Shown here: in pieces, positions 1-64,000 of the stretch | Layout: each line of letters begins with the position of its first letter | Numbering within the stretch: position 1 is the stretch's first letter | IMG/VR virus record: IMGVR_UViG_2622736592_000004 | Span: 47,726-111,725 of that record | DNA from: a virus | Lineage: Duplodnaviria > Caudoviricetes | Strand: one strand, 5' to 3' | DNA length: 64,000 nucleotides | Notes under the pieces: model-generated | The model's database searches: none | Told to the model about the DNA's origin: nothing | The model's input: the letters and a program-made list of their open reading frames with translations, nothing else | Made by a program: the position numbers and the translations under genes

Positions 1-17
1 CTCCGAGATGTTGCCGG

Positions 18-1490
18 TCACGCGGTCATGTCCCACGTGATGGAGTCCAGCCACACCGACTGGCCCGACGTAAGGCTGTTGCCGAGGGTGATCTCACCGT
101 TCGTGGCGATCTGGAGTTGCGTGCCGCCGCCCGTGTACCGGGCGATCGTCGTCACCGCCGCGAGCGGCCGATGCGCGGTCGTCGGGATGACCGCGACCAC
201 CGCCCCCGACGACACCGCCCCAGTCGCGGTCAAGGTGCCCCGCAACCTTCCGTTGTCGCCTCCTCGATCCAGCCGGGACGCCGCCGCCTTCGTGCCCAGC
301 GCCATGTTGGTGCCCGCCGTCAGGTTCACGAACGACGTGGGGGCAGCGGACCCTCCCGCCGAACCGGTCGTCCACGTGCCCGGGGTTCCGCCAGCCGTGC
401 ACAGGTAGACGGCACCCGCAGAGTCGAGCACCACGTCACCGGTCGTCCACGTGCCCGACGTCGGTGCCCCCGTCGTGGCGCGCTGCCCCCGCCAGTTGAT
501 CGCGGTCAAGCTGTTGTAGGAGCCGCCCGCGCGGACACCGAGCAGGCCGGCGAGGACACGGGTGGCCACAATCCAGCCGGGCTGGGTGGAGTGGGCGGTG
601 CCGTACGCCCCCAGTAACGGTTCGCGGTTCGCGGTGACGCTCGGGTTGGTGCTGAGCTCGAAGAACCGGCCGGTCGACGGCCCGCCCTGGTTCTCGTAGA
701 ACTCGAAGAACCTGCCGCCGATCCGGTTGTTGGTCGACGGGGCCCCGCGCACCTCGCCGTTGCCGTTCGCCCAGAACGTCTTGACCGCAGCCCCACCCGA
801 GGTGGTCGAGAAGAATTGCAGGGTGTCCGGGTTGTTGTCGCCCGACGAATACGCCATCTGCATCCGCAGCCACGGGTTACCGGACTGGCCCTGCGTCGGA
901 TCCGGTGCCGTCGCCGCCTGCCCCACATATGCGCCACCCACCTTTGGTGGGTTGAGCAGCAGCGCGCCGGCCACCTGCGACGGCGACAGCAGCGTGAACT
1001 GGCCGCCCGACCATCCGATCACCGTGCCATCCACGCGGGCACCCAGAGCACCAGCAGACACATCGGAAAGGTTGGCCAGGCCAGTGGAGTGCGGGTTGAG
1101 GGACGCCGCATGCGCCGCCAGAGCAGCCGCGTTGTCGGCGGCCTGCTGCCCGACCTGCTGCAACCGGGAACCCAGGACGCCGACCAGCCGCACCCGAGGG
1201 CCACCACCTGCGGACGCCCACAGGTCAGTCACCTCATCGGGTGCCTGAAACGGCGGGATCTGACCCAGACCGCGCGTGCCAGTTCCGTCAGCAGACGTGA
1301 CCATGGTGACCGGGTTACCGGCCTCATCCAGCAGGTCGGTGTACGCGACACCGCCCGTCTCCGCAGACCACACCGTGACCTGCTGCCCGCCCACCACCAC
1401 CGACTGCGCGCCGGTGACCGTACCGACCGTCACCTCGTCGCCCACGGTGATCGTGTAGTCGGCGGCCCCACCGCCAAACCAGTACCGCAC
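18..1490 (-). CDS. Minor tail / tail fibre protein
   Basis: Gly/Thr-rich 490 aa; 'APTSGTWTTGDVV...CTAGGTPGTW' fibre motif; C-terminal RBP-head-like domain; downstream of tail genes. Confidence 0.7.
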   Translation of the reverse strand: MRYWFGGGAADYTITVGDEVTVGTVTGAQSVVVGGQQVTVWSAETGGVAYTDLLDEAGNPVTMVTSADGTGTRGLGQIPPFQAPDEVTDLWASAGGGPRVRLVGVLGSRLQQVGQQAADNAAALAAHAASLNPHSTGLANLSDVSAGALGARVDGTVIGWSGGQFTLLSPSQVAGALLLNPPKVGGAYVGQAATAPDPTQGQSGNPWLRMQMAYSSGDNNPDTLQFFSTTSGGAAVKTFWANGNGEVRGAPSTNNRIGGRFFEFYENQGGPSTGRFFELSTNPSVTANREPLLGAYGTAHSTQPGWIVATRVLAGLLGVRAGGSYNSLTAINWRGQRATTGAPTSGTWTTGDVVLDSAGAVYLCTAGGTPGTWTTGSAGGSAAPTSFVNLTAGTNMALGTKAAASRLDRGGDNGRLRGTLTATGAVSSGAVVAVIPTTAHRPLAAVTTIARYTGGGTQLQIATNGEITLGNSLTSGQSVWLDSITWDMTA

Positions 1491-1514
1491 TATGACTCCT
1501 CAGGGGTGGGGTGA

Positions 1515-2447
1515 CTACAGGGGCCAGGACTTGCTGCCGCGTGCGATGACACCGGCGGCCATCGGCTCGTCCGCGCGGAGTTGCATGGTTCCGGAAGGCG
1601 CGAAGTGCGCGACCGCCGTCGCGCCGCCGAGCAAGTCGCACGACTCGCTCATACCGACCGTCGTTCGGTACTCGGCGGGAATCAGGAACGCTGTGGACAG
1701 CGCACCGGCGGCAACCGTGCTGCCGACCCGGTGGGTGTCCCACCTGCACCACACGGTGCCGTTCTTGGCGCGGAGCTTGATGCTCGTGGACGCGCCCGTC
1801 CATCCGGCCTCGGCGGTCAGGTCGATCCAGCCGGTGTCGCCGAGCAGCAACACCCACACGGTGCCGTTCGACTCGTAGCTGCGGCCGGTGTCCAGTTCCC
1901 GGATCCGCCGGCCCGGCTCGTGCGGGGGCCGGGTCGTGGACGTGCACAGCAGTTGCCCGTCCGACCCGACATACCAGGCCAGCGGGATGCACTGGCCGGC
2001 GTCGGTGACCGTGTCGTTGTAGGGGACCGTCACCTCAGCCAGCGGCAGTTCCCAAACGCCCGTCGAGGTGTCTTCCCCGTAGGTGGGGGATGGGGTGGTG
2101 GGGGTGGCGAGCGCCGACCCCTTCACCACGGCCAAGCCGATCGTCCACGGGTTTCGGGACAGCCGCAGCACGATCAGGTCCTTGCGGGTGGTGCCCGCCG
2201 TGCTGTTCGCATCGACGGTCAGGCTGACCTCGGTGTCGCCGGAGTCCCACCGCAGACCCCGCAGCAGCGCCGCCCGGGACGCCCGCACCTTCACCCCGAG
2301 CAGCGTCGAATCCGCATACACCAGCGGCGTCAGAGCAGGTGATCCGATGAGCCCATCCGGGGCCATCGGGTGCATCAGGTCTTCGTACTCGCGGGGCGTT
2401 ACCGCACGCGAGTTGTGGGCGGTGGTGGGGTACGCGTAGCCAGCCAT
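1515..2447 (-). CDS. Minor tail protein
   Basis: 'RKDLIVLRL...WELPLAEVTVP' actinophage minor-tail signature; position. Confidence 0.75.
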   Translation of the reverse strand: MAGYAYPTTAHNSRAVTPREYEDLMHPMAPDGLIGSPALTPLVYADSTLLGVKVRASRAALLRGLRWDSGDTEVSLTVDANSTAGTTRKDLIVLRLSRNPWTIGLAVVKGSALATPTTPSPTYGEDTSTGVWELPLAEVTVPYNDTVTDAGQCIPLAWYVGSDGQLLCTSTTRPPHEPGRRIRELDTGRSYESNGTVWVLLLGDTGWIDLTAEAGWTGASTSIKLRAKNGTVWCRWDTHRVGSTVAAGALSTAFLIPAEYRTTVGMSESCDLLGGATAVAHFAPSGTMQLRADEPMAAGVIARGSKSWPL

Positions 2448-2465
2448 CCGCGCCTCCCCTCAGGG

Positions 2466-3662
2466 CTAGAGCGGAACTTCGACGGTCGCGCCACGCCTGG
2501 CGAGTTGTCGGAGGATGTCGCGCTGCACGGCGGCAGCGGGGTTGAGCATCTGGGCGGAGCCGACGCCGATGACCGGACGGATCGTTTCGCCGTCGTCGGG
2601 GCTGGCCTCGATCTCCACAGCCGAGATCACGTCGGGCACGTCCGGCAGGCCCGGGTATGCCTCCACCGCGACCAGGTCCCCGAGCCGGTAGTTGACGCCG
2701 TACCGCTGGCCGTCGATGTCGGCGGCGACCACGGCGAGGCGCTGCACCTCAGCCGACCCGGCCAGATCGTCATCGACGGCAGCCTCAAGCTCCGTCAGGT
2801 TGTCGGAACCGGCAGCGTCGATGAACGTCTCCAAGCGCCACCAGTCGCCCGGATCGCCCCGCTCGACGATGACCCGGTTCACCCCGGAGTCCTTGCCGCC
2901 GCCGATGCCGACCGTCGCCGACGGCGCTTCCGGCTCGTGTTTGATTGACAGCAGGTTGCCCATCGACCGGGAGAACCAGATCCCGCCGGTCTTGTCTTCG
3001 GGGCCGTACACCTGGAACTCGATGGTGTCGTTGACCTGCTGGGTGCGGAACCCGACCCTGCCGCCGGCCAAGTTGACGATGCCGCGCAGGTCGTCGGTCA
3101 CCGGGGCGAACCGCGTCGACCACGACACCGGGTCACCGCCGAGCCCAGCCGGATCCCCGAGAACCAGTTGCGGTATCCGCCTCGCAGGAAGGGCACCCGG
3201 CCCCGCGTTGGAGTTGACCAGGGAACGCATCAGGTTCTCCGGCGCGTCCGTGAACGTCCACTTGGCCACGTCCTGTGCGGTCGCCGCGAGCGCGGGGTTG
3301 GGGTAGCTGAGCCTGCCTGCGATCAGCGCCAAGTCGTCGGCGAAGCGGACCGTGAGGTCGCCGTAGCCGTCATCGCCGTGGGTGGCCGCCGACCAGTCCA
3401 GCGCCCCCGCGTACTCGATCGGTCCGGCCAGCAGGATGACCCCGTTGCGTTCGACCACGGCCCGAGCCTTGGGGGTGCGGACGGCGGTGACTACGTCCGG
3501 GTACGCCGGCACGGTGAACTCACCGGACGACACCTCGTTGAACCGGAGCGTCACCGACAGGGACGTCCAGTCGTCGACCTGCTGAGAGATGACATTGAGG
3601 TCACCGTCGGTGATCCAGATGACGTATTCGGCGGGGGTAGGTGCGGGGCCGTGAACACCCAC
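2466..3662 (-). CDS. Minor tail protein (ReqiPepy6 Gp37-like hub)
   Basis: Second gene after the tape measure gene; 'RFNEVSSGEFT', 'RLETFIDA', 'YGVNYRLGDLV' motifs. Confidence 0.75.
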   Translation of the reverse strand: MGVHGPAPTPAEYVIWITDGDLNVISQQVDDWTSLSVTLRFNEVSSGEFTVPAYPDVVTAVRTPKARAVVERNGVILLAGPIEYAGALDWSAATHGDDGYGDLTVRFADDLALIAGRLSYPNPALAATAQDVAKWTFTDAPENLMRSLVNSNAGPGALPARRIPQLVLGDPAGLGGDPVSWSTRFAPVTDDLRGIVNLAGGRVGFRTQQVNDTIEFQVYGPEDKTGGIWFSRSMGNLLSIKHEPEAPSATVGIGGGKDSGVNRVIVERGDPGDWWRLETFIDAAGSDNLTELEAAVDDDLAGSAEVQRLAVVAADIDGQRYGVNYRLGDLVAVEAYPGLPDVPDVISAVEIEASPDDGETIRPVIGVGSAQMLNPAAAVQRDILRQLARRGATVEVPL

Positions 3663-3672
3663 AAGCCACCCC

Positions 3673-4620
3673 CTACGCCGTGTTGTAGTGGGGGTAGAAC
3701 GTCACGGTGATCGTGGTTCCCGGCCCAGAGCCGGCCACCGTGAACTCCAAGTCGTTGACGCCCGGCCTCAACCGCCACAGGGTTGAGCCGGGCCGTTGCA
3801 GTGCGCCGCCGAGCATTTCCCCAGACGGGCCGAGGACCCGCCCCGGGTCGGTGGTGATGGTGATCGTCTGCCCCGCCGACAGCGCATAGTTGATGGTGAA
3901 CTGCTGGCCGAGGGTGTTGTTGGTGGCGACCAGTTGCGTCGCCGGCCCCGTCAACGTCCAGGTGGGCCACGCCTCCACCGTGCCGGGATTGGTCATCTCG
4001 GTTGCGCCGAGCACGTCGCCGGAGCTGATGTTGGGGAACGGGTCGAGGTAGTCGACGGTCTCCCCGTAGGCGCGGGACAGGGTGATGGGCTGCGAGTCCC
4101 GCCACAACCCGTCAGGGCAGAACAGCGACAGCGTGGGCGTGTCCTCCGTCTGCCCCTGGCCGGGTTCGCCTTCCCACCCGGACTGGTAGTAGGCGAGCAC
4201 CTCACGCGCGGTGCCGTCGGGGCGGACCAGCCGAAACAGACCCGGGCCGTCCCACATGGTTAACGCGAACGACTCCGCTAAATCCCGCCACCGCTGCAGG
4301 AATTCGAGGTGCGTCTTACCTCGGATCCGCACCGGCCACGTCAAGTTGCGGGCCTGCCGACGCACCCCCGTCACCTGGACCCCGCCACGTGCGGCAGGAC
4401 GCGACTGGATGGCGATGGGGGTGAGCCCGTAGCCGGTGACGGCATTCAGGGAGAACAGGTCCCGGCCGGGCGGGTTGAGATACCACTCCACCCCGGCCGG
4501 ATCAATCCACAGCGGCACATACTCGCCCGGATCGAACCGGGGCAGCGGCACCGGTAGCGGCCTCGGTGGGGGTGGCTCAACCGGCGGTGTGGTGGGGGCA
4601 GCCCCAATGATCAGCGGCAC
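3673..4620 (-). CDS. Distal tail (Dit-like) protein
   Basis: Directly after the tape measure gene; 'NPGTVEAWPTWTLTGP', 'WRLRPGVN'. Confidence 0.8.
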   Translation of the reverse strand: MPLIIGAAPTTPPVEPPPPRPLPVPLPRFDPGEYVPLWIDPAGVEWYLNPPGRDLFSLNAVTGYGLTPIAIQSRPAARGGVQVTGVRRQARNLTWPVRIRGKTHLEFLQRWRDLAESFALTMWDGPGLFRLVRPDGTAREVLAYYQSGWEGEPGQGQTEDTPTLSLFCPDGLWRDSQPITLSRAYGETVDYLDPFPNISSGDVLGATEMTNPGTVEAWPTWTLTGPATQLVATNNTLGQQFTINYALSAGQTITITTDPGRVLGPSGEMLGGALQRPGSTLWRLRPGVNDLEFTVAGSGPGTTITVTFYPHYNTA

Positions 4621-4641
4621 CAGCCACCCCCACCCATCTGA

Positions 4642-7600
4642 TTAGCCCTTGCGTCCGACGCGGGCGCGAGCATCCATCTGCCGCAGGGTCGCCGACATCT
4701 CCGACAGCGACGGCGGCCCGCCCTGCGAGTTGACGGTCATGTTGTTGGTGACCTGCGTCGACACACCCGAACCTTGGTCGCCGCGCACGAACCTGCCGCC
4801 GTACCAGCCTGCGCCGATGGACAGCAGATCCTCACCCCGCCGCCGGCTACCCAGTCGGGGGAGGAACAGTTCCCCGCCGGTGCCCTTCTCGGCGAAGCCG
4901 TACAGGGTCTTCGCCGAGTCGAACAGGCCACCCTCGGACAGGCTGAGCAGCCCCGACGGGGAGCCCATGTACACGCCGCCGATCGCGTTCGGGGTGAGCA
5001 CGATCTTCCCGTACTGCTTGAGCAAGCTGTCGATCTGCGACTTCGGCATGCCCGACCCGCCGAGGATCTTCCGTAGCTGATCCACGTACGAGTCGTAGAC
5101 GCCGGTCGCCTTCGACTTGCTGCCCGTCTGCTCCAACACGGCCTGCGCCGCGTCCTGCGCGTCCTTGAGGAACCGGAACAGGGCGGTCAGGTTATCCCGA
5201 CCAACCTCATCCTTCACATCGAAGATCGGCTTGTTCAGCGAGAACAGATCCGTGATGCTGGCCAACGAACCCTCAGCGGAGATCGCCGCCTGCGCGGCAG
5301 CGATGTTCTTCTCCGACCCCACCGGACCCGGCGTGTCATAGGTGGGCCGGGTGGCCAGCTTCTTCATCAACGAGTCGATGGTCGAAGCCGACACCTTCTG
5401 CTGCTTGAGGGTGGATCTCAACTTCGCGATGTGGGCGTCGTACTCCTTGTTCGCAGCCTTCACGCTGCCCGTCTCGCGGAACTTCGCCTGCGCGGCCTCC
5501 TCGGCAGCCTTCACTGACGAGATGACGGCGGAGTAGTTTTCGCGTCCCTTTTTCGTCGACAGACTGAACGAGCGCCCGTTCTCCTTGAGGCTTTCATTCA
5601 GTCTCTGGATGGCGTCCCGGGCCTGGATGTATGCCTCCACCGACTCCAGCGGGGTACCCCGATCCGAGGACGTGGAAGACGCCGACGCACCGTAGGCGAC
5701 CAACCCCGACGCCGCCGCGACCATGCTGCCACCGGCGATCACACCACCGGCAGCCATCGGCACCACCCTGGCGTTGTTCCACGACGCGGCCTCGGCCAGG
5801 ATCGACAGGCTTCGGTTCCGGTCACCCCGGCGGGGGATGTACGCTTCCCCGCCGGTTTCCGGCTCCGCGAATTTCACCAGGGGTGGGTTGCTGGCCGGGT
5901 AGATGCCGGCCTCCAACGTGCCACCGGCAGCCATCGGAATCGGCCGGTCGATGCCACCCCACCGCTTGAGCTGCGTACCACCCGGCACTTTCAGGTTGCC
6001 GCTGCTCGTCCACCGCACCTGCCCGGTGATCGTGAAATGCCGATCGCGAAACGAGTTCAGCACCGACTTCGCGGCACGCATGTCCGCCATCGCCTGCGCC
6101 GTTTTCGCCCCGATCAGCACGACCTTGCCGTTCGGCAGTTGGCGGATCTGGTAGAGCACACCGCCGACCTGGCTGGCGGCGTTCGTCGCACCCGGGGCGG
6201 TAACCGGCGTGGTGACCGCCGGCGGCATCATCCCGTACCGTTCGATCAGTGCATCGATCTGCTCGTCGGTCAGCTTCGCCCCGTGCAAGGTCTTCCGCAG
6301 CGCCTCAATGTACTTGTCGTACACCCCGGCGGCCTGCTCCACAGAACCGGTTTCCTCGAACCGCTTCTGTGCCGCTTCGGCCGCAGCCTGGATCATATCC
6401 AGGGTGAGCTGCTTGTTCTCCCGCCCCTTTTCGTTGGCGATATTGAAATCGGTCCCCTGCTTGTTAAGGGCGCGCCCGTTCTCTTTCAGCGCAGCCGATA
6501 GCCGGTCAACGCTTTCTTCCGCCTTGATCTCAGCCTCAGCAGACGAGATCGCGGCCCCGTTCAGCTCGTTGAATACGTCGATCAAGTCCCGGCCTGAGGT
6601 GACCGCACCCCGCAAGCCGCCGGTGAGGGTCCGCGCACGAGTCTCCAGCGCGGCCAGCGACCCGGCACCATTGTTCGCGGCACCGTTGAGGCGTTCCATC
6701 TGCCCGACGGTCTGCGGCATGATCTTCGCAAGCTCACCCGCGTCCAGCCCCGAAGCCGACAAGATCCGATTCCAGGCGGCGTTGACACCCGCCGTGTTAT
6801 TGGTTGTCTTCGCGTACTGGGCGACCGCCGAATCCAGGGCTTGGATGCGCTCCTTACCGCCGGTGAAACTGTCCCCGTAGATCAGCTCGTTCAGGGACTT
6901 CGCTGGTGGCAACAGCGACTCGATCGACCGACCAAGATTCGGGAACCACTTGTCGCCTGCCGTCTCAGCCGACAGGTTGAGCCCCTCCAGGTTGTCGCCG
7001 AACACCCGGGTCAACTCACCTGTCGCCCGGCCAGTCTCGGCGAACTCCTCAACCGACTTGGTGAGCCGGTCCACGTCGGCGATCGGGTCCACGAACTGGT
7101 CGAGCACCGCCCCGGCGAGCTGCAACGCGATGAGCGCAGTCACAGCCTTGTTGGCTGCTGACGCAAACCCGGTAATCCCCTTAGCCGCCAACGCTCCGGC
7201 GGGACCCATCGCAGCAACCTTCACCGCAGCACCTTGAGCCGCAAGACCCAGGGTGGCCACTGCGCCGCTGGTCTTCTTCGCTACCGCACCCAGCGCGAGC
7301 GCAGCAATGACGAACGACTGGAACTCGTCACCGAGCGCGTTGAACAGGTCGAACACCACGCGCAGCGCGGCGGAGCCGGTGGCGAGGATGTCGAACATGG
7401 TGGCGAGACCCTCGCGGGTGCCCGGATCCGCGAGCGCGTCGCGGGCGATACCGGCGAGGGGCCCCAGCACTTCCGCCATGCCCTCATACGCGGTGGTCAG
7501 GGTATCGACGATGCCGGCGATGTCCTCCGCGCCCCGCCCCGACGCCATGTACTCGTCGAGGGCCCGCGCCGTCCCTACAATCGCGCTGTTCTGGTTGTTG

Positions 7601-8871
7601 ACGGCGCTGATGACACTGCCGATGATCGACGCCAGATCACCGGTGATCGACATCAGCGCGCTCGCCGACTCGGCACCCGCCGCAAAGAACTCCGCCAGGT
7701 CGCCAGTCGAGCGGGCACGGGCGATACCAGCAGTCATCGAGTCGATGGCCCCCGCCAGCCGGTCACCGATCACCCGCACCAGCGGATCGGCGGCGACAGC
7801 AACCGACGAAAGGGCACGAGCCACCGGCTGGATGCGCACAACCAGTTGATCGAAGATTCGGTCGGCGGTGGCGGTGACCTGCTGGAATCCGCCAAGGATC
7901 ATCGGGTCGGTGGCGGCGTCGGTTATCGCGGTCATGGCGAGCGACCAGTCGTGGGCGAGGATCGTCGCCTGCCGGCCGACGGTGGGCAGGGTGTCGGTGG
8001 CAAGCCGTTCCAAGTTGCCAGCGGCGCTGGCGTAGGCGGCGTCTTGGAGGGACTGCTGTAACCCCAGCAGTTGCGGCTTGAGCCGCCCCACCTCCTGCAC
8101 CAGTGCCTTCGCCGAAGGGCTGAGCTGCGTGAACGGGTCGTCGACCTCAAACAGGTCGCCGAGAGCGTCGCTGAGGCCGATAGAGGCGACCTTGACGGTG
8201 CCCATCGCGGCAGCAGCCCCACCGAGAATCCCCGGCAAGGTGCCGACCGCAGCACCAGCAGCGACTGCGGCAGGGGCGATGTACTGGAGTGCGCCGCCCG
8301 CAGCGGCTGCCGCCGACGCGGTGACCGCCAGCAGCGTGCCCGCGCGCTGGCCCAGCTCACTTAGGGCATTGCCGGCTTCGTCCGCGTCCCGGGCGATCGA
8401 CTTGACCCCACCGCCAACCGACACGGTGCCCAGCCGGCCGGCAGCCGCCTCGTGGGTGCGTGCCGCAGCGGCGAACTTGTCCGACGACGAAGCCCACCGC
8501 TCGGTGGCAACCTCATACCGCTTGGATGCCCGGTCGTGGCGGCCCGCCGACTGCTGCGCCGTCTTCGACGCGGCAGCCAACTTGTCGGCAGCCTCACCGG
8601 CCCGACCCGCATGCTCCTCCCACAAGGCCGACGACGACGCGAAGCGGTTCGCCGACCCCTCGTACATGGCGGCAGCGGCGTCGAACTTCTTCGCAGCGGC
8701 GGTGACCTTGCGGCCTGCCGCGTCGAGATTCTTGCCTACCCCGGACGCCTCCCGCTCCAGGCGGGCAAGCTGGTCGGCGAGCCGGTTGGTGGCCCTGGCC
8801 GCCTGCGCCGCGCCTGAGGTGTAGTCGTGCACCTGCATGCGGAGACGCACAGACACGGTCCGGTCGGCCAT
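4642..8871 (-). CDS. Tape measure protein
   Basis: ~1409 aa Ala-rich helical ORF starting MADRTVSVRL; ATG overlaps the upstream TAA; follows the chaperone genes. Confidence 0.92.
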   Translation of the reverse strand: MADRTVSVRLRMQVHDYTSGAAQAARATNRLADQLARLEREASGVGKNLDAAGRKVTAAAKKFDAAAAMYEGSANRFASSSALWEEHAGRAGEAADKLAAASKTAQQSAGRHDRASKRYEVATERWASSSDKFAAAARTHEAAAGRLGTVSVGGGVKSIARDADEAGNALSELGQRAGTLLAVTASAAAAAGGALQYIAPAAVAAGAAVGTLPGILGGAAAAMGTVKVASIGLSDALGDLFEVDDPFTQLSPSAKALVQEVGRLKPQLLGLQQSLQDAAYASAAGNLERLATDTLPTVGRQATILAHDWSLAMTAITDAATDPMILGGFQQVTATADRIFDQLVVRIQPVARALSSVAVAADPLVRVIGDRLAGAIDSMTAGIARARSTGDLAEFFAAGAESASALMSITGDLASIIGSVISAVNNQNSAIVGTARALDEYMASGRGAEDIAGIVDTLTTAYEGMAEVLGPLAGIARDALADPGTREGLATMFDILATGSAALRVVFDLFNALGDEFQSFVIAALALGAVAKKTSGAVATLGLAAQGAAVKVAAMGPAGALAAKGITGFASAANKAVTALIALQLAGAVLDQFVDPIADVDRLTKSVEEFAETGRATGELTRVFGDNLEGLNLSAETAGDKWFPNLGRSIESLLPPAKSLNELIYGDSFTGGKERIQALDSAVAQYAKTTNNTAGVNAAWNRILSASGLDAGELAKIMPQTVGQMERLNGAANNGAGSLAALETRARTLTGGLRGAVTSGRDLIDVFNELNGAAISSAEAEIKAEESVDRLSAALKENGRALNKQGTDFNIANEKGRENKQLTLDMIQAAAEAAQKRFEETGSVEQAAGVYDKYIEALRKTLHGAKLTDEQIDALIERYGMMPPAVTTPVTAPGATNAASQVGGVLYQIRQLPNGKVVLIGAKTAQAMADMRAAKSVLNSFRDRHFTITGQVRWTSSGNLKVPGGTQLKRWGGIDRPIPMAAGGTLEAGIYPASNPPLVKFAEPETGGEAYIPRRGDRNRSLSILAEAASWNNARVVPMAAGGVIAGGSMVAAASGLVAYGASASSTSSDRGTPLESVEAYIQARDAIQRLNESLKENGRSFSLSTKKGRENYSAVISSVKAAEEAAQAKFRETGSVKAANKEYDAHIAKLRSTLKQQKVSASTIDSLMKKLATRPTYDTPGPVGSEKNIAAAQAAISAEGSLASITDLFSLNKPIFDVKDEVGRDNLTALFRFLKDAQDAAQAVLEQTGSKSKATGVYDSYVDQLRKILGGSGMPKSQIDSLLKQYGKIVLTPNAIGGVYMGSPSGLLSLSEGGLFDSAKTLYGFAEKGTGGELFLPRLGSRRRGEDLLSIGAGWYGGRFVRGDQGSGVSTQVTNNMTVNSQGGPPSLSEMSATLRQMDARARVGRKG

Positions 8872-9341
8872 TACCGCCCCTTCCGTCTGCGTCGGGGCGG
8901 CTTGGCGACACGCACAACCGTGTGGATCATGTACGGGGCCTGGTCTGGGTCGTTCTTCGACCACTTCTCTTCCGACCGCACCAGCGCCTTGCAGCTAAAG
9001 CACTCGGTGGGGTCTTCGGCCACGTACTGGCTGGTGGCGTCAGGGTTGTCTGGGTCGTTGTCCGGGTCCGTGCACTCCGCCAACGGCTGCCCGCACTTGC
9101 GGCACAGGGTGGCCTCGTGCAGGTCCAAGGCGAGCATCCACGCCCGCTCCCGGCCATCCCACTCCACCTCGCGGGACGTCACCCATCGGGTGGGGCGACC
9201 CTGCTCATCCCACGCGGTCACCTCAGTGGCTTCGCGGGGCTCCCACCCGTCGAACCGCTTGAGGCTGACCCCTAGGCCGCGAGCGGCAGTCAGCTTCCGG
9301 CGGAGTTCCGGGGACTCTGCGAGCTGACCGGCGAGAAAGGG
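8871..9341 (-). CDS. Tail assembly chaperone, -1 frameshift extension (gpT-like)
   Basis: The -1 frame is open from the slippery site CCCTTTC (9341-9335) to the TAA at 8871; contains CxxC motifs. Confidence 0.75.
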   Translation of the reverse strand, partial: PFLAGQLAESPELRRKLTAARGLGVSLKRFDGWEPREATEVTAWDEQGRPTRWVTSREVEWDGRERAWMLALDLHEATLCRKCGQPLAECTDPDNDPDNPDATSQYVAEDPTECFSCKALVRSEEKWSKNDPDQAPYMIHTVVRVAKPPRRRRKGR

Positions 9342-9853
9342 ACATCGTGGTCCACCTGGTTGAGGTCCCACGCCTCGTTGGCCAGCTTGTTGAACTGGGC
9401 GTCGGACAGCTTCACGTACAGGCGATCCCATCGGTCCCCGCTCAGTTCGGGGAACACGATCGACTGTCGGACGAAGGCGGGGAAGAACGTGTCGTAGTTG
9501 ACGCCGAGCCCGTCCTTCGGTTCGCGCTTGCCGGTTGCCTTGTCGACGCGCGGCGGGTGCTTGGCGAACAGCGCATTCCACTCCGGCTTCGGCAAGGCGC
9601 GCAGCGTGAACTCCACCGTGTGCCGGCGCATCTCGTCCGCGAGGCGGTCCAGCTCCGGCTGGTCCGGGTCAGGTGCGGGGGCCTTCGTCGCGAGCCGGTC
9701 GTCACCGGGCAGCCCGCCAGACTCGGCCTGCACGGCGCGTTCGTCGATCGCAGCCTTGAGACGCTCGTACTCGGCGCGCAGCCTGCCGTTGAGGCAGAGG
9801 GCCACGGTCGTTTCGGCGAGGGTCGCCTGATCGAGGATGCTGTCGAAATCCAT
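9290..9853 (-). CDS. Tail assembly chaperone (gpG-like)
   Basis: Between major tail and tape measure genes; starts MDFDSILD; ends ...DVPFS at the slippery heptamer. Confidence 0.85.
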   Translation of the reverse strand: MDFDSILDQATLAETTVALCLNGRLRAEYERLKAAIDERAVQAESGGLPGDDRLATKAPAPDPDQPELDRLADEMRRHTVEFTLRALPKPEWNALFAKHPPRVDKATGKREPKDGLGVNYDTFFPAFVRQSIVFPELSGDRWDRLYVKLSDAQFNKLANEAWDLNQVDHDVPFSPVSSQSPRNSAGS

Positions 9854-9887
9854 GGTTGGTCGCTCCCCAGCGAAGTCGGGTATGGGA

Positions 9888-9920
9888 GCGGGCCGCATCC
9901 CACTGTCGGATGCGGCCCGC
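9888..9920 (-). terminator. Stem-loop after the major tail gene
   Basis: Perfect 13-bp inverted repeat GCGGGCCGCATCC/GGATGCGGCCCGC with a 7-nt loop; no U-tract. Confidence 0.55.
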
Positions 9921-9942
9921 GAAGAAGAAGGGGCGAGCGGGG

Positions 9943-10449
9943 TTACGGGCCGGCGACGACCGCCACGTCACGCTGCACCGAGCCGATGACGAACGGCTTC
10001 TGCGTGATCTTGTGCACGGAGTTCCGGGCCGGGGTGTTTTTGCGAGGGAGCCCCATCTCCACGGGGTACACGTCCACCAGGTCCCCGACGGCGATCGCAT
10101 CCTCGAAGTCGACGGCCCACCTGAGCACGATGTTGCCTTGGGTGCCCGGCGCGAGGGCGATGCGCGCCTCGTCGTCGTCGGGAGACGCCGGGTTGAAGAC
10201 GTAGGTCAACTCCAGCGTGTCGGTGAAGTCGCCGCGCGCCTCGAAAATCTGCTTCGAGCACAGACGCGGGTCGTCGATCGTGTTCTCGCTGATCTCCGTG
10301 GTCAGGCCGTCGCCGGTCAGGTAGCAGGACAGGTCGAGGACCGTGCCCGCAGTCAGCTCCGTGAGCTTCGGCGCGGCAGTGTTGGCGATGGCCGGCACCC
10401 ACAGCGCCGTCATCGTTCCATTGGTATTTACTGCAATGGGCTGACTCAC
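9943..10449 (-). CDS. Major tail (tube) protein
   Basis: 'APKLTELTAGTVLDLSCYLT...DDPRLCS' actinophage tail tube motif. Confidence 0.88.
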   Translation of the reverse strand: MSQPIAVNTNGTMTALWVPAIANTAAPKLTELTAGTVLDLSCYLTGDGLTTEISENTIDDPRLCSKQIFEARGDFTDTLELTYVFNPASPDDDEARIALAPGTQGNIVLRWAVDFEDAIAVGDLVDVYPVEMGLPRKNTPARNSVHKITQKPFVIGSVQRDVAVVAGP

Positions 10450-10799
10450 GAGCGCTTACCGCCCTTCGTGCTGGTGGTGGAGGTGGTCGGGGCGGCGTTG
10501 GCGTCCTCGGCGGCGCTCGCGGTGTCGTCGGTGGTGGGCGTGTCGCCTCGGCCCTCACCGGCGGTGCCGTCACCCTTCGGAGCGGCATCGCCGCCAAGGT
10601 CGGTGCGGTACTTCGCCGGGCGGGCACGGCGACCCCAGTTGAGGGGGTAGTCCGGCACGGGGGTCATGCCGTCACGGATCGCGGTCTGCGGCACGTCGTA
10701 GCGGTGACCGGTGTCGGCGTCCTCCACCCACACGAACGGCACCCGGCCGGTCGTATCGCGTGGCGCAGACCGCCGGCCGCCGAGGCGGTCGTCAGCCAT
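10446..10799 (-). CDS. Hypothetical structural-region protein
   Basis: Coupled ORF with SD, between tail terminator and tail tube genes. Confidence 0.6.
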   Translation of the reverse strand: MADDRLGGRRSAPRDTTGRVPFVWVEDADTGHRYDVPQTAIRDGMTPVPDYPLNWGRRARPAKYRTDLGGDAAPKGDGTAGEGRGDTPTTDDTASAAEDANAAPTTSTTSTKGGKRS

Positions 10800-10810
10800 T
10801 ACTGGTCCTC

Positions 10811-11260
10811 TCAGGTCGTACGGATCGGGGAGCTGTGCAGGGTGAAGAACAAGGGCGTGAAGTAGATGCGCCTGCCATCCGGGGACTTGACGTTCGGATC
10901 GACGGCGGGCGGGCCGGGGATGCCGGGCTCCTGCTCGATGTCGCCGCAGCGCCGGCCGACGATGGTTGGTCGTTTGCGGTGCAGCACCCGCCGGGCGCGA
11001 TCAGCCGCCCCCAGCACATCGAGCGGGGTCAGGCCGACACACGTGATTTGGGTGCGGGTCCACACCTCACCGCCGTCCCCGGCGAGACGCTCCACCACCG
11101 GACTGCCGGGGGCACCCCACACCACGTAGTGCGGAAAGGTGAGCTGGTCGTCGGGCACGTTGACGTCGCCCTCATGCACCTCAAAGGCAGTGCCGGTACG
11201 CAGCAGGGCGGCGACGGCCTGGGCGTGATCGACGGACGGCTCAACCGACGGAGCGGTCAC
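10811..11260 (-). CDS. Tail terminator-like protein
   Basis: Position; 'PHYVVW...TQITCVG' pattern. Confidence 0.65.
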   Translation of the reverse strand: MTAPSVEPSVDHAQAVAALLRTGTAFEVHEGDVNVPDDQLTFPHYVVWGAPGSPVVERLAGDGGEVWTRTQITCVGLTPLDVLGAADRARRVLHRKRPTIVGRRCGDIEQEPGIPGPPAVDPNVKSPDGRRIYFTPLFFTLHSSPIRTT

Positions 11261-11274
11261 GCGGCCACCCCCGA

Positions 11275-11652
11275 TCAGTCGAACGGGTCGCCGATCGCCT
11301 CACACGCGGCGATGAAGCCTGGAGCCACGGCGTCGAGGGACGGGCCGACGAACGGCCGCGGGGCCATACGGGAAGTGCCGTGCTCGACGAACTTTGCGTA
11401 ATGGGCTTCCGGCCCGTACTCGCCTTCCATCGCCCCGGACCTGCCGTCGCCAGTGAACGAGGTCGTCACCGATGACCGCATGAAACCCGTGTCGACAGCC
11501 GCCAGCCGGCGGGCGACGCTTGCGCCTTCCTCGGTGGAGCGCCGGACCACCGCTGCGCCCTTCGCGCCGATCCGTTTCCCGGCGGTGCGTAACTGCGCCT
11601 CGATCGGTGCGAACTCCAGAACACCGTCCACCCAGATGGCAGCCACGGTCAC
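11275..11652 (-). CDS. HK97 gp10-like neck/tail completion protein
   Basis: 'VDTGFMRSS', 'YAKFVEHGTSRMAPRPFVGP' motifs; GTG overlaps the upstream TGA. Confidence 0.85.
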   Translation of the reverse strand: MTVAAIWVDGVLEFAPIEAQLRTAGKRIGAKGAAVVRRSTEEGASVARRLAAVDTGFMRSSVTTSFTGDGRSGAMEGEYGPEAHYAKFVEHGTSRMAPRPFVGPSLDAVAPGFIAACEAIGDPFD

Positions 11653-12080
11653 CCCCGACGGTTGATGGGTTCCTCGATGTCGCAGCCGACGTTGCGCTGC
11701 CACGACAGGCCAGAGCGGGGCACATCCACCACCCGCAGCCGCACACCCGGCAGAGACGGGTCGCCGTCGCAGCCGTCGACCACCCACACATCCCGGACGT
11801 GCGGGACGGGGGTCTCGGCGGGCAGCACGAGCAGGTATCCGCCGACCGCCACGATCCGGTCGGCCTGCATGCCCTGCGCGCCGCTGTTCGCGCGGATCCG
11901 CGCCTGACCCGAGTAGATGAGCGCCGGATCTGGAAACGTGGTCGTGCCGGTAGCCGGATCACGCACGCCCGTCTCGGAGGGGCGCAGCAGTCGACCGGTC
12001 ACGGTCATCGCAGCCTCAGACACCGGACGGTGGTGCGCCTCGAAACGAGAATGAATCAGGCGGTGGTTGGGCAGCGGCAT
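11649..12080 (-). CDS. Head-tail stopper-like protein (DUF6093-like)
   Basis: 'DPATGTTT...IYSGQARI' motif; position. Confidence 0.7.
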   Translation of the reverse strand: MPLPNHRLIHSRFEAHHRPVSEAAMTVTGRLLRPSETGVRDPATGTTTFPDPALIYSGQARIRANSGAQGMQADRIVAVGGYLLVLPAETPVPHVRDVWVVDGCDGDPSLPGVRLRVVDVPRSGLSWQRNVGCDIEEPINRRG

Positions 12081-12091
12081 CAGGGCACCCC

Positions 12092-12748
12092 CTAGAGGTA
12101 CGAGTCGCCCCAGCTCACCGCCGGAGGGAAGGCGTACAGCGGCAGCAGATTCTGCCCAGGGGCCGTGCCATCGTCTTGCTCCTCGTCGGCTGCCTGTTCT
12201 CGCAACGTCTTCGCCAACGCCCTCAGTTCGGCGGCGACAGCAGCGCCGTTCGTCGTCAGGTCTTGCATGCTAATGACCTTGGAGATCAGCACCTCCGACC
12301 CGGCGATGATTTCCAGCGCGGCGGCGGCACCCCGCTTGACGCTGCTTCCCTCGGCGGTGATCAGTGCGGCAAGCTGGGCGTCCTCGAACAGCGGGGCTGT
12401 CTCGTCAAGGTCGGAGATCCGCAGTCGCACCATGCCGATAGGGGTGGCCGGGTCAACCGTGATGGGCGGTAGGCCTACCAGGTCGCGGGCTACAACGAAC
12501 CTGCCTTGCACCGCATCCTCGGCGGTACCGGTCGCGGTGAGGCTGTACGTGTGGGTTCCGGGGGCTGCAACCTGGTAGACGGCCCGGTAGGTGCTGCCAT
12601 CAGCGGTGACCGTCATGGCAGCGGTCGTGCCGTCGGGGCGGGTCACCTCACCCGCTACGGTCGCGCCCGTCACCGGGTCGCCGTTGACACCACGCAGCGT
12701 CCATTCGGCGATGAACTGCTGCCCCTGCCAGTAGACGCGTGCGCTCAC
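12092..12748 (-). CDS. Head-tail adaptor with an extra N-terminal Ig/BppU-like beta domain
   Basis: C-terminal 'TPIGMVRLRISD...FEDAQLAALI' adaptor motif; N-terminal ~95 aa beta-rich. Confidence 0.7.
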   Translation of the reverse strand: MSARVYWQGQQFIAEWTLRGVNGDPVTGATVAGEVTRPDGTTAAMTVTADGSTYRAVYQVAAPGTHTYSLTATGTAEDAVQGRFVVARDLVGLPPITVDPATPIGMVRLRISDLDETAPLFEDAQLAALITAEGSSVKRGAAAALEIIAGSEVLISKVISMQDLTTNGAAVAAELRALAKTLREQAADEEQDDGTAPGQNLLPLYAFPPAVSWGDSYL

Positions 12749-14079
12749 AGCAGGGTCACCTCCGACCGTTGAGGCGTGGAGACTGTGCTGCCGGCGGGGA
12801 TACGAACCTCGCCCCGGGCGGGTGGCGGGAGGGCGACGCCTGCAACCGACCATCCGGTGCTGATGGTCCCCTCCGCCGTGGCGGCTGTTGACCAGACTGC
12901 GTCTAGGGTTCCGCCTACGGGGGCGGTGACCGCCCAGCCGGTGGTGATCGCACCCGACGTGGGGGCGGCCACATCCCACACGGTGGCGGTGCTACCGGCG
13001 GCCGTTGACCGCACAGACCACGAGGTGCCCGCGCTGCCGCCGACTGTGGCCGAGGTAGCCCAGCCGGTGGAGGCGCTGCCTGCCGCCGCCGCCAACGCCG
13101 ACCACGCGGTGCTGACACTGCCGCCCGTTGAGGTAGCCGTCGCCCAGCCAGTTACCGTGCTGCCCGACACCTGCGCGGCCACATCCCACGATGTGCTGAC
13201 CCCACCGCCAGCCGCAGCGTCAACCGACCAACCGGTGGCGACCGCGCCCGACACGGTGGATGCCACAGACCATCCGGTCGCTGTCGACCCGGATGCCGTT
13301 GACGCCACCGACCACGCAGAGGCCACCGCACTAGACAGCGGGGAGGCCACCGACCAGGTGGTGCCCGCGCCGCCCGTGACCGGAGCCGACAGCGACCAGG
13401 CAGTGCCCACCGCACCCGACACAGGTGTGGTTGTCGCAGTTGGGGCGACCTCCACCAGCAGACCGATCATGGAGCTGCTGACATCGGAGGTGACAGTCTC
13501 CCCGCCGTAACTGCCTGTCGACCCGACCAGCACATACCCGGCCGCCGCCCGCACGTTCGCGTTCGTCGTCGCCCGAGACGTGCTGGTGTCGACGACCTCC
13601 GTGTAGGAGCCGTCGAGGTTGATGTTGGTGGGGATCGTGCCGGACCCGACGCGGCTGTGTGCGTCCACCAGCAGCGCCGCACCGGCTGTGACACCTGTCA
13701 GGGTGGGCAGGGTGACCGTGGTGCCGGTCGCGTTGGCGGCGGCGGCCTGAGCGATGCTGTCCGCCCCGCGCACCACCAGCAGCTCCCAGCCGCCCGTCAC
13801 GCTGCCCGAGTTGGTGATTGTCGGCGCGGTGTCCCCGGATTGCAGGATCCGATACCAGGCGTACATCCGGGATGCGGACCCATCCGCGTACGGCCACGTC
13901 ACCCCGGGTAGCAGCGTCCACCCGGCCGGCGTGGACATGGTGAGGGATCCGCCGGACACGTGCCCGACTAGCAGGCCAATGTCGCCGTCAGCCCACCCGA
14001 CAGGAAAGCTGGTGGCGAACGATGTCGCGGTCGCTGAGCCGGGGTTGCCGGAGGCGACACCCACGTAGGAGACCGCCAC
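12745..14079 (-). CDS. Putative head/neck fibre with 14-residue Trp repeats
   Basis: 14 Trp residues at exact 14-aa spacing in the C-terminal half; beta-rich N-terminal domain. Confidence 0.65.
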   Translation of the reverse strand: MAVSYVGVASGNPGSATATSFATSFPVGWADGDIGLLVGHVSGGSLTMSTPAGWTLLPGVTWPYADGSASRMYAWYRILQSGDTAPTITNSGSVTGGWELLVVRGADSIAQAAAANATGTTVTLPTLTGVTAGAALLVDAHSRVGSGTIPTNINLDGSYTEVVDTSTSRATTNANVRAAAGYVLVGSTGSYGGETVTSDVSSSMIGLLVEVAPTATTTPVSGAVGTAWSLSAPVTGGAGTTWSVASPLSSAVASAWSVASTASGSTATGWSVASTVSGAVATGWSVDAAAGGGVSTSWDVAAQVSGSTVTGWATATSTGGSVSTAWSALAAAAGSASTGWATSATVGGSAGTSWSVRSTAAGSTATVWDVAAPTSGAITTGWAVTAPVGGTLDAVWSTAATAEGTISTGWSVAGVALPPPARGEVRIPAGSTVSTPQRSEVTLL

Positions 14080-14095
14080 CGCGACCTCCTGCCCG

Positions 14096-15022
14096 TCAGC
14101 GCATCAGGTCGACGAACGCGGCCCGCTCGCGGTCCCGCACGTACGTCCGCCCGTCCGGGTAGGTCAGGGTCGCGTCGAGGTGGCAGTTGCCCCGGTAGAA
14201 CCACGCGACGTCCGGCACGTCCGGCTGCGCCCGCAGGTACGCCATGTTGTCCCGCATCGCCTGCGCGCAGATCGCCCCGTCAGGGTCGTAGGCGGCACCG
14301 GACTTGAGCGTCGGCTTCCGTTGGATGCCCCACTCGGGGATCACCAGCGGACGGCCAACGCGCCGCGCCTGAGCGAGCGCGAAGTCGTTCCGCTCGACCG
14401 GGGTGCGATACCGCTCGTATCCGGTGTCGTAGATGTCGAACCCGACGGCGTCCACCCCATCAAACGCCGCCGCCTGCCCGAAGTCCTGCCACCATGCGTT
14501 GTTGCGGCGCGCGGCGTACTCCGTGAAAACGGGCACCAGCCACACCTCACGCCGTCGTGGATGGTCGGCGAGCGCTTCGAGCAGCTCCAGCCACTCCTGC
14601 CGGTACTCCGCCGGGGTTGGGTCTCCGGAGTCCTGCTGCTCAGGCTCGTGGTCCAGGGTCAGCAGGTCCACCACGCCACGCCTCGCCGCCGGCCGCGCCG
14701 ACAGCCAGTCCCGGATCAGCGCCGGGGATGTCGTGCGAGACCAGTCCTTGAACGAGTAGTGCAGCACCGTGTCCACCGGCACCTGGGCGAGCATCCCCGA
14801 CGACCACGGCGCGATGCCCTTTCCCGGTGCGCTGTAGAGGCGCATCAGTCGGGGCTGCGGGTAGCGGGTGGCCATGCGCTGGATGTCCGTCACGGTGCTG
14901 TCCGGTGGGCACCAGCCGAGCAGGGTCGACCCGTCCTGCACGGTAACCGTCGTCGCCGTGACGGTGGTGTTGCCGGTGGCGTCACGTACCCGCCCGGTCA
15001 ACACGACCGTGCGGGCTGCCAT
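14096..15022 (-). CDS. Glycoside hydrolase, GH26/clan GH-A-like TIM barrel
   Basis: 'DHEPE' (acid/base), 'DAVGFDIYD', 'IPEWG' (nucleophile), C-terminal 'AWFY'. Confidence 0.65.
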   Translation of the reverse strand: MAARTVVLTGRVRDATGNTTVTATTVTVQDGSTLLGWCPPDSTVTDIQRMATRYPQPRLMRLYSAPGKGIAPWSSGMLAQVPVDTVLHYSFKDWSRTTSPALIRDWLSARPAARRGVVDLLTLDHEPEQQDSGDPTPAEYRQEWLELLEALADHPRRREVWLVPVFTEYAARRNNAWWQDFGQAAAFDGVDAVGFDIYDTGYERYRTPVERNDFALAQARRVGRPLVIPEWGIQRKPTLKSGAAYDPDGAICAQAMRDNMAYLRAQPDVPDVAWFYRGNCHLDATLTYPDGRTYVRDRERAAFVDLMR

Positions 15023-15294
15023 CAGGCGACCGAGACTGTGAACCGGCCGGGGGCCGACGGGTCCTCGACGATCGTCACGCCCGGGTCATTGGCGGTCAGC
15101 TCGTAGGTGAGCGGATCCCCGACCGTGACCGTGGTCGTGGCGGACGCGGTGGCACCGTTGGCGTCGGTGACGCTGCCGGACAGGGTGATGGTGCGGGCGT
15201 CCGGGTCGAACGCGTCGATCCACACCTGCACCGCCTGGCCGGGCTGCACCGTGTCGGGGGAGGCGACAATCGAACGGATGATGGGGGCGGCCAT
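15022..15294 (-). CDS. Small Ig-like structural protein
   Basis: All-beta pattern 'ASPDTVQPGQAVQVWIDAFDPD...TVTVGD'; alternative start at 15315. Confidence 0.6.
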   Translation of the reverse strand: MAAPIIRSIVASPDTVQPGQAVQVWIDAFDPDARTITLSGSVTDANGATASATTTVTVGDPLTYELTANDPGVTIVEDPSAPGRFTVSVA

Positions 15295-15318
15295 GCGGCG
15301 TCCAATCTGAATCATGGG

Positions 15319-15855
15319 TCAGAGGGTGTCGCCGAGCCAGGCGAAAGTGGCTCCGTCGGCGGCGAGAGGGGCGGTGTTGGCGGCGGTGCGGCGCACCCAG
15401 AACGCCTTCACCTGACCGGGGCCAATGTCGCCGAGGCTGAGCGCAGCCCCGCTCGTGGTCGGAGTGGAGAACGTGACCCCAGCCGGGGCGGTCGTGTCGT
15501 TGGCGATCGTGACGGCCTGAGCCGACGACGACCCGACAGCGGATACGGCGGTCGGATCCACACCGATCGCCACCGACGCACCACCCGACACTTCGGCGGA
15601 GACGTACACCTTCGCCGCCTGGAGTGTCAGGCTGCCGTGGGTGTTGTGCACGAACACGCAGGCGTAGTCGACCTGGCTCGCCGCGTTCTCCGCGCCGGTG
15701 ATGTTGGGGAACAGGCCGTTGGTGCTGCCGTCGGCGACGGTGGTCGTCGACACGTACTTGCCGAGAGATGCCCCCACCACCCCGGCGGTGGTGTTACCCG
15801 CAGAGCCTGAGGTGGTGGACAGCTTGAACACGATGTCGGACGCGACGATCGCCAC
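15319..15855 (-). CDS. Virion structural protein, first gene of the appendage cassette
   Basis: Strong SD (CAGGAGG); 'SLGKYVS...NGLFPNIT..EN..DYACVFVHN' pattern. Confidence 0.65.
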   Translation of the reverse strand: MAIVASDIVFKLSTTSGSAGNTTAGVVGASLGKYVSTTTVADGSTNGLFPNITGAENAASQVDYACVFVHNTHGSLTLQAAKVYVSAEVSGGASVAIGVDPTAVSAVGSSSAQAVTIANDTTAPAGVTFSTPTTSGAALSLGDIGPGQVKAFWVRRTAANTAPLAADGATFAWLGDTL

Positions 15856-15917
15856 GACACACCTCCTGCTGGCGGGTTGCGATCACGAGAACCTGCGCTG
15901 CGCGCGGATGCTGGACA

Positions 15918-15949
15918 CCCCGGCCGCCCGGGGAGAGGGGCGGCCGGGG
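15918..15949 (-). terminator. Stem-loop after the capsid operon
   Basis: 12-bp stem CCCCGGCCGCCC/GGGCGGCCGGGG just after the 15961 stop. Confidence 0.55.
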
Positions 15950-15960
15950 GTGCTCAGGGG

Positions 15961-16458
15961 TTACTGCTGCCGCTGCTGGGCGAGCTTGACCAGGTCGGCC
16001 TTGTCCTGCTTGGCCAGGTCGTCGTAGTCGCCGCCCTGCTTGACGTGCCACTCCACCCACACCGGCTGACCGGCGTTGGGGTGCGGCATCGACCCGTCCT
16101 TGGGCAGCTTCGCCTGCGCGGCAGCCCTCTTCGAGTCAGCCGAGTCGGCGTCGGACTGGTCCCCGGTGGGCTGCTCGCCCGACGAGTAGGTGGAGGTGAG
16201 CACGCCGTCGCTGTCGCGGCGCGGCACGTCGTCGTCGAGGTCGTCTGCCTCGATGGTGGTGAGGCCGTCGGCGTTCACCCCGCCCGTCTCATCCCCGCCC
16301 ACCTTGACGACGAGGCCAGTGTCGAGCAGGTGCTTCAGTTCGGGGGCGTTGCCCGGAACCAGCGCGCCCTTGTACAGCAGGACGCGGGTGCGGCCGGACG
16401 GGGTGTCGGTGGAGACGTAGGCGCATTCGCCGACGATCTGGTAGGTCGCGTCACTCAT
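15961..16458 (-). CDS. Hypothetical protein after the capsid gene
   Basis: Acidic linker with a short helical C-terminus; SD AGGA. Confidence 0.7.
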   Translation of the reverse strand: MSDATYQIVGECAYVSTDTPSGRTRVLLYKGALVPGNAPELKHLLDTGLVVKVGGDETGGVNADGLTTIEADDLDDDVPRRDSDGVLTSTYSSGEQPTGDQSDADSADSKRAAAQAKLPKDGSMPHPNAGQPVWVEWHVKQGGDYDDLAKQDKADLVKLAQQRQQ

Positions 16459-16473
16459 CGGTCATCCGTCCTG

Positions 16474-17409
16474 TCAGCCCAGCGAGCCAGTGCCGGTGAT
16501 CTTGATGGCGGCACCCGGCTCCTGAATGACCGGCACCGTGATGCGGCGGGCCCAGACGTCCCAGGCGTCCCGCTCGTCGATCCGCTTCGTCTTGTACTGG
16601 AGGCCGTTGTCGAGGGTCGCGTAGCCCGGGTCCACGTCAGTCTCGTCGGCCATACCGCCCAGCTCGTCCCGGTCGAACACCCACACGTCGTCGCTGGGCA
16701 GGTTCGCCACCGCCGTGGCGATGATCTCGTACTTGCCGAGACGGTCGATCTCGCCGCCGTAGATCGGGTTGTCGGAGGTTTCCCGACGCCGCAGCGCCGC
16801 GATCGCCGGATCGGTCACGAGCATCGCGTACTTGGTGGTGGACATGAGCACCGCGTTCGGGTTGTACCCCTGGTTCAGGTCGACGATCTTCGCCGCCGCG
16901 ACCTCCACGTCCCGGAACAGAGCCGGCGACGCGGCGTTCCACGCGGCAGCCGCAGTCGACACGTTGGTGACCGCCGACGCCATCGCCGCCGTCGACAGCT
17001 TGTCGACCTTCGAGATGACCGTGTTCGCGGTCTTCCGCAGCGCCCGGTTCACCTCCTGACCCATGTACACGCTGCGCTTCAGCTTCTCGTCGGTGAGCTG
17101 GACCGCCTGACCCCACTTGCTGACCGCAGCCAGCGCGGCGGTGCCCTCGGCGGGCGTGTCACGCGGGTACTCGGAGCCGGGGGCCACCGACTCGATGGCC
17201 CGACTGTTCATGATCGGCTCGGACATCTCGTAGGCGACCGCGCCGCCCTGGGTGCGGATGCGGTTGGTGAGGATCCGGTCCGCGACGAACCGCAGCTCGG
17301 CGATGGTACGCAGCCGACGCTGGAGGCGGGTCGGGTCCTGGAGGAGACGGTGGATGGTGAGCAGGTCGCCGGCCAGCGTGGGGGCGGCCGGAGGGTAAGC
17401 GCCCGGCAT
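16474..17409 (-). CDS. Major capsid protein
   Basis: 311 aa after the decoration gene; 'VAPGSEYP', 'KWG' and terminal 'PVIQEPGAAIKITG'. Confidence 0.9.
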   Translation of the reverse strand: MPGAYPPAAPTLAGDLLTIHRLLQDPTRLQRRLRTIAELRFVADRILTNRIRTQGGAVAYEMSEPIMNSRAIESVAPGSEYPRDTPAEGTAALAAVSKWGQAVQLTDEKLKRSVYMGQEVNRALRKTANTVISKVDKLSTAAMASAVTNVSTAAAAWNAASPALFRDVEVAAAKIVDLNQGYNPNAVLMSTTKYAMLVTDPAIAALRRRETSDNPIYGGEIDRLGKYEIIATAVANLPSDDVWVFDRDELGGMADETDVDPGYATLDNGLQYKTKRIDERDAWDVWARRITVPVIQEPGAAIKITGTGSLG

Positions 17410-17549
17410 TCGGGGGTTCCTTCCATGGTTGCCCGGCTGGCGGGCACGACGAAAAGGCCCAGCACGCGGGTGCGCGTGGGGGCGTAGGTGTGTGCGGGGT
17501 GTTCCGGTGGTGCCCGCCGCCGGTCAGGTCGGCGGGCAACCGGCGCGGG

Positions 17550-17909
17550 TCAGATTTCCATCCACTCCACGGCAGCGCCGTCGGCGGCCGTGGTCAGGGC
17601 GATTCCGACGTTCGTGACGGCGGCGGTGCCGGAGGCGACGGTGCCGGCCGCACCGGCGTCGACGCGGGCGGCGGCGGTGATCGCACCGGAGGCGGTGGAC
17701 ACGTGGACCTTGCCGCGCGGGAAGTAGGACACGCGGGCCCCGGACGCGGCGTCGAACGCGGCGACCCCGATGACGGCAGCCGACGCGGCACCAGCGGGGC
17801 CGACGGTGCCGTTGCCGGTCACGGCGAGCACCTGACCGCCGGTGACGGTCGCCGACGTGGTGCCGGTGATCTGGTCCGAGTACAGGAACTTCGGCTCGTA
17901 GGCACCCAT
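17550..17909 (-). CDS. Capsid decoration/cement protein (DUF2190-like)
   Basis: 119-aa Ala/Gly/Thr-rich; 'IGVAAFDAASG', 'VGIALTTAADG'. Confidence 0.8.
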   Translation of the reverse strand: MGAYEPKFLYSDQITGTTSATVTGGQVLAVTGNGTVGPAGAASAAVIGVAAFDAASGARVSYFPRGKVHVSTASGAITAAARVDAGAAGTVASGTAAVTNVGIALTTAADGAAVEWMEI

Positions 17910-17911
17910 GG

Positions 17912-20158
17912 TCAGTTACCCCCGGTCGTGGCGGTCGGGCCGTCGAGGGCAGCCATCTGGCGCTCCCACTCGGCGTCCAGGTCGACGGTGGTGTCCGCGC
18001 TGCCGGTGTAGCCGGACATGGCGACGGGAACAGCGGTGCCGGCGGCGATGGAAGCGAGGACGCGGGTGACAACGCCGGGGGCGTCGTCGTAGTCCTTCTC
18101 CCACTTCTCCCGGTCGGCGGGGGTGAACTTGCCGAGCCGCTGCGCCTCGTCGAGGACGGACGCCTTGACGGTGGCGGTCTTCTCCGCCTCGGCGGCGGCG
18201 AGCTTCGCGGACATGGTCTGCACCTGGGAGGCGAGAACGTTGACTTCCTTGCGGAGCTCGTCGTTCTCGGCCTTCGCGGAGGCGGCGACCTGCTCGGTGT
18301 CGGGCTGGGCGGTGGCCTGGGTGTGGAGGGCGTCGAGCGCGGCCATGACGGCGTTGTCGTCGGCGTCCTCTGCCAGGCCGAGCCGGGAGCGCACGTCGGT
18401 GCTCAGAGTGGACACAGGGTCCTCTCCTTCCTTCGGTTCGGTGAATGGTGCGGGCTCCGGCTCGGCGGCCGGGAGTTCAGGTGCCGGGACGATCTCCGGC
18501 GGGGTGATGTCGGGGGCCGGTTCGGCAGGCGGCGTGACCGTGTCCGGGCCTGCGGGCGTGTCGGCGGGCTGCGGGGCGGGCCGGGACTCGTCGCGGGACG
18601 CGAACACCATCCGCGCCGCCGCCACCGGCTCGTCGGCCGGCACATACGCGGGACGCACCCGCTCGGGCGCACCGAAGCGGATGCTGTCGCCGTCCACGGA
18701 CACCGGCACACGAACCAGCGACCGGTCCGTGTTGTCCATGACGATGACCTCGTCTTCGGCGGCCTCCACAACCCACTGCTGCTCCGGCGGCTTCGACGCG
18801 TTCCACGCCTCGTGGATGCGCTCCACCAACCCCGGCGTCGGGTTAGGCATCAGTTCTCCATTCCTTCCGTCCGAGGCGTGAACCCCCCGGTTACGCCGGT
18901 CACCCGGCCAGTAGCCGTACCGGTCGTGGAACCAGGCGGCGGCGATGCGTTTCGCTCTCTCCGGTGACACGTGGTGGCGCAGGTGCTTGTACAGGTCCGT
19001 CCACGTCGTCCACCGGGCCAGGCCCTTCCCGAGCCAAAACCGTTTGAGCTGGTTTTCATCGGCTGCCGCCATCACCGGGTCGCCGGTGGTGTCCCCGTAG
19101 TCGGCGGGCAGCGGCTCCGGTTCGGTGAGTAGCGGAATGTCGAGGCGTTCACCGGCGAACGCGATCCGCACCCGGTCGAACACGACCGGGCCGGTCCGGT
19201 CGTACAGCGCCGCGAGTTGGGTGGGGTCGGCCGTGTAGGTGAGGGTCAGGTGGGCGTTCCACGGGGCGTGTTGGTCAGGCAGGTCCAGGCCGGCGAGCGC
19301 GTCGGCGACAAGCCGGTGGACGACTTCCAGGTCGGCTCCGGACATGCCGAGCACGGTGCACGGTTCTCGTTCGCTGCTGCCCGGGTTGAACAGGGCGAGG
19401 CTGAACCCGTCGGCGTTGGCGGTGGGCATGCCGTCGACTGCTCCGGCGACGGCGGCGATGATGTCTTGCCGCGCGGCAGGGGTGAGGTCGACGGCGTCAC
19501 CGAGGTAGGCGAGGGTGACGTGGAGTTCGTCAGCGGGTTCCCCGCCGTCAACTGCCAGCCGGGCGGCGTCTTCGGCGGTGGGGATCAGCGCCACCATCGC
19601 CCCGGTGTGGGCCGGCGGATCATCGTCGGCGGCAGCGCGCACTGAGGCGACGATGCGCACCTCACCGGCTGCCGGATCCCGATGCGCCGCCGCGACCCCG
19701 TAGAGGGCTTTGACGTCGTTGAGGCTGGACAGGGTCGACACCCCGGGCGGGGTGACACCGAGCAGCGCCACCGCAGTCAACACGAACGGATGCGTGTGCC
19801 CAATACCGCACCGATAGTTGTAGGTGCCCTCCACCGACCGGTTCGGCCACGCGGCGGCCTGCACCCCGGTCAACCACGACGGCGCGACCTGGTCACCGAC
19901 GAGGGTGTGGCCGCCGTCGGCGGTGCGAAGGTTCTCGTACCAGCCGATCGCCGGTTCCCCATCGCCGGGGGTGAACCGCTTGTCGGTGTGCCCGATCTTG
20001 ATGATGGGCTTGCCGATGGCCGGGCACGACAGGGCGGCGACGGCGGCGGCGATGTCCTGCCGGGATGCCCGCCACGTGCCGGTGCTGATCTGCCAGGTGC
20101 CGGTGCGGACGAGTTCCACCCCGTCGCGGCGGGCCATCTGCACGGTGTCGGTGGGCAT
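17912..20158 (-). CDS. Prohead protease/scaffold polyprotein with an internal 2H phosphoesterase
   Basis: Mu gpI-like protease N-terminus ('GHTD','PAIGW','RSVE','LTAVALLGVTPP'); HVT and HLT motifs; coiled-coil scaffold C-terminus; start 20158 or 20164. Confidence 0.8.
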   Translation of the reverse strand: MPTDTVQMARRDGVELVRTGTWQISTGTWRASRQDIAAAVAALSCPAIGKPIIKIGHTDKRFTPGDGEPAIGWYENLRTADGGHTLVGDQVAPSWLTGVQAAAWPNRSVEGTYNYRCGIGHTHPFVLTAVALLGVTPPGVSTLSSLNDVKALYGVAAAHRDPAAGEVRIVASVRAAADDDPPAHTGAMVALIPTAEDAARLAVDGGEPADELHVTLAYLGDAVDLTPAARQDIIAAVAGAVDGMPTANADGFSLALFNPGSSEREPCTVLGMSGADLEVVHRLVADALAGLDLPDQHAPWNAHLTLTYTADPTQLAALYDRTGPVVFDRVRIAFAGERLDIPLLTEPEPLPADYGDTTGDPVMAAADENQLKRFWLGKGLARWTTWTDLYKHLRHHVSPERAKRIAAAWFHDRYGYWPGDRRNRGVHASDGRNGELMPNPTPGLVERIHEAWNASKPPEQQWVVEAAEDEVIVMDNTDRSLVRVPVSVDGDSIRFGAPERVRPAYVPADEPVAAARMVFASRDESRPAPQPADTPAGPDTVTPPAEPAPDITPPEIVPAPELPAAEPEPAPFTEPKEGEDPVSTLSTDVRSRLGLAEDADDNAVMAALDALHTQATAQPDTEQVAASAKAENDELRKEVNVLASQVQTMSAKLAAAEAEKTATVKASVLDEAQRLGKFTPADREKWEKDYDDAPGVVTRVLASIAAGTAVPVAMSGYTGSADTTVDLDAEWERQMAALDGPTATTGGN

Positions 20159-20168
20159 GGTCACCGCA

Positions 20169-20444
20169 TCACACCCGCTCGGGCCAATGCCACGTGCCGC
20201 CCTGGTGGTTGTCCTCCGACTGGGGGCAGCGGTTGAAGAACAGACCGGTGGGGTTGAGCACGACCAGGTCGACCACGACGGCGTCGGAGTCCCATTCCTC
20301 GGCACGATCGGGGTCGGCGACGGGCAACGCGCCGACCGGTACTCCGGCGACGATCGCGGCCCGGCACTGGCTGGTGTACTCGCCACCAGGCGTGCCATAG
20401 CTGACGTAGTGCACGATGCGGCCGACGCTCGGCTGCTGACTCAC
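20169..20444 (-). CDS. Small phage protein 'PSVGRIVHY...WHWPERV'
   Basis: Recognisable small actinophage family; SD GGAG. Confidence 0.7.
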   Translation of the reverse strand: MSQQPSVGRIVHYVSYGTPGGEYTSQCRAAIVAGVPVGALPVADPDRAEEWDSDAVVVDLVVLNPTGLFFNRCPQSEDNHQGGTWHWPERV

Positions 20445-20547
20445 TGGCTCCTGCCTTCTGCTCGTCCCGTGCACGGCGAGGATCAGGGCGGCCACGGCGC
20501 TCTCCAGCGCGGTCAGCCGCCGTAGCACCGATTCGGGCACAGCGTTC

Positions 20548-22605
20548 CTAGTCGGGGATGACGGCGTAGAAGAAGCCCCGACACCTGTCCCGGCCTTCAC
20601 ACGCCCGGTACTTGCCGGTCGGGTAGTCGGCGAGCGCATCCGCGAACGTGTCGTATTCGCGGCCGTCCACCTGCCGACACGGCCCGCACGTGTTCAGGTC
20701 CAGCACCTCTGTGGCACGGAACCGGGTGCCGTCGGGCAGCTCACCCAACACCTGCTCGCGGCCCGCCGCTTGGGCGGTCGTCGCGGCAGCCGACAGGTTC
20801 CCGGCGACGAGGCCACCGTTCTTGGCGGTGGACAGGTCGGTGAGCGCAGCCCGCACAGCGTCACCCACCACGTTGGGGTCGATGCTGTTGCCGGCGTGAG
20901 CCAAAGCGACCCGGGCGGCGGCGTTCGCATACCCGGACACGATCACGTCGGTGACGGCGCGGGCGGTCTGCCGGATCCGCTGCTCCCGCTCCGGGCTCAG
21001 CGCAGCCGGCATCCGGGCCAGTGGTGCCGCCTCCTTGGCTGCCCCGGCAGCCGACTTGCCGGCCAAGTCCAGCATTCCGGCGGCGACGATCGCGGCAAGC
21101 CCGGCGGTGACGGCGGCCGGAACAGCCAGCGCACCCAACCCGACGATCATGCCCCCGGCGACCTCCGCGACGGCAGCAGCAACGAGGACATCCACCAGCG
21201 GCGACGACTGCTCCTCCCACTGGGCGGTCATGTCGGCGACGGCCTGCTCATGCTGGGCGGCAACCGTCGTGTAGTCGACTGGGTCACCGGGCTGCGGCGC
21301 GGCAGCCGCTACCTTGTCGGCAGGCTGCCCTGCCCTGCCAGGCTCCGTTCCGACGGTTGGGCGGGGCGGCGTACGAGGCGGTGCAGGCTCCGGGGTTGTC
21401 TGCTGTGTGCGTTCCGGCAGCCGATACTCCCGGCGCACCCACGCCTCCAACGCCGGATCCGCCGACAGGGCACCCGACGTCAACAGCAGTTGCAGCGACT
21501 CGGCCGTCACCTCACGCCGCGACCCGACACCAGACACCACCACACGGGGCACCGGCTCGTCTTCGCCCCAATTCCAGTCCACAACCCGCGCGACAGCCTG
21601 CCTGGTTGCGGTGTCGGCGATCTGCTCGCCGATCGACTCCAACGCAAGCGTCCACGAGTCGATGAACGCGCCACCCAACGACCGGGAGCCGCTGTCGGTG
21701 GAACCCAAATCCATGTGCTGCATGAGCACACTGCGGGACATTTCCTGGTTGAGGAACTTGATGAACCCGAGCGTGTCCGGCACCGACCCCGACAGGCCCA
21801 CGATCTTCATCGTGAACCCGGGCGGGGTGGCCGCACCCGCCTGATCCCCGGCACGGGCAGCCGACATCATGCGCTGCGCCGACGCCAACTGCTCAGGCGA
21901 CGGGTTCGTGCCCGGCAGCGCCTCAGCGACCGGCACCCCCGCACCCCACCGCCGGTTTGAAATGGCGTTGACCCGCATCATCTCCCGCTTGATCAGCCAA
22001 GCGGCGTAAGCGGGACGCAGCAGCGACGTGCCCTGCCACGACGCGCCCTCCCGGTCGTGGCAGTACCAGACGAGCCGCTCGGCCGGGATCTGCGGCGACT
22101 GATCCCCGCGCATCACCAACTGGTCGATGCCGAGCAGCGCGCCGGTCTTCGGGTCGGCGTGGATCTCCGCGATCGTGCCCGGGATCCGTTCCGCCAACAC
22201 GTTCAGGCGGGCACGGCCCCCCGACACGTCGGCTGCCAACTCGAACCCGTAATGCCCCCACACGAGGCACAGCAGCGCCGACCGCAGATGCTCAGACCAC
22301 GACACGCCCTGCCGGCGGAACGCCGACGGCCGGTCATCGCCGGCAACCGGCAACCCTAGGCAGTCGGCGACGAACCGGGTGACCTCCGGCCGACATCCGG
22401 TGCCGTCCAACTGCCACTGGGCGCGACGCAGTTGCAGGGTGTACCCGCCGAGCACACCCGCCAACTGCGGGTCGCGGCGCATCTGCGCGTACACCTCCAC
22501 CGACCCCGGATACACGAGGTCGGGCACCGATTCGTACACGTCGTTGACGAGGGTGCCGTACTGTCGGTCGTCGACCATGCCGAGAAGGCGGGTGGGGGCA
22601 GACAC
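20548..22605 (-). CDS. Portal protein (DUF935/Mu gp29-like) fused to a MuF-like domain
   Basis: Follows the terminase; 'GTSLLRPAY..W..K' portal motif; C-terminal 'CGPC...CEGRDRCRG'. Confidence 0.85.
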   Translation of the reverse strand: MSAPTRLLGMVDDRQYGTLVNDVYESVPDLVYPGSVEVYAQMRRDPQLAGVLGGYTLQLRRAQWQLDGTGCRPEVTRFVADCLGLPVAGDDRPSAFRRQGVSWSEHLRSALLCLVWGHYGFELAADVSGGRARLNVLAERIPGTIAEIHADPKTGALLGIDQLVMRGDQSPQIPAERLVWYCHDREGASWQGTSLLRPAYAAWLIKREMMRVNAISNRRWGAGVPVAEALPGTNPSPEQLASAQRMMSAARAGDQAGAATPPGFTMKIVGLSGSVPDTLGFIKFLNQEMSRSVLMQHMDLGSTDSGSRSLGGAFIDSWTLALESIGEQIADTATRQAVARVVDWNWGEDEPVPRVVVSGVGSRREVTAESLQLLLTSGALSADPALEAWVRREYRLPERTQQTTPEPAPPRTPPRPTVGTEPGRAGQPADKVAAAAPQPGDPVDYTTVAAQHEQAVADMTAQWEEQSSPLVDVLVAAAVAEVAGGMIVGLGALAVPAAVTAGLAAIVAAGMLDLAGKSAAGAAKEAAPLARMPAALSPEREQRIRQTARAVTDVIVSGYANAAARVALAHAGNSIDPNVVGDAVRAALTDLSTAKNGGLVAGNLSAAATTAQAAGREQVLGELPDGTRFRATEVLDLNTCGPCRQVDGREYDTFADALADYPTGKYRACEGRDRCRGFFYAVIPD

Positions 22606-22621
22606 GGTTCACCCCCGACGG

Positions 22622-24217
22622 CTACAGCGGTACAGATTCCAAGTCGAGTTCCGGCGGGTCCGCCCGTGACGGCGGCGGGGGAGCGGGTGCTGCTCTTGTG
22701 ATCGCCACCCGCACCGCGTAGGCGAGGGTGTCCACCTGGTCGTCGTGTGCGCCGTTCGGGAACGCCGCGCACTCGTCCACCCAACTCTTGACCCACCACG
22801 CACCCGCAGGAAGCCACACCCGGCCGTTCGAACACCACGCCGACGCCGGCAGCGCCCGCGTCAACTTGTCCTGCTCCGCCTGCAACGGGGTGATCGGGAT
22901 ACCCGCGTTAGCGGCCTCCCGCACCAACGTCATGCCGTGCTGGGTGGCCTCCACGAACAGGGTGTCCAGCTGCCACCGCTCCACCAGCGGCAGGGCGTGA
23001 GCGAAGTGGTCGGCCTCCCCGATGCGGGCACGGACCCTATCCAGCAACACCAGGTCACCGGAGATGGTGCGCGCCCACGCGGAGATGACCGTCCAGTCCG
23101 CCGACGTCTTCGTAGACGCGGCCAGGTCGACGGTGGCGAACCGCCAACAGTCCGCCAGCCGAAACGACCGCATGCCCAAGCTGAGCATGCCGCCCGGCTG
23201 CGGCGACCAGTACCGCCACCAGATCCGCTTGAACAGGTTGCCCTCAGCCGGCGCGGGCCGCTGCTGGTACAGGGCGGCGAACACATACTCGCCGACAGCC
23301 TTACGGATCGCCTTCCAATCCCGGTCACCCCGGGCGGAGATCATCCCTTCGCCGGCCTTCCGGCCGAGGACGTCGTTGTCGTCCTCAGCGACGGCGGGAA
23401 TCGACACGACCCGCCACCGGCCGCCGTTCTTCCGGTCGCCTTCGTTGGCGAGGATCTGCCGGATCGGCTCCGACTCGTGCCAGCACGTTTGGATCCACGC
23501 CATCCGGGCCCCCGGGCCAAGACGAGGAACCATCGCCGACTGGTAGACGGACATGGCCTTGTCGCGGATTTTCTCCGACTGCGCCTCAGCCATGTTCTTG
23601 AGCGGGTCGTCCACGAGGATGACGTCGCCGGCTTTACCGGTGATCGATCCGTTGATGCCAGCGCAGTACACCGACCCGCGATGCCCGGCAATGTTCCACC
23701 GGCCGGCAGCGCGAGAGTCTTTCCGCAGCCGCAACCCGAGGTCGACGGTGCCCTCGTCGCCCGACCAGCGTTCCAACGCGTCCTTGATCTCGCCGCCCCA
23801 CCGGCGGGCCATCTCGTCGCTGTACGACACGATGAGCACCCGCAGGTCCGGGTTGACGCAGGTGAGCAGCCACAGCGGAAACCAGAAGGAGACGGTCGTC
23901 GACTTGCCCTCTTGCGGGCTCATGAACGCGGCGAACCGGGTTTCCCGACCTTCGGCCAGGTCGACGAGCGCCGTGTTGATGAGTTCCAGGGCGGGGGTGC
24001 GCCACACCCCGACCCGTTCGCCGTTCTCGTCGAGACGTGGCGGGTCGAGTGAGGTGGCCATGTCCAGCGGCGACGGCCACCGGCGACGGTTCGCGTCGAC
24101 TTTCCGCCGCGCCTCGGCGGTGCGCCGCTGCTCCTTCTCCGCCTTCAACCGGCGCAGCTCGACAAGTTTCGCCAGTTTCACCTGCCGAAGTGTCGGCGGA
24201 TCAGCTACGACGGTCAC
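22622..24217 (-). CDS. terL: Terminase large subunit
   Basis: Walker A 'PQEGKS', Walker B 'ILVDDP', 'ALYQQRP', nuclease 'VDLA...HDDQVD'. Confidence 0.95.
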   Translation of the reverse strand: MTVVADPPTLRQVKLAKLVELRRLKAEKEQRRTAEARRKVDANRRRWPSPLDMATSLDPPRLDENGERVGVWRTPALELINTALVDLAEGRETRFAAFMSPQEGKSTTVSFWFPLWLLTCVNPDLRVLIVSYSDEMARRWGGEIKDALERWSGDEGTVDLGLRLRKDSRAAGRWNIAGHRGSVYCAGINGSITGKAGDVILVDDPLKNMAEAQSEKIRDKAMSVYQSAMVPRLGPGARMAWIQTCWHESEPIRQILANEGDRKNGGRWRVVSIPAVAEDDNDVLGRKAGEGMISARGDRDWKAIRKAVGEYVFAALYQQRPAPAEGNLFKRIWWRYWSPQPGGMLSLGMRSFRLADCWRFATVDLAASTKTSADWTVISAWARTISGDLVLLDRVRARIGEADHFAHALPLVERWQLDTLFVEATQHGMTLVREAANAGIPITPLQAEQDKLTRALPASAWCSNGRVWLPAGAWWVKSWVDECAAFPNGAHDDQVDTLAYAVRVAITRAAPAPPPPSRADPPELDLESVPL

Positions 24218-24239
24218 CGGTGTCCTCCCCGGCGTGTGG

Positions 24240-24752
24240 CTACTCCTGCGGCACCGACGTTGCCGGCTGCTCGTCGAGTTCAGCGGACAGCTTTGCGATC
24301 TCCGCATCCAACGCGTCGATGGTGATGGCTTCCACCTTCGTGGGGGCATCCAAGCCGAGGAATTTGGCCCGCCGCTCTTGGATCTTCAACACCCGGTCGA
24401 TGGCGGCGAGCGTCGGCCCGTCGTCGATGAGCGGCTGGTCGGTGTCCTCGTCGCGGATGACCCGCCCGTGGGACACGGTGACGTGCTGCCGTTTGAGGAC
24501 AGCCCACGCTTCGGCGAGCAGCAGGTCGAGGCGCTGTAGTTCTTCTTCCCGGTATATGTCGGTGGCGCGGGTCTGTTCGGCGATGGCGGCTTCGAGCGCG
24601 CGGGTTACGTCTTGGCATGCCGCGCCGCGCGAGCTGTAGCCGAGGGCGTCGGCGATGGCTTGGAAGCTGGCACCGGTCATGCGCATGGCCACGGCCTCGG
24701 CGCGTCGTTTGGCGACTTGCGCGCGTTGGGCTTTGGAGGCGGCCACGTTCAC
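24240..24752 (-). CDS. terS: Terminase small subunit
   Basis: N-terminal HTH 'FQAIADALGY', 'ERRAKFLGLDAP'; upstream of terL. Confidence 0.85.
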   Translation of the reverse strand: MNVAASKAQRAQVAKRRAEAVAMRMTGASFQAIADALGYSSRGAACQDVTRALEAAIAEQTRATDIYREEELQRLDLLLAEAWAVLKRQHVTVSHGRVIRDEDTDQPLIDDGPTLAAIDRVLKIQERRAKFLGLDAPTKVEAITIDALDAEIAKLSAELDEQPATSVPQE

Positions 24753-24828
24753 ACGTCCTTTCGGGTCACGAGTGGTGTGGGCTGTCGCCCACCGCGCAGA
24801 CCGTGGGCTGCACCCTCGTGTGCCGGGT

Positions 24829-25053
24829 TCAGGTGTCGTGGTCGACGGCGATGAGGACGGTTTCGGTTGCGATCTGGTTGCCGCCGATGCTGTAGGGATG
24901 GCCGTCTTCGTTGAGGCGCGCCCTGACGACTTCGACGCCTCGGTGGTTGATGGTGACGCTGTGGAGGGTGTCGGGGTCGACGGGGTTGAGGCCGAGGTCC
25001 CGGAGGGAGGCGAGGATTTTGGTGGAGGGCACGCGGTGGGGGTCGTTGCTCAC
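24829..25053 (-). CDS. Hypothetical protein
   Basis: GTG start with SD AAGGAG. Confidence 0.6.
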   Translation of the reverse strand: MSNDPHRVPSTKILASLRDLGLNPVDPDTLHSVTINHRGVEVVRARLNEDGHPYSIGGNQIATETVLIAVDHDT

Positions 25054-25118
25054 GGGTGGCTCCTTCGGCGGGTGGTGTTCCCGGCCCGGGGCCACCCGCA
25101 TGTCCGGGCCGGGAACGT

Positions 25119-25334
25119 TCAGGGGGTCTGCTTGTCGCTGGCGGTTTCCTCGTGGACTTGCGAGGCAGTGAGTAGCGAAGCCGACTCGATGATGATGGCT
25201 AGGAAGGAGAGGCCGAGGACGACGGGTGGTTCGTCGCGGGCGAGCCAGAACGCGCAGAGGGGCCAGCCGGCGAGGGATCCGGCGAGTAGCGACCAGGCGG
25301 TGATGGTGCGGGCGCGGCGCATGCGGGCGGCCAT
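25119..25334 (-). CDS. Small two-TM membrane protein
   Basis: Two hydrophobic segments; first gene after the putative late promoter. Confidence 0.6.
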   Translation of the reverse strand: MAARMRRARTITAWSLLAGSLAGWPLCAFWLARDEPPVVLGLSFLAIIIESASLLTASQVHEETASDKQTP

Positions 25335-25356
25335 TGCGCCCCCTCGTGAATGCCGA

Positions 25357-25464
25357 ATGCCCGCCGAGCGTGGGGGCTCTGGCGGGCATTTGGAGGTTCG
25401 AAGTTGACCGAAGAGACACTTCGGGCGCTGGCGGGAGCGTACCTGTTGCGGTCTCCAAGAGCAA
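25357..25464 (-). promoter_or_regulatory. Putative late promoter with structured leader
   Basis: -35 TTGCTC (25464-25459), 17 bp, -10 TACGCT (25441-25436); downstream hairpins. Confidence 0.5.
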
Positions 25465-25872
25465 CTATGTGTTGGCGTGGGTGTCTTCTGCTTGTCGGTT
25501 GCGATCGCGGGGGCGGCCGTTTTGGAGGTTGCGGAGGTCGCCGACTCGGTATTTCCAGCCAGCCCCGGTGTCGTGGCCGTTGAGTCGGCCGGCGAGGCGG
25601 AGTCGGCGAATGTTGGCGGTGGAGGTGCAGAGGAAGTCGGCGGCGTCAGCTGGGTCGAGTAGGTCGTCGTCTTCTGCGGTGACGACGCGGGGGATGACCC
25701 AGGTTTCGCCGAACTGTTGGGCGGTGGCGTCGGCGTCGTCGCATGCGGTGGGGTTGAGGGCGCGGAGTCGGGCTCGGTACATCTGGGCGACTTTGCGGGC
25801 GCGGACGAGTGGGTTGTCGCCGGGGTGTGGCCACCGGTTGCGTCCGGGTTGCTGGTCGAGTTCAGGGTTCAC
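25465..25872 (-). CDS. DNA-binding protein with C-terminal Xis/MerR-like HTH
   Basis: 'LLDPADAADFLCTSTANIRRLRLAGRL...KYRVGDL'. Confidence 0.7.
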   Translation of the reverse strand: MNPELDQQPGRNRWPHPGDNPLVRARKVAQMYRARLRALNPTACDDADATAQQFGETWVIPRVVTAEDDDLLDPADAADFLCTSTANIRRLRLAGRLNGHDTGAGWKYRVGDLRNLQNGRPRDRNRQAEDTHANT

Positions 25873-26600
25873 GCGGCGGCTCCGGTGCGCTGCGGCCACA
25901 CGAGGTTGGTGACGTACTGCCGGTAGTCGTCGTGGGGCCAGGTGGCGTGGCAGTTGGCGCAGTACACGTCGCAGGGGTCGCCTTCGTCGCGGGGGTCGTC
26001 GCGGTGGAGTTCGTCGATGCCGCAGCCGGAGCAGGTGCCGGGTAGGTGGGTGGTGCGGTAGGTGCGGCCGAGCATGCCGCGTGCCCGCTGGTGGAGGTGT
26101 TGAAGGTGGTGGACGGCTTCCCAGCCGGTGACGTCGGTGGGGTCGTCGTTGGGGCCGGTGGGGTAGACGGCGGTGGCGGGTAGGCGGGCGAGGGTGTGGA
26201 GGTGTGCGGTGAGGGTGGTGGTGGCGCGTTGGATGTTGGGTCCGCCTCGCCGGATGGTGGGTGGGTCGGTGAGGTTGGCGGCGGCGCGGACTTCGGTTTC
26301 CCAGGTGACCGCCACGTGGACGATTTCGGCTTGTAGGGCTTCGGCGGCACCGTTGAGGGGCATGGGGGGTGCTGCTTTGCCGGTGGGTTGCATGTGGATG
26401 GCCTGCGACAGGCTGGGCGCTTGGAGTTGTTCGAGGTCGACGTAGTCGTAGACGAGTGCGCGGATGTCGCGTTCGGCTGCGGTGAGGCACGCGTCGCAGA
26501 GGGGCGTGCTGGTAGTGTCTGCGGGTTGGCGGGTGGCCGGGTTGTAGGCGCGGCACCGGGTGTCGGAGACGCAGTGTCCGGTGGGGGTGGTGTTGTGCAT
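25869..26600 (-). CDS. Zn-finger protein, possible late-gene regulator
   Basis: CxxC pairs at both ends; position before the late promoter. Confidence 0.55.
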   Translation of the reverse strand: MHNTTPTGHCVSDTRCRAYNPATRQPADTTSTPLCDACLTAAERDIRALVYDYVDLEQLQAPSLSQAIHMQPTGKAAPPMPLNGAAEALQAEIVHVAVTWETEVRAAANLTDPPTIRRGGPNIQRATTTLTAHLHTLARLPATAVYPTGPNDDPTDVTGWEAVHHLQHLHQRARGMLGRTYRTTHLPGTCSGCGIDELHRDDPRDEGDPCDVYCANCHATWPHDDYRQYVTNLVWPQRTGAAA

Positions 26601-26712
26601 GTGCTGGGTCTCCGATCAGGCGTGGGTACGCTTGGCGGTGACCTTCACGCGGGGGCGTGGGGTGGTTTGGGTGGCGGTCCGTTCTGGGGAGGGCGGGCCG
26701 CCACTGCCGTCT

Positions 26713-26976
26713 CTAGCTATGCCTGTTTCGTGTCAACCTGTCGCGGACGTTGTAGACCGCTTCGGTGGCCCGCCCCGCAGTTTCGCCTAGGGCCAGCACC
26801 CACCGGGGGGTTCGCGCCCGGTTGTAGGCGATTGTGTCGAGTAGGGGAGCGCACCGGGCGCAGGGGTTTTCGTCGGGGCATGTGTTTCCGTCGGGGTGCA
26901 CGCTGTCGCGGCGGACCATGGCTTTGAGCATCCCGAAGTAGTGGGTGGGCCATGAGTCGTTCTGGGTGCTGCTCAT
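26713..26976 (-). CDS. Hypothetical protein
   Basis: ATGA-coupled; Cys cluster. Confidence 0.55.
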   Translation of the reverse strand: MSSTQNDSWPTHYFGMLKAMVRRDSVHPDGNTCPDENPCARCAPLLDTIAYNRARTPRWVLALGETAGRATEAVYNVRDRLTRNRHS

Positions 26977-27173
26977 GGTGTCTCCATGATTCGCCGCCAG
27001 GTGGTGTGGCTGTCGGCGGTGAGCTGTTCGGGGGTGGGTGGGTTCGCGGCGTGCTGGTGGTCGCCGCCGGTCGGCCACACGGGGTGGACGGTGGGGTTGG
27101 GCTGGCTGAGCTGCTGGTCTTCGATGGTGTCGGCGGGTTCGATGCCGCACTGCCAGCAGCGCAGGTCAGTCAT
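26973..27173 (-). CDS. Hypothetical protein
   Basis: Coupled ORF starting MTDLRCWQC. Confidence 0.55.
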   Translation of the reverse strand: MTDLRCWQCGIEPADTIEDQQLSQPNPTVHPVWPTGGDHQHAANPPTPEQLTADSHTTWRRIMETP

Positions 27174-27546
27174 GCGGGATCCATTCGGGTTGGTATCCGG
27201 GCTCGGTCGAGAACGCGGCGGCGAGACTACGCACTGTGTGGCACGGGTAGTCGCGCCACGTCGCGTCGTAGGCGGGCGGGTCCGCGCAGACAGCACAGAC
27301 GGGCAGGATGCCTACCCGCTCGGGGGCGTGTTCGGTGAGGACGGCGCGCATGGCGTCGAGTTCGGCGAGCCGTTCGCGGCACATCTGCTCGGCTTTCGGC
27401 CAGTCGTGCCAGCCGGGGATGTGCTTGCCGAGCAGCTTCGGGTCTTGGAGGGTGAGGATGGTTTGCTGCGCCCAGTAGAGGAGTTCCCGGGTGCGGGTTT
27501 CGGCTGCGGTGATCTGCTGGTCGAGCCACGGCGCAAGTTCGGTCAC
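27166..27546 (-). CDS. DUF6221-like protein (copy 3)
   Basis: 'WLDQQI...CAVC...PCHTVRSLAAAFSTEPGYQPEW'. Confidence 0.75.
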   Translation of the reverse strand: MTELAPWLDQQITAAETRTRELLYWAQQTILTLQDPKLLGKHIPGWHDWPKAEQMCRERLAELDAMRAVLTEHAPERVGILPVCAVCADPPAYDATWRDYPCHTVRSLAAAFSTEPGYQPEWIPHD

Positions 27547-27953
27547 GGCTTCCACTCCGGGCGGTATCCGGGCTCTGCGTCATGCGCGGCGGCGAGCAGC
27601 CGCAACGTTGGACATGGGGCGTCAACCGACCGCACCCCGCCGTCCGCCCAGCAGTTGGTGCAGTAGCCGTGCTCACCGATCGGGTGGGCGGCGATGATGC
27701 GCCGGTCGATGGCGATTCGGTGCAGCACGTGCGCAGGATCGTTGCCGGCGATGTGTTCACCGTGTGCGTCTTCGAGGCCACCCCCATACGTTCCGGTGGC
27801 GATCGGCCCGGGATGCCGGGACGTGTCGCTGGGGTAGATGTTGCCGTCGCTGTAGCGCCAGGTGGGTCCGTGGTTGGCGGCGGCTTGGGCGCGCTGTTCG
27901 ATGCGGTCGAGTACCCCGCCGAGCCACACGGTCAGGTCGTCGGTCGCGGTCAT
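27543..27953 (-). CDS. DUF6221-like protein (copy 2)
   Basis: 'WLGGVLD...CTNC...PCPTLRLLAAAHDAEPGYRPEW'. Confidence 0.75.
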   Translation of the reverse strand: MTATDDLTVWLGGVLDRIEQRAQAAANHGPTWRYSDGNIYPSDTSRHPGPIATGTYGGGLEDAHGEHIAGNDPAHVLHRIAIDRRIIAAHPIGEHGYCTNCWADGGVRSVDAPCPTLRLLAAAHDAEPGYRPEWKP

Positions 27954-28144
27954 CTTCCGTCCATCCAGCGCATGAACCCGGCGATGCTGTAGAGCAGCGT
28001 GCCGCCGATTGCGGCCCCAATGATGGCCGGTGTGACGTCGAAGGCGACGCCGAAGAGCGCGATGGGCACGCTGGTGGCGGTGGCGAACATGGCGAGTTCC
28101 CCCGATGGGCTGATACGCGACTGGTTCGGGGTGGGGTGGGTCAT
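27950..28144 (-). CDS. Small membrane protein
   Basis: Two hydrophobic stretches; ATGA coupling on both sides. Confidence 0.6.
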   Translation of the reverse strand: MTHPTPNQSRISPSGELAMFATATSVPIALFGVAFDVTPAIIGAAIGGTLLYSIAGFMRWMDGR

Positions 28145-28485
28145 GGTCGCCACTCCTCTCGGTAGCCGGGACGGTCGGCGTACGGCAGGGCGAGCAGGCG
28201 CAGCGTGTCGCACGGCCCCGGATACGAGACACACGACCCGCACGATTCCGGTGCGCTCCGCAGGCCGGCGGCTGGGTGTAGGTCGATGATGCGCCGCTTG
28301 GCTTCCACCTCGGCGAGCGCGCGGGCCGGGCTCCAGCGGTGGACGTGCGCGCCGGCAGCCATGAGGTCGGTGTCCTCGGTCTCAGCCTCGATGTAGAACC
28401 CGCCCGGTGAGGCAATGAGCTGCCGCGCCACCCGCTCGTCGTCGTCGAGCTGGGCGGGCAGCCAGGTGATCAGGTTGTCGGTCAC
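28141..28485 (-). CDS. DUF6221-like protein (copy 1)
   Basis: 'WLPAQLDDDERVA...CGSC...PCDTLRLLALPYADRPGYREEW'. Confidence 0.8.
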   Translation of the reverse strand: MTDNLITWLPAQLDDDERVARQLIASPGGFYIEAETEDTDLMAAGAHVHRWSPARALAEVEAKRRIIDLHPAAGLRSAPESCGSCVSYPGPCDTLRLLALPYADRPGYREEWRP

Positions 28486-28964
28486 GGTCGCCATCCCGGC
28501 TCCCAGTTGTTGATAGAGAACTCCAGCATCGTCCTGACCACTTCGGACCTTGTCGTGTCGAGTTCGTCGGCAAGAGACTCCAGTTCATCCACCGACTCCT
28601 GCTCAAGGAGGAAGTTGACGGTGCGGGGCGTGTCCGGATCGGATGGGGTGGTTGGTGCAGGCGCGGCTCCTGCACCGTATCGCTGCCGGTTGTAGATGGG
28701 CTTCTCTGCCCGGATGGCTTCCTTCTCGGCAGCGAGCGCTTCGGCTCTGGTCGGGAACCATGTTCCTGTGAACGTTGTGGCTTGGTCGATCCACTCGGCG
28801 TAGGCGCGGTGCCCGCTTGCTCGATGCCCAGGATTGAACGTTACGCCGACGTATAGGAGACGCCCCTCCGCGTCGTAGTGTCGGTAGAGCGCCGTTCGCC
28901 TGTTGTTGATGTTGTAACTGGCCCCAGTGGGACCGAACGAACTGTAGGTCTTGGGGACGGTCAT
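28482..28964 (-). CDS. GIY-YIG nuclease fused to a CopG-like RHH domain
   Basis: 'ALYRHYD...LLYVGVT..P..R...H...E..AI..EKPIYN'; C-terminal 'TVNFLL...LADELDTTRSEVVR'. Confidence 0.8.
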   Translation of the reverse strand: MTVPKTYSSFGPTGASYNINNRRTALYRHYDAEGRLLYVGVTFNPGHRASGHRAYAEWIDQATTFTGTWFPTRAEALAAEKEAIRAEKPIYNRQRYGAGAAPAPTTPSDPDTPRTVNFLLEQESVDELESLADELDTTRSEVVRTMLEFSINNWEPGWRP

Positions 28965-29218
28965 GCGGCACTCCTAATGCGTAGCGCGTCAACAACAACG
29001 TTCCGCTTTGCTTTGATGCGTTCCGCCAACTTGTCGACTGTTTTTGCCTCGGGGTGCAGGTTTGTGCGTGCAGTTCTGATGGCCTCGTCGCGCACTTGCT
29101 GAGCTAGCTTGATGGTGGCTCGACCGTTCGTGATGAACTGCTGGCAGGCTGCCGCTCGTTCCACCGGATCGGCGACTCTTTCGAGTGCTGCGATCATGGC
29201 GTTTTCCCTGGTGGGCAT
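28961..29218 (-). CDS. Small helical, possibly HTH protein
   Basis: Leaderless ATG 6 nt after TATAAT; 'TVDKLAERIKAKRNVVVDAL'. Confidence 0.65.
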   Translation of the reverse strand: MPTRENAMIAALERVADPVERAAACQQFITNGRATIKLAQQVRDEAIRTARTNLHPEAKTVDKLAERIKAKRNVVVDALRIRSAA

Positions 29219-29262
29219 GGGTCTATTATATGTGTTGTGTGCAGCATGCCGCATGCGGTTTG
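29219..29262 (-). promoter_or_regulatory. Leaderless promoter of the moron-like cassette
   Basis: Perfect TATAAT (29230-29225); upstream tandem GCATGC palindromes. Confidence 0.65.
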
Positions 29263-29267
29263 CCTCA

Positions 29268-29570
29268 CTATTCGCGTTCGTTTTCCCAGTTTCGGGGCCG
29301 CATCCAGTACGACTCTTCGGTGTAGTCGAAGCGTTCCCAGCCGTCGCGTCCGGCGTGAATGTTGCGCACCCATCCGCCGCCGTCTGGGGGCACATCGGAG
29401 TGGTACCACGCTTTGCGCTGGCCTTCGGTGGTGGCGTACTCCCAGTCGGGGTGGCACATGTCGGCGTGCAGTTCGTTGTCGGGCCGCCTGCGCTGCTGGG
29501 CGCGGTAGACGGCCATGTCCTCGGCGTGTGTGCGCTTGCGGCAGAGGGCGTGGGGGATGGTGTCGTTCAC
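29268..29570 (-). CDS. Hypothetical protein
   Basis: GTGA-coupled, Trp-rich. Confidence 0.55.
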   Translation of the reverse strand: MNDTIPHALCRKRTHAEDMAVYRAQQRRRPDNELHADMCHPDWEYATTEGQRKAWYHSDVPPDGGGWVRNIHAGRDGWERFDYTEESYWMRPRNWENERE

Positions 29571-29782
29571 GGCTGGTCCTCGCTGGTGTTGTTGGCGGCG
29601 TCGAACAGGTCGGGTCCGTCCTGCTCCGGTGTGCGTGGTCGGGGGATGCGTGGTGGGAGGATGCCGCGCTGCCGGGCGCACGTTTCGCCTAGGCCGTCGT
29701 GCAGCACACCGGTGGGCACGGGTCGGTGGCAGCATCGGCATCGGGCGGGTGGGGGTACGCCCGGCAGCAGCGGCAGGGTCAT
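29567..29782 (-). CDS. Zn-finger protein (DUF6011-like)
   Basis: 'RCRCCHRPV...GLGETCA'. Confidence 0.55.
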   Translation of the reverse strand: MTLPLLPGVPPPARCRCCHRPVPTGVLHDGLGETCARQRGILPPRIPRPRTPEQDGPDLFDAANNTSEDQP

Positions 29783-30111
29783 CTGGCGGTCCGCTCCCGC
29801 AGCCGCGCGGCGGCCTCCCGACGGTTTCGCTGCTTGCGTTCCGCCTCAACGAGACACGGCCACACCACGTTCACGTACTCCCAGATGTACACGCCGAACC
29901 AGTGGGCGGCGTCGTCGTAGCCTTTGCGGCCGATCGACGCGTTGGGTGTCCACCCTTCGGCGATCTGCCGCAGCCAGTAGAAGCAGCGGGCCGACAGTTC
30001 GGGTGGGGGTTCAGACCAGTAGGCGTAGGGGTCGCGGACTGGGGGCGGCTTGGGTGTTTCGATCTCGACCCACGGTTCGCCGCCGCTGCCGGTTTTACCT
30101 GGCCTGCTCAT
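29779..30111 (-). CDS. Hypothetical protein
   Basis: ATGA-coupled chain. Confidence 0.55.
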   Translation of the reverse strand: MSRPGKTGSGGEPWVEIETPKPPPVRDPYAYWSEPPPELSARCFYWLRQIAEGWTPNASIGRKGYDDAAHWFGVYIWEYVNVVWPCLVEAERKQRNRREAAARLRERTAR

Positions 30112-30626
30112 CGACTCAGCTCGCGGGGAAGTCGCGGCGCTTGAGCTTCGGCCGGAGGGGCTGTGTTGGCCTGTGCCGGGTTGGGGGTGGGCTCGGGTGC
30201 CGGGATGCCCCGTTCGGCCGCCACGGGCGCGCTGAGTAGGCTGCGCAGCCGTTCCCCGTGGACGCCTCCCACCTCGTCGGCGTACTTGGCGACCCGCTCG
30301 ACCAATTCGGCTAGGACGGCGTTGTGGCGTTTGTTGCTGCGGGCGACGTCGCGGAGGGTGTCCCGGTCCCGGGTGACGGTGTCGAGGTCGCGGCGCAGCC
30401 TCATGTTGTCGGCGTACACGTCCAGGTCGACGCCGCCAGCGAGGAACCGCCGGTGCAGGTCGGCGATGTGTTCGGCGATCTCCCGGGACCACATCATGTC
30501 GGCGGCCATCACGCCCCCGCTGGCGGGGCTGCGTCCGTCGGTGGTGACAGCCCAGCCGCCGATCTCGTCGTTGGAGACAGCCGTCCAGGTGGCGGTGAGC
30601 ATGCGGGTGATGGTGGGGTCGGTCAC
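30108..30626 (-). CDS. Hypothetical coiled-coil protein
   Basis: GTGA-coupled chain. Confidence 0.55.
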   Translation of the reverse strand: MTDPTITRMLTATWTAVSNDEIGGWAVTTDGRSPASGGVMAADMMWSREIAEHIADLHRRFLAGGVDLDVYADNMRLRRDLDTVTRDRDTLRDVARSNKRHNAVLAELVERVAKYADEVGGVHGERLRSLLSAPVAAERGIPAPEPTPNPAQANTAPPAEAQAPRLPRELSR

Positions 30627-30997
30627 GGCGTCTCCGTCTCGCGCTCGATCTCGTGTTCGGGCACGCCGAGCAGCGCGGCAACGTCCCGGGCGGCTGCCTC
30701 GACGCCTCGAACGTAGAACTCGTGCACGGCAGCCTTGGCGTAGAGGCGCTGGTCGTCTCGGTTGGCGTTCCACCGCTCGTGCGCCTTGCGGAAGGCTGCG
30801 GTGGCCCGGTATTCGTCGGCGTGCCGCCGCAGATGCCAGTACAGGTGGGTGAGGGTGGCCGTGTAGGCGGCGTCGGCTGCCGCGCGGAAGCCTTCACCGG
30901 TGCCGAGCCCTTCGCGGTCAACGTAGGCGTCTCGGGTGGCGTCGTGTATCGCCTCGGGTGCGGTCGCGCGCAGCGGCGTGGTGGCGTTGCCGGTCAC
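30623..30997 (-). CDS. Hypothetical protein
   Basis: GTGA-coupled chain. Confidence 0.55.
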   Translation of the reverse strand: MTGNATTPLRATAPEAIHDATRDAYVDREGLGTGEGFRAAADAAYTATLTHLYWHLRRHADEYRATAAFRKAHERWNANRDDQRLYAKAAVHEFYVRGVEAAARDVAALLGVPEHEIERETETP

Positions 30998-31275
30998 AGC
31001 TCGCTCGCCTCTCGCAGCGCCTCCGCGAACGCCTCCCGGCTGTACGGCCACGGAATCAGCTTCGCGTTGAAGAACACCGTGTGCCCCTTGTTCTCCGCTC
31101 GCCTCCGGGTGGCCTCGCCGTCGAGGCCGTCGAGGAAGTCGACGAACTTTTCCGCATCCGCCTTGTCGAGGAACGGAACCAGCTCGTCGGGACCCTCAAT
31201 GTGAACGGCCCACAGGTCGGGAAGGTCGGGCATGCCGGGTAGGGGTGCGTCTTCGATGAGCGTCGTGGTGGTCAT
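30994..31275 (-). CDS. Hypothetical protein
   Basis: SD GAGGAGG; 'LWAVHIEGPDEL'. Confidence 0.6.
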   Translation of the reverse strand: MTTTTLIEDAPLPGMPDLPDLWAVHIEGPDELVPFLDKADAEKFVDFLDGLDGEATRRRAENKGHTVFFNAKLIPWPYSREAFAEALREASEL

Positions 31276-31286
31276 GGCGGGCCTCC

Positions 31287-31898
31287 TCAGGCTGGGATGA
31301 GTGGTTCGGGTGCGGTGGGATACAGCAGGCGTGCAAGCCCGGTACGGGACGGCAGGGTGACCGTGCGGGCCTCCGGGTTGATGTGGATGACGGGCAGGCC
31401 GGCGCGGTGGGCTTTGGTCAGCGCCGAGTGGGTGCCGCCGTCGAGCTTCGATGGGCACCACACCGCGACCACGGCGTTGGAGGCCGAGAGCATCCCGTCG
31501 TTGCGCTTGTGCAGCAGCCGCACCGCCACCCGCTTGCGGGCGTGCTCGGCCAGGCCGGCGAGGTCCCCGTACACCACCTCACGGTCCCGGTCAGCAAGAG
31601 CACGTAGCCGCTCCCACTCCGCGACCGCCGCCTCCGGCGCGTACCGCCGCCACCGGTCGGGCTGCTGCGGGAACGGGATGTGCGCCACGAATGGCACCCC
31701 GCCCCGGTGAAGCTTGTCGGCCCACCACATGTCCGCGCCCAACGCCATGCCGGTGATGCCCGTGGTCATGCCGCGCTCGTCGCGCAGCCAGGCGACACCT
31801 CGGCCGAGCTTGTCGCGCACCCAGCCGTGGGCGTCACGTGGAATGTCCTTCGGGCGGTGGCCGGTCACCATCACCGACGGCCACACCAGGGCGGTCAC
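31287..31898 (-). CDS. SLOG/YspA (DUF1273)-like protein
   Basis: 'VTGHRP', 'TGMALGAD', 'RNDGML', 'GGTHS' motifs. Confidence 0.8.
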   Translation of the reverse strand: MTALVWPSVMVTGHRPKDIPRDAHGWVRDKLGRGVAWLRDERGMTTGITGMALGADMWWADKLHRGGVPFVAHIPFPQQPDRWRRYAPEAAVAEWERLRALADRDREVVYGDLAGLAEHARKRVAVRLLHKRNDGMLSASNAVVAVWCPSKLDGGTHSALTKAHRAGLPVIHINPEARTVTLPSRTGLARLLYPTAPEPLIPA

Positions 31899-32938
31899 GG
31901 CAGGATCCCCCTCCGCCGCTGCTGCATCTCCCACAACAAGTCACCGGCGACCGGAGAAAGGGACGTGCCCCCACCCGACAAGTCACCGCCGATGCAGCCG
32001 CCACCACGGCCCCGGTAGCCGCAGTCGAAACCCGGCCGCGCGTACGCGCCCTCGTTGCCGGCCAACTCGACCCGATGCCAGCAGGGTGCCTCCTGCCGGT
32101 ACCCGGACGGCCCGTGCAGGCCAGTGCAGAAGGGCCCGGCCGAGCATTCGATCCGCTGGTCGGCGGGCATGCCGTGCTGCTCGTGGATGAACCTGACACC
32201 GGGGCATGAGGCGACACGGACAACGTCGGGGTTGTCGGCCAGCCGGCCGGCGCGCTCGTACTCTTCGGCCCCACCCCAACAGGCGGCGCGGCCGGCGTGG
32301 AACGTGGGCCCGGGAGCGCCCGGCACAAGCCGCGACTCCTCCGGGAACGTCACCGTCTTCTGCCGGGTGCTGATCGGCTCCAGGCAGTGGGCGCACACCC
32401 CCGGCTGGGCGGTCGCCATCAGCCGGTCCATCTTCCGCAACTGGTGTTGGGTGAGAACCGCCTGGTCGATCTCCTGACACGGCCACGGATGCCCGTGGCA
32501 CGAGCACGTTTGGTAGGGGTCCGGCAGGCGGTGCCACTGGTTGCGGTGCGGCCAAGACGTGAAGTGGATCTCGCGGGTGCCGTCGTGGAGCCGGATGAAC
32601 CCTCGTCCCTCGCCCGGTTTGATGATCAGCGGCCCGTTGTGGTGTCGCAGCACGAGGTGGAACGGCCGGTTGCGGGCGTAGGCGAGGTCGCGCTTCTCGC
32701 CGGTCAGGTGGGCGACGGACGCGTCGAGCTTCGCCCGCTGCTTGTCGGTCAGGTCGACGTCCGCGTAGGGGCGGGTTTCGTGGACGAGCCACGCCGCGTA
32801 CCGCCACGCCACCAAGTCGCCGACCTCAGGGCGGGTGCAGCCGTACGAGTCGCGGCGGTTGCTGCGCGCCGGGGCCCACTGGTCGGGGTCTTGCGCGCCG
32901 TTGTTGTGCAGTCCGGGCAGGGGCAGTTCCTCGGTCAC
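31895..32938 (-). CDS. Cys/His-rich hypothetical protein
   Basis: 347 aa with several Cys clusters; coupled. Confidence 0.65.
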   Translation of the reverse strand: MTEELPLPGLHNNGAQDPDQWAPARSNRRDSYGCTRPEVGDLVAWRYAAWLVHETRPYADVDLTDKQRAKLDASVAHLTGEKRDLAYARNRPFHLVLRHHNGPLIIKPGEGRGFIRLHDGTREIHFTSWPHRNQWHRLPDPYQTCSCHGHPWPCQEIDQAVLTQHQLRKMDRLMATAQPGVCAHCLEPISTRQKTVTFPEESRLVPGAPGPTFHAGRAACWGGAEEYERAGRLADNPDVVRVASCPGVRFIHEQHGMPADQRIECSAGPFCTGLHGPSGYRQEAPCWHRVELAGNEGAYARPGFDCGYRGRGGGCIGGDLSGGGTSLSPVAGDLLWEMQQRRRGILP

Positions 32939-33282
32939 GACGGCACCTCCCCGGCGTGCAGGTCCAGGGCGTAGCGGGCGGCCTCACCACGGCGCACCGC
33001 CCTCCCCAACACCTGCCGCACCGCCGCCAGCAGATCCGTGTATTCGGGGTCCGTGTCGTCGGTGGGCACGAGCAGCGACCCGCGCAGCTCAGCCGAACCG
33101 GGCCAACCCATCCGCACGTAGCCGCGACCGTGGCCGGCAGTCGTGAACCCGGCGGCAGTCAGGGCGGCCACCAGGCGGGTGCCCTCGTTCTCGCGGCCGG
33201 GACACTCGCGGCGGAGCACGGGCGGGTCCCCGTAGTGCTCGTGAGGGCCGTGCGGGCTGGTGTCGGTGCAGAACTCGGTCAC
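32935..33282 (-). CDS. Hypothetical protein
   Basis: GTGA-coupled chain. Confidence 0.55.
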   Translation of the reverse strand: MTEFCTDTSPHGPHEHYGDPPVLRRECPGRENEGTRLVAALTAAGFTTAGHGRGYVRMGWPGSAELRGSLLVPTDDTDPEYTDLLAAVRQVLGRAVRRGEAARYALDLHAGEVPS

Positions 33283-33482
33283 AACTCTGCCCCTTCTTGC
33301 GACTGCTCGGCGGCCGGCTTGTCGTAGCGGCACACCTCGGCAGTCGGCGCACCACGCCAGTACGTGCCCGACGCCGGACACAACTGGCAGGCCAGAATGT
33401 GACCGGCAACCCCCGGGCGGGTCGGAAATGCGCACGCCACCGGCGGGTTCCCGCTGGACTCGGACACGACTTCCACGCTCAT
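33279..33482 (-). CDS. Hypothetical protein
   Basis: ATGA-coupled; CxxC. Confidence 0.5.
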   Translation of the reverse strand: MSVEVVSESSGNPPVACAFPTRPGVAGHILACQLCPASGTYWRGAPTAEVCRYDKPAAEQSQEGAEL

Positions 33483-33679
33483 GCGGCAGCCTCCAAACGG
33501 ATGGTCTGGGCGGGGGTCAGCGGCGGGCAATCCGCCGGGTCGTGCCCGCACACACCGGGCACCAGGACGGTGATCCCGTCACGGGCAGCCGTCACACGGC
33601 CATCCGCGCGGAAGGTCACCTCGTAGTCGTTGCGGGCCAGGAAATCGGCCGCCATCCACACCCCACACGCGGTGGTCAC
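33479..33679 (-). CDS. Hypothetical protein
   Basis: GTGA-coupled. Confidence 0.5.
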   Translation of the reverse strand: MTTACGVWMAADFLARNDYEVTFRADGRVTAARDGITVLVPGVCGHDPADCPPLTPAQTIRLEAAA

Positions 33680-33846
33680 GGCACGTACCCCGGTTCTCCG
33701 GCGAGGCTGCCGTACGGGGCGTCGTCGAGTGACGGGCAGCGGCACGCCTCATGTCCGCAGCGGCGGCAGGAGTGCAGCTCGTCTCCTTCGAGGCGGCGCG
33801 GCTCCGGGCTGGCGGATGCGGCACGAGAGTGCCCTGTCGCGGTCAC
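33676..33846 (-). CDS. Small Cys-rich protein
   Basis: GTGA-coupled; 'CRRCGHEACRC'. Confidence 0.45.
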   Translation of the reverse strand: MTATGHSRAASASPEPRRLEGDELHSCRRCGHEACRCPSLDDAPYGSLAGEPGYVP

Positions 33847-34259
33847 GCCGCAGCCTCCGCCCCGGTCACCCGCTGCATGAAGTACACCCAGTCGGTGGCG
33901 TTGAACCAGTTCTTGCCGTACAGATGCGCCGTCCACCCCACCAGGTCGCGCAGCGTCTGACAACGAGTCAGGTCGATCGTGTAGCAGGTCACGCACGAGT
34001 GGCAGCAGGCGTTGCAGTCCACCCGCCAGTGCTCCCGTCGCGGTGCGAGAAGCATCTGCACCACCGAGACCCGCGCCAACCCGGGCCTGCCCTCGCCCCT
34101 GTTCCATTCGTCGATGCGGCGTTCCGTCTCCCGCACCTGCCTCAAGTCGATGTGGATGGCACCACCGCCGACGATCGGCTGCCGGCAGGTGTCGCAGGTC
34201 CAGTCCACGACCTCCGGGCTGATCGCCCGTTGCGGCAGACGCCTCACGTTGTCATTCAT
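33843..34259 (-). CDS. Zn-binding hypothetical protein
   Basis: 'WTCDTC...CNAC...WTAHLYGKNW'. Confidence 0.6.
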   Translation of the reverse strand: MNDNVRRLPQRAISPEVVDWTCDTCRQPIVGGGAIHIDLRQVRETERRIDEWNRGEGRPGLARVSVVQMLLAPRREHWRVDCNACCHSCVTCYTIDLTRCQTLRDLVGWTAHLYGKNWFNATDWVYFMQRVTGAEAAA

Positions 34260-35626
34260 CGGTAGTCGTCCTCCTCGTTGGTCCAGTCGGTGAAGCGCGC
34301 GAAGTGCAGTTGGGCGGCCACCGTCACCGTGTCCATGGGCCCATTCCGGTGCTTGGCGATGATGTAGTCGGCTTCGCCTGCCCGTTCGCATTCCGAGTCG
34401 TAGTAGTCGTCGCGGTGCAGCAGGATGACCACGTCGGCTTCCTGTTCGATCTCGCCGCTGTCGCGCATGTCAGACAGTTGGGGGCGCTTGTCGGAGCGCT
34501 TCTCGGCCTCACGGTTGAGCTGTGACGGCACGACCACCGCCGCACCCAGCTCCCCGCCGAGGGTTTTGAACTCCCGCGCCCACGAACCCACCTCAAGGTC
34601 CCGGCGGTCAAACTTCGCCGAAGACCGGATCCGTTGCAGGTAGTCGACGAACCAGATGGCCAGCGCACCCTGCCGCTGGTGGAAGCGGCGGGCAGACGCG
34701 CGGATCGCCTCGATGGTGCGGGACTGGTCGTCCAGGTGCAGCGGCCACCCGTCCACGATCTTCTTGGCCTCGCGTGCCCGGGTCAGGTCGTCTTCGGTGA
34801 GCCGACCCGTCGTGAACGCGTTCAGGTTGATCTCACCGACGCGGGACAGCAGCCGCCACCACAGTTCCCGCTTGCTCATCTCCAGGGTGTTCACCAGCAC
34901 CGGAAGGCCACGCCGGGCGGCGGCCACCGCAAATCCGAGGCCAGCAGTCGACTTGCCCATCCCAGGGCGACCGGCCGGAATGATGAGCTGGCCAGGCAGG
35001 AACCCGCCCAGCAGCTTGTCCAACTGACCCAGGCCCGTGGTGATCCCGTGCGGCACATCCCCGGCGGCCACCCGCTCCAGGTATGCCATCTCGTCGTCGG
35101 AGAATTCACTGACCCGCTCCACACCGTCGGCGAGCGTCAGACCGGAGGCGGCGTCGGCGAGGTCACGCTGCGCTGCGTCCACCACCGCGTCGACAGGCCG
35201 CGACAGGTCGCGGGTGTGGTAGGCCCCCCGCAGCAGCGACTCGTGGGCTTTGCGGCGACGCGACCAGTCCTTGACGATCCGCGCGTAGAACACCGGCGAG
35301 CCGGGGTTGCGCAGCACATCCTCGGTGAGCTTCGTCAGATAGGGCAGGCCCCCGCACCGTTCCAACTGCTTGCCCTCGTCAAGCACGCGGGCAACAGCGA
35401 TCGGTGAGGTGGGTTCCTCAGCGGACCATTGGCCGAGGATCGCGGTGAAGATGTCGTTGTGGATCGGCAGGAACATGTCGAGTTCGGTGACCACCTCCAC
35501 CACGTCGTCGCAGGCGCGGGGGTTCATCATCATCGCCCCGAGGACGGCCCGTTCGGCGGCGAGGTCCGCCATGTGCTGCTGCTGGGCTTCCGTGGTGGCG
35601 AGGTCGTCGGCTACGCGGCTAGGCAT
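34256..35626 (-). CDS. dnaB: Replicative DNA helicase
   Basis: 'GRPGMGKS', 'VDYLQ', 'SQLNR', 'RDSGEIEQEAD', 'KHRNG'. Confidence 0.95.
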   Translation of the reverse strand: MPSRVADDLATTEAQQQHMADLAAERAVLGAMMMNPRACDDVVEVVTELDMFLPIHNDIFTAILGQWSAEEPTSPIAVARVLDEGKQLERCGGLPYLTKLTEDVLRNPGSPVFYARIVKDWSRRRKAHESLLRGAYHTRDLSRPVDAVVDAAQRDLADAASGLTLADGVERVSEFSDDEMAYLERVAAGDVPHGITTGLGQLDKLLGGFLPGQLIIPAGRPGMGKSTAGLGFAVAAARRGLPVLVNTLEMSKRELWWRLLSRVGEINLNAFTTGRLTEDDLTRAREAKKIVDGWPLHLDDQSRTIEAIRASARRFHQRQGALAIWFVDYLQRIRSSAKFDRRDLEVGSWAREFKTLGGELGAAVVVPSQLNREAEKRSDKRPQLSDMRDSGEIEQEADVVILLHRDDYYDSECERAGEADYIIAKHRNGPMDTVTVAAQLHFARFTDWTNEEDDYR

Positions 35627-36629
35627 CGGCGGTCACCTCCTTCCGGGTTCCGTGTGCTTCGGCTCGGCACAGGCCGCATCTGCCGGCGCGTTGGCCGCGA
35701 TGCTTCGGGCAGATGTCTTGCCGGGGGATGCGGCGGGGGGCGTTGGACTCGGCCACCCCGGGCTGCCCCCGGTAGGGCGCGTTCATCGGCGGGTACAGGC
35801 CCGGAGGCGGGGCTTCGTCTCGCCACAGTTCCCCGTTCAGCCAGCCGTCGGGGTGCTTGACGTACCGGTACTCAATGCGTTCCCGCTTCACGCGCTCCGC
35901 GTATCGCTGGGCACCGAGGATGATCTCTTCGGGGTCGTGCTTCTGCTTGATCGCCGACGCCCAACGGAGCCGAGCCGTCTTCTTGGACGTCTTCTTCGGG
36001 TACGCCGCCCAGAACCTGGCCCAGTTCGGGTCGTCGTCTGAGCCGGGCTTGGGAGTGGATGGCTTGGGTGGTTCCTCGAACAGGCCGTTCGAGGAAGATG
36101 GTTCTTTAAGGTCGGGTCGGGTCGGGTCGGGGTTAGGCGCACTTCCCGCGAAGTTCTCGTGCACGTTCGCGCGAACATCTTGCGAACCTGCGTTGCGGTG
36201 TTCGCGGACCCGCCGCATTCGCTCACGCGCGGCTTCCCGCTTCACAAGCACCGACTCAGCCGACGGCTGATGCTCGCCCCACTGATGAAACCGCCAGCCC
36301 TTGTCGCCGCCCTGCTCGTCCTCCACCCACAAGCCGGCGCGAACCAATGCGGCGGCGTGTTCCCGATAGTCGGTGTCGAGGCGGGCAGCGATGTAGTCAG
36401 GCACCCACCCGTCGGTGAGCTGGTTGGACGACCAGGATCCTGCGAGCGCCCACAGGCCCATCGCGGGGACTCCTGCGCGAACGGCCTTCATGTGGGCGTG
36501 GAGCCCGTCATCAACCCTGAACCAGGTCATCAGCGTCGTGTCTTCCGTGTAGAGAGGTTCGAGCCCGGGGAAGGGCGGAGTGCGCGCCGGGGCGTCTAAC
36601 GTGGCCGCCCCGGCACCGAAGTTCGTCAC
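35619..36629 (-). CDS. Phage replication initiator
   Basis: 'WFRVDD..H.H.K...AMGLW...TDGWVP', PDPTRPD linker, 'FWAAYPKK...WLN' C-terminal domain; upstream of dnaB; alternative start 36530. Confidence 0.8.
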   Translation of the reverse strand: MTNFGAGAATLDAPARTPPFPGLEPLYTEDTTLMTWFRVDDGLHAHMKAVRAGVPAMGLWALAGSWSSNQLTDGWVPDYIAARLDTDYREHAAALVRAGLWVEDEQGGDKGWRFHQWGEHQPSAESVLVKREAARERMRRVREHRNAGSQDVRANVHENFAGSAPNPDPTRPDLKEPSSSNGLFEEPPKPSTPKPGSDDDPNWARFWAAYPKKTSKKTARLRWASAIKQKHDPEEIILGAQRYAERVKRERIEYRYVKHPDGWLNGELWRDEAPPPGLYPPMNAPYRGQPGVAESNAPRRIPRQDICPKHRGQRAGRCGLCRAEAHGTRKEVTADA

Positions 36630-36660
36630 CGCGCGGTTACATCGACGCCCAGGCGTGGGC

Positions 36661-37029
36661 TCACCGGGTCACCGCCAGGTCCCGCAGGTTGATCGGCAGC
36701 CCCTCCGAAGCGCACTCCGGGCACCCGCCTACGCACAGCTCCACCCAGTGGGTTTGCCGGTAGCAGAGGTGGCAGAGCTTCTTGCCGTGGCTGGAGCAGC
36801 AGGTGCCGGTGGCGGCGGTGTCGGTGCAGCGCTCGCAGGGGTTGGCAGCAGCGGCGATGTGCCGAGCCAGCATGTCTCGGTGGCTTTCCACGCCTGCGCA
36901 TTCGTGTTCGATGGACCGGTCGAACACCTTCTGGGCGTCGCCGCACCCCCGGCTGGACCATCCGCAGTGCGAGCAGGTGACCCGCGCGCCGTCGGTGCCG
37001 GAGGTGAAGCCGAACAGTCGCCGCTTCAC
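36661..37029 (-). CDS. Cys-rich multi-Zn-finger protein
   Basis: Many Cys/His clusters; GTGA-coupled. Confidence 0.55.
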   Translation of the reverse strand: MKRRLFGFTSGTDGARVTCSHCGWSSRGCGDAQKVFDRSIEHECAGVESHRDMLARHIAAAANPCERCTDTAATGTCCSSHGKKLCHLCYRQTHWVELCVGGCPECASEGLPINLRDLAVTR

Positions 37030-37526
37030 TGGGCCACCGCCGCAGCACGGTTGACATCCCCGGCAGCGATCCGCGCCTTGGTCGCCTCGGCGATCAACTG
37101 CTGCACCGACGTGGACCCGGACTCGCTGGGGGCCGGGACGGGCACGACAACCTCGGGGACCTCGCAGCAGTCGCAGCTTCGGCCGAGCCACTGCTTGGTG
37201 TCGGCGAGGGTGTACCGGCCGGCGTCGGTGTGGTGGCTGCGGTATCCGGACCCGGCGGGCCCCCACCACATGTCGTGGTGGTGGGACCAGATCAGGTACA
37301 GGTCGGGGTCGGTGGCCGGCGGTGTAGAGAGTGCGACAAGCTGTTCGGCTGCCTGCCGGAGGGCTTCCAGGTCGCGGGCGTAGAGCGGGGCGCGGCCGAT
37401 GAGGTCGTACAGGCCGTCGCCGTTGGCGCGGATGTACTCGCCGATGCGCTCGGCGGCGCGGGCCAGGTCGGGCAGGTCGGTGGTGTGAGGGTCGATGCCG
37501 TCGGGCTGGTCGGGGATGGCGCTCAT
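37026..37526 (-). CDS. Hypothetical protein
   Basis: 'YLIWSHHHDMWWGP..SGY....DAGRY' phage motif. Confidence 0.65.
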   Translation of the reverse strand: MSAIPDQPDGIDPHTTDLPDLARAAERIGEYIRANGDGLYDLIGRAPLYARDLEALRQAAEQLVALSTPPATDPDLYLIWSHHHDMWWGPAGSGYRSHHTDAGRYTLADTKQWLGRSCDCCEVPEVVVPVPAPSESGSTSVQQLIAEATKARIAAGDVNRAAAVAQ

Positions 37527-37723
37527 CGGGCCACCGCCTCGTTCGGGTCCGGCTGGCCCGGCTCGGTCTCCCACTGCCGGTTCTCGATGTCCGACTGGGC
37601 CGAGTAGAGGGCGGCATCGACGTCGGACCAGGTCCCCGACGAGCCGAAGCCGATCTCCGTGAAGTCGGCCTCTTCGGGCAGGCGGCGCTCGATCGTGTAG
37701 TTGATGCGGTATTCGGCCGTCAT
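37523..37723 (-). CDS. Hypothetical protein, first gene after the cassette-1 leftward promoter
   Basis: SD GGGAGG; starts MTAEYRINY. Confidence 0.65.
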   Translation of the reverse strand: MTAEYRINYTIERRLPEEADFTEIGFGSSGTWSDVDAALYSAQSDIENRQWETEPGQPDPNEAVAR

Positions 37724-37869
37724 GGTGCCTCCCTTGGGGTTGCTGATGCGGTCAGCAGTGGCTGACTCGTGCGTGTCTCGGTTGATGCGAGGTCTTCTGC
37801 GCGGGTCGAGAGCGCGACCGCGTCTCGGCGGTGGTGTGCGGCCGGTTCGGTTGACCGCTCGACTTGCAC

Positions 37870-37984
37870 ACCGTACCGTATTCCTTAAGACATTTCCAAG
37901 ACAAGCCGTGAGGGATTGCTGATGAACGTGATGCTGGAGGCGAACCCGTACGAGACTCCTGGTGGAGACCTGTACGATTCGGGC
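37870..37984. promoter_or_regulatory. Divergent promoter/operator, cassette 1
   Basis: Leftward TTGTCT-18-TACGGT with CTTAAG (37884-37889) in the spacer; rightward TACGAT-6nt-GTG. Confidence 0.6.
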
Positions 37985-38170
37985 GTGGCGAAGGTGGAAC
38001 CGATCCAGGTCGAGGAAGCACGCAAGAACCTGGGGAAGTTGCTGGAGCAGGCCGAAGAGTCCGGAACCCACTTCGCCCTGTCCAAGTACGGCAAGACGAA
38101 GGGCTTCTTCGTGCCCACCGCCGACTACCGGCGGTACCGGGAACTCGACGGCGACCCCACCGACCTGTAG
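37985..38170 (+). CDS. Orphan Phd/YefM-fold protein, copy 1 (61 aa)
   Basis: 'IQVEEARKNLGKLLEQA..G....L.KYGK...FFVP' Phd N-terminal pattern. Confidence 0.75.
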   Translation: MAKVEPIQVEEARKNLGKLLEQAEESGTHFALSKYGKTKGFFVPTADYRRYRELDGDPTDL

Positions 38171-38189
38171 CCGGCTCGCAGACCAGTCG

Positions 38190-38220
38190 AGCCCGACGCC
38201 CCCGCAGCGTCGGGCTTTCG
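38190..38220 (+). terminator. Intrinsic terminator after Phd-like copy 1
   Basis: 10-bp stem AGCCCGACGC/GCGTCGGGCT followed by TTCG. Confidence 0.65.
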
Positions 38221-38232
38221 TGCTGCCCCCCA

Positions 38233-38415
38233 TCACCCGACACCCCCACGCCGCTTCACCGCAGTCCGGTTGTGCCAATGACCCGCGCACAGGTACGGCT
38301 CCAACCGGTCGAACTGGTGCCTGCGGTTGCCGACTTTTCCGGCGGCCAACGCGGCGGCGATCCGGTCCGGGTAGCGGATCTTCTTCGGGGTGGGGCACAC
38401 CCGAGGCGCGGACAT
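38233..38415 (-). CDS. Small Zn-finger protein
   Basis: 'CPTPKKIRY...PYLCAGHWH'. Confidence 0.6.
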   Translation of the reverse strand: MSAPRVCPTPKKIRYPDRIAAALAAGKVGNRRHQFDRLEPYLCAGHWHNRTAVKRRGGVG

Positions 38416-38765
38416 CAGCGCATCACCGCCCATCCGGCCACCTCGTAGCCGTCCAACAACGCGCCCATCGAGGTGTCCCGCCACACCCGGTCGGTGGGGC
38501 TGGCAGGCCGCCGGCCATCCCACGTCGTCTCACACACGACCGTCGCCCCGTCGGAGCGTCGGCGTATCTCACCCACCACGGGGGCGGGCAGCAGCCCGTG
38601 GGGGCAACGCGCACACCGGCGGGTTTCGGCGGCGTCCGGGGTGATGCGGCCGGTGGGGACACGCTGACCGGGCCGGTGGCAGGCGAGCACCGTCCACGAC
38701 GCGTCGGTGGTGACGATGAGGTGTTGGGCACCCCAGCCGGTGGCAGTCCACCCGCCGGGGGTCAC
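38415..38765 (-). CDS. Hypothetical protein
   Basis: Coupled ORF. Confidence 0.55.
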   Translation of the reverse strand: MTPGGWTATGWGAQHLIVTTDASWTVLACHRPGQRVPTGRITPDAAETRRCARCPHGLLPAPVVGEIRRRSDGATVVCETTWDGRRPASPTDRVWRDTSMGALLDGYEVAGWAVMR

Positions 38766-41695
38766 GCCGCCACCCGCTCGCAGGTGTTACCGACGCCCAC
38801 CTCGTCGGCGAGAATTTCGGCGAGGGTCGGCAGGCTGGTGCGCTGCCGGCGCGGCGGCGGCAGCCGGTGGCCGACCGCAGCGTGCAGGGCGGCGACCGCT
38901 TCGGCGGTTTCCCGGCGCACCGGCCTGCCCGGCCGGGCAATCTGCAACCAGGCAGTGTTCTTGCCTAGCTCGCGGGCGATCCACGCTTGCGGCCATCCCC
39001 GCCCCACCAGGTCGTTGACGAGGGCGATGGTGGGTGCGGACGGCAGCATGTCCCGCCCGTTCGGGTTGGCGGCGATGTGGTCGCGAACGGCCTGGACAGT
39101 GAGGGCGCGCACGGCCTGGTCGACTTCGCTGGTGATCCGGGACCGTTGACCGTTGCTGATCTCGTCCACGGTCTTCTTGTTGAAACCGGTGATCGCTTGG
39201 ATGGCGGTGCGAGCACGAAGCCCGACCTGCCCTTCCAGCAGTCGCAGATGTCCGCGTGCCGGGCCGGCGTCGACCATGCTGACGCGGGCACCTGCGACTG
39301 CGGTGCAGGGCCCGCACACGCAGCCAGCGGCGTAGCCGAGGCGCGTGCCGTGCTCGCGGACACCCCGGTCGGCGTCGACCCGGACGGCGCGGGGCCGCTC
39401 CCACACCCAGCCGGGCACCGATTCGAGCAGCGCAACCCTGTCAGGGGTGAGCTCGTTGCGGCGGTGCAGGTGACGTTGCCGGGCAGCCCAGTCGCCGATG
39501 TTCGCCGTCCACCCGGACAGGATCTCGGTGCCGTTCTCGGGGATGTCGCAGCCGCCGGTGCGGGCCGCGTACTGGCGGAGGGCGTCCACGTGCAGTTGGA
39601 ATCGGGTGTCGGCGAGCTGCCAGTCGAGGCGGCCGGGAGACGGCTTGTGGGGGGTGACAAGCAGGATGTCGTCGCGTAGGGGCAGTGCGAGACGCCCGGC
39701 GGCGTTGCGGCGGCGCACGGCGGTGACGAACTGGCCGAGGGGCAGCCTGCCCCACATGCGGTCGGCGGGGACGTTGGCGTCGGCGTGCGACTCCACCCAT
39801 TCGGCGAGGGCATCGACCATGCGCTGCTCGCGTTCCGGTACACCGGCGTGCCACGTCCAGCCGGGGATCTGCTCGCACATGTGGGTGTGCCAGTCGGGCA
39901 GGTCGCCGTCGCGGTGCGCCCGACGTTGCTGGGCGCACCACCGGCCCACAGTGAGTGCGTTCTTCCGGCTGCGGTGCGGCAGCAGCATGTTGGCGACGTT
40001 GGGGCTGTTCAGGTCGAAACGGTGCCGCTGGGCGAGGGTGGTGACAGCGGTGTGGTCGCAGAGCCACCATGCGCCGTCGACTGTCCACGCCCATCCGGGT
40101 ACCGCTTCGAGGCGGGCCGCTTGCGTGGTGGACAGGATGCCGGTGGCGTAGGCGCGGCGTTGAATGTGCACCCACCGGCCGAGGTTCTGCCCGCGCGTCT
40201 TCGCCGACCAGGGGACAACCGTGTGGCCGTGGGTGGCGGCCCACGTGGTGAGCTGGGGGAGCATCACCTGCCAAGACTCGTCTTCGGTGGTGTCGTCGGC
40301 GGTGCGGGCGGCGAGCTTCGCCAGGTCGACGCCGGTGAGGTTGAAGTGCAGCAGCCGGGACACGTGGCTGCCGACTTGGTGGGGTTTCTCGCCGCCGGTG
40401 GTGCGCCACGCTCGTAGCTGGTCGAGTTCAGCGGCCATGCGCGGGTCGAGGGACCGCAGGGCCCGCAGAACCGCCCACACGGTGGCGAATTCACTGTCGA
40501 GGAGTTCCTCGTGGTCGGAGCTTCGGGCGGGCACCGTCACCGGCAATATGATCAGGCCTCGGGTTTTGCCGGGTGCCGGTCGGAGGGCGCGGCCGACGGC
40601 TTGCACGATGTCAACGTCGGAGGTGCGGGGGTCGGCGAAGACGACGCCGTCGACTGCGGGCACGTTGACGCCCTCAGCCAAGCAACGGGCGTTGGCGACC
40701 ACGGCAACGGTGTCGGTGTTCGAGTCGGTGAGGGTGTTGAGGGCGGCCCGCCGGGAGGCGGTGGAGTCGACCCCCGCGACGGCGGCGGCGTGGACGGTGC
40801 GCCCATCAGGCAGCGCCAGCCCATGTATGGCGGCGGCGAACTGGCGTGCCCGCGACACCCGCGAGTGGTAGCTGATAACCCGCGACAACCCTTCGCGGGC
40901 GGCAGCGACCAGGGCGGCAGAAGCTTCGGTACCACCGTTGAGGTGTGCACTGGTGTGGCTGCCGTCGATGACGAGCACCCGGTAGTCGACGAGCAGCCCG
41001 GCGGCGATGGCGTCGGCGAGGTTGATGGTGTCGGCGACCGGCCCGAACAACGCCTTGTCGGACATCGACAGCAGTGTTTCGCCGACGTGCCGGGTGCCGG
41101 TGTGTACGGGGGTGGCGGTGACGAACAGGCGTCGTCTCGCCGGCAACTGCTGGTCGTCGAGGGCAACCCGGAACCGGTCGTCGGGTAGCCCGGCGAGCCG
41201 ATGCGCCTCATCGCACACGATCAAGTCGAAGCGGGCCCCTGCACGTCGGGCGGCGTCGGCGACGACCTGGGACGAATGGTAGGTGGAGAACAGCACCTTC
41301 GGCTGGCCGTCCCGGCGGCGCAGGAACGCGGACACCGCATAGTGGTCGGTGGTGACTTTCACACCATGGTCAGACCACCATCCACGGTCGATGCGCCACG
41401 GATCCCCTGTGGTCTGGTCGGAGCAGACAACGAGCGGCGTGAACGGCTGGGGGCTGCCGGTCTGCCATTCGGCGAGGGCTTGCGCGGTGAGGGCCAGCGA
41501 CGGCACGAGAACGAGAGTCAGTTGGGATTGGGTGTCGTCGTGGAGCCACCGGCCGAGGAGTGTTTTGCCGGTGCCGCACGCCCAGTACACCTGGGCGCGG
41601 TCGGTGCGCTGGTAGATGTCGGCGAGGTTGTGTAGCGCGCGGGTCTGGTGGGGGCGACGCCGGGGGAATGTCACCGGCGCGTGTGCGTAGTTCAT
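38762..41695 (-). CDS. SF2 (DEAH) helicase with helicase-associated (HA) repeats and a C-terminal Zn/HTH module
   Basis: 'CGTGKT', 'DEAH', 'TATP', 'QAVGRALR'; repeated 'LGRW..QRR...LE..PGW.W' units. Confidence 0.88.
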   Translation of the reverse strand: MNYAHAPVTFPRRRPHQTRALHNLADIYQRTDRAQVYWACGTGKTLLGRWLHDDTQSQLTLVLVPSLALTAQALAEWQTGSPQPFTPLVVCSDQTTGDPWRIDRGWWSDHGVKVTTDHYAVSAFLRRRDGQPKVLFSTYHSSQVVADAARRAGARFDLIVCDEAHRLAGLPDDRFRVALDDQQLPARRRLFVTATPVHTGTRHVGETLLSMSDKALFGPVADTINLADAIAAGLLVDYRVLVIDGSHTSAHLNGGTEASAALVAAAREGLSRVISYHSRVSRARQFAAAIHGLALPDGRTVHAAAVAGVDSTASRRAALNTLTDSNTDTVAVVANARCLAEGVNVPAVDGVVFADPRTSDVDIVQAVGRALRPAPGKTRGLIILPVTVPARSSDHEELLDSEFATVWAVLRALRSLDPRMAAELDQLRAWRTTGGEKPHQVGSHVSRLLHFNLTGVDLAKLAARTADDTTEDESWQVMLPQLTTWAATHGHTVVPWSAKTRGQNLGRWVHIQRRAYATGILSTTQAARLEAVPGWAWTVDGAWWLCDHTAVTTLAQRHRFDLNSPNVANMLLPHRSRKNALTVGRWCAQQRRAHRDGDLPDWHTHMCEQIPGWTWHAGVPEREQRMVDALAEWVESHADANVPADRMWGRLPLGQFVTAVRRRNAAGRLALPLRDDILLVTPHKPSPGRLDWQLADTRFQLHVDALRQYAARTGGCDIPENGTEILSGWTANIGDWAARQRHLHRRNELTPDRVALLESVPGWVWERPRAVRVDADRGVREHGTRLGYAAGCVCGPCTAVAGARVSMVDAGPARGHLRLLEGQVGLRARTAIQAITGFNKKTVDEISNGQRSRITSEVDQAVRALTVQAVRDHIAANPNGRDMLPSAPTIALVNDLVGRGWPQAWIARELGKNTAWLQIARPGRPVRRETAEAVAALHAAVGHRLPPPRRQRTSLPTLAEILADEVGVGNTCERVAA

Positions 41696-42084
41696 GCCAC
41701 GTCCCCCATGTAGGTGTTCGTGGCTTGCAGCCGGTACTGGTGGGCGGCTTCGATCCGCTCCACTTCGCCTTCGCGGATGAGCATGTCTTGGGCGAGGGCA
41801 TTGGCGAGGCCGTGGGCGTCAACGCTGGCCCCGTCGAGGGCTCGGCTGGTGTTGGTGTCGGAGTTGGTCAACGCGCGGGTGGCTGCCTTCCTGAGGCGGC
41901 GGCCCCGCTGGTGGAGTACGCGTATCCACCGCCGGTCTCGCTCGATCCGGGCGCGTTGGAGTTGGATCCAGCCGGCCAGGTCTTGGTTGGGGTCGCAGCA
42001 TGCGGAGCCGGGGTGGGGCACGCTGGTGGACGCTGCGTCGAACAGGGCCGGCTGGGTGGCGGGTCGAATAGTCATGGCGGTCAC
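41692..42084 (-). CDS. Hypothetical coiled-coil protein
   Basis: SD GGAGG; coupled to the helicase. Confidence 0.6.
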   Translation of the reverse strand: MTAMTIRPATQPALFDAASTSVPHPGSACCDPNQDLAGWIQLQRARIERDRRWIRVLHQRGRRLRKAATRALTNSDTNTSRALDGASVDAHGLANALAQDMLIREGEVERIEAAHQYRLQATNTYMGDVA

Positions 42085-42105
42085 CTCCGTTGGTGCGAGG
42101 GGTGG

Positions 42106-42139
42106 GGGTGCGGTCCGCCGTGGTGGCCGGACCGCACCC
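42106..42139 (-). terminator. Stem-loop
   Basis: 12-bp stem GGGTGCGGTCCG/CGGACCGCACCC. Confidence 0.5.
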
Positions 42140-42149
42140 GTGACAAAAG

Positions 42150-43034
42150 TCAGGCCGCGAGGTCGTAGGTGGGCAGCGGTCGGTGCGCCAGCTCGTTGAC
42201 GTAGCTGCCAGACATGCGCAGGGCGCGTTGGATGGCGGCGAGGGTCATGCCGGCCTGTTGACCTCGGTGTACGGCGTGGTGCCGCTCCAGGCGGGTTAGC
42301 TGCACCAGTTCCCCGTTGAGCGCCATCTCGATGGCCACGTCGTCTACCAAGTCGTCCCGGTCTGCCGGTGTGGACGGCTTAGCACGCGGGTCGTCGATGT
42401 CGTCCCACGCGGCGAGGGAAACCCAGCCCTGCCGGAGGGCGTGGGCGCGGGCGCGGGGGGATGGACCCCACGTGCCGTCGAGGTGCCGGGCGATCACTCG
42501 GATGGAGTGGGCACGTGTCTCGGCAATCATTCGGTGGGTGCCGCTGCGGTAGCGACGCACCGCCTCAGGGATGAGGTCGAGCATGGGGGCGAGGTCGTCG
42601 GAGCTGTAGTGGGCGTAGGCGAGCCCTTGCAGACGCCGCATGGCCCCGACAGCCACTGTCAGCCCGTTGCGCACCGGCGGTGGGACGGGCTTTACGGCCA
42701 GGATCGCGGCGACGGTTTGGGGTTGGCTGTTGAGGGTGACGCCGTTGGCGATCTTGTGGACGGTGGAGAAGGACACTCCGGCCTGCTGGGCGATGGCGCT
42801 GATCGACATGCTGTGTTCGCTGTGCAGGGCGGTGATGTGCTGGCGGGCGGGGGCTGCCGGCACGTGTGCGGGCTGAATCCATCCGTAGGCGGCAGCGTGG
42901 TGGCGGGCGCGGGCTCTGGTGCGGGCGAGGCGTCGGCAGTTGTCGCAGCCTGCGGCGTATTCGCGGTGTTGGGGGCAGCGTTGGGGCATGCTGACTCCGT
43001 CGCGTACCTGCCGAGCGAGGGCGAGCGTGCTCAT
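42150..43034 (-). CDS. Zn-ribbon + multi-HTH DNA-binding protein
   Basis: 'CPQH...CDNC', 'MSISAIAQQAGVSFSTVHKIANG', C-terminal 'MTLAAIQRALRMS'. Confidence 0.7.
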   Translation of the reverse strand: MSTLALARQVRDGVSMPQRCPQHREYAAGCDNCRRLARTRARARHHAAAYGWIQPAHVPAAPARQHITALHSEHSMSISAIAQQAGVSFSTVHKIANGVTLNSQPQTVAAILAVKPVPPPVRNGLTVAVGAMRRLQGLAYAHYSSDDLAPMLDLIPEAVRRYRSGTHRMIAETRAHSIRVIARHLDGTWGPSPRARAHALRQGWVSLAAWDDIDDPRAKPSTPADRDDLVDDVAIEMALNGELVQLTRLERHHAVHRGQQAGMTLAAIQRALRMSGSYVNELAHRPLPTYDLAA

Positions 43035-44170
43035 CGGCTGACCCGGATGGGCATGATGAGGTACCGGTAGCCGGGGACGGGCTGCCCGTCGTTTCCGGCG
43101 GGGGTGATGACGGCCGGCTTGTTGGCGTCCACGAACGCGAAGTGGGCGTCGCGGCTGCCGAGGTGGTTGAGTCCGTCGATCAGGTAGGCGGGGTTGAAGC
43201 CGATGGTGAGCGGGTCGCCGGTGAACGTGGCCTCCATGGCCTCGCTGGCCCGCGCCTCCTCGGTGCCGCCCGCCTCCACCACGAGGCCGTCGCTGCTGAA
43301 GCTGAGCAGCACGGGGGTGGTGCGGTCGGCGACCAGCGCCACCCGCTTGACGACCTCGACGAGCGCGGCGACCGGGACGACTGCGGTGGCGGCGACCGCC
43401 TCCGGCTTGGGGAACAGGCTGCGGACGGGCGGGTAGTTGGCCCCGTCGAGCAGACGGGAGGTGGTGCGGCGGGTGTTCCGCGCGAACCCGATCATCCCTT
43501 CGCCGGCCGTCTCCTGCGCCAGGGCGATCGTTACCTCACCGCCGAGGGGGCCGAGGGCCTTCGCCGTGTCGTGCAGGGTGCGGGCCGGGATGAGGGCGTT
43601 GATGCTGGCGTCCGTGTCGGCCGGCTTCCAGTCCAGTTCGCGGACGGCGAGCCGGTACCGGTCGGTGGCGAGCAGCGCCATCTTGTTCCCCGCGAGTTCC
43701 ATACGGACACCGGTCATCATCGGCAGCGACTCGTCGCGGCCGGCGGCCACAGCAACCTGGGCAACAGCGGTGGCGAACTGGGCGGCGTCCACGGTGCCGG
43801 CCGGTGCGGGCATGGCAGGTAGGGCCGGGTAGTCCTCCACCGGCATCGTCGGGAGGGTGAACCGGGCGGACCCGCAGACCAGTTCGAGGTGCGCGCCGAC
43901 CGTGGCCAGCTCGACCGGCTTGTTTGGTAGCGCCTTCGTGATCTCGGCGAGCAGCCGGGCGGACACGAGGGTGCTGCCCGGGTCGGCGACGGTGCCCCGG
44001 GCGTGTAGCTCGTTGGACACCTCGTAGTCGAAGCTCTTGACGGTGACCCCGTCGTTGGCGGTGGTGAGTAGGACACCGGCCATGACGGGCACCTGCGGAC
44101 GCTGGGGGAGTGCCTTCGCGGCGGTGGTGACGGCCTCGGCGAGGGCGTCACGCTCGGCGGTGATCTTCAT
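43031..44170 (-). CDS. dnaN: DNA polymerase III beta sliding clamp
   Basis: 'SFDYEVS', 'LATDRYRLA', 'IGFNPAYL', 'YLIMPIR'. Confidence 0.95.
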   Translation of the reverse strand: MKITAERDALAEAVTTAAKALPQRPQVPVMAGVLLTTANDGVTVKSFDYEVSNELHARGTVADPGSTLVSARLLAEITKALPNKPVELATVGAHLELVCGSARFTLPTMPVEDYPALPAMPAPAGTVDAAQFATAVAQVAVAAGRDESLPMMTGVRMELAGNKMALLATDRYRLAVRELDWKPADTDASINALIPARTLHDTAKALGPLGGEVTIALAQETAGEGMIGFARNTRRTTSRLLDGANYPPVRSLFPKPEAVAATAVVPVAALVEVVKRVALVADRTTPVLLSFSSDGLVVEAGGTEEARASEAMEATFTGDPLTIGFNPAYLIDGLNHLGSRDAHFAFVDANKPAVITPAGNDGQPVPGYRYLIMPIRVSR

Positions 44171-44442
44171 GCGGCGGCTCCTTCGAGACGGCTGGTGGGG
44201 AAAAGTCGGTGGTGCTCGCGGTTGAGGACTTCGTGCTGGATGACGGGGAAACGGAGCAGGGTTCGCATGACCCGGTCGGCGTCGGCGAGGCGTTCGGTGA
44301 GCCGCTGGTTGTCGGCGAGCACCGCAGCCAGCGACGGCACGGCGGCCGTGTCGCAGACGGGGCAGGTTTGCCCGTGGGCGGCGTGCCGGCGGCGGGCCGA
44401 CTCGGACGGGCACGGCAGCACAGCGTTGGGGTGCAGGCTCAC
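44167..44442 (-). CDS. Zn-finger/coiled-coil hypothetical protein
   Basis: 'C..H...CPVC'; coupled. Confidence 0.55.
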   Translation of the reverse strand: MSLHPNAVLPCPSESARRRHAAHGQTCPVCDTAAVPSLAAVLADNQRLTERLADADRVMRTLLRFPVIQHEVLNREHHRLFPTSRLEGAAA

Positions 44443-44978
44443 GCGGCCACCGCCTGCCATGCCGGCACCACATCCAGGTGCAGCACCCCACCCAACGCCC
44501 GCGTGTACTGCTGCAAACTCGCCACCATCGCCCCGTCCGGGAGGGCTTCCCGCCGGTACGCGGCCGACTCGCTGCACCCCATCCGCGCACCCATCTCGGC
44601 GCAGGTCAGGCCAGCGGCGCGGCGGATTCGGGCTAGGTTGTTGACGGCGATCCGCAAATCCAGCCGGTCTTCGTCGGCGGCGGTGGCGGGCTGCTGGGCG
44701 TCGTACAGGGCGGCGAGGGTGTCACCGTCGTCGGGCAGGGGAAGGCCGATGGTGGTGAGGTTCAGCCGGTAGCCGTAGATGCGCGCCCACGCCTGCACGG
44801 TGGCGACCTGCCAGTTGCGGCGGCGTTCCATCTGCGACAGGCCGAACTTGTTGCACCCGTAGCGGGCGGCGGCGGCCACTTGGCTGATTCCTCGGCGTTC
44901 CCGGTGGCGGCGGAGCGTGGCGGCGAGCCGTTCGCGTTCGCGCGTGTCGTCGCGGTGCAGATCCACAACGACGGTCAT
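44439..44978 (-). CDS. Tandem XRE-HTH protein
   Basis: Two HTH units: 'RERRGISQVAAAARYG' and 'RRAAGLTCAEMGARMG'. Confidence 0.75.
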   Translation of the reverse strand: MTVVVDLHRDDTRERERLAATLRRHRERRGISQVAAAARYGCNKFGLSQMERRRNWQVATVQAWARIYGYRLNLTTIGLPLPDDGDTLAALYDAQQPATAADEDRLDLRIAVNNLARIRRAAGLTCAEMGARMGCSESAAYRREALPDGAMVASLQQYTRALGGVLHLDVVPAWQAVAA

Positions 44979-45244
44979 CCGGTCACCGGCCCGGCGTCGG
45001 AGAACGCGGGGTCGAGCTTGCCTGGCTTGCGGGGCCGGTTACGCCACGCCTCACCGGCGGGCAGGATCTCGATGCGCCCGTCCAGGTGCAGCCGCACGTA
45101 GCCTTTGTCTTCCAGCTCGTACAGGGCGAGGTCGGGGTTGTGGATCCGGCCGGAGCTGTCGACGTAGCCGTAGGTGGCGGGGTCGCGGGTGATGCGGCCG
45201 TCGGTGATGGCGTCGTAGAGCCGTTCGAGCTTCTCGTATTTCAT
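44975..45244 (-). CDS. Hypothetical protein (wHTH-like)
   Basis: Starts MKYEKL; ATG 16 nt beyond the IS right end. Confidence 0.55.
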   Translation of the reverse strand: MKYEKLERLYDAITDGRITRDPATYGYVDSSGRIHNPDLALYELEDKGYVRLHLDGRIEILPAGEAWRNRPRKPGKLDPAFSDAGPVTG

Positions 45245-45450
45245 GGTGGTCCTGTCGGGTTGACGTCCTCCCCGCCCTGAAGAGGCGGGGATTCCCTCCC
45301 TGGCGTCCGCCGCAGCGGATCGCCTTGAGTTGGGTTCCTGTTTCATCGGCCGATGCCTCCTTGAGCGGAGGTCTGACTTAGCCTCCGCAGGCGTTTGCGG
45401 TCTCCGCCCGTCCGACGGCGACCTTGTGTCCTTCGGTTCGGATGTTGCGC
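45240..45450 (-). ncRNA. Predicted TnpB omega/reRNA; guide = flank CCCGACAGGACCACCATGAA
   Basis: Known TnpB architecture: scaffold overlaps the tnpB 3' end and right end, guide from the adjacent flank; 5' boundary approximate. Confidence 0.55.
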
Positions 45451-46535
45451 GCGGCGTTGATGTCGCGGTCGTGCGCCGTCTCGCAGTTGACGCATTTCCA
45501 TTCGCGGATCACGAGGGGCTTGGGGCCGTCCTTGAATCCGCAGGCGGAGCAGAGTTGCGAGGACGGGAAGAACCGGTCCACGCGGGCGAAGGTGCGGCCG
45601 TACCGGGCAGCCTTGTACTCCAACATGCCCACGAACTGGGACCAACCCGCGTCGTGTACGGATTTCGCAAGCCGGGTGCGGGCAAGACCCGACACGCACA
45701 GGTCCTCGACGTACACCGCTTGGTTGTCGCGGATGATCGCCGTGGACAGCTTGTGCTGCCAGTCCCGCCGGGTATCGGCCACCCGCGCATGAGCGCGTGC
45801 AACCTTCACGACGGCCTTCTTGCGGTTGTTCGACCCGCGCTGTTTGCGCGAGAGATCCTGCTGCAACCGGCGCAGCTTGCGGGCGGCCCGCCGTAGGAAC
45901 TTCGGCGCGGCGACCTTCGTGCCGTCGGATAGGACCGCGAAGTGGGTTAGCCCCAGGTCGATGCCGACCTCGGAGCCGACCGGCGGCAACGTCTCGTCCT
46001 CGGCCGTGGCCACCATGAACGACGCGAAGTATCGGCCAGCGGTGTCCTTGACCACAGTCACGGACGATGGGGTCGACGGCAACGCCCGCGACCAGCGCAC
46101 GGAGATTTCCCCGACCTTCGGCAGGCGCAACTTCCCGCCCTTGGTGATGGAGAAACAGTCGGATTTGGTGTACTTGGCGGTCTGCCGGTTGTCCTTTCGC
46201 GACCGGAATCGGGGCGCTCCAACCTTGGGCCCCTTGCGTTTTCCAGACAGTGAGTCGAAGTAGTTCCGATAGGCCGCGTCCAGGTCCCGTAACGCCTGCT
46301 GCATGACACCAACGGGGGCGTTGGATAGCCACGCCCGCTCGGGCGTCTTCTTCGCCTGCGTGATGAGCCGCTTGGACAGGTCCCCGGACTTCGGAAACGG
46401 CTGACCTGAAGCGTGGGCCTCCTCGCGTGCCCGCAGTCCGTCGTTGTACACCGTCCGCGCACACCCGAACGTCCGGGCGAGCGCTGTGCGCTGGCCGGGC
46501 GTCGGGTAGACGCGGAAGTTGTACCGAAGAAGCAT
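45378..46535 (-). CDS. tnpB: RNA-guided endonuclease TnpB
   Basis: 'YNFRVYPT', RuvC 'GIDLG', 'VEDL', 'DRDINAA', Zn 'CSAC...CVNC'; catalytic D-E-D intact. Confidence 0.95.
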   Translation of the reverse strand: MLLRYNFRVYPTPGQRTALARTFGCARTVYNDGLRAREEAHASGQPFPKSGDLSKRLITQAKKTPERAWLSNAPVGVMQQALRDLDAAYRNYFDSLSGKRKGPKVGAPRFRSRKDNRQTAKYTKSDCFSITKGGKLRLPKVGEISVRWSRALPSTPSSVTVVKDTAGRYFASFMVATAEDETLPPVGSEVGIDLGLTHFAVLSDGTKVAAPKFLRRAARKLRRLQQDLSRKQRGSNNRKKAVVKVARAHARVADTRRDWQHKLSTAIIRDNQAVYVEDLCVSGLARTRLAKSVHDAGWSQFVGMLEYKAARYGRTFARVDRFFPSSQLCSACGFKDGPKPLVIREWKCVNCETAHDRDINAARNIRTEGHKVAVGRAETANACGG

Positions 46536-46583
46536 GGTCCCATTGTAGCTCCATTATGGGACCACTGCCAGAATGGGACCATG
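46533..46583. promoter_or_regulatory. Mirror-symmetric divergent leaderless promoters with three ATGGGACCA boxes
   Basis: Perfect IR CATGGTCCCATT/AATGGGACCATG containing both start codons; TACAAT and CAGAAT each 6 nt before ATG. Confidence 0.7.
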
Positions 46584-46787
46584 ACGAAGCATGTGAACCT
46601 GCGGCTCCCGGACGACGTGCACGCACTCGCCGTGGCTGCTGCTGCGGCTGACGACCGCTCTCTGAACTCATGGCTGATCTCCGTAGTGCGACGTGCTGCC
46701 GAAGCCTCCGAGACGTCGGATCGCCCTGACGGCGATCCGACGTCTCCTGCCCCGCTACGCGGGAAGACGGATTCACCCCCGCCCTGA
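46581..46787 (+). CDS. Arc/HicB-like ribbon-helix-helix protein
   Basis: 'HVNLRLPDDVHALAVAAAAADDRSLNSWL'. Confidence 0.85.
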   Translation: MTKHVNLRLPDDVHALAVAAAAADDRSLNSWLISVVRRAAEASETSDRPDGDPTSPAPLRGKTDSPPP

Positions 46788-47339
46788 AGGCTGGGGAACC
46801 CTGCGACGCTTGTGGTCGCGGCGCTCGTCCTCGGACATGCCGCCGGCAACCCCGAACGGCTGGCTGCCGAGCGCCCACTCCAGGCACTCGTTCTTGACGG
46901 GGCAGCGGCGGCACACCGCCTTGGCCTGCTCGACCTGCAACAGGGCGGGACCGGAGGTGCCGACGGGGAAGAACAGCTCGGCAGGCTTGTCGCGGCAGGC
47001 ACCACGGGTGCGGAAGTCGTCCTCGGCGGCGGTGCGACGGATCTGGGCGACGACGCGCGGCTGCCCGGTGGGGTCGGCGGCCGGCGCGGACGGGGCCACC
47101 TGGACCGGTGCGGCCGGCGCGGGAGTGAGGCCGAGAACGGCGTACATGTCGTCACGCCACCGGCGGGCCGCCACCATTTCCGGGGTGGGGCGGGTGGGGT
47201 CGGCGTTGGTGGGCACGCCGTGCATGTCGCAGGCGATCTCGGAGAGGATGCGGCGGACGGCGGCGTCCCGGTCGGCCGTGCTGTTGGTGGGGAGGACGCG
47301 GGTGGTGGCGAGCGCCCCGTCGATGCTGAGCGCAGCCAT
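46773..47339 (-). CDS. whiB: WhiB-family (WhiB1/WblE-like) Fe-S regulator with N-terminal extension
   Basis: Four Cys in 'ACRD..ELFFPVG.SGPA...CRRCPV..EC', turn motif GVAGG; 3' end runs into the IS left end. Confidence 0.85.
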   Translation of the reverse strand: MAALSIDGALATTRVLPTNSTADRDAAVRRILSEIACDMHGVPTNADPTRPTPEMVAARRWRDDMYAVLGLTPAPAAPVQVAPSAPAADPTGQPRVVAQIRRTAAEDDFRTRGACRDKPAELFFPVGTSGPALLQVEQAKAVCRRCPVKNECLEWALGSQPFGVAGGMSEDERRDHKRRRVPQPSGRG

Positions 47340-48388
47340 CAGGCACCCACCGCCACACGCTCGGCCGGGAACTCGTCCCAGGTGCGCTCGTCTAGAAGCC
47401 GGCCGGCGCGCTTCTTGCCCATCCGCCACGGCTCGTCCCGGTCCCACGCCCCCGTGCCGTGCGCGATGTCCCAGTCCATGAACGTGCCCTCGGGCATCTG
47501 CGACGGCGGAACGTGGTCGCCCCACTGCTTGAAGAAGAACGCCGTTCCCGACTCCTGGCACTGGTCGCGCAGGTCCCGCACCCAAGCCGGGCTCATCGGC
47601 CGGGCACCCGGGCCGGACTCGCCGCCGGCGATGACCCAGTCGATGCGGGGCAGGTCGGTCAGGCGGTCCCTGTACTCCTCGGCGGGGTTGCCGACAGCCG
47701 GCCACCACTCTCCGGTGAGCGGGTTGTGGACTCCCGCGAATCCCTGCCGGGACGGCGGTGCCCAGTTGGACTGCTCCAGGTCGACGGGGCCGAGCAGGGG
47801 CTCCATCGACAGGAACCGCACGGCGGCCGGGGTGTCGAGCAGCGCGGGGATGCGCCGGTCGGCGGTCGCCTGGTCCTCGACGCTCGTGCCGAGCCACACG
47901 TTCGGCAGCGGCCACGGCGCGGCGGCGATTGCCTGCGCGGTAATCGCGTCCTGCTCGGTCAGCGGCGGGCGTCCCGGAATCACGGAGCCGACGACACGGG
48001 CCATGCGCTCGGGCCGCTTGGTGAGGATCTGGTAGGTGTGCTGCGGGGTAGCGGCCATGACCGCGAAGACGCGAGCGACGAACTCGGCGGGCACCCGGGC
48101 GTGGAACAGGTCCGACATCGAGTTGACGAACACGGTGCGCGGCTTGCGCCACGTCAGCGGCAGCCGCAGCGCGTCGGCGTGGACGGCCACGCCGAAGCCG
48201 GGGCCGGAGGTGCGCGGGTCGCCGTCGGTCTGGTACTTCGCCGAGCCCATCGCCTTGAGGCGCTTGGCGAGGGTGAGGGCGTAGCAGTTGTCGCAGCCGG
48301 CGGAGATCCGGTCGCACCCGGTGGTCGGGTTCCAGGTGACGCCCACCGTGCCTTCGCGGTGGGTCCACTCGATCGAGGTGTCAGCCAT
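47339..48388 (-). CDS. DUF5131 (phage Gp37/Gp68) protein
   Basis: 'TSIEWT', 'GCDRISAGCDNCYA', 'FVNSMSDLFH', 'GGESG', 'FFFKQWG'. Confidence 0.9.
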   Translation of the reverse strand: MADTSIEWTHREGTVGVTWNPTTGCDRISAGCDNCYALTLAKRLKAMGSAKYQTDGDPRTSGPGFGVAVHADALRLPLTWRKPRTVFVNSMSDLFHARVPAEFVARVFAVMAATPQHTYQILTKRPERMARVVGSVIPGRPPLTEQDAITAQAIAAAPWPLPNVWLGTSVEDQATADRRIPALLDTPAAVRFLSMEPLLGPVDLEQSNWAPPSRQGFAGVHNPLTGEWWPAVGNPAEEYRDRLTDLPRIDWVIAGGESGPGARPMSPAWVRDLRDQCQESGTAFFFKQWGDHVPPSQMPEGTFMDWDIAHGTGAWDRDEPWRMGKKRAGRLLDERTWDEFPAERVAVGA

Positions 48389-48590
48389 GGGTGGCCTCCT
48401 GCGTGGTTGGGGTGTGGTTGGTGAGGGTGGTGATCTGGACGGCAACAGCGAGCGCGGCCGACAGGTCCAAGGCGTCCAGCGGGTCGAACCGTCGGCCGTT
48501 GAGGTAGACCCAGCCGTCGGTGACAGTGACGGTGTCCCCGCGCTGGCCGACGAACGGCAGCCGCGAGCGGGTCAGAGTCCGCTCAGCCAC
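48381..48590 (-). CDS. Hypothetical protein
   Basis: Coupled small ORF. Confidence 0.5.
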   Translation of the reverse strand: MAERTLTRSRLPFVGQRGDTVTVTDGWVYLNGRRFDPLDALDLSAALAVAVQITTLTNHTPTTQEATHG

Positions 48591-49095
48591 CGTGCACCGC
48601 CGACAGGTCCGTGATCGTCACCGTCAGGCCGCCGTGCTTCGACTCCAGCCGTCTGGCGGTCAGCGGATCCGCACCAGCGATCACGTCACGCCACAGCGGG
48701 CCGATCGCCAGAGACGTGGACTCCAAGAACTCGGGGGTGTCGTTGGCGATCAACGTCCAACCGGGGGCCGCCGCACCCTTCGGCTTCTTCGCGGTGGGGG
48801 CCTGCACGAACGGCGGCCCGAATGCGTCGATGACGGGCTTGGCGGTGTCGGCGTAGTTGAGGGCGTCCCGGTGGTGGTTGGTTTGGAAGTGGAAGACGAA
48901 GCCGAGGCGGATGCGGGCGAGGTTGCGGGGGAGCCGGTGGAGTTGGGCGGCTTCGTAGCCGGCTTTCCGCCATGCGGCGCGGTTGGCGGAGCTGGCGCGG
49001 GGGCCGTTGCGGTGGGAGTCGTTGGCGCTCCACAGGGCGACGGGGGCGGGGATGAGTAGCGTCCACGTGCGGACGTCGGTCGCGGCGGCGGTCAC
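48583..49095 (-). CDS. RusA-like Holliday junction resolvase
   Basis: 'SAN', 'RDALNY..TAKPVIDA...IANDT'. Confidence 0.65.
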   Translation of the reverse strand: MTAAATDVRTWTLLIPAPVALWSANDSHRNGPRASSANRAAWRKAGYEAAQLHRLPRNLARIRLGFVFHFQTNHHRDALNYADTAKPVIDAFGPPFVQAPTAKKPKGAAAPGWTLIANDTPEFLESTSLAIGPLWRDVIAGADPLTARRLESKHGGLTVTITDLSAVHGG

Positions 49096-49199
49096 CGGTC
49101 CCACCTCTTGTCGTTGGTGTCGACGTACAGCCAGGTGAGGCCGCCGATCACGGCGATAGCAACGACGGCGATGCAGGCGATCGCCTTGAGTGCGGTCAT
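49092..49199 (-). CDS. Single-TM small protein
   Basis: Hydrophobic 35-aa ORF, coupled on both sides. Confidence 0.5.
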   Translation of the reverse strand: MTALKAIACIAVVAIAVIGGLTWLYVDTNDKRWDR

Positions 49200-49444
49200 C
49201 GCGGGCTTCCCCTCAAGATGCGCCGCTGGGCGCGGTTTGGGTGGGTGACGGTGCCCCGCCGGGCCTGCCGGTTCGGCGGCTGCCCGTGGTCGAACCCAGC
49301 GGTGCAGTCGATCGGGCCGTTGTCGTTCCACCCGAGCTGCTTGCGGGTGTCGCAGTGGTGCCCGTCGTGCCCGTTACGGCGGGTGCACTCGGCGAGGGTG
49401 GGGAAGTCCTCGTCGTTGGAGGCGAGGCAGAAGACGGCAGTCAT
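49196..49444 (-). CDS. Hypothetical protein
   Basis: 'C...CTRRNGHDGHH' motif; coupled. Confidence 0.5.
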   Translation of the reverse strand: MTAVFCLASNDEDFPTLAECTRRNGHDGHHCDTRKQLGWNDNGPIDCTAGFDHGQPPNRQARRGTVTHPNRAQRRILRGSPR

Positions 49445-49680
49445 CGGCCCACCACCCGCACCGGCTCGGTGACGGTGATGCGGATGGCCACCCCGTCGTC
49501 GGTGGCGTGCACCGTCGCCCAGTCGGCGGGCAAGGACGTCCCAACCCCAAGGCCGTTCAGGTTCATGTACTCGGCGCGGGCGGCATCCCATGCCGCACCC
49601 AGCTCGCCGACGGCCGATCCGTCGCGGACCTCGTACTGGATGGTGCGGACGGTGGACTCGCTGCGGTCCCAGGCGGCCAT
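49441..49680 (-). CDS. Hypothetical protein
   Basis: Coupled ORF. Confidence 0.55.
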   Translation of the reverse strand: MAAWDRSESTVRTIQYEVRDGSAVGELGAAWDAARAEYMNLNGLGVGTSLPADWATVHATDDGVAIRITVTEPVRVVGR

Positions 49681-50009
49681 CAGGCATTCACCGCCACTGG
49701 TGCAGGCTGTCCGGTCGCGTCGGCGTACGCCTGGGCGAGACTGCGTAGGGCGTTGCGGGCTGCCGCGTTCTGCTCGTACAGACGGTCACGCTGGGCGGCA
49801 ACCTCGGCCACCTCGCCGCCGAGGAACGCAACAAGCCGGGCGGTGTCGGCGTCGTCGAGCACAACCGAGTGGCCGTCGTTGCCGCCGGGCGGGGCGATCC
49901 ACGCCGACAGCTGGCCGTCGTCGGTGCGCTCCACGTTGAGGGTCGACCCGGCCTTGTCGGCGATGGTGAGGGCGGTGAACGCGTCACCGCTCACGAGGTG
50001 GGAGGTCAC
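49680..50009 (-). CDS. Hypothetical protein
   Basis: Coupled ORF. Confidence 0.55.
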   Translation of the reverse strand: MTSHLVSGDAFTALTIADKAGSTLNVERTDDGQLSAWIAPPGGNDGHSVVLDDADTARLVAFLGGEVAEVAAQRDRLYEQNAAARNALRSLAQAYADATGQPAPVAVNA

Positions 50010-50569
50010 GCGGCCACCCCCGCGACCTGCTCGGCGGCCTCCATCGCCTCACGGGCGGCGTAGAACTCCGACAGCTTCCGCGACTCCCACGAGCACCGCT
50101 CCGTGTCGAAACCGCTGTCCGAGGTGCCCGGCTCGGCCGCGTACGACGCCCACAGGGTGCCGTCGTGCTCGAACAGCCTGCACTGGCTGATCGTCCAGCC
50201 GAACTCCCGATCCCGGGGCAGCCAGCACGCGCGGGGAAGCCCGTGCTTCTCCATGGCGTCCCGGACGTCGACCGGCTGGTGGTTGGCCAGCCACTCGCGG
50301 GCACTCTCGCCCGGCTTCCCGCGCCGGGGCTCCAGGTTGCCGCGCACCACCCGCCACCCGTCGGGCACGTGGTCGCCCTGCTGCTCGATCGCGGTCAGTT
50401 GCGTGGGGATGCCGGAGAAACCGGAGGTGCGGACGAACACTCGCGGCCCGGCACCGAGGGCCTTCACGTCGGCGGCGATGCGCTTGCCCATCTCGGCGCG
50501 GTCGGCGACAGCTCTCCGGTAGGCGGCGACGATGGTCGGGTCGCTGGTGGCGTACACGTGCTCGCTCAT
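50006..50569 (-). CDS. Hypothetical protein
   Basis: SD CAGGAGG; coupled. Confidence 0.6.
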   Translation of the reverse strand: MSEHVYATSDPTIVAAYRRAVADRAEMGKRIAADVKALGAGPRVFVRTSGFSGIPTQLTAIEQQGDHVPDGWRVVRGNLEPRRGKPGESAREWLANHQPVDVRDAMEKHGLPRACWLPRDREFGWTISQCRLFEHDGTLWASYAAEPGTSDSGFDTERCSWESRKLSEFYAAREAMEAAEQVAGVAA

Positions 50570-51108
50570 GCGTTGACCTCCTGCTGGTTGGGGGTGTGGT
50601 TGGCGAATGCGCCGTCAGCGGTGATCAGCACCCACCCGTGGACGGCGTGAAGAACAGGAATGAGGGCCGGGTCGTCGGACTGCCGGATCGCCCACCCGAA
50701 CTCGCGGGCCTCCACCCGGAACTGCTCGACGTGCAGGTGGCATCCGGTCGTCGCAGACCCGCACAGAACGATCAAGTTGTGGGGCTGGTTCGTGTCCGGC
50801 CGTGACGTGCCACCGGCACCACGTGCCCGACGGTGCTGGACACTCCAGCCGATGCCACGGGCACCGGTGAGGACGCCCCCGCAGCGCACACACCGGCCGC
50901 CGTCGCGGGCGAACACTGCGGCCACCACGTCGGCGGCGGGGCCGGTGTCACGGGGCCGACGCTTGGGGGCGGGGGCCGCCAGGCGCGGCGACATGCCACG
51001 CCCGACGGTCCCGTTGGTGAGCGTCGAGAACGGGTTGGTGTTGCCCTGCTCGGCGAGCTGCTGCCGGCGCTTCGGGCTCATCGCACGGAGGGGAGTACGG
51101 CGCTCCAT
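50566..51108 (-). CDS. HNH endonuclease
   Basis: 'RDGGRCVRC...QHRR...NLIVLCG....GCH'. Confidence 0.85.
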   Translation of the reverse strand: MERRTPLRAMSPKRRQQLAEQGNTNPFSTLTNGTVGRGMSPRLAAPAPKRRPRDTGPAADVVAAVFARDGGRCVRCGGVLTGARGIGWSVQHRRARGAGGTSRPDTNQPHNLIVLCGSATTGCHLHVEQFRVEAREFGWAIRQSDDPALIPVLHAVHGWVLITADGAFANHTPNQQEVNA

Positions 51109-51455
51109 CAGTGACCCGCAACCGAATACATCGACCGCACCGACGCGTTAACGCTCTGCCAAGCGCGCAACTCCAACTCCAGCGCCTTCGCCTGCCGATC
51201 CGCATACCGGTACGCCACATCGGCGGCGTCACGGACCGCCCGCTGCTCCACCGTCGCCAGCTCGGCCGCATACTTCTTCTCGTGCGCGGGGCCGGCATGG
51301 TCCATGTAGGCGCGGGCGAACGCCTTGTCGTAGGCGGCATCGGCCTTGAGGTATCCGTCGTACCGCTCCGAGCAGACCCGCACCCCGTTGGCGATGCGGT
51401 CCGAGCAGGATCGGATGGCGGCCTCAATGTCGACCGGGTTGAGGACGTCGCTCAC
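51108..51455 (-). CDS. Helical protein of the recombination module
   Basis: Coupled between the Gp3-like and HNH genes. Confidence 0.65.
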   Translation of the reverse strand: MSDVLNPVDIEAAIRSCSDRIANGVRVCSERYDGYLKADAAYDKAFARAYMDHAGPAHEKKYAAELATVEQRAVRDAADVAYRYADRQAKALELELRAWQSVNASVRSMYSVAGH

Positions 51456-52633
51456 TGGATCTGGCCCTTCTCGACCTCGGCGAGGAACGTCTCCATGTCG
51501 AAGCCGTTTATCTCGTCGGACACCTTCTTGAAACGGCTGTAGATGCGCTCCTCAAGGGCCGCCGAGTTCCACTTCCGCTTCCCGGCGGCAGCCTGGATTT
51601 GCACCCACAGGGCGTCCTTGTCCGGCTCGATCTCCACGTCGACCGGCTCGCCGCTGGAATCCGTCGCGGTCACCTTCGGGCCGGCGGCGGACGCCTCCGG
51701 GGCCGGCTGCGGCTTCGCGTCGCCCAACTCCCCGGCGCGCTCCGACAGTGCCTTCTTCGCCGCGCCGGTCAGGACGCCATCCCGGGCGGCGTCCTTCCAA
51801 AGGTCCTGCAACTGGGGGATGGTCTTGACCATGCCGGCCAGCCGCACCACCTCCGCCTCGGTCAGCTTCTCCGGGTCCTGCGGCGTCTCCGGCGCGGCAC
51901 CGATCGCGGCGAGATGCTGCGCGACCATCGCCTGTCGGGCGGCGTGGGCGATCTGCCCGCCGAACGCCTGCGCGGGGGTGACGAACTCGAAGTGCAGCAC
52001 CGGCACCATGAACGTCCGCGACTCGATCTGCTCGTTCTGCGGCCGGTTCGGGTGGAACAGCTTCTTCTCCCGCAACTGCAACTCCAGGCGGGCGGGGATC
52101 GGCTGGGCGGCGGCGGCAATCGACTCGGCGAGCATCGGCAGCTCGGCGGCGGCATTCCAGCCGTGCGACTCCAGCTTCCAAGTGCCCAGCGACGGAACGT
52201 CGGCGAGCATCAGCGACATGCGGGTGGTCGGCTTACACGCCTCGGCCGGCTTCAACTCCCGTCCGGCGGCGCGAGCAGCGGCGCACAGGCACACCTGCTG
52301 GCGGATCCGCTCGGTTTCCCCGTCACACATGCGGCTGCGGAAGCCGTTGCCCCACAGCTCGTAGTTCGGGTCGATCTGCTGTGGCGGCACCAGCACCGGA
52401 ATGTTCTTCGCCTGGGTGACCACCTCAAACTGGGGTCCGGTGTTGTGCTGCCACGGCTTCACCGTCCCCCCGTACAGGGAGGCGACGGCCTCGATGAGGG
52501 TCTGTGAGGGGGAGGTGAAGCGGAGGGTTTCCAGCTTGGCCGGGTAGTTCTTGCCGCGCTGGGAGACGCGCTGCTCGCCGAGGCGGATGACACCAACCTG
52601 GGTGAGGCGACGCTGCAAGGTCTTGATGGGCAT
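51452..52633 (-). CDS. Recombination protein (Gp3/RDF-like, probable annealase)
   Basis: 'LQRRL...G.IRLG...PAKL..RFTS', 'CDGE', 'CKPTTR'; next to the exonuclease. Confidence 0.7.
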   Translation of the reverse strand: MPIKTLQRRLTQVGVIRLGEQRVSQRGKNYPAKLETLRFTSPSQTLIEAVASLYGGTVKPWQHNTGPQFEVVTQAKNIPVLVPPQQIDPNYELWGNGFRSRMCDGETERIRQQVCLCAAARAAGRELKPAEACKPTTRMSLMLADVPSLGTWKLESHGWNAAAELPMLAESIAAAAQPIPARLELQLREKKLFHPNRPQNEQIESRTFMVPVLHFEFVTPAQAFGGQIAHAARQAMVAQHLAAIGAAPETPQDPEKLTEAEVVRLAGMVKTIPQLQDLWKDAARDGVLTGAAKKALSERAGELGDAKPQPAPEASAAGPKVTATDSSGEPVDVEIEPDKDALWVQIQAAAGKRKWNSAALEERIYSRFKKVSDEINGFDMETFLAEVEKGQIQ

Positions 52634-52651
52634 TGGGGTCTCCTCGGAAGA

Positions 52652-53686
52652 TCAGGCGGCGGCGGGGGCCGGCTCGGCGGCGGACTGCTTGGCGGCCTTC
52701 CGCGCGCGGGCGGCAACGGTTTCGGGCAGCACGAACGTGTGCGATGACACGGCAGCCGCACCCTCTTCGATCAGCCACTTCGTGAGGCCGAGCGCGTACA
52801 GGAATCCCCGCCGGTAGGTGCGTTCGGTGGTTACCGCCAGGCGGGGCGTGACCCCGTCGGGGCGAAGCTGAATGAGCATTCCGCCGTCGGTCGGCAGCAT
52901 GGGGTGGTCAACGTCGTCGCCCTTGATCCGGATGACGGGGGCGTGCCGGTAGCCGGTCAACTGCAACGCCTGCTCCGGGTAGAACTTCGGCCCCTCACCC
53001 TCGCGGGTCTTGAAGTCGACCAGCAGATCCACGGTGAGGCCGAGTTTCACGGCGCGCTTGGCCTGTATCTGCGTCACCCGCGACACCAGCTTCGCGGCGG
53101 CCGGGGTGGCGTCGGCCCGGAACCGGATCACCCCATCGGTCGTCCCTGCATACCCGGCACCCTTGTTGATGACGAGAGCTTCGGAGGCGAGGAACGATTC
53201 GGGGGTCAACCCGTACTCGGCGACGAACGCCTCGAACGCCTTCACGTAGGGGGCGATGTCGGCGTCGTAGGGCTTGATCTGGCCGTGGTACGACCACCAT
53301 TCGATGACGTCGTGGGTGCGGGTGCCTTCGTCGGCGCGGCGGGCTGAGTGCTCGATGTGTCGTTCGGACAGCCACCGGGCGATGCACGCTTTGCATTCGC
53401 GGCAGGCGCAGTTGTCGCAGCGGGTGGTGTTGTCGTGGTCGCAGCGGCGGCCGGTGTTCCCGCACGGCTTGGTGCGGGAGGCGATGACGATGGAGGGGAG
53501 TTCGGCGAACACGGCCGCTACGGCCTGGTTCGCGGCGTACCGGAGGAGAGCGTCTTTGGCGATGACGCCGGTGACGGTGGTGCAGGACAGCAGCCGGGCG
53601 TCACCGATGAGGTAGTAGCGCCGGTCGTCGACTTCTTCGACGCCGTGGAAGGTCGGCGAGATGTGCCGATCGGCGATGGTGTTCAT
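52652..53686 (-). CDS. PD-(D/E)XK exonuclease (RecE/Cas4-like) with a Cys-rich insert
   Basis: 'GTRTHD', 'YAGTTD', 'VDFKT', 'ALQL..Y'. Confidence 0.8.
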   Translation of the reverse strand: MNTIADRHISPTFHGVEEVDDRRYYLIGDARLLSCTTVTGVIAKDALLRYAANQAVAAVFAELPSIVIASRTKPCGNTGRRCDHDNTTRCDNCACRECKACIARWLSERHIEHSARRADEGTRTHDVIEWWSYHGQIKPYDADIAPYVKAFEAFVAEYGLTPESFLASEALVINKGAGYAGTTDGVIRFRADATPAAAKLVSRVTQIQAKRAVKLGLTVDLLVDFKTREGEGPKFYPEQALQLTGYRHAPVIRIKGDDVDHPMLPTDGGMLIQLRPDGVTPRLAVTTERTYRRGFLYALGLTKWLIEEGAAAVSSHTFVLPETVAARARKAAKQSAAEPAPAAA

Positions 53687-53880
53687 CAGTGGTCGCACCT
53701 CGCGTCGTCGTCCAGGTAGGCGGTGATGCAGGCGGGCTGCCAGCAGAGGGCGAGTAGCCCTGCCACGGCACGCCCGCAGGTGGGGCACGTGTAGGTGGGT
53801 CCGGGTCCGGGCGGCATGCCCGGCGGGTCACCGAACGGGGGCAGCGGCGGAAGGTCGGGGATGACGACGGGGGCGGTCAC
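53686..53880 (-). CDS. Small Zn-finger protein
   Basis: 'CPTC...CWQPAC'; coupled. Confidence 0.5.
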   Translation of the reverse strand: MTAPVVIPDLPPLPPFGDPPGMPPGPGPTYTCPTCGRAVAGLLALCWQPACITAYLDDDARCDH

Positions 53881-54128
53881 AGGTAACCTCGGTCCGTCTT
53901 CGGCAGCGCCCTGTCGAGGTAGGCGCGCACCGCCGGATGCACCGCCTCGCCAGCGTCGTAGTTGACATCCCCGGCGTCGAAAACGGCCTGCGTCAGGGTG
54001 CCGAGAGACGTGAGGCTGTTGCGGTGCTCGGCAAGCTGGATGCGCAGTGCCTCCAACGCGAGCGGGTTGAACTCGGATCGCAAGGCAGCGACTAGGGCAA
54101 CGTACGAGGGGCTGCTGGCCTGGCTCAT
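53877..54128 (-). CDS. Hypothetical protein
   Basis: Coupled ORF. Confidence 0.55.
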   Translation of the reverse strand: MSQASSPSYVALVAALRSEFNPLALEALRIQLAEHRNSLTSLGTLTQAVFDAGDVNYDAGEAVHPAVRAYLDRALPKTDRGYL

Positions 54129-54331
54129 GCGGCCACCGCCGGACCGTTGGGGCAGGTGCCGCAGTCCGGGCCCGTCGACCCTTCCGGGCCGCAGTACACG
54201 CACAGGGCGTCCAGCTCGGCGGCCCGCTCCGCCTCGTGCTGGGCGTGCGTGTACTGCTCGTACGTCTGCGGGGTGCGCTTGCGGATCGGGACGACGGTCG
54301 CCGTGGACGGCTCACCCAGGACGGCGGTCAC
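54125..54331 (-). CDS. Small Zn-finger protein
   Basis: 'CVYC...CGTC'; coupled. Confidence 0.55.
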   Translation of the reverse strand: MTAVLGEPSTATVVPIRKRTPQTYEQYTHAQHEAERAAELDALCVYCGPEGSTGPDCGTCPNGPAVAA

Positions 54332-54513
54332 TTCGCCACCTCGTACTTCTTCCAGAAGTTCTCCAGCCGCACGTGGGTCAGCCGGGAGCCCTTGGCGAGC
54401 GCCTTGAGGGTCACGCTGTCGATGCCGGACGGGCCGGTGCTGCCGAAAACCAGCACCTCGGCTCCGTCGCTGATGCGCCGGTAGCTACCCGGTTCGGGGC
54501 GTAGGTAGGACAT
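54328..54513 (-). CDS. Hypothetical protein, first gene after the cassette-2 leftward promoter
   Basis: 61-aa ORF with SD GGAG. Confidence 0.6.
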   Translation of the reverse strand: MSYLRPEPGSYRRISDGAEVLVFGSTGPSGIDSVTLKALAKGSRLTHVRLENFWKKYEVAK

Positions 54514-54584
54514 GCGTCATCGACTCCAGAGGTAGGAGGAGGTTTGCGGGTTCTGGCGGGCTGATTGCCTCTGCCTATGCCCAC

Positions 54585-54700
54585 AGTCTACCCTGAACCT
54601 TAAGGTTGGGCTAGTGGTTGAGCTTAAGGAGTGGCCCGTGTTTGTAACCGCAGCAGCCGAACAGCACGGCGAACCACACGCCGGCCTGTACGATCCCGGC
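54585..54700. promoter_or_regulatory. Divergent promoter/operator, cassette 2
   Basis: Leftward -10 TAGACT (54590-54585); palindrome AACCTTAAGGTT (54596-54607); second CTTAAG (54623-54628); rightward TACGAT-6nt-GTG. Confidence 0.6.
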
Positions 54701-54886
54701 GTGGCGAAGACGGAACGGATCGGTGTCGAGGCCGCCCGCAAGGTGCTCGGGCAGCAGCTCGACAAGGGCAAGGCCGATGGGCTCCACACGATCATCGCCA
54801 AGCGCGGCGCAGACCAAGGGGTGCTAGTCCCGATGGACTGGTATCGCCGAGCTCGTGAAGCCCTCGGTGATCCCACCGACCTGTAG
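54701..54886 (+). CDS. Orphan Phd/YefM-fold protein, copy 2 (61 aa)
   Basis: 'IGVEAARKVLGQQLD...HTIIAKRG...VLVP'; 31/61 identical to copy 1 without gaps. Confidence 0.75.
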   Translation: MAKTERIGVEAARKVLGQQLDKGKADGLHTIIAKRGADQGVLVPMDWYRRAREALGDPTDL

Positions 54887-54890
54887 CAGC

Positions 54891-55163
54891 TCACCGCTCG
54901 GCCCCAGCCTGCGCCAGTTCGGCAGCCCACCCGGCGAGGACACCCGCCCGCTCAGCCAGCCTGCCCACACACGCCGGACACCACGACAACCCGGCCGGCG
55001 GCTGCGCTGGCATCGGATCCAACACCACCGGCTCCGACCGGCGGACACCCCACCCGTGCACACCGCACAACGCGGACCGGCCCGGGAACTTGCCGTCCTC
55101 CCTCATGATGTGCAGCCGGGTCGTTCGCGCAGACTGGTAGCCCCGGTAGAAGGCACGTGTCAC
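54891..55163 (-). CDS. Hypothetical Zn-binding protein
   Basis: 'LH...ALCG...WCPAC'. Confidence 0.55.
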   Translation of the reverse strand: MTRAFYRGYQSARTTRLHIMREDGKFPGRSALCGVHGWGVRRSEPVVLDPMPAQPPAGLSWCPACVGRLAERAGVLAGWAAELAQAGAER

Positions 55164-55169
55164 GGCGTC

Positions 55170-55349
55170 TCACCCCGCCACGGGATCAACGGAGTCGACG
55201 CGGGCACGTACAACGGGTGCCGAGGCCTCGGTGTCCGGCTGCCAGCGGCGGGTCAGCGAGTACCGCCAGGTGCGGCATGGGGAGAACGTGGCGGTGGAGT
55301 CGTCGCCGAGCAGCGACGCATCCCGGTCCGTGACGAGCAGGTCAGCCAC
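55170..55349 (-). pseudogene. Truncated DUF1643-like gene
   Basis: Only the N-terminal 'ATFSPCRTWRYSLTRRW' is present; the NPS-containing core is missing. Confidence 0.6.
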
Positions 55350-55620
55350 GGCCCTCACCTGCCGGCTTGTAATGCACACCCGAGCAGCCCTCAGCACCGT
55401 GAACGTCTCTCACCTCGGCGCAGCCGGCAACCGCGATCGACAGGTGGTCGGAACAGGCGTTGAGGGACACCCAGCCCCAACCTTCTGCCCGACCGACCAC
55501 GTGATGCGCGGCGGGCTGTCCGCATGCTGGCTTGTCGATGGCGGCGGAGTAGGTGCATTCGCCGACCAAGTCTTCGGCGGCTGGAAGTCCCACGAACGCG
55601 CGATCAGCCACGGCGGCCAC
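55342..55620 (-). CDS. Cys/His-rich hypothetical protein
   Basis: Coupled ORF. Confidence 0.5.
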   Translation of the reverse strand: MAAVADRAFVGLPAAEDLVGECTYSAAIDKPACGQPAAHHVVGRAEGWGWVSLNACSDHLSIAVAGCAEVRDVHGAEGCSGVHYKPAGEGRG

Positions 55621-55906
55621 CCCTCACGGCCGGCAGCACTGCCGTCGCGGCCGGCACATCACCCGTGCGGGCGATCACCTGCGTCGGCTGCTCCACCACC
55701 CGGCGTCCCGCACCCCACGCCGGCCCGGCCGACGGAACCCGCACCACACCCACCGCGTACGTCGGCCCCACCTCGGCGACATGCTCGGCGCGCATCCGGC
55801 GGCGAGAAAACCGCAGCCACAGCAGCGCCGCCGCCAACACGATCAGCAGCCCGCCCACGGCGAACCCGACCCAGCCCGGATCCGCGACCGGCACCGGCCC
55901 GATCAC
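55604..55906 (-). CDS. Single-TM protein
   Basis: N-terminal hydrophobic helix followed by RRR. Confidence 0.55.
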   Translation of the reverse strand: MIGPVPVADPGWVGFAVGGLLIVLAAALLWLRFSRRRMRAEHVAEVGPTYAVGVVRVPSAGPAWGAGRRVVEQPTQVIARTGDVPAATAVLPAVRGGRRG

Positions 55907-56196
55907 CGGTCCACCCGCAGCACAACCGTCCGGTCATCCGCCGGGGCACACACATACGAGGCATGCACCGACCCACCCGACCGGGCGGGACGCGGCAACG
56001 GAACCGTGTCCGCCACCTCGCCCGGTTCGCCGTGCTCGACGGCCGGGGGCACCAGACGACCGACCGCCAAGTTCACCAACGCCACCGCGCCCGTCACCGC
56101 CATCACCGACAGCAGCAGCACCGCCTGCCACCAGTCGGCCAGCAGCGGCCCAAACAGCCACCAGGCGGCCTCAAGGGACGTGTCACCGTCGATCAC
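55903..56196 (-). CDS. Membrane protein
   Basis: Hydrophobic 'WWQAVLLLSVMAVTGAVALVNL'. Confidence 0.55.
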   Translation of the reverse strand: MIDGDTSLEAAWWLFGPLLADWWQAVLLLSVMAVTGAVALVNLAVGRLVPPAVEHGEPGEVADTVPLPRPARSGGSVHASYVCAPADDRTVVLRVDR

Positions 56197-56534
56197 CGTG
56201 TCTCCTCCGGGCGGGTGTGGGCGCGCACCTGCGCCGCCACGTCGGCGGGCATCCGGGCGGTGAGCGCATGAATGGCGGTGAGGCGTCCGTTGAATTCGCC
56301 GACGAGTCGGGTGCGGTCGTCGACCAGGCGGAGCGCGTCGAGTCGGAGTGCGTCGGCGCGTTCGGCGTCTTGGCGTGCGAGGTGCAGTTGCTGCCGCAGG
56401 TCGTCGGCTGCGGCGTCCCGTTCGGCGACGGCCTTGCGGGCGTCGCCGAGCTGCTGTTCCAGGTCGACGACGATGCCGTGGAGGGCGTGCTGGTTGGACA
56501 GCCACACCTTCACCCGCTGCCACCACCGCCTCAT
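56193..56534 (-). CDS. Coiled-coil protein
   Basis: Heptad pattern; coupled. Confidence 0.55.
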   Translation of the reverse strand: MRRWWQRVKVWLSNQHALHGIVVDLEQQLGDARKAVAERDAAADDLRQQLHLARQDAERADALRLDALRLVDDRTRLVGEFNGRLTAIHALTARMPADVAAQVRAHTRPEETR

Positions 56535-57049
56535 CGGGTCGCCTTCCGTGATTCGACGAGCGGCATCCACGCCGTCCTGTCGGGGTCGTTGGCGTGGGCG
56601 CGCAGTTCGGCGGCCATCCGGTCGATGTCCTCGTAGGTGGGCCGGGAGATGGCTTTGGCGCGTCCGGTGGCCACGGTCGGGTTGCTGCCGGCGTACCGCC
56701 CGTTGACGACTGGCCACACGTCGGCGGCGGCGTCGGCCGGTGGGGCCGGGATGTCGTCGGCGGTGGTGGCCTCCGGTGCGGCGGCAGGCCGGGGTGCGAC
56801 AACACCCGCAACCCACACGCGGGCGGCGGTCAGCAGCGACGGACGGGCGGCGGCACGATGCTGGGCGACGGCCGACGTGCCCTGCCAGCGGCGGGTGTCC
56901 GCCAACACGGCGGCGTGCACGCGTTCGGTTCGGGCGTTCTCGGCGCGGTGCTGCCGCCAGTCTCCGACGATCCCGGCAGTGAGCAGCACCAGTGCCGTGG
57001 TGAGTCCGACGGCCACCCCGAACATGGCGAGCTTGTCTCCGGCGCTCAC
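56531..57049 (-). CDS. Single-TM protein
   Basis: N-terminal 'LAMFGVAVGLTTALVLLTAGIV'. Confidence 0.55.
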   Translation of the reverse strand: MSAGDKLAMFGVAVGLTTALVLLTAGIVGDWRQHRAENARTERVHAAVLADTRRWQGTSAVAQHRAAARPSLLTAARVWVAGVVAPRPAAAPEATTADDIPAPPADAAADVWPVVNGRYAGSNPTVATGRAKAISRPTYEDIDRMAAELRAHANDPDRTAWMPLVESRKATR

Positions 57050-57282
57050 TGGGTGACCTCCCCGTGCGCGGCGGCGATCCGGCGTCCGGTTTCGGCCACG
57101 TCGTCGAGGTCGGCGACGATGCCCCACCACTGCTCGGTCTCCCACACCTGCGGCGACTTCGGATTCCGGAGGGCGTAGACGAGTCGCCACCACCGCCAGT
57201 AGTCGACGGTGAGAACGACGGAGGTGAGGACGAGTAGGGCGAGCACGACGGCGAGGGAGATCAGGTCGGCGTTGCCGGTCAC
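57046..57282 (-). CDS. Single-TM protein
   Basis: 'LISLAVVLALLVLTSVVLTV'. Confidence 0.6.
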   Translation of the reverse strand: MTGNADLISLAVVLALLVLTSVVLTVDYWRWWRLVYALRNPKSPQVWETEQWWGIVADLDDVAETGRRIAAAHGEVTQ

Positions 57283-57539
57283 AGGGGCACCGCCCAGCGT
57301 GTCGACCGGTTACGGGTGCTGTCGTCATGGCGGGCGGTGTTGGTGCGCGGCACATACCTGCCCTGCACCCGGCACGGCGGCAGCGGCACCGTGTCCGCGT
57401 CCACCGGCGGGCGGGGCTTGGCGAGCATCACGTCCGGCACCCGAACCACGCCGGTGTTGTTGCTGCCGGAGTTGCGGGCTTTCGCCGCGCGGGTTGCGGC
57501 GTGCAAGATGCGGGCCGCGAAACGGTCGAGCAGATCCAT
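57279..57539 (-). CDS. Hypothetical protein
   Basis: Starts MDLLDRFAARIL; coupled. Confidence 0.5.
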   Translation of the reverse strand: MDLLDRFAARILHAATRAAKARNSGSNNTGVVRVPDVMLAKPRPPVDADTVPLPPCRVQGRYVPRTNTARHDDSTRNRSTRWAVPL

Positions 57540-57648
57540 GAGGGGTTTGGCTCCGATCCTGAGGCGGGGACGAGTTAGGGAGTGGTGGGAGGCGGGGCCA
57601 CCCCCGCCGCCGAGGTGGCAGCGGGGGTGGTCAGCAGGCGGTGGACGA

Positions 57649-57819
57649 TCACCGAGCGGCCCGCCGGTCGTGGGCCTCTGCCAGTTCCAGCAGGGCCGCC
57701 TCGATGCGGTCGTGGTCGGCTTGCTCGGGGGCGTGCGGCGAGTCGACGGAGCGGAGGAATTGCCGGATCTGGTCGGCCGCGATCTGGTGGGCCTCGCGCT
57801 TGGCTGCTCGGGCGTCCAC
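57649..57819 (-). CDS. Small helical protein (56 aa, not in the ORF track)
   Basis: GTG GAC GCC... reads MDARAAKREAHQIAADQIRQFL...RAAR*; SD GGAGGG; followed by a hairpin at ~57597-57631. Confidence 0.5.
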   Translation of the reverse strand: MDARAAKREAHQIAADQIRQFLRSVDSPHAPEQADHDRIEAALLELAEAHDRRAAR

Positions 57820-57822
57820 CGG

Positions 57823-58005
57823 TCAGCCCTCCCGCGCGGTGGAGGAGAAACCGGCGTCAACGATCTCGCGGGTGCCGACGGCCAGCGACTCCCACCGGTC
57901 CGTGCTCCCCGCAATCCACGCCCGGGCCTCCGCCACCTCAACCGGGGCGATAGGAATGTCCCGCGTCCGGTGCGGGGTTCTGATCCGCAACACGAGGGCA
58001 GTCAC
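57823..58005 (-). CDS. Hypothetical protein
   Basis: GTGA-coupled. Confidence 0.5.
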   Translation of the reverse strand: MTALVLRIRTPHRTRDIPIAPVEVAEARAWIAGSTDRWESLAVGTREIVDAGFSSTAREG

Positions 58006-58265
58006 GCCGCCACCTCGTGCCGCACTGGCGGGCTCGCGGCGTCCTCCAGCCACGACACCTCAGCCGACCCGTCCCGGAACGGCACATCCGCGTCGGCGCA
58101 CGCACCGAACGGGCAGCCGTGCTGAGGCACCGGGTGGGCAAGGTTGTGGGCGTGGATGTTGACGCCGTGCGCGATGGCGGCCACCAGGCCGGGAGTCCAC
58201 GCCATGTCGTCGGAGGGGCCCGGCAGCACCCGAGAGGTGGGCGGTATCGTCGTGTTGGTTGTCAT
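58002..58265 (-). CDS. Hypothetical protein
   Basis: SD GAAGGA; starts MTTNTTIPP. Confidence 0.55.
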   Translation of the reverse strand: MTTNTTIPPTSRVLPGPSDDMAWTPGLVAAIAHGVNIHAHNLAHPVPQHGCPFGACADADVPFRDGSAEVSWLEDAASPPVRHEVAA

Positions 58266-58348
58266 CGTGGCGGTTCCTTCCGTCGGGGGAATTGGTTGCG
58301 GGGCAACCTGCGAGCGCCGCCGGCCGGAATCCGGGGGCGCTCGTCCGT

Positions 58349-58564
58349 TCAGGGGGCAGGCAGGATGGGGCCGGCGGCTGCATGTCCTACCGGCCCCACC
58401 GCCTCCCAATGCCGCCTCACGGCGGACGACTTGGCGCGGCGGGCGAGCAGCGCGTCGGCGTGCTCACGGGTGGGTGCGAACACGGGGAAACCGTCGGCGG
58501 CCAGGCGCACCGCGAAGCCGCCCGACAGCAGCCGGGACACCGAAGGCAGGGCAGGGGCGGTCAT
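58349..58564 (-). CDS. Hypothetical protein
   Basis: ATGA-coupled to the antirepressor. Confidence 0.5.
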
Positions 58565-59397
58565 GCGGCGGCCTCGCCGTCGATCGGGTGCTTCATCAGC
58601 AGCCGCCGGATCGCCACCTTCCCCACCGGCAGCACATACAAAGTGGTGGCCATCTGCCCGTTGTGGAGGCGCGGCGCGTTCGGCTGATCCACCGGCCGAA
58701 ACCACGACCGGTACTCGCCGTAGGCCAGCCACTCGTACTCGGGCAGCAGACGCTGCTGGGTGTTCGACCAGCGCTGCCCGACGGTCTTGCGGTAGATGAC
58801 CTTCCGGTCGACCAGCCACGCCCGTAGCGCTTTCTCGCCTACGCCGAGCTGGGCGGCGAACACGCGGAGAATCGACGAGTCCTCGTCGGGATTGACGAAC
58901 CCGTCTACGTACTCGGCTTTCGGGGCAGCGATGGCAAGCTGCGACTCGGCGGCCTCGGCGCGAGCCAGGGCGGCCCGCTTGTCCTCGATCGCCTTCACGT
59001 AGCGGCGGGCCACCTCCAACTCGTCCAGCTCGCCCTGGGCCTCAGCCTCGCGGGTCTTGACCGCGAAGTACGACTGGGCGGCGGCGATCTCCGGTTTCCT
59101 GGGATCACCGTTCATCGCGGTCAGGTAGGCGGCGAAGCGGGTAAGCCGGTAGTCGGTGCGAGGGGCACCGCCGGTACCTTCTTGCCGGAGCCGGCAAAAA
59201 GCCTGCTCAGAGGATCCGTTGGTGTTTTCGGCGGCGAGTTCGGCCCGTTGGATGGCCTCTTCGAAGCGTCGCCACTGGTCGTAGCCGAGCAGGGGCATGA
59301 GGTCGCGGGCGGACCACCATTCGCTGCCGTCCGCGTCGACGCGGCGGATAGCGGCGAACGGCGTAGCCGTCGTGGGGGTGTGGGCGAGGTCGGTCAT
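58561..59397 (-). CDS. Antirepressor (Bro-N/DinD-like + ANT/KilA-C)
   Basis: '[16 protein letters not shown]', '[16 protein letters not shown]', 'APKAEYVD'. Confidence 0.85.
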
Positions 59398-60158
59398 GCG
59401 GCACGCCCCGGCGAGTCCAGCAGATCGCCAAGCCGAGAGACCCCGGCCTCCTCGATCATGCGAATAGCCGCCGCATGCCGCGCGGCAGTCTCGGCTGTCC
59501 CAGCCATGCCCCGCACCAACAGCTCGATGCGCTGCCGGTGGTCAGCGACCGTCGCGTCACCCCACGACACCTGCCGGCCGTCGCCAAGCGCAAAGAACGA
59601 GGCCAGCAACTCACGGGTGGTCTCCAACCGCACATCACGCGAGATCGTCTCGGTGTAGATGCGCAGGTCTTCCTCGAACGCCTCCCGACGACGCATCCGG
59701 TCGTGCGCCATGACGCCACCCGGATACCAATCGCCCTCGAACATGTGGAGCGCGCCAGGGTCGGTTTCCTGCATGGTCTTGACGGCGCGGAGGGCAGCCG
59801 CATGCCAAGCGGCGAATCGGTCGCCCGCCCACCTCTTGAACCCTTCGCGTACGCGGTGGTTGGAGATGTGCCAGTGCTTCTCCGGGTTGGCGAGCCACTG
59901 CTCGTACAGAGCTTCCTGCCGCGACGGCCCAGGGTCCTCACCGAGGAATCTGGTGGCCTCCTGCTCGGCTTCCCGGGCGTCGGCGCGGCGCATGCGGGCA
60001 ACGAAGTCGGAGATGTGCTCAGCGGCGTACTGCCGTAGCTGCGCCTTGGTGGCGCTGCTGAGGACGTGGTCGGCGATGTCGTCGGGCGTCATGTCCGGCT
60101 TGATGCGGCTGAGTTCGAGCAGGTAGTCGTAGTCCCACAGCGACTGATCGGCGTTCAT
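59394..60158 (-). CDS. Hypothetical protein
   Basis: 254 aa; ATGA-coupled on both sides. Confidence 0.65.
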
Positions 60159-60463
60159 GCGGCACGCAGTCCGGTGCGGCGGGTGTGCAGCTTCCGGCTC
60201 GCGGCGATCGCGGCGGCGATGTCGTCGTCCTGCGATGGCAGGGCGGGCACCGGCTTCGCTACGCGGGTCGCCCCTTTGGTGCGGGACTCCACCAGCTTCT
60301 GCACCTGGTGCGGGTACATGCGCCGGTGCTGCTTCTCGGTGCCGTCGCCGATGGGGGTGTGTTCGATGCTGCCGTTGCGGCAGCCGCGTTCGATCGACCG
60401 CAGGGACAGGCCGGTCATCGCGGCGACTTCGGGCAGGGTGTAGGGGCGGCCGATGTCGGTCAT
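60155..60463 (-). CDS. Excisionase-like HTH protein
   Basis: 'YTLPEVAAMTGLSLRSIERGCRNGSI'; follows cro. Confidence 0.75.
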   Translation of the reverse strand: MTDIGRPYTLPEVAAMTGLSLRSIERGCRNGSIEHTPIGDGTEKQHRRMYPHQVQKLVESRTKGATRVAKPVPALPSQDDDIAAAIAASRKLHTRRTGLRAA

Positions 60464-60747
60464 GCGGCCGGCTCCAGCACCGTCCGTCGGTCTTCGTCGA
60501 CAGCGCCGAGGTACTGGCGTACCTCGCGGTCGCAGCGGATGAGGCCGGGGTTGATGCCGAGGACTCGGGCCCACGCGTCCATGACGACAGCGGTGGTCTG
60601 CTTGTAGCCGAGTTCGACGTTGTTGATGTGGTTGGTGCTGATGTCGATGCCGTGGGCGCGGATGCCGTCGGCCAGTTGGTCGAGGGTGAGGCCGCGCCAC
60701 TCGCGGAAGGCCCGCAGGCTGACTTGCGGTGGGATCCATCTGGGCAT
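60460..60747 (-). CDS. Cro-like XRE regulator
   Basis: 'LRAFREWRGLTLDQLA...INNVELG'; divergent from the repressor. Confidence 0.85.
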   Translation of the reverse strand: MPRWIPPQVSLRAFREWRGLTLDQLADGIRAHGIDISTNHINNVELGYKQTTAVVMDAWARVLGINPGLIRCDREVRQYLGAVDEDRRTVLEPAA

Positions 60748-60970
60748 GGCGCTATCTTGCGCTAGCTAGCGCTGGAAAGCAAGGGAAAGGTGGGCCTTTG
60801 GGGGTCGCCTGTTCGGTGGACTCGCCTACCCGACTGGCTGGTAACAGCGGGTGTTTGGGGGAATACTCACCTCAGTGAATCGAAGGCTGGGGAGCTTAGC
60901 GATGACCGCACCGACCTACGTGACGCCTGCCCACTGGACCTTTCCCGACCTTTCCGCGAGGATGGCCGGC
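60748..60970. promoter_or_regulatory. Lysis/lysogeny switch region
   Basis: cro promoter TTGCTT-17-CAAGAT-6nt-ATG; palindrome GCGCTAGCTAGCGC (60759-60772); GGAAAG/CTTTCC repeats near both genes. Confidence 0.6.
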
Positions 60971-61402
60971 GTGGCACAGGACCCCGCAGACTGGCAACGC
61001 CTCGGCCGACACATCGTCCGCCGCCGCGAACAGCTCGGACTGACGCAAGCCGCCGTCCACGCTGCGGGCGGACCCTCCACCGCCACCCAACGCAACCTCG
61101 AAAACGGTGCCCAAACCAGCTACCGAAGCAGCCTCCTGCGGCAACTGGAGCGCGTCCTGCGCTGGCCAGACGGCACCATCGACGCGATCCTGGCCGGCGG
61201 CGACCCGCCCGGAGACACCCCCTTCGACGCAACCGTCCTCGCCGAACTGGAGAAGCAGGAACCAGAACTGCGGCGCACCGCAACCAACGTCAACCGCTCT
61301 GAACCCCTCAGGGCATGGGCGCGGGCACTGCTCCACCAGATCGACCAGCTACGCGAAGCCGAACAACGCGAAGTGTCGGAGAACGACCGACGCGCCTCCT
61401 AA
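60971..61402 (+). CDS. Immunity repressor (XRE HTH)
   Basis: 'WQRLG..I..RREQLGLTQ...GGPS..T...LENG...LE..L.WP.G'; start 60962 or 60971. Confidence 0.85.
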   Translation: MAQDPADWQRLGRHIVRRREQLGLTQAAVHAAGGPSTATQRNLENGAQTSYRSSLLRQLERVLRWPDGTIDAILAGGDPPGDTPFDATVLAELEKQEPELRRTATNVNRSEPLRAWARALLHQIDQLREAEQREVSENDRRAS

Positions 61403-62748
61403 GCTTCCTCATCCTCGGCAGCCAACCGGGCGGCGGCCAACCCATCCAGCCGCGCCCGGTGTTTGCCCTTCAACGCATGCCCGTAGATCGTCAACGTCGT
61501 CAACGGCGAAGCATGCCCCAGCCGGTCCTGCACCTCATGCAACTGCCAGCCCGCGCGGATCAGGTCGGAGGCGTGGGTGTGCCGGCCGTCGTGCATGCGC
61601 GGTCGACGCCGCAGCACACCAGGGCAGCCGCACGTCGACACCTCATCCGGACGCAGCTTGCGCCTCGGGCCGCGCGCCGGCTTCGGCGGCGGCGGAGGCG
61701 GGTGCTCGTCGCAGCGCATCGCCTCCGCTACCGCAACCGCCCAATGCCGCCGGTTCAGGTTGTTCTCCGCCCACGTCGGCTCCGCACCCCGCGTCTTCTT
61801 CACCCCAGGACACGGGAAGATCAAATCCCGGGGCCGTTTCCCCTTACACCGAGCTGCCAGAACCTTCGCCACATCCGTCGAAATCGACACCACCCGAAAC
61901 GACTTCGCCGACTTCGGCAACCCGATCCGGCCGCCCTTCTTCAACGCCCGCCGCACCCGCAACTCCGGCTCATCACCCTCAACGGTGATGTCCTGCACCC
62001 GCAGCACCAGCGCCTCACCCAACCGGATGCCCGTGTTGGTGAGCACAAACCACAGATCTTGGATGTGCTCATCGCAGCAGGCGTGGATCCGGTCCACCTC
62101 GCCCGGGGTGAGGAACATGCCCTCGAACGGGACCGCTTTCGGCAGCCCCACCCTGTTCTTGCGCACCCCCGCCGGGCGGGCAGCCGGGTTGCGGGGGATG
62201 AATCGGGGCACCGCCGACCCGAGGACCAGGTGCAGCACCCCGTGGGCGGTCCGCACCGACTGCGCGGAGATCGGCTTCCCGCCCGGGTTGGCTTTCGTGC
62301 GCCGCACCCGGGTCGCCTTCAACGTCTTCACCCATTCCTTGAGCAGGTCCTCGTCGATCTCGTGCAGATACTTGTGCCCCAGATAGGGCAGGATCCGCAC
62401 CTTCACCACCTGCATGTAGCCGGCAAGGGTGTCCGGTTGGATGTCGTCCATGCCGGGGGCGTCCGGGTTGACGGGTTCCCGGCTGGCATGCCACAGCTTC
62501 ACCCAGTCGGCCAAGGTGATCGCCCCGTCGGGTGGGCCGGCGTCCTCACCGAGGATGGCCTGCAACACCTCGGCGCGAGTGATCCTGTGGCTGTGCGCCT
62601 CAACAAGCTTCCGCGCCCGCTTGGCCAACTCGTGGGCGGCGGCCGGCTTGGGCGCGGTGAACGAGGCGGACTGTCGGGCTCCGTCGCGGGAGCCTCCGAG
62701 ACGCCAGGTGACCCGGTAGCTGGAGCCGCGTTTCTCGATCGTGGCCAT
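61399..62748 (-). CDS. int: Tyrosine integrase
   Basis: R (TGIR), K, HxxR (HDGRH), LGH, Y (TIYGH); Cys/Pro-rich insert. Confidence 0.95.
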   Translation of the reverse strand: MATIEKRGSSYRVTWRLGGSRDGARQSASFTAPKPAAAHELAKRARKLVEAHSHRITRAEVLQAILGEDAGPPDGAITLADWVKLWHASREPVNPDAPGMDDIQPDTLAGYMQVVKVRILPYLGHKYLHEIDEDLLKEWVKTLKATRVRRTKANPGGKPISAQSVRTAHGVLHLVLGSAVPRFIPRNPAARPAGVRKNRVGLPKAVPFEGMFLTPGEVDRIHACCDEHIQDLWFVLTNTGIRLGEALVLRVQDITVEGDEPELRVRRALKKGGRIGLPKSAKSFRVVSISTDVAKVLAARCKGKRPRDLIFPCPGVKKTRGAEPTWAENNLNRRHWAVAVAEAMRCDEHPPPPPPKPARGPRRKLRPDEVSTCGCPGVLRRRPRMHDGRHTHASDLIRAGWQLHEVQDRLGHASPLTTLTIYGHALKGKHRARLDGLAAARLAAEDEEA

Positions 62749-62769
62749 GCCCGGACGATAACCCGGGGC

Positions 62770-62875
62770 TGTGACCCCATGGGGTCACAAAGTGCGCCTC
62801 CCGTGTCGTCCGGTGTCGTCTCGTGTCGTCCCAGAACCCTTGCTGAGCAGGGGGTGCAGGTTCCGGTGCAGGTGG
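62770..62875. repeat. Putative att arm sites
   Basis: Perfect 20-bp palindrome TGTGACCCCATGGGGTCACA (62770-62789); GTGTCGTC x3 at 10-bp period (62803, 62813, 62823); GGTGCAGG x2. Confidence 0.65.
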
Positions 62876-62893
62876 TGGCCTTGTTCGGGAACC

Positions 62894-62939
62894 GATTCCT
62901 AAACCGTGTGTCGCAGGTTCGAATCCTGCCGGGGGCACC
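62894..62939 (+). other. att core: 3' half of tRNA-Arg(CCT)
   Basis: TTCCTAA anticodon loop, T-arm GCAGGTTCGAATCCTGC, acceptor GGGGGCACC; no 5' half upstream. Confidence 0.85.
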
Positions 62940-63445
62940 TCGAAGATCAGCAGAAACGCCACCTGAGCAGCGGATACGCCCCCACATCGATTGATCCTCC
63001 TGGGCGGCCGGACATCGCCCGGAACTCCTGTTCGCAGCCGACCCCGCAGAGCGTCTGCAACGATCTTGGTAGCGCGAACGAGCGGTTCGATGCAGATTGC
63101 ACTCGTCTGGGTGCTCCATCCGGTTGAGGATCTTGAGTGCGTCCCGCTGTGGGGTGCCAGTCCTCGATCCCGTCGGATGCGCACCTCAGCCGTGGTGGGC
63201 GGTGGGCTTTGCTGGCGCCTGCGGCGGTGAGCCTGGCGGGTACTGGTCATGGGGGTGGTGTTGCGGCAACGGGACGATGCCAGGGTGGTGGCGTGCAGCA
63301 GGCGCGGTCGCCGGTGGAGTCCGACCGGGCCGACCGGGCCCTCGGCGCGGCGGCCACCGCCGCGTTCGGCGCCGTGCGCGGCGCTGCGGTGGTCCGCGTT
63401 GTCCGAGGGCGTCCCTGCGGCCGTGATGGCGGCCCTTGCAGTCCC

Positions 63446-64000
63446 TTAGCTCAAGGTGAAGGTCACGTCGTCGACGTCGAAGGCCGTGACGCCGTTGCCG
63501 GCGGTTTCGCTGGCGAGGAAGCTGGCCGTCGCGGTGCGGTCGGTCGTCGCAGTCCCAGTCGACATGCTGTACTGCCGCCACTGCGACCCGCCGTCGAAGG
63601 CCAGCGAGAACCTCGTCTTCGGGGGTATCCCGGTGACTGCGAGGCCGACGTTCAGGTAGTCGCTGCGGCTGGTCTCCGTGGTGGTGGTCCGGACCCAGAA
63701 GCGGACCGTCAGGTCGCAGCCGGCCGGCACCGTGACGGTGGTGCGCAGCAGGTCGGAGTGTGTCACGTCCAGCCCGGCGAAGGCGGCGTACGCGAGGCCG
63801 GTGTGTGCGGGCCGGGCCGTGTCGCCGAGTACGACCATGCGGGGACCGACGGTCCAGCCGGTGGAGCCCAGCTCGAACCCCGGGTTCGCGTGGATCTGCC
63901 CGGTGCAGGGCGCGTCGGCCGTCGTCCGGTCGTGGGACGCGCCGCCCGTGGCGGCGAGCAGCAGGGCCGCAGCCCAGGCGGTGGTGATGAAGGCCTTCAT
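63446..64000 (-). CDS. Host secreted beta-sandwich (CBM-like) protein
   Basis: Signal peptide; 'NPGFE.G..GW', terminal 'FDVDDV'; outside the att site. Confidence 0.6.
   Translation of the reverse strand: MKAFITTAWAAALLLAATGGASHDRTTADAPCTGQIHANPGFELGSTGWTVGPRMVVLGDTARPAHTGLAYAAFAGLDVTHSDLLRTTVTVPAGCDLTVRFWVRTTTTETSRSDYLNVGLAVTGIPPKTRFSLAFDGGSQWRQYSMSTGTATTDRTATASFLASETAGNGVTAFDVDDVTFTLS

Follow-up and report, generated by a model that had tools for sequence, protein, structure and literature searches.

We describe two genes, copies A and B, in a 64-kb stretch of prophage DNA (the window, by which we mean the whole stretch analysed) from a Micromonosporaceae-like host genome of 7.9 Mb, and find that each is built around a toxin-less, C-terminally truncated DNA-binding domain of the Phd/YefM type, in what appears to be a self-contained regulatory cassette. 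We propose that these cassettes act as local autoregulated repressors, with copy B gating the recombination block of the phage and copy A its replication block, an account that we hold to have about an even chance of being correct.

Both genes lie on the plus strand, where a self-trained gene caller placed just one further gene of the window (60902-61402). The open reading frames at 37985-38170 (copy A) and 54701-54886 (copy B) each translate to 61 aa ending in GDPTDL, share 31 of 61 residues without gaps (E 2e-19), and carry a 25-nt signal, CCTGTACGAT-NNN-GGCGTGGCGAAG, that has just two occurrences in the window, one at 37969 and one at 54685, and was matched by none of the shuffled sequences. 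A previous sequence-only reading had described this twin pair, and each of these traits was verified. The same reading proposed a short GTG start, which comparative data support, and missed the upstream promoter candidate, Shine-Dalgarno site and longer predicted isoform. Both frames stay open in the 5' direction as far as an ATG at 37922 in copy A and a GTG at 54638 in copy B, with a Shine-Dalgarno site 6 nt ahead of each (GAGGGA at 37910-37915 and AAGGAG at 54626-31, respectively). The resulting forms of 82 aa (37922-38170 and 54638-54886), the length of most homologs, are identical at 39 of 82 positions, again ungapped, and in copy A comprise a disordered N-terminal stretch of 21 residues, the Phd/YefM N-domain and the GDPTDL tail. 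The 61-aa forms would be made from putative leaderless starts, the GTG at 37985 in copy A and position 54701 in copy B. Gene callers are inconsistent on the start of these genes, and forms of 61 and 82 aa are both on record. A GC-rich hairpin with a U-containing tail lies 3' of copy A (38189-38217, plus strand; z = -2.35) and is a candidate terminator, for which copy B has no counterpart. The 7.9-Mb genome holds no family copies beyond A and B, and a recent duplication within the phage was rejected as the source of the pair, which is 48% identical, each copy being nearer to genes of other phages.

Profile searches and structural modelling support a Phd/YefM N-terminal fold for the cassette proteins. 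PF02604 was matched by 43 of 50 family members (E < 0.01, best 1.6e-10), and the strongest PDB profile matches of the family were Phd/YefM-class antitoxins (Phd/RelB chains, E 9e-6); the window proteins themselves score 24.8 bits (copy A) and 16.4 bits (copy B), under the Pfam gathering cut-off of 29.8 bits. An AF2 model based on a 50-sequence alignment, which replaced an AlphaFold run on six sequences with a pLDDT of 47.6, gave a pLDDT of 82.5 (core >90) and a beta-alpha-alpha-beta-beta-alpha core, and its top Foldseek matches in the PDB were all N-domains of Phd, YefM and RelB(Mtb) (TM <=0.85, rmsd 1.4-2.2 A). The sole invariant column in the 50-sequence alignment is R34, within an EAR motif, which aligns with R10 of RelB1 (9g12_C) and with profile position 10. 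Arg10 in helix 1 of YefM reads operator bases (PMC7544224), and the cassette proteins possess the corresponding arginine of the Phd/YefM family as R34; they are predicted to bind DNA.

The absence of a toxin, observed earlier for copies A and B, proves to be a conserved trait of the family. The cassette gene is a solitary one, on the strand opposite to its surroundings, in 15 of the 15 loci first assembled and in all four fresh lineages that formed an out-of-sample set, which together make up our 19 family loci. No co-oriented neighbour is present in 18 of the 19, in place of the consistent pairing with a cognate toxin that the sequence-only reading had named as evidence against itself, and the remaining locus (L045) has an uncharacterised, unrelated co-oriented ORF 64 nt downstream of the cassette gene. 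The protein chain ends 8 residues past helix 3, whereas canonical relatives have ~35 more residues and an overlapping toxin gene of ~87 aa; by both alignment and AF2 model, the disordered C-terminal region that binds the toxin is absent. Because this region is missing, the proposal that the proteins are decoy antitoxins is unlikely. We consider it very improbable that the cassettes belong to true toxin-antitoxin pairs whose toxin is encoded by the divergent neighbour or by a gene elsewhere in the element. Small uncharacterised ORFs do adjoin both copies on the minus strand, namely the first genes of the leftward blocks below A (37523-37723, 66 aa, without a family match) and below B (54328-54513, 61 aa), and L045, one locus in 19, has its co-oriented ORF. 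However, neither divergent ORF has a homolog at any other cassette locus or a match in Pfam, PHROGs, NCBIfam or PADLOC, the antitoxin has lost its toxin-binding region, and the canonical pair architecture, with a 4-nt overlap, is displayed by weak outgroup matches. Toxin-like matches were likewise absent among the cassette neighbours, the immediate members of which are not conserved across the 19 loci; PADLOC returned no matches for the ten proteins tested, and Rfam none in the window.

The family extends over at least 19 loci and 27 representative clusters at E <= 1e-10, although the loci are mutually related and conservation statistics overstate their independence. A tblastn search of both proteins against deposited phages gave no matches, and the family is absent from the cultured-phage records of that collection. 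In related phages, the DnaB block has the cassette as its immediate upstream neighbour. Purifying selection on the protein is clear, with the fold and the DNA-reading arginine conserved, and the N-terminal extension and a tail of the form (G)(D/E)PT(D/E)x are maintained across the family. The notion that GDPTDL is a degradation or partner tag is weak, because several relatives run on past it. The cassettes could in principle be decaying remnants of toxin-antitoxin modules with no present function, given their derivation from canonical leaderless Phd/YefM antitoxin genes, with loss of both toxin and C-terminal domain. We find this scarcely credible in view of the retention of the family over so many loci and clusters, the intact reading frames in which every N-terminal indel is a multiple of three, a synonymous site under selection, and the gain and conservation of a promoter, leader and Shine-Dalgarno site.

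That synonymous site lies within an internal leaderless signal, which we call P2. Its -10 hexamer, TACGAT, is found at 37973-37978 in copy A, in codons 18-19 of the long frame, and at 54689-54694 in copy B, both on the plus strand. The arrangement TAnnnT-N6-[A/G]TG recurs with an invariant [A/G]TG in 19 of 19 loci, in agreement with the sequence requirement of actinobacterial leaderless genes (TAnnnT ~6-7 nt before ATG/GTG), and the earlier proposal of a TACGAT -10 box with a leaderless GTG is upheld by these comparative data. The Asp codon within the signal is the rare GAT in all 17 cases (17/17), compared with ~12% GAT in the genes of the window; this codon analysis rejects the view that TACGAT/GTG is mere coding sequence for an LYDxGV peptide, and the synonymous T of the -10 hexamer is under selection. 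Actinobacterial toxin-antitoxin modules are mostly leaderless (PMC3898074), among 20 canonical antitoxin genes from the same order, 17 have a comparable leaderless signal, with TAnnnT placed 6-7 nt ahead of the ATG, and canonical relatives start at about the position of the short-isoform GTG. The P2-type signal is probably ancestral, retained from these canonical relatives. Tentatively, a second operator set may be present upstream of P2, where we counted 8 matches against 3.0 expected (P ~0.02, a priori test), all at -24/-23/-12 and confined to 5 of 15 loci that do not include copies A or B. Most loci have the tetramer GTAC at P2, and some have it at P1; as the core of a family-wide operator it was rejected, being absent from P1-B and, at both promoters, from the L010/L020/L008 clade.

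Upstream of the long frames, sequence conservation points to a second plus-strand promoter, P1. The candidate in copy A (37851-37879) consists of TTGACC (37851-56), 17 nt and TACCGT (37874-79), followed by a leader of 42 nt, a Shine-Dalgarno site and ATG/GTG, and that in copy B (54565-54594) of TTGCCT (54565-70), 18 nt and TACCCT (54589-94). In most loci, TTGnnn-17/18-TAnnnT sits a fixed 41-43 nt ahead of the start codon, and the stricter pattern TTGnCn-17/18-TAnnnT has only three matches in the 64 kb: P1-A, P1-B and a leftward promoter candidate of copy A. A promoter and terminator scan with E. coli consensus sequences found nothing at either locus, because TACCGT fits just 3/6 positions of TATAAT, and is uninformative for actinobacterial promoters.

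Operator-like repeats follow directly on the P1 -10. The hexamer CTTAAG has only three sites in the 64 kb, all within the leaders of A and B, including those at 37884 and 54599, which precede the respective GTG by 101 and 102 nt, as the sequence-only reading had stated. It had also taken CTTAAG to be part of a leftward-promoter spacer, which fits copy A; primarily, however, this word is the centre of a palindrome that opens three 11-bp-phased repeats right after the rightward -10. In copy A (37884-37903), the palindrome is merely the 6-bp CTTAAG, the core of an array with TTAAGACA (37885-92) and CCAAGACA (37896-903), 11 nt apart, while copy B (54596-54631) has a perfect 12-bp palindrome, AACCTTAAGGTT (54596-607), then CTAGTGGTT (54611-19) and CTTAAGGAG (54623-31), the last of which overlaps the Shine-Dalgarno site. 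Columns +13, +24 and +35 are invariant among the first 15 loci, the palindromes covary across loci yet stay symmetric, and the pattern of P1 and repeats was largely reproduced in the four fresh lineages. In the operators of Phd and YefM, palindromes are paired at a distance of 12-13 bp over the -10 and flanking sequence (PMC1802561). The repeat words differ between the copies (AAGACA in A, AAGGTT in B) and are found nowhere else in the prophage, and therefore any regulon would be confined to the cassette surroundings; a gene that regulates nothing but itself would give the same picture.

The same control region may also serve the minus strand. Copy A has a candidate leftward promoter (37875-37904, minus strand; TTGTCT, 18 nt, TACGGT) whose -10 overlaps that of P1 and whose spacer contains CTTAAG, as the sequence-only reading had proposed for both copies, whereas copy B offers no good -35 and no good leftward consensus. 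Among the first 15 loci, an A at -4 is invariant, the top-strand motif A-nnn-TA-nnn-T is present in 15 of 15 and TAnnnTA in nine of 15. These motifs recall the bidirectional promoters with symmetric, overlapping -10 elements described by Warman et al., and in the nine loci with TAnnnTA each strand would have a -10 hexamer, at the preferred spacings reported there. Unlike those promoters, the cassette control region additionally carries operator-like repeats.

It might be supposed that what matters is rightward transcription itself and not the protein, with strong convergent transcription from P1 and P2 colliding with or occluding leftward transcription through the cassette, which would then be an insulator between successive minus-strand operons. 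At every locus the gene runs antisense to a block of uniform direction. The upstream gene that converges on it ends 0-6 nt from the stop codon, without an intervening terminator, in copy B and at several homolog loci, and the 64 kb contain only three consensus-like promoter matches, P1-A and P1-B among them. We nevertheless judge this quite unlikely as a full explanation, since purifying selection acts on the protein, preserving its fold and DNA-reading arginine, and the palindromic, phased repeats indicate a bound protein. Such interference is also compatible with a repressor and may supplement, not supplant, its action.

In the repressor mechanism that we favor, the housekeeping-type P1, with its leader, Shine-Dalgarno site and ATG/GTG, would give rise to the 82-aa form with its disordered N-terminal extension, and the ancestral leaderless antitoxin promoter P2, now inside codons 18-19, would give rise to the 61-aa core domain and maintain a basal supply of protein. 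The three phased repeats match the self-operators of Phd/YefM dimers in position and spacing, and the same ~30 bp would accommodate all elements (-35, spacer and -10) of a promoter heading the neighbouring minus-strand block, clear in A and weak in B. Protein bound to the repeats would shut off the leftward operon as well as the P1 from which it is itself expressed. The block below copy A extends to DnaB (34256-35626) and that below copy B to an exonuclease (52652-53686) and a Gp3-like gene (51452-52633); copy A would gate the DnaB replication block and copy B the exonuclease/RDF-like block, and the differing repeat words would render the two gates independent. The cassettes may in this way be the mini-immunity switches that the sequence-only reading proposed. 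As a long shot, the ratio of the 82-aa isoform (from P1) to the 61-aa isoform (from P2) could replace the toxin:antitoxin ratio in tuning cooperative binding to the three operator units, with the N-terminal extension or the tail in the co-repressor or bridging role of Doc/YoeB and the two orthogonal copies as independent modular gates.

Another possibility is that the gene is self-regulated cargo acting in trans outside the cassette, in anti-defence, as a partner poisoning the Phd/YefM antitoxin dimers of the host or in superinfection exclusion, and that its position is incidental, like that of a moron with its own promoter. Its strong housekeeping-type promoter and the hairpin of copy A would suit such a role, and the conservation of the N-terminal extension and tail suggests a protein partner; moreover, two canonical PF02604 genes are present at other places in the host genome, and orphan antitoxins are treated in the literature as possible anti-addiction modules (PMC7354431). 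We regard cargo as unlikely, given that the canonical toxin-neutralising C-terminal region is missing, that defence-related matches, from PADLOC or otherwise, were absent, that the divergent orientation is held in 19 of 19 loci despite differing neighbours, and that the invariant bases fit a leftward promoter within the same control region.

The cassettes share with Phd of phage P1 and with YefM (PF02604) the N-terminal dimeric DNA-binding fold, the helix 1 arginine and operator-like palindromes or repeats with 11-12 bp spacing right after a -10, and with actinobacterial members of that family the leaderless TAnnnT-N6-ATG/GTG start. They differ in that no toxin gene is present, an 8-residue tail replaces the toxin-binding region, the reading frame has gained an N-terminal extension of 21 codons that passes across the old promoter, along with an upstream promoter, a leader and a Shine-Dalgarno site, the repeats have CTTAAG-type words at their centre instead of GTAC, and the gene is always solitary and runs counter to the phage operons that enclose it. 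Like orphan antitoxins, they are antitoxin homologs on a mobile element with no adjacent toxin, but most orphan antitoxins on record are regarded as degraded TA loci or as anti-addiction modules in which the toxin-binding part is retained. In the cassettes this part is missing, and the conservation of a dedicated control region and of the genomic position points to a regulatory role.

In phage lambda, the cI mRNA is leaderless from PRM and leadered from PRE, and the gene is divergent from PR. The cassettes would resemble this switch in having a small predicted repressor gene divergent from lytic genes, with operators in the shared region, and a predicted leaderless and leadered transcript per gene. 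In contrast to cI, they have an unrelated fold, their two transcripts would yield different isoforms, and they occur as two internal, operon-level copies besides a conventional HTH repressor candidate that adjoins the integrase in the same prophage.

If our account is true, the cassettes would provide a clear example from nature of how the DNA-binding domain of an antitoxin was recast as a stand-alone phage regulator, with the evolutionary steps legible in the sequence: loss of the toxin and of the tail, retention of the leaderless promoter inside an extended frame, and gain of a promoter and leader. They would also illustrate in detail how a promoter can be conserved via a synonymous codon position, and, as small and apparently sequence-orthogonal parts (61-82 aa plus ~75 bp of control DNA), they could serve the genetics of high-GC actinomycetes.

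We found that the two plus-strand ORFs singled out by the sequence-only reading, copy A (37985-38170) and copy B (54701-54886), are as it described: each spans 186 nt and translates into 61 aa ending in GDPTDL, and the two short forms are identical at 31 of 61 positions without a gap. Searching the whole window for their shared 25-nt signal gives these two sites and no third, and shuffled sequence gives none. CTTAAG occurs just three times in 64 kb, always inside these two leaders, and besides A and B the window has just one further plus-strand gene. The 7.9 Mb genome, in which the window lies on contig 12, holds no other family copies.

The window has a G+C content of 69%, and gene calling with a codon model fitted to its long ORFs gives an almost wholly minus-strand array. 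From right to left, this comprises a tyrosine integrase (61399-62748, minus strand; matching tyrosine-type integrase PHROGs), a plus-strand HTH repressor-like gene (60902-61402; phrog_6288, phrog_2838), an Ant-like anti-repressor, an exonuclease (52652-53686, minus), a Gp3-like gene of the RDF family (51452-52633, minus; PF18897, E 1.4e-39), TnpB, beta-clamp and SNF2/HA helicase genes, DnaB (34256-35626, minus), and a long ORF (4642-8871) that we read, by size alone, as the tape-measure gene. This content identifies the window as a prophage, and because relatives of the small proteins sit in Micromonospora and Paractinoplanes records, its host is probably a member of the Micromonosporaceae. 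The HTH gene, third of the plus-strand genes, overlaps the end of the integrase gene, and its product is a candidate for the conventional immunity repressor. The Gp3-like protein co-occurs here with a tyrosine-type integrase; Gp3-type RDFs are known partners of serine integrases. The TnpB-type gene (45378-46535, minus; phrog_506, E 5e-122) is inserted among early genes, and close homologs (61-68% identity) adjoin weak Phd-like matches at two loci, L012 and L015.

The proposed Phd fold is supported. Although the PF02604 matches of both window proteins fall below the gathering score, 43 of 50 family members match it, and the strongest PDB matches of the family profile are Phd/YefM/RelB-class antitoxins. 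An AlphaFold model from a 50-sequence alignment (pLDDT 82.5) has a beta-alpha-alpha-beta-beta-alpha core at residues 25-75 (pLDDT >90) after disordered residues 1-22, and its leading Foldseek matches are all Phd/YefM N-domains. R34, in an EAR motif, is the sole invariant residue of the alignment and aligns to R10 of RelB1; in YefM, Arg10 makes base-specific contacts, and the R10A mutant has decreased or abolished DNA binding (PMC7544224). Just 8 residues follow helix 3, and therefore the toxin-binding region is missing, in contrast to the long C-terminal tails of canonical Phd/YefM antitoxins. Conservation extends to the tail, (G)(D/E)PT(D/E)x, but in several relatives the chain runs on past this motif into a Pro-rich stretch, which argues against the suggestion that GDPTDL is a strictly C-terminal degradation tag.

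The lack of an adjacent toxin gene proved to be a family trait, the gene standing alone and opposite in strand to all its neighbours at 15/15 strong loci and at four loci from further lineages. The exception is L045, a locus with an unrelated co-oriented ORF after a 64-nt gap; this ORF (1042-1245, plus), the only one of its kind downstream of a family gene, is cut by the contig end. Weak outgroup matches display the canonical pair with a 4-nt overlap. For the rival of a hidden toxin, the candidates would be the divergent 66-aa and 61-aa ORFs; no other cassette locus carries a homolog of either, and Pfam, PHROGs, NCBIfam and PADLOC gave no match. It is a small family, with 27 representative clusters at E <= 1e-10 in a search of 1.84 billion proteins. 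Of 400 genomes sampled from the same taxonomic family, 12 carry it, and the deposited-phage collection has no member. Among the genes common to the related elements are DnaB, the exonuclease and the Gp3-like gene, and at three loci (L003, L020, L021) a single cassette lies directly upstream of the DnaB block, like copy A. No other genome searched carries two strong copies. At 48% identity, A and B resemble each other less than each resembles genes of other phages, so the pair is old or was assembled by mosaicism; their repeat words also differ.

Both frames remain open upstream, to ATG 37922 in A and GTG 54638 in B, each with a Shine-Dalgarno site 6 nt ahead. These starts, chosen independently by the self-trained gene caller, give exactly 82 aa in both copies (39/82 identical, gap-free). 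In two very large protein collections, most relatives likewise have 82 aa and match over the full length; public records hold both 61-aa and 82-aa versions, so gene callers are inconsistent. Comparative data support the proposal that TACGAT is a -10 box for a leaderless GTG start (P2). Across the first 15 loci, the internal hexamer is TAC-GAT (13 loci), TAC-ACT or TAC-TCT, always fitting TAnnnT, and an ATG or GTG lies exactly 6 nt past it, while nearby synonymous sites vary freely. The Asp codon is GAT in 13/13 cases, versus about 12% of the window's Asp codons, and with the further lineages the signal is found at 19/19 loci, with GAT in 17/17. The codon pattern overturns the view that the signal does no more than encode a conserved LYDxGV peptide. 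Distant matches from the same order are canonical Phd/YefM antitoxin genes, usually overlapping a downstream gene of about 87 aa, and 17 of 20 carry TAnnnT, mostly TGTACGAT or TGTACAAT, 6-7 nt ahead of the annotated-type ATG. In actinobacterial leaderless genes, TANNNT is the dominant promoter element, and actinobacterial toxin-antitoxin modules are predominantly leaderless (PMC3898074). Because P2 shares this layout, it is likely inherited from the leaderless promoter and start of an ancestral antitoxin gene, and kept by selection within a longer ORF. At the canonical loci (L024-L043), the -10 TGTACGAT or TGTACAAT, 6 nt 5' of the ATG, contains a GTAC operator core, and a second GTAC often overlaps the start codon region, fusing promoter, operator and leaderless start in about 20 bp. 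Across the toxin-less family, by contrast, GTAC is not a universal feature. The long form bears on decay, the rival in which the cassette is a degenerating antitoxin gene: N-terminal indels are multiples of three without exception, a functional-looking Shine-Dalgarno site precedes the long-form start at every locus, and N-termini are alike (MTIxT...), which suggests that the 82-aa form is likewise maintained.

Upstream of the long form, the first 15 loci have a putative promoter, P1 (TTGnnn-17/18-TAnnnT; in copy A, TTGACC-17-TACCGT), whose distance to the start codon hardly varies (41-43 nt) and which is the single match to its pattern in 14/15. With these control regions aligned so that position 0 opens the -10, no locus departs from A at -4, +13 and +24 or from TA at 0/1, and T is nearly invariant at +5 and +35; +13, +24 and +35 form an exact 11-bp series. 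The first repeat unit is a palindrome whose arms differ among loci yet remain symmetric: TTCCTTAAGGAA at three loci, AACCTTAAGGTT in copy B, TCTTAAGA at L006, TCCTTAGGA or TCCTAAGGA at three loci, and the CTTAAG core alone in copy A. The arms reach 4 bp or more at 9/15 loci versus 13% of background windows, a support overstated by the relatedness of the loci. Outside this sample, the four added loci have the promoter with the same spacing as well as the +13 and +35 columns, and 3/4 keep A at -4 and A at +24. The repeats occupy the position of the operators that Phd and YefM bind at their own genes; those operators are palindromes in pairs, 12-13 bp apart, over the -10 and flanking sequence (PMC1802561). 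At five loci (L011, L009, L003, L004, L007), homolog codons 9-14 contain locus-specific operator-like words in pairs with a spacing of 11-12 nt, placed at -24 and -12 from the internal -10 and accompanied by a run of rare A/T-ending codons; in L011, for example, GTGACAGAA and CGCACAGAA mirror both units downstream of P1. Copies A and B lack such pairs, which may represent a further operator set.

A leftward promoter with CTTAAG in its spacer had been proposed for both leaders, and copy A has a clear candidate for it. TTGnCn-17/18-TAnnnT has only three matches on both strands of the whole window: P1 of each copy and, in copy A, a TTGTCT-18-TACGGT on the minus strand, whose -10 overlaps that of P1 and whose spacer includes CTTAAG. 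In copy B, a leftward TAGACT is present and no convincing leftward -35 was found. In the leftward direction, the invariant A at -4 may stand for the final T of a -10, and that at +24 for the initial T of a -35; overlapping -10 arrangements are known to yield bidirectional promoters at preferred spacings (bioRxiv 10.1101/2020.01.31.928960).

On the 3' side, copy A has a GC hairpin of 10-11 bp (z = -2.35), with no equivalent after copy B. Because a convergent ORF ends 4 nt past the copy B stop, as in several homolog loci, convergent transcription appears to be part of the cassette design, an arrangement pertinent to the rival that transcriptional interference alone accounts for the cassette. Paired Cys/His residues (CGVHGW ... 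CPAC) in this 90-aa ORF (54891-55163, minus), which the self-trained gene caller did not call, hint at a small zinc-binding product. The reading we consider best supported, ahead of a trans-acting cargo function, transcriptional interference alone, a hidden toxin and decay, has roughly an even chance of being correct. It is that of a local autoregulated repressor, all of whose functional steps we infer: the antitoxin-derived protein would repress its own gene at a shared bidirectional control region and gate the leftward operon alongside, while P2 would provide basal expression.

What the first reader, a model, noticed from the sequence alone, without database searches (positions are those of the whole stretch)
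45260..46810. TnpB element with an RHH repressor in place of tnpA, joined by mirror-image leaderless promoters
Seen: intact tnpB, IS608-like right end (GAAT guide, hairpin, terminal TCAA at 45260), a left-end hairpin, and no transposase. The slot where IS605 elements carry a divergent tnpA holds an Arc-like RHH gene. Only 45 bp separate the two start codons, which sit in a perfect 12-bp inverted repeat (46533-46544 / 46572-46583) with a third ATGGGACCA box at 46556-46564. Each ATG is 6 nt after a -10 hexamer. Inference: a self-regulated RNA-guided nuclease module. Its predicted guide (CCCGACAGGACCACCATGAA) would cut related phages carrying the empty whiB junction, acting as homing or inter-phage competition.
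Basis: partly seen in the sequence, partly recalled or inferred. Interest (0 to 1): 0.7.

Follow-up and report, generated by a model that had tools for sequence, protein, structure and literature searches.

The report
Arc-regulated TnpB element in prophage
A transposase-less IS605-type mobile element sits in a prophage; it carries an intact RNA-guided nuclease (TnpB) and a small Arc-like repressor whose binding sites cover both genes' start codons, a kind of element shown experimentally in 2026, here stuck in place by a damaged left end.

Summary
Window 45260-46802 is an IS200/IS605-family element with an intact ISDra2-like tnpB, a covarying omegaRNA region, a right end ...GTCAA shared by 26 relatives, and a divergent Arc/RHH gene where close relatives carry Y1 tnpA. 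Three ATGGGACCA boxes fill the 45-bp spacer and cover both start codons.

New here:
- The RHH gene lies inside the element, next to tnpB, in about 70 of 84 actinomycete loci. None of these has a tnpA in the slot.
- The box sequence co-varies with the RHH beta-strand, so the boxes are very probably its operator.
- The left end-RHH-operator cassette is 91% identical to that of a Streptomyces element whose TnpB is only 25% identical. The cassette has been swapped between elements.
- The family inserts after YYACC (CACC core), the predicted TAM.
- In the window the CACC and the first ~12 nt of the left end are missing and whiB is fused to the left-end hairpin. The genome has no Y1 transposase and no second copy, so the element is immobile.

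The idea of an Arc repressor of IS605 promoters, including arc+tnpB-only elements, was published in 2026 (bioRxiv 10.64898/2026.09.24.754181). This is therefore a new member of a known kind. Phage-targeting or homing is untested: no target site was found in 274 genomes of the genus.

The parts
45240..45259 (-). Predicted guide segment of the omegaRNA: the 20 nt just 3' of the right end (CCCGACAGGACCACCATGAA). It covers the RBS region and start codon of the downstream 90-aa phage gene.
   Evidence: Position relative to the right-end terminus. Only the self site occurs in the own genome.
45260..45300 (-). Right end: GGGAAT, subterminal hairpin TCCCCGCC/GGCGGGGA (45269-45291), then GGACGTCAA terminus at 45260.
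   Evidence: 26 related copies end in GTCAA followed by unrelated flanks, and the hairpin pairs covary. Hairpin fold.
45260..45489 (-). omegaRNA scaffold region, overlapping the 3' end of tnpB and running to the right end.
   Evidence: RNAalifold on 26 sequences: 19 of 38 pairs have compensatory double changes. Weak Rfam HgcC match at 45248-45385, E 0.026, below the gathering score.
45378..46535 (-). tnpB, 385 aa, an ISDra2-like RNA-guided nuclease with intact RuvC D193/E277/D358 and a zinc finger.
46533..46583 (.). Divergent control region: both start codons, three ATGGGACCA boxes (46535-46543 inverted, 46556-46564, 46573-46581), and -10-like TACAAT (46542-46547, - strand) and CAGAAT (46569-46574, + strand).
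   Evidence: Family conservation and box/beta-strand covariation.
46581..46787 (+). Arc-like ribbon-helix-helix gene, 68 aa. The fold spans residues 1-46. The tail 47-68 is read through left-end DNA and is predicted disordered.
46710..46746 (.). Perfect 16-bp hairpin of the left-end region, lying inside the RHH 3' tail. It is also present in relatives without RHH. It is probably the terminator inherited from the tnpA slot.
   Evidence: I4. (z -5.5 and -5.9). Searches show conservation with compensatory changes.
46777..46802 (-). Left-end subterminal hairpin (46777-46796) plus 6 nt (AGGGTT on the - strand). The family's first ~12 nt of the left end and the CACC target are missing.
46803..47147 (-). 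Phage whiB, fused to the left end. Its last ~10 codons, stop and terminator hairpin are replaced by RVPQPSGRG* read from the left-end hairpin (stop codon at 46773-46775). The junction lies at 46802/46803, +/-2 nt. The whiB start is uncertain.
   Evidence: five empty-site relatives.
44975..45247 (-). Downstream 90-aa phage gene of unknown function. Its start codon lies inside the predicted guide.

Best explanation
This is a non-autonomous IS200/IS605-family element of the ISDra2-like TnpB lineage. It is carried by a prophage of a ~7.9-Mb actinomycete, probably Micromonospora. The slot that close relatives use for the Y1 transposase gene holds an Arc-type ribbon-helix-helix gene.

Shown by sequence:
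- tnpB is intact and the omegaRNA scaffold and right end are conserved.
- RHH lies inside the element.
- Three pseudo-palindromic ATGG-NN-CCAT boxes overlap the start codons and the -10-like hexamers of both divergent genes, which appear to be leaderless.

Inferred, from covariation and from published experiments on homologous systems: RHH dimers bind the boxes and shut off tnpB and their own gene together. This keeps the RNA-guided nuclease at a low, self-limited level.

The element entered after a CACC in the whiB/small-gene intergenic region. CACC is the family's target and the predicted TAM. A later ~100-nt deletion removed the whiB tail, its terminator, the CACC and ~12 nt of the left end. 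With no Y1 TnpA in the genome and no second copy, the element cannot move here.

If expressed, TnpB-omegaRNA would cut only DNA carrying 5'-(YY)ACC + CCCGACAGGACCACC..., that is, the uninterrupted site of a near-identical phage.
For: Identity of the parts.

Ends:
- 26 copies share the right end ...GTCAA followed by unrelated flanks.
- About 55 copies, plus three near-identical copies in one MAG, start the left end right after YYACC.

RHH-tnpB linkage:
- RHH has more than 110 homologue clusters.
- ~70 of 84 loci have a divergent tnpB 17-45 bp from the RHH start. None has tnpA in the slot.

Operator:
- Both start codons sit in inverted boxes.
- The box core changes with the RHH beta-strand: (T)KHVNLRL with GGGACC/GGTCCC, VKFTLRI with GACGGC/GCCGTC, IRFSL with AGCGTC/GATGCC, xKLNLRL with GGGGCC/GGCCCC, xQLTLRL with GGTGTC.
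- Boxes are enriched in the window: 3 found against 0.42 expected, all within 47 bp.

RHH fold.

Experiments on homologous systems: ChIP-seq, reporter repression and mutagenesis of Arc in IS605 elements, including arc+tnpB-only elements.

Insertion site and deletion: five empty-site relatives carry whiB ...KRRGGLRVLRA*, a terminator hairpin, then (A/G)CACC directly in front of the sequence homologous to the guide.

Immobility:
- No PF01797 match in the own genome, which is 100% complete by marker genes.
- Single copy.
- Three of four other genomes with such elements hold 7-9 Y1 tnpA genes, so mobilisation in trans is plausible elsewhere.
Against: - No expression, binding or cleavage data exist for this element.
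- The RHH promoter has a weak -10 (CAGAAT) and no -35. The promoter scan calls only the tnpB promoter.
- Leaderless starts are inferred from spacing alone.
- The end hairpins are not exceptional in folding energy for this G+C content (z -1.2 and -0.8). Their support is comparative.
- The deletion scenario rests on relatives whose small-gene protein is only 48-81% identical, not on the true ancestral site. The window does have GACC at the spacing where the family has CACC.
- Homology of this RHH to the Arc proteins tested in the preprint was not checked directly.
Confidence: 0.8

Rival explanations
1. Toxin-antitoxin-like pair. The RHH acts mainly as a protein inhibitor (antitoxin) of the TnpB nuclease (toxin), as proposed for archaeal RHH/MazE-TnpB loci. 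DNA binding would serve only conditional autoregulation.
For: - Databases name the RHH 'HicB family antitoxin'.
- Its best fold matches include the AtaR, TacA and KacA antitoxins.
- The PNAS 2023 paper proposes RHH-TnpB TA modules from co-folding.
- The 2026 preprint cites a proposal that Arc contacts TnpB-omegaRNA.
Against: - The same RHH cassette (91% nt identity) serves TnpBs that are only 25% identical. This argues against a specific protein-protein interface.
- The structured part of the RHH is only the 46-aa DNA-binding fold. The tail is left-end read-through and is predicted disordered.
- The archaeal cases are co-directional operons with a rearranged catalytic site. Here the genes are divergent and the triad is canonical.
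- There is no HicA gene and no HicB N-terminal domain.
Confidence: 0.08
2. Inert relic. The copy is a recently immobilised, decaying insertion with no present role for phage or host. Its intact genes reflect recent arrival only.
For: - The left end is truncated, there is no TnpA in the genome, and the element is single-copy.
- No target for the guide was found in 275 genomes.
- Many related copies are visibly decaying: stops in the tnpB of L081, L139 and L145; truncated RHH or tnpB in L031, L080 and L112.
Against: Both ORFs, the catalytic residues, all three boxes (the middle box is degenerate in most relatives) and the omegaRNA stems are intact in the window. Intactness cannot separate recent arrival from selection.
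Confidence: 0.3
3. The left end is intact. The element inserted inside whiB after GACC, and the missing ~100 nt were lost on the right-end side.
For: GCGACC lies 17 nt before the left-end hairpin, the spacing at which the family has TCCACC.
Against: - The 9 nt after it (AAGCGTCGC) are identical to whiB of relative L060, are in frame (KRR), and match the left-end consensus TTGCTTTCGGGC at only 2-3 positions.
- The right-end flank starts exactly where the empty-site relatives have CACC.
- G at position -4 of the target is rare in ~55 copies.
Confidence: 0.05

Closest known systems
Arc-containing IS605-family elements (Moon, Zedaveinyte, Wiegand & Sternberg, bioRxiv 10.64898/2026.09.24.754181; first noted in Zedaveinyte et al., bioRxiv 10.1101/2023.11.20.567912)
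   Same: - A small RHH gene lies inside the element, divergent from tnpB.
- Repeated binding motifs sit in the intergenic bidirectional promoter.
- Arc+tnpB-only versions exist.
- The function shown there is repression of the tnpB promoter.
   Different: - Those tested come from Firmicutes (Petroclostridium, Clostridium), and many also keep tnpA beside arc.
- Here the hosts are actinomycetes and the RHH occupies the tnpA slot in all 84 loci examined.
- Here both genes look leaderless, with their start codons inside the operator half-sites.
- Here the cassette is shared by two TnpB lineages that are ~27% identical.
- Direct homology to their Arc clade was not tested.
ISDra2 (Deinococcus radiodurans) TnpA/TnpB/omegaRNA
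   Same: - TnpB aligns over its full length (E 1e-75).
- It has a canonical RuvC triad and zinc finger.
- The omegaRNA overlaps the 3' end of tnpB and ends at the right end, with the guide read from the flank.
   Different: - There is no tnpA.
- The predicted TAM is YYACC instead of TTGAT.
- An RHH gene and operator are present.
- The left end is truncated in this copy.
IS608 (Helicobacter pylori) end architecture
   Same: - Subterminal imperfect hairpins lie at both ends on one strand.
- GAAT lies 5' of the right hairpin, and a TCAA terminus lies ~9-10 nt 3' of it.
- The left cleavage site lies ~18 nt 5' of the left hairpin.
- Insertion occurs 3' of a short fixed target without duplication.
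   Different: - The target is (YY)ACC, not TTAC.
- The resemblance of GAAT/TCAA to IS608's guide and cleavage tetranucleotides comes from memory of the literature. It was not tested.
Archaeal RHH/MazE-TnpB loci (Altae-Tran et al., PNAS 2023, PMC10691335)
   Same: An RHH-family gene lies next to a tnpB without a transposase.
   Different: - Those loci are co-directional operons.
- Their TnpB has a rearranged RuvC-III (D to H).
- They are non-mobile and are proposed to be toxin-antitoxin pairs.
- Here the genes are divergent, the catalytic site is canonical, and the pair lies within IS ends.

Membership tests
IS200/IS605 family insertion sequence | Subterminal hairpins at both ends on the same strand, with no terminal inverted repeats. 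| tested here: met
   Right hairpin at 45269-45291 and left hairpin at 46777-46796, both on the - strand. Both are conserved with compensatory changes.
IS200/IS605 family insertion sequence | Insertion 3' of a short specific target, without target duplication. | tested here: met
   For the family, YYACC precedes the left end in ~55 copies and flanks are otherwise unrelated. In the window copy itself the target is deleted.
IS200/IS605 family insertion sequence | Y1 (HUH) transposase TnpA encoded in the element. | tested here: not met
   No tnpA in the element or in the genome. This makes it a non-autonomous, IS1341-like member. Close relatives at 65-73% TnpB identity do carry it.
IS200/IS605 family insertion sequence | Complete left end with its cleavage site. 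| tested here: not met
   The first ~12 nt of the left end and the CACC are replaced by whiB codons.
TnpB-omegaRNA (OMEGA) RNA-guided nuclease | RuvC D-E-D triad and zinc finger. | tested here: met
   D193, E277, D358; C329/C332/C348/C351. These are invariant or at least 90% conserved among 22 relatives. Full-length match to ISDra2 TnpB structures.
TnpB-omegaRNA (OMEGA) RNA-guided nuclease | Structured RNA overlapping the 3' end of tnpB and ending at the right end. | tested here: met
   19 of 38 consensus pairs have compensatory changes. The HgcC match is below the Rfam threshold. The transcript itself has not been observed.
TnpB-omegaRNA (OMEGA) RNA-guided nuclease | TAM-dependent, guide-dependent DNA cleavage. 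| not testable with these tools
   The TAM is predicted only from insertion sites (YYACC).
Arc/MetJ ribbon-helix-helix superfamily | N-terminal beta-strand followed by two helices. | tested here: met
   Pfam HicB 26.5 bits (cut-off 21) and Arc 21.3 bits (cut-off 20.4). In the AF2 model residues 11-40 have pLDDT above 90. P22 Arc matches at TM 0.73-0.88 normalised to the target.
Arc/MetJ ribbon-helix-helix superfamily | Binds repeated or inverted operator boxes through the beta-strand. | tested here: inconclusive
   Box/beta-strand covariation across the family is strong indirect support. There is no binding assay.
Arc-containing IS605 elements (2026 preprint) | The arc gene lies within the IS boundaries next to tnpB, with motifs in the intergenic promoter. 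| tested here: met
Arc-containing IS605 elements (2026 preprint) | Sequence membership in the Arc clade studied there. | not tested
   Their sequences were not on hand.
HicAB type II toxin-antitoxin (database name of the RHH homologues) | Adjacent HicA toxin and the HicB N-terminal RNase H-like domain. | tested here: not met
   The neighbours are tnpB and IS ends. The protein is only the 46-aa RHH fold plus a disordered tail. The Pfam 'HicB' hit covers only the C-terminal RHH part of that model.

The most novel reading that the evidence does not exclude
A prophage has fixed a TnpB-omegaRNA unit as a one-guide weapon or drive. The unit can no longer excise, because the left end is truncated and there is no TnpA. 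The Arc repressor keeps it quiet in the lysogen. On superinfection or co-infection by a sibling phage with the uninterrupted CACC+CCCGACAGGACC... site, it cuts that genome. The outcome would be exclusion of the rival, or copying of the element into it by recombination. In addition, the left end-Arc-operator cassette would be a portable control module that recombines, at its own operator, onto unrelated tnpB genes.
Probability: 0.15. Interest if true: 0.65.

Novelty: new member of a known kind. Interest (0 to 1): 0.35.

Why it matters
It extends the newly described Arc control of IS605 elements to a large actinomycete clade: more than 110 protein clusters, currently annotated as HicB or Arc antitoxins.

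It supplies comparative evidence that experiments have not given:
- The operator co-varies with the recognition strand.
- The operator contains both leaderless start codons.
- The whole control cassette moves between distant TnpB lineages.

It predicts a G+C-rich TAM (YYACC) for ISDra2-like TnpBs. It also corrects the database names of these genes. The window copy itself is an immobilised insertion of limited interest, unless the phage-targeting idea proves true.

Tried and rejected
- Other copies or another RHH homologue in the own genome: none found.
- Phage collection search of the whole region: it gave only a distant tnpA+tnpB element in Saccharomonospora phage PIS 136, plus hits to the neighbouring DUF5131 gene.
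- RHH protein search in 400 genomes of the host's family: only weak hits, the best 59% identical with a stop codon. The cassette is therefore foreign to this family and common in Streptomyces.
- Guide 20-mer in the own genome and in 274 genus genomes: only 2-3-mismatch hits, at the rate of the reversed-pattern control.
- Rfam: no match over threshold.
- Folding energy of the end hairpins alone: not distinctive.
- Reading the left junction as an intact left end after GACC was rejected (see rivals).
- I tried to derive IS608-style guide/cleavage pairing rules for CACC from the 4 nt before the left hairpin. GGTG is its reverse complement in RHH-type copies, but not in tnpA-type copies or in the window, so I left this unresolved.

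The tallies include two unpublished genomes (G106, G138). No specific claim rests on them.
Full report
**What is there**

Reading 44900-47300 and listing ORFs shows the following.
- On the minus strand, a 385-aa ORF (45378-46535) carries the three Pfam domains of TnpB.
- On the plus strand, 45 bp from its start codon, a 68-aa ORF (46581-46787) matches the ribbon-helix-helix (RHH) models HicB and Arc above their curated cut-offs.
- A phage whiB runs into the element from the right, and a 90-aa phage gene starts 13 nt beyond its left edge.
- The window is a prophage: tape measure, portal, large terminase, head protease and DnaB are all found.

The TnpB aligns end to end with the solved ISDra2 TnpB (E 1e-75). 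It keeps the RuvC triad (D193, E277, D358) and both CxxC pairs, which are invariant or nearly so in 22 relatives.

The spacer details are exact.
- The 12-bp inverted repeat is perfect.
- ATGGGACCA occurs three times in 64 kb, against 0.42 expected, and all three copies lie within 47 bp.
- TACAAT and CAGAAT each end 6 nt before a start codon. A consensus scan calls only the tnpB promoter.

**Right end and guide RNA**

Twenty-six related copies from other genomes all end ...GGGAAT-hairpin-(A/G)G(A/G)NNGTCAA and then continue into unrelated DNA.

The 230 nt before the terminus give a consensus structure in which 19 of 38 pairs show compensatory double changes. Rfam gives only a sub-threshold match to HgcC.

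**The RHH gene belongs to the element, and to a large family**

The element is single-copy in its own genome.

In the host's family, the TnpBs closest to this one (65-73% identical) are canonical elements. They have a divergent Y1 tnpA whose start lies 25-30 nt from the tnpB start. In some the tnpA is decayed, in some it is lost, and in three a Phd/YefM-fold gene stands in its place.

The RHH has more than 110 homologue clusters. Nearly all come from Streptomyces and other actinomycetes outside the host's family, and they are annotated as HicB, Arc or YlcI proteins.
- In six loci fetched by identity, and in 80 fetched from reference genomes, about 70 of 84 have a divergent tnpB 17-45 bp from the RHH start.
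- None of these loci has a tnpA in the slot.

These TnpBs fall into two lineages. One is the window's (54-79% identity). The other is only about 27% identical. The RHH closest to the window's (91%) sits beside a TnpB of the second lineage. At the DNA level, window 46533-46790 is 91.5% identical to that Streptomyces locus. The similarity starts exactly at the tnpB start codon. The best whole-element relative is 78% identical. The cassette of left end, RHH and operator has therefore been exchanged between distant elements, with the breakpoint at the operator.

**The boxes are very probably the RHH operator**

Across the family, both start codons lie in inverted boxes of the form ATGG-NN-CCAT. 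A TA-rich hexamer ends 6 nt before each start.
- A short form has 26 bp (28 bp in the tally) and two boxes.
- The window's long form has 45 bp and three boxes. It looks like a 17-bp duplication of box plus hexamer.

The box core changes together with the N-terminal strand of the protein:

| RHH strand | Box core |
|---|---|
| (T)KHVNLRL | GGGACC/GGTCCC |
| VKFTLRI | GACGGC/GCCGTC |
| IRFSL | AGCGTC/GATGCC |
| xKLNLRL | GGGGCC/GGCCCC |
| xQLTLRL | GGTGTC |

The AF2 model gives a confident strand-helix-helix for residues 1-46. Its best structural matches are P22 Arc and RHH antitoxins. The tail (47-68) is disordered. It is simply the left-end DNA read in frame, including a perfect 16-bp hairpin (46710-46746, z about -5.5). 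That hairpin is conserved with compensatory changes and is also present in relatives without RHH.

**Left end, target and what happened in the window**

Three near-identical copies in one metagenome-assembled genome, and about 55 independent copies, begin their similarity at YYACC, most often TCCACC. Then come ~18 nt (TTGCTTTCGGGCAGGGTG) and the hairpin. The tnpA-bearing relatives have GCTACC at that place. This is the family's insertion target and hence the predicted TAM.

The window keeps only AGGGTT before the hairpin. The preceding bases (…CAC AAG CGT CGC) are whiB codons. They are 9/9 identical to a relative's whiB and are in frame with its conserved KRR.

Five related prophages with no insertion show this layout:
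- whiB ending …KR(R/K)GGLRVLRA*;
- a terminator hairpin;
- (A/G)CACC immediately before the sequence homologous to the window's right flank.

The simplest history is insertion after that CACC, followed by a deletion of about 100 nt. The deletion removed the whiB tail, the terminator, the CACC and ~12 nt of the left end. It gave whiB a new tail, RVPQPSGRG*, read from the hairpin.

The genome has no Y1 transposase. Three of four other genomes with such elements have 7-9 Y1 tnpA genes. The window copy is therefore immobile.

**Function**

The best-supported mechanism is autoregulated repression. RHH dimers on the boxes occlude both leaderless promoters, so the nuclease and its repressor are kept low together.

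This matches experiments published in September 2026 on Arc proteins of IS605 elements from Firmicutes. Those include ChIP-seq peaks on the intergenic promoter, reporter repression, and loss of repression on mutating the strand residues or the motif. Elements with arc and tnpB alone were among those tested. The association was first noted in 2023. A toxin-antitoxin reading was proposed for archaeal RHH-TnpB operons.

The cassette serves TnpBs that are only 25% identical, which speaks against a specific RHH-TnpB protein contact. A co-folding test was not available.

**The phage-targeting idea**

The guide matches only its own flank in the genome, and that site lacks the TAM. In 274 other genomes of the genus there is nothing better than 2-3 mismatches, at the rate of the control pattern. 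The nearest empty sites differ from the guide by indels. Cutting of sibling phages, or homing into them, is therefore possible in principle but has no support here.

**Verdict**

The regulatory interpretation is supported and already known in kind. The copy is an immobilised new member of the Arc-bearing IS605 elements.

The useful additions are:
- the operator/strand covariation;
- the start-codon-in-operator design;
- the cassette exchange between TnpB lineages;
- the YYACC target;
- the left-end deletion that fused whiB to the element.

Noticed in passing
L017:2507-2677 (also L021, L027): In three genomes of the host's family, a Phd/YefM-fold gene (Pfam PF02604, at its cut-off) occupies the tnpA slot next to a window-like tnpB. 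Three GTAC cores lie in the 35-bp spacer. This is a second kind of small 'antitoxin-fold' regulator in that slot.
   Followed up: partly
window 46710-46746: A perfect 16-bp hairpin with a 5-nt loop lies inside the RHH 3' tail (z about -5.5 on either strand). It is conserved with compensatory changes across the family and is present in left ends without RHH. It is probably the terminator of the tnpA slot. Because of it, the RHH tail (…DRPDGDP…PAPLRG…) looks conserved as protein.
   Followed up: partly
window 46533-46790 versus L032:3953-4210: The left end-RHH-operator cassette is 91.5% identical to a Streptomyces element whose tnpB is unrelated at the DNA level (25% aa). The similarity starts exactly at the tnpB start codon, so the recombination breakpoint lies at the operator.
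   Followed up: yes
window 46773-47147: The phage whiB has lost its last ~10 codons and its terminator, and ends in 9 codons read from the IS left-end hairpin. Whether this WhiB still works is unknown.
   Followed up: partly
window 37985-38170 and 54701-54886: Earlier notes of this scan report two toxin-less Phd-fold genes on the plus strand of the same prophage. I did not examine them. They may relate to the Phd-fold genes seen in tnpA slots of related elements.
   Followed up: no
L074, L075, L082 (one MAG, CAVQGD01): Three near-identical RHH-tnpB copies (second TnpB lineage) sit at different sites of one genome, which also holds eight Y1 tnpA genes. This indicates recent mobilisation in trans.
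   Followed up: partly
window 47339-48445: The DUF5131 (phrog_2045) gene next to whiB has 74-79% nucleotide identity over ~130-140 nt with many Mycobacterium, Gordonia, cyanobacterial and rhizobial phages. That is an unusually conserved stretch.
   Followed up: no
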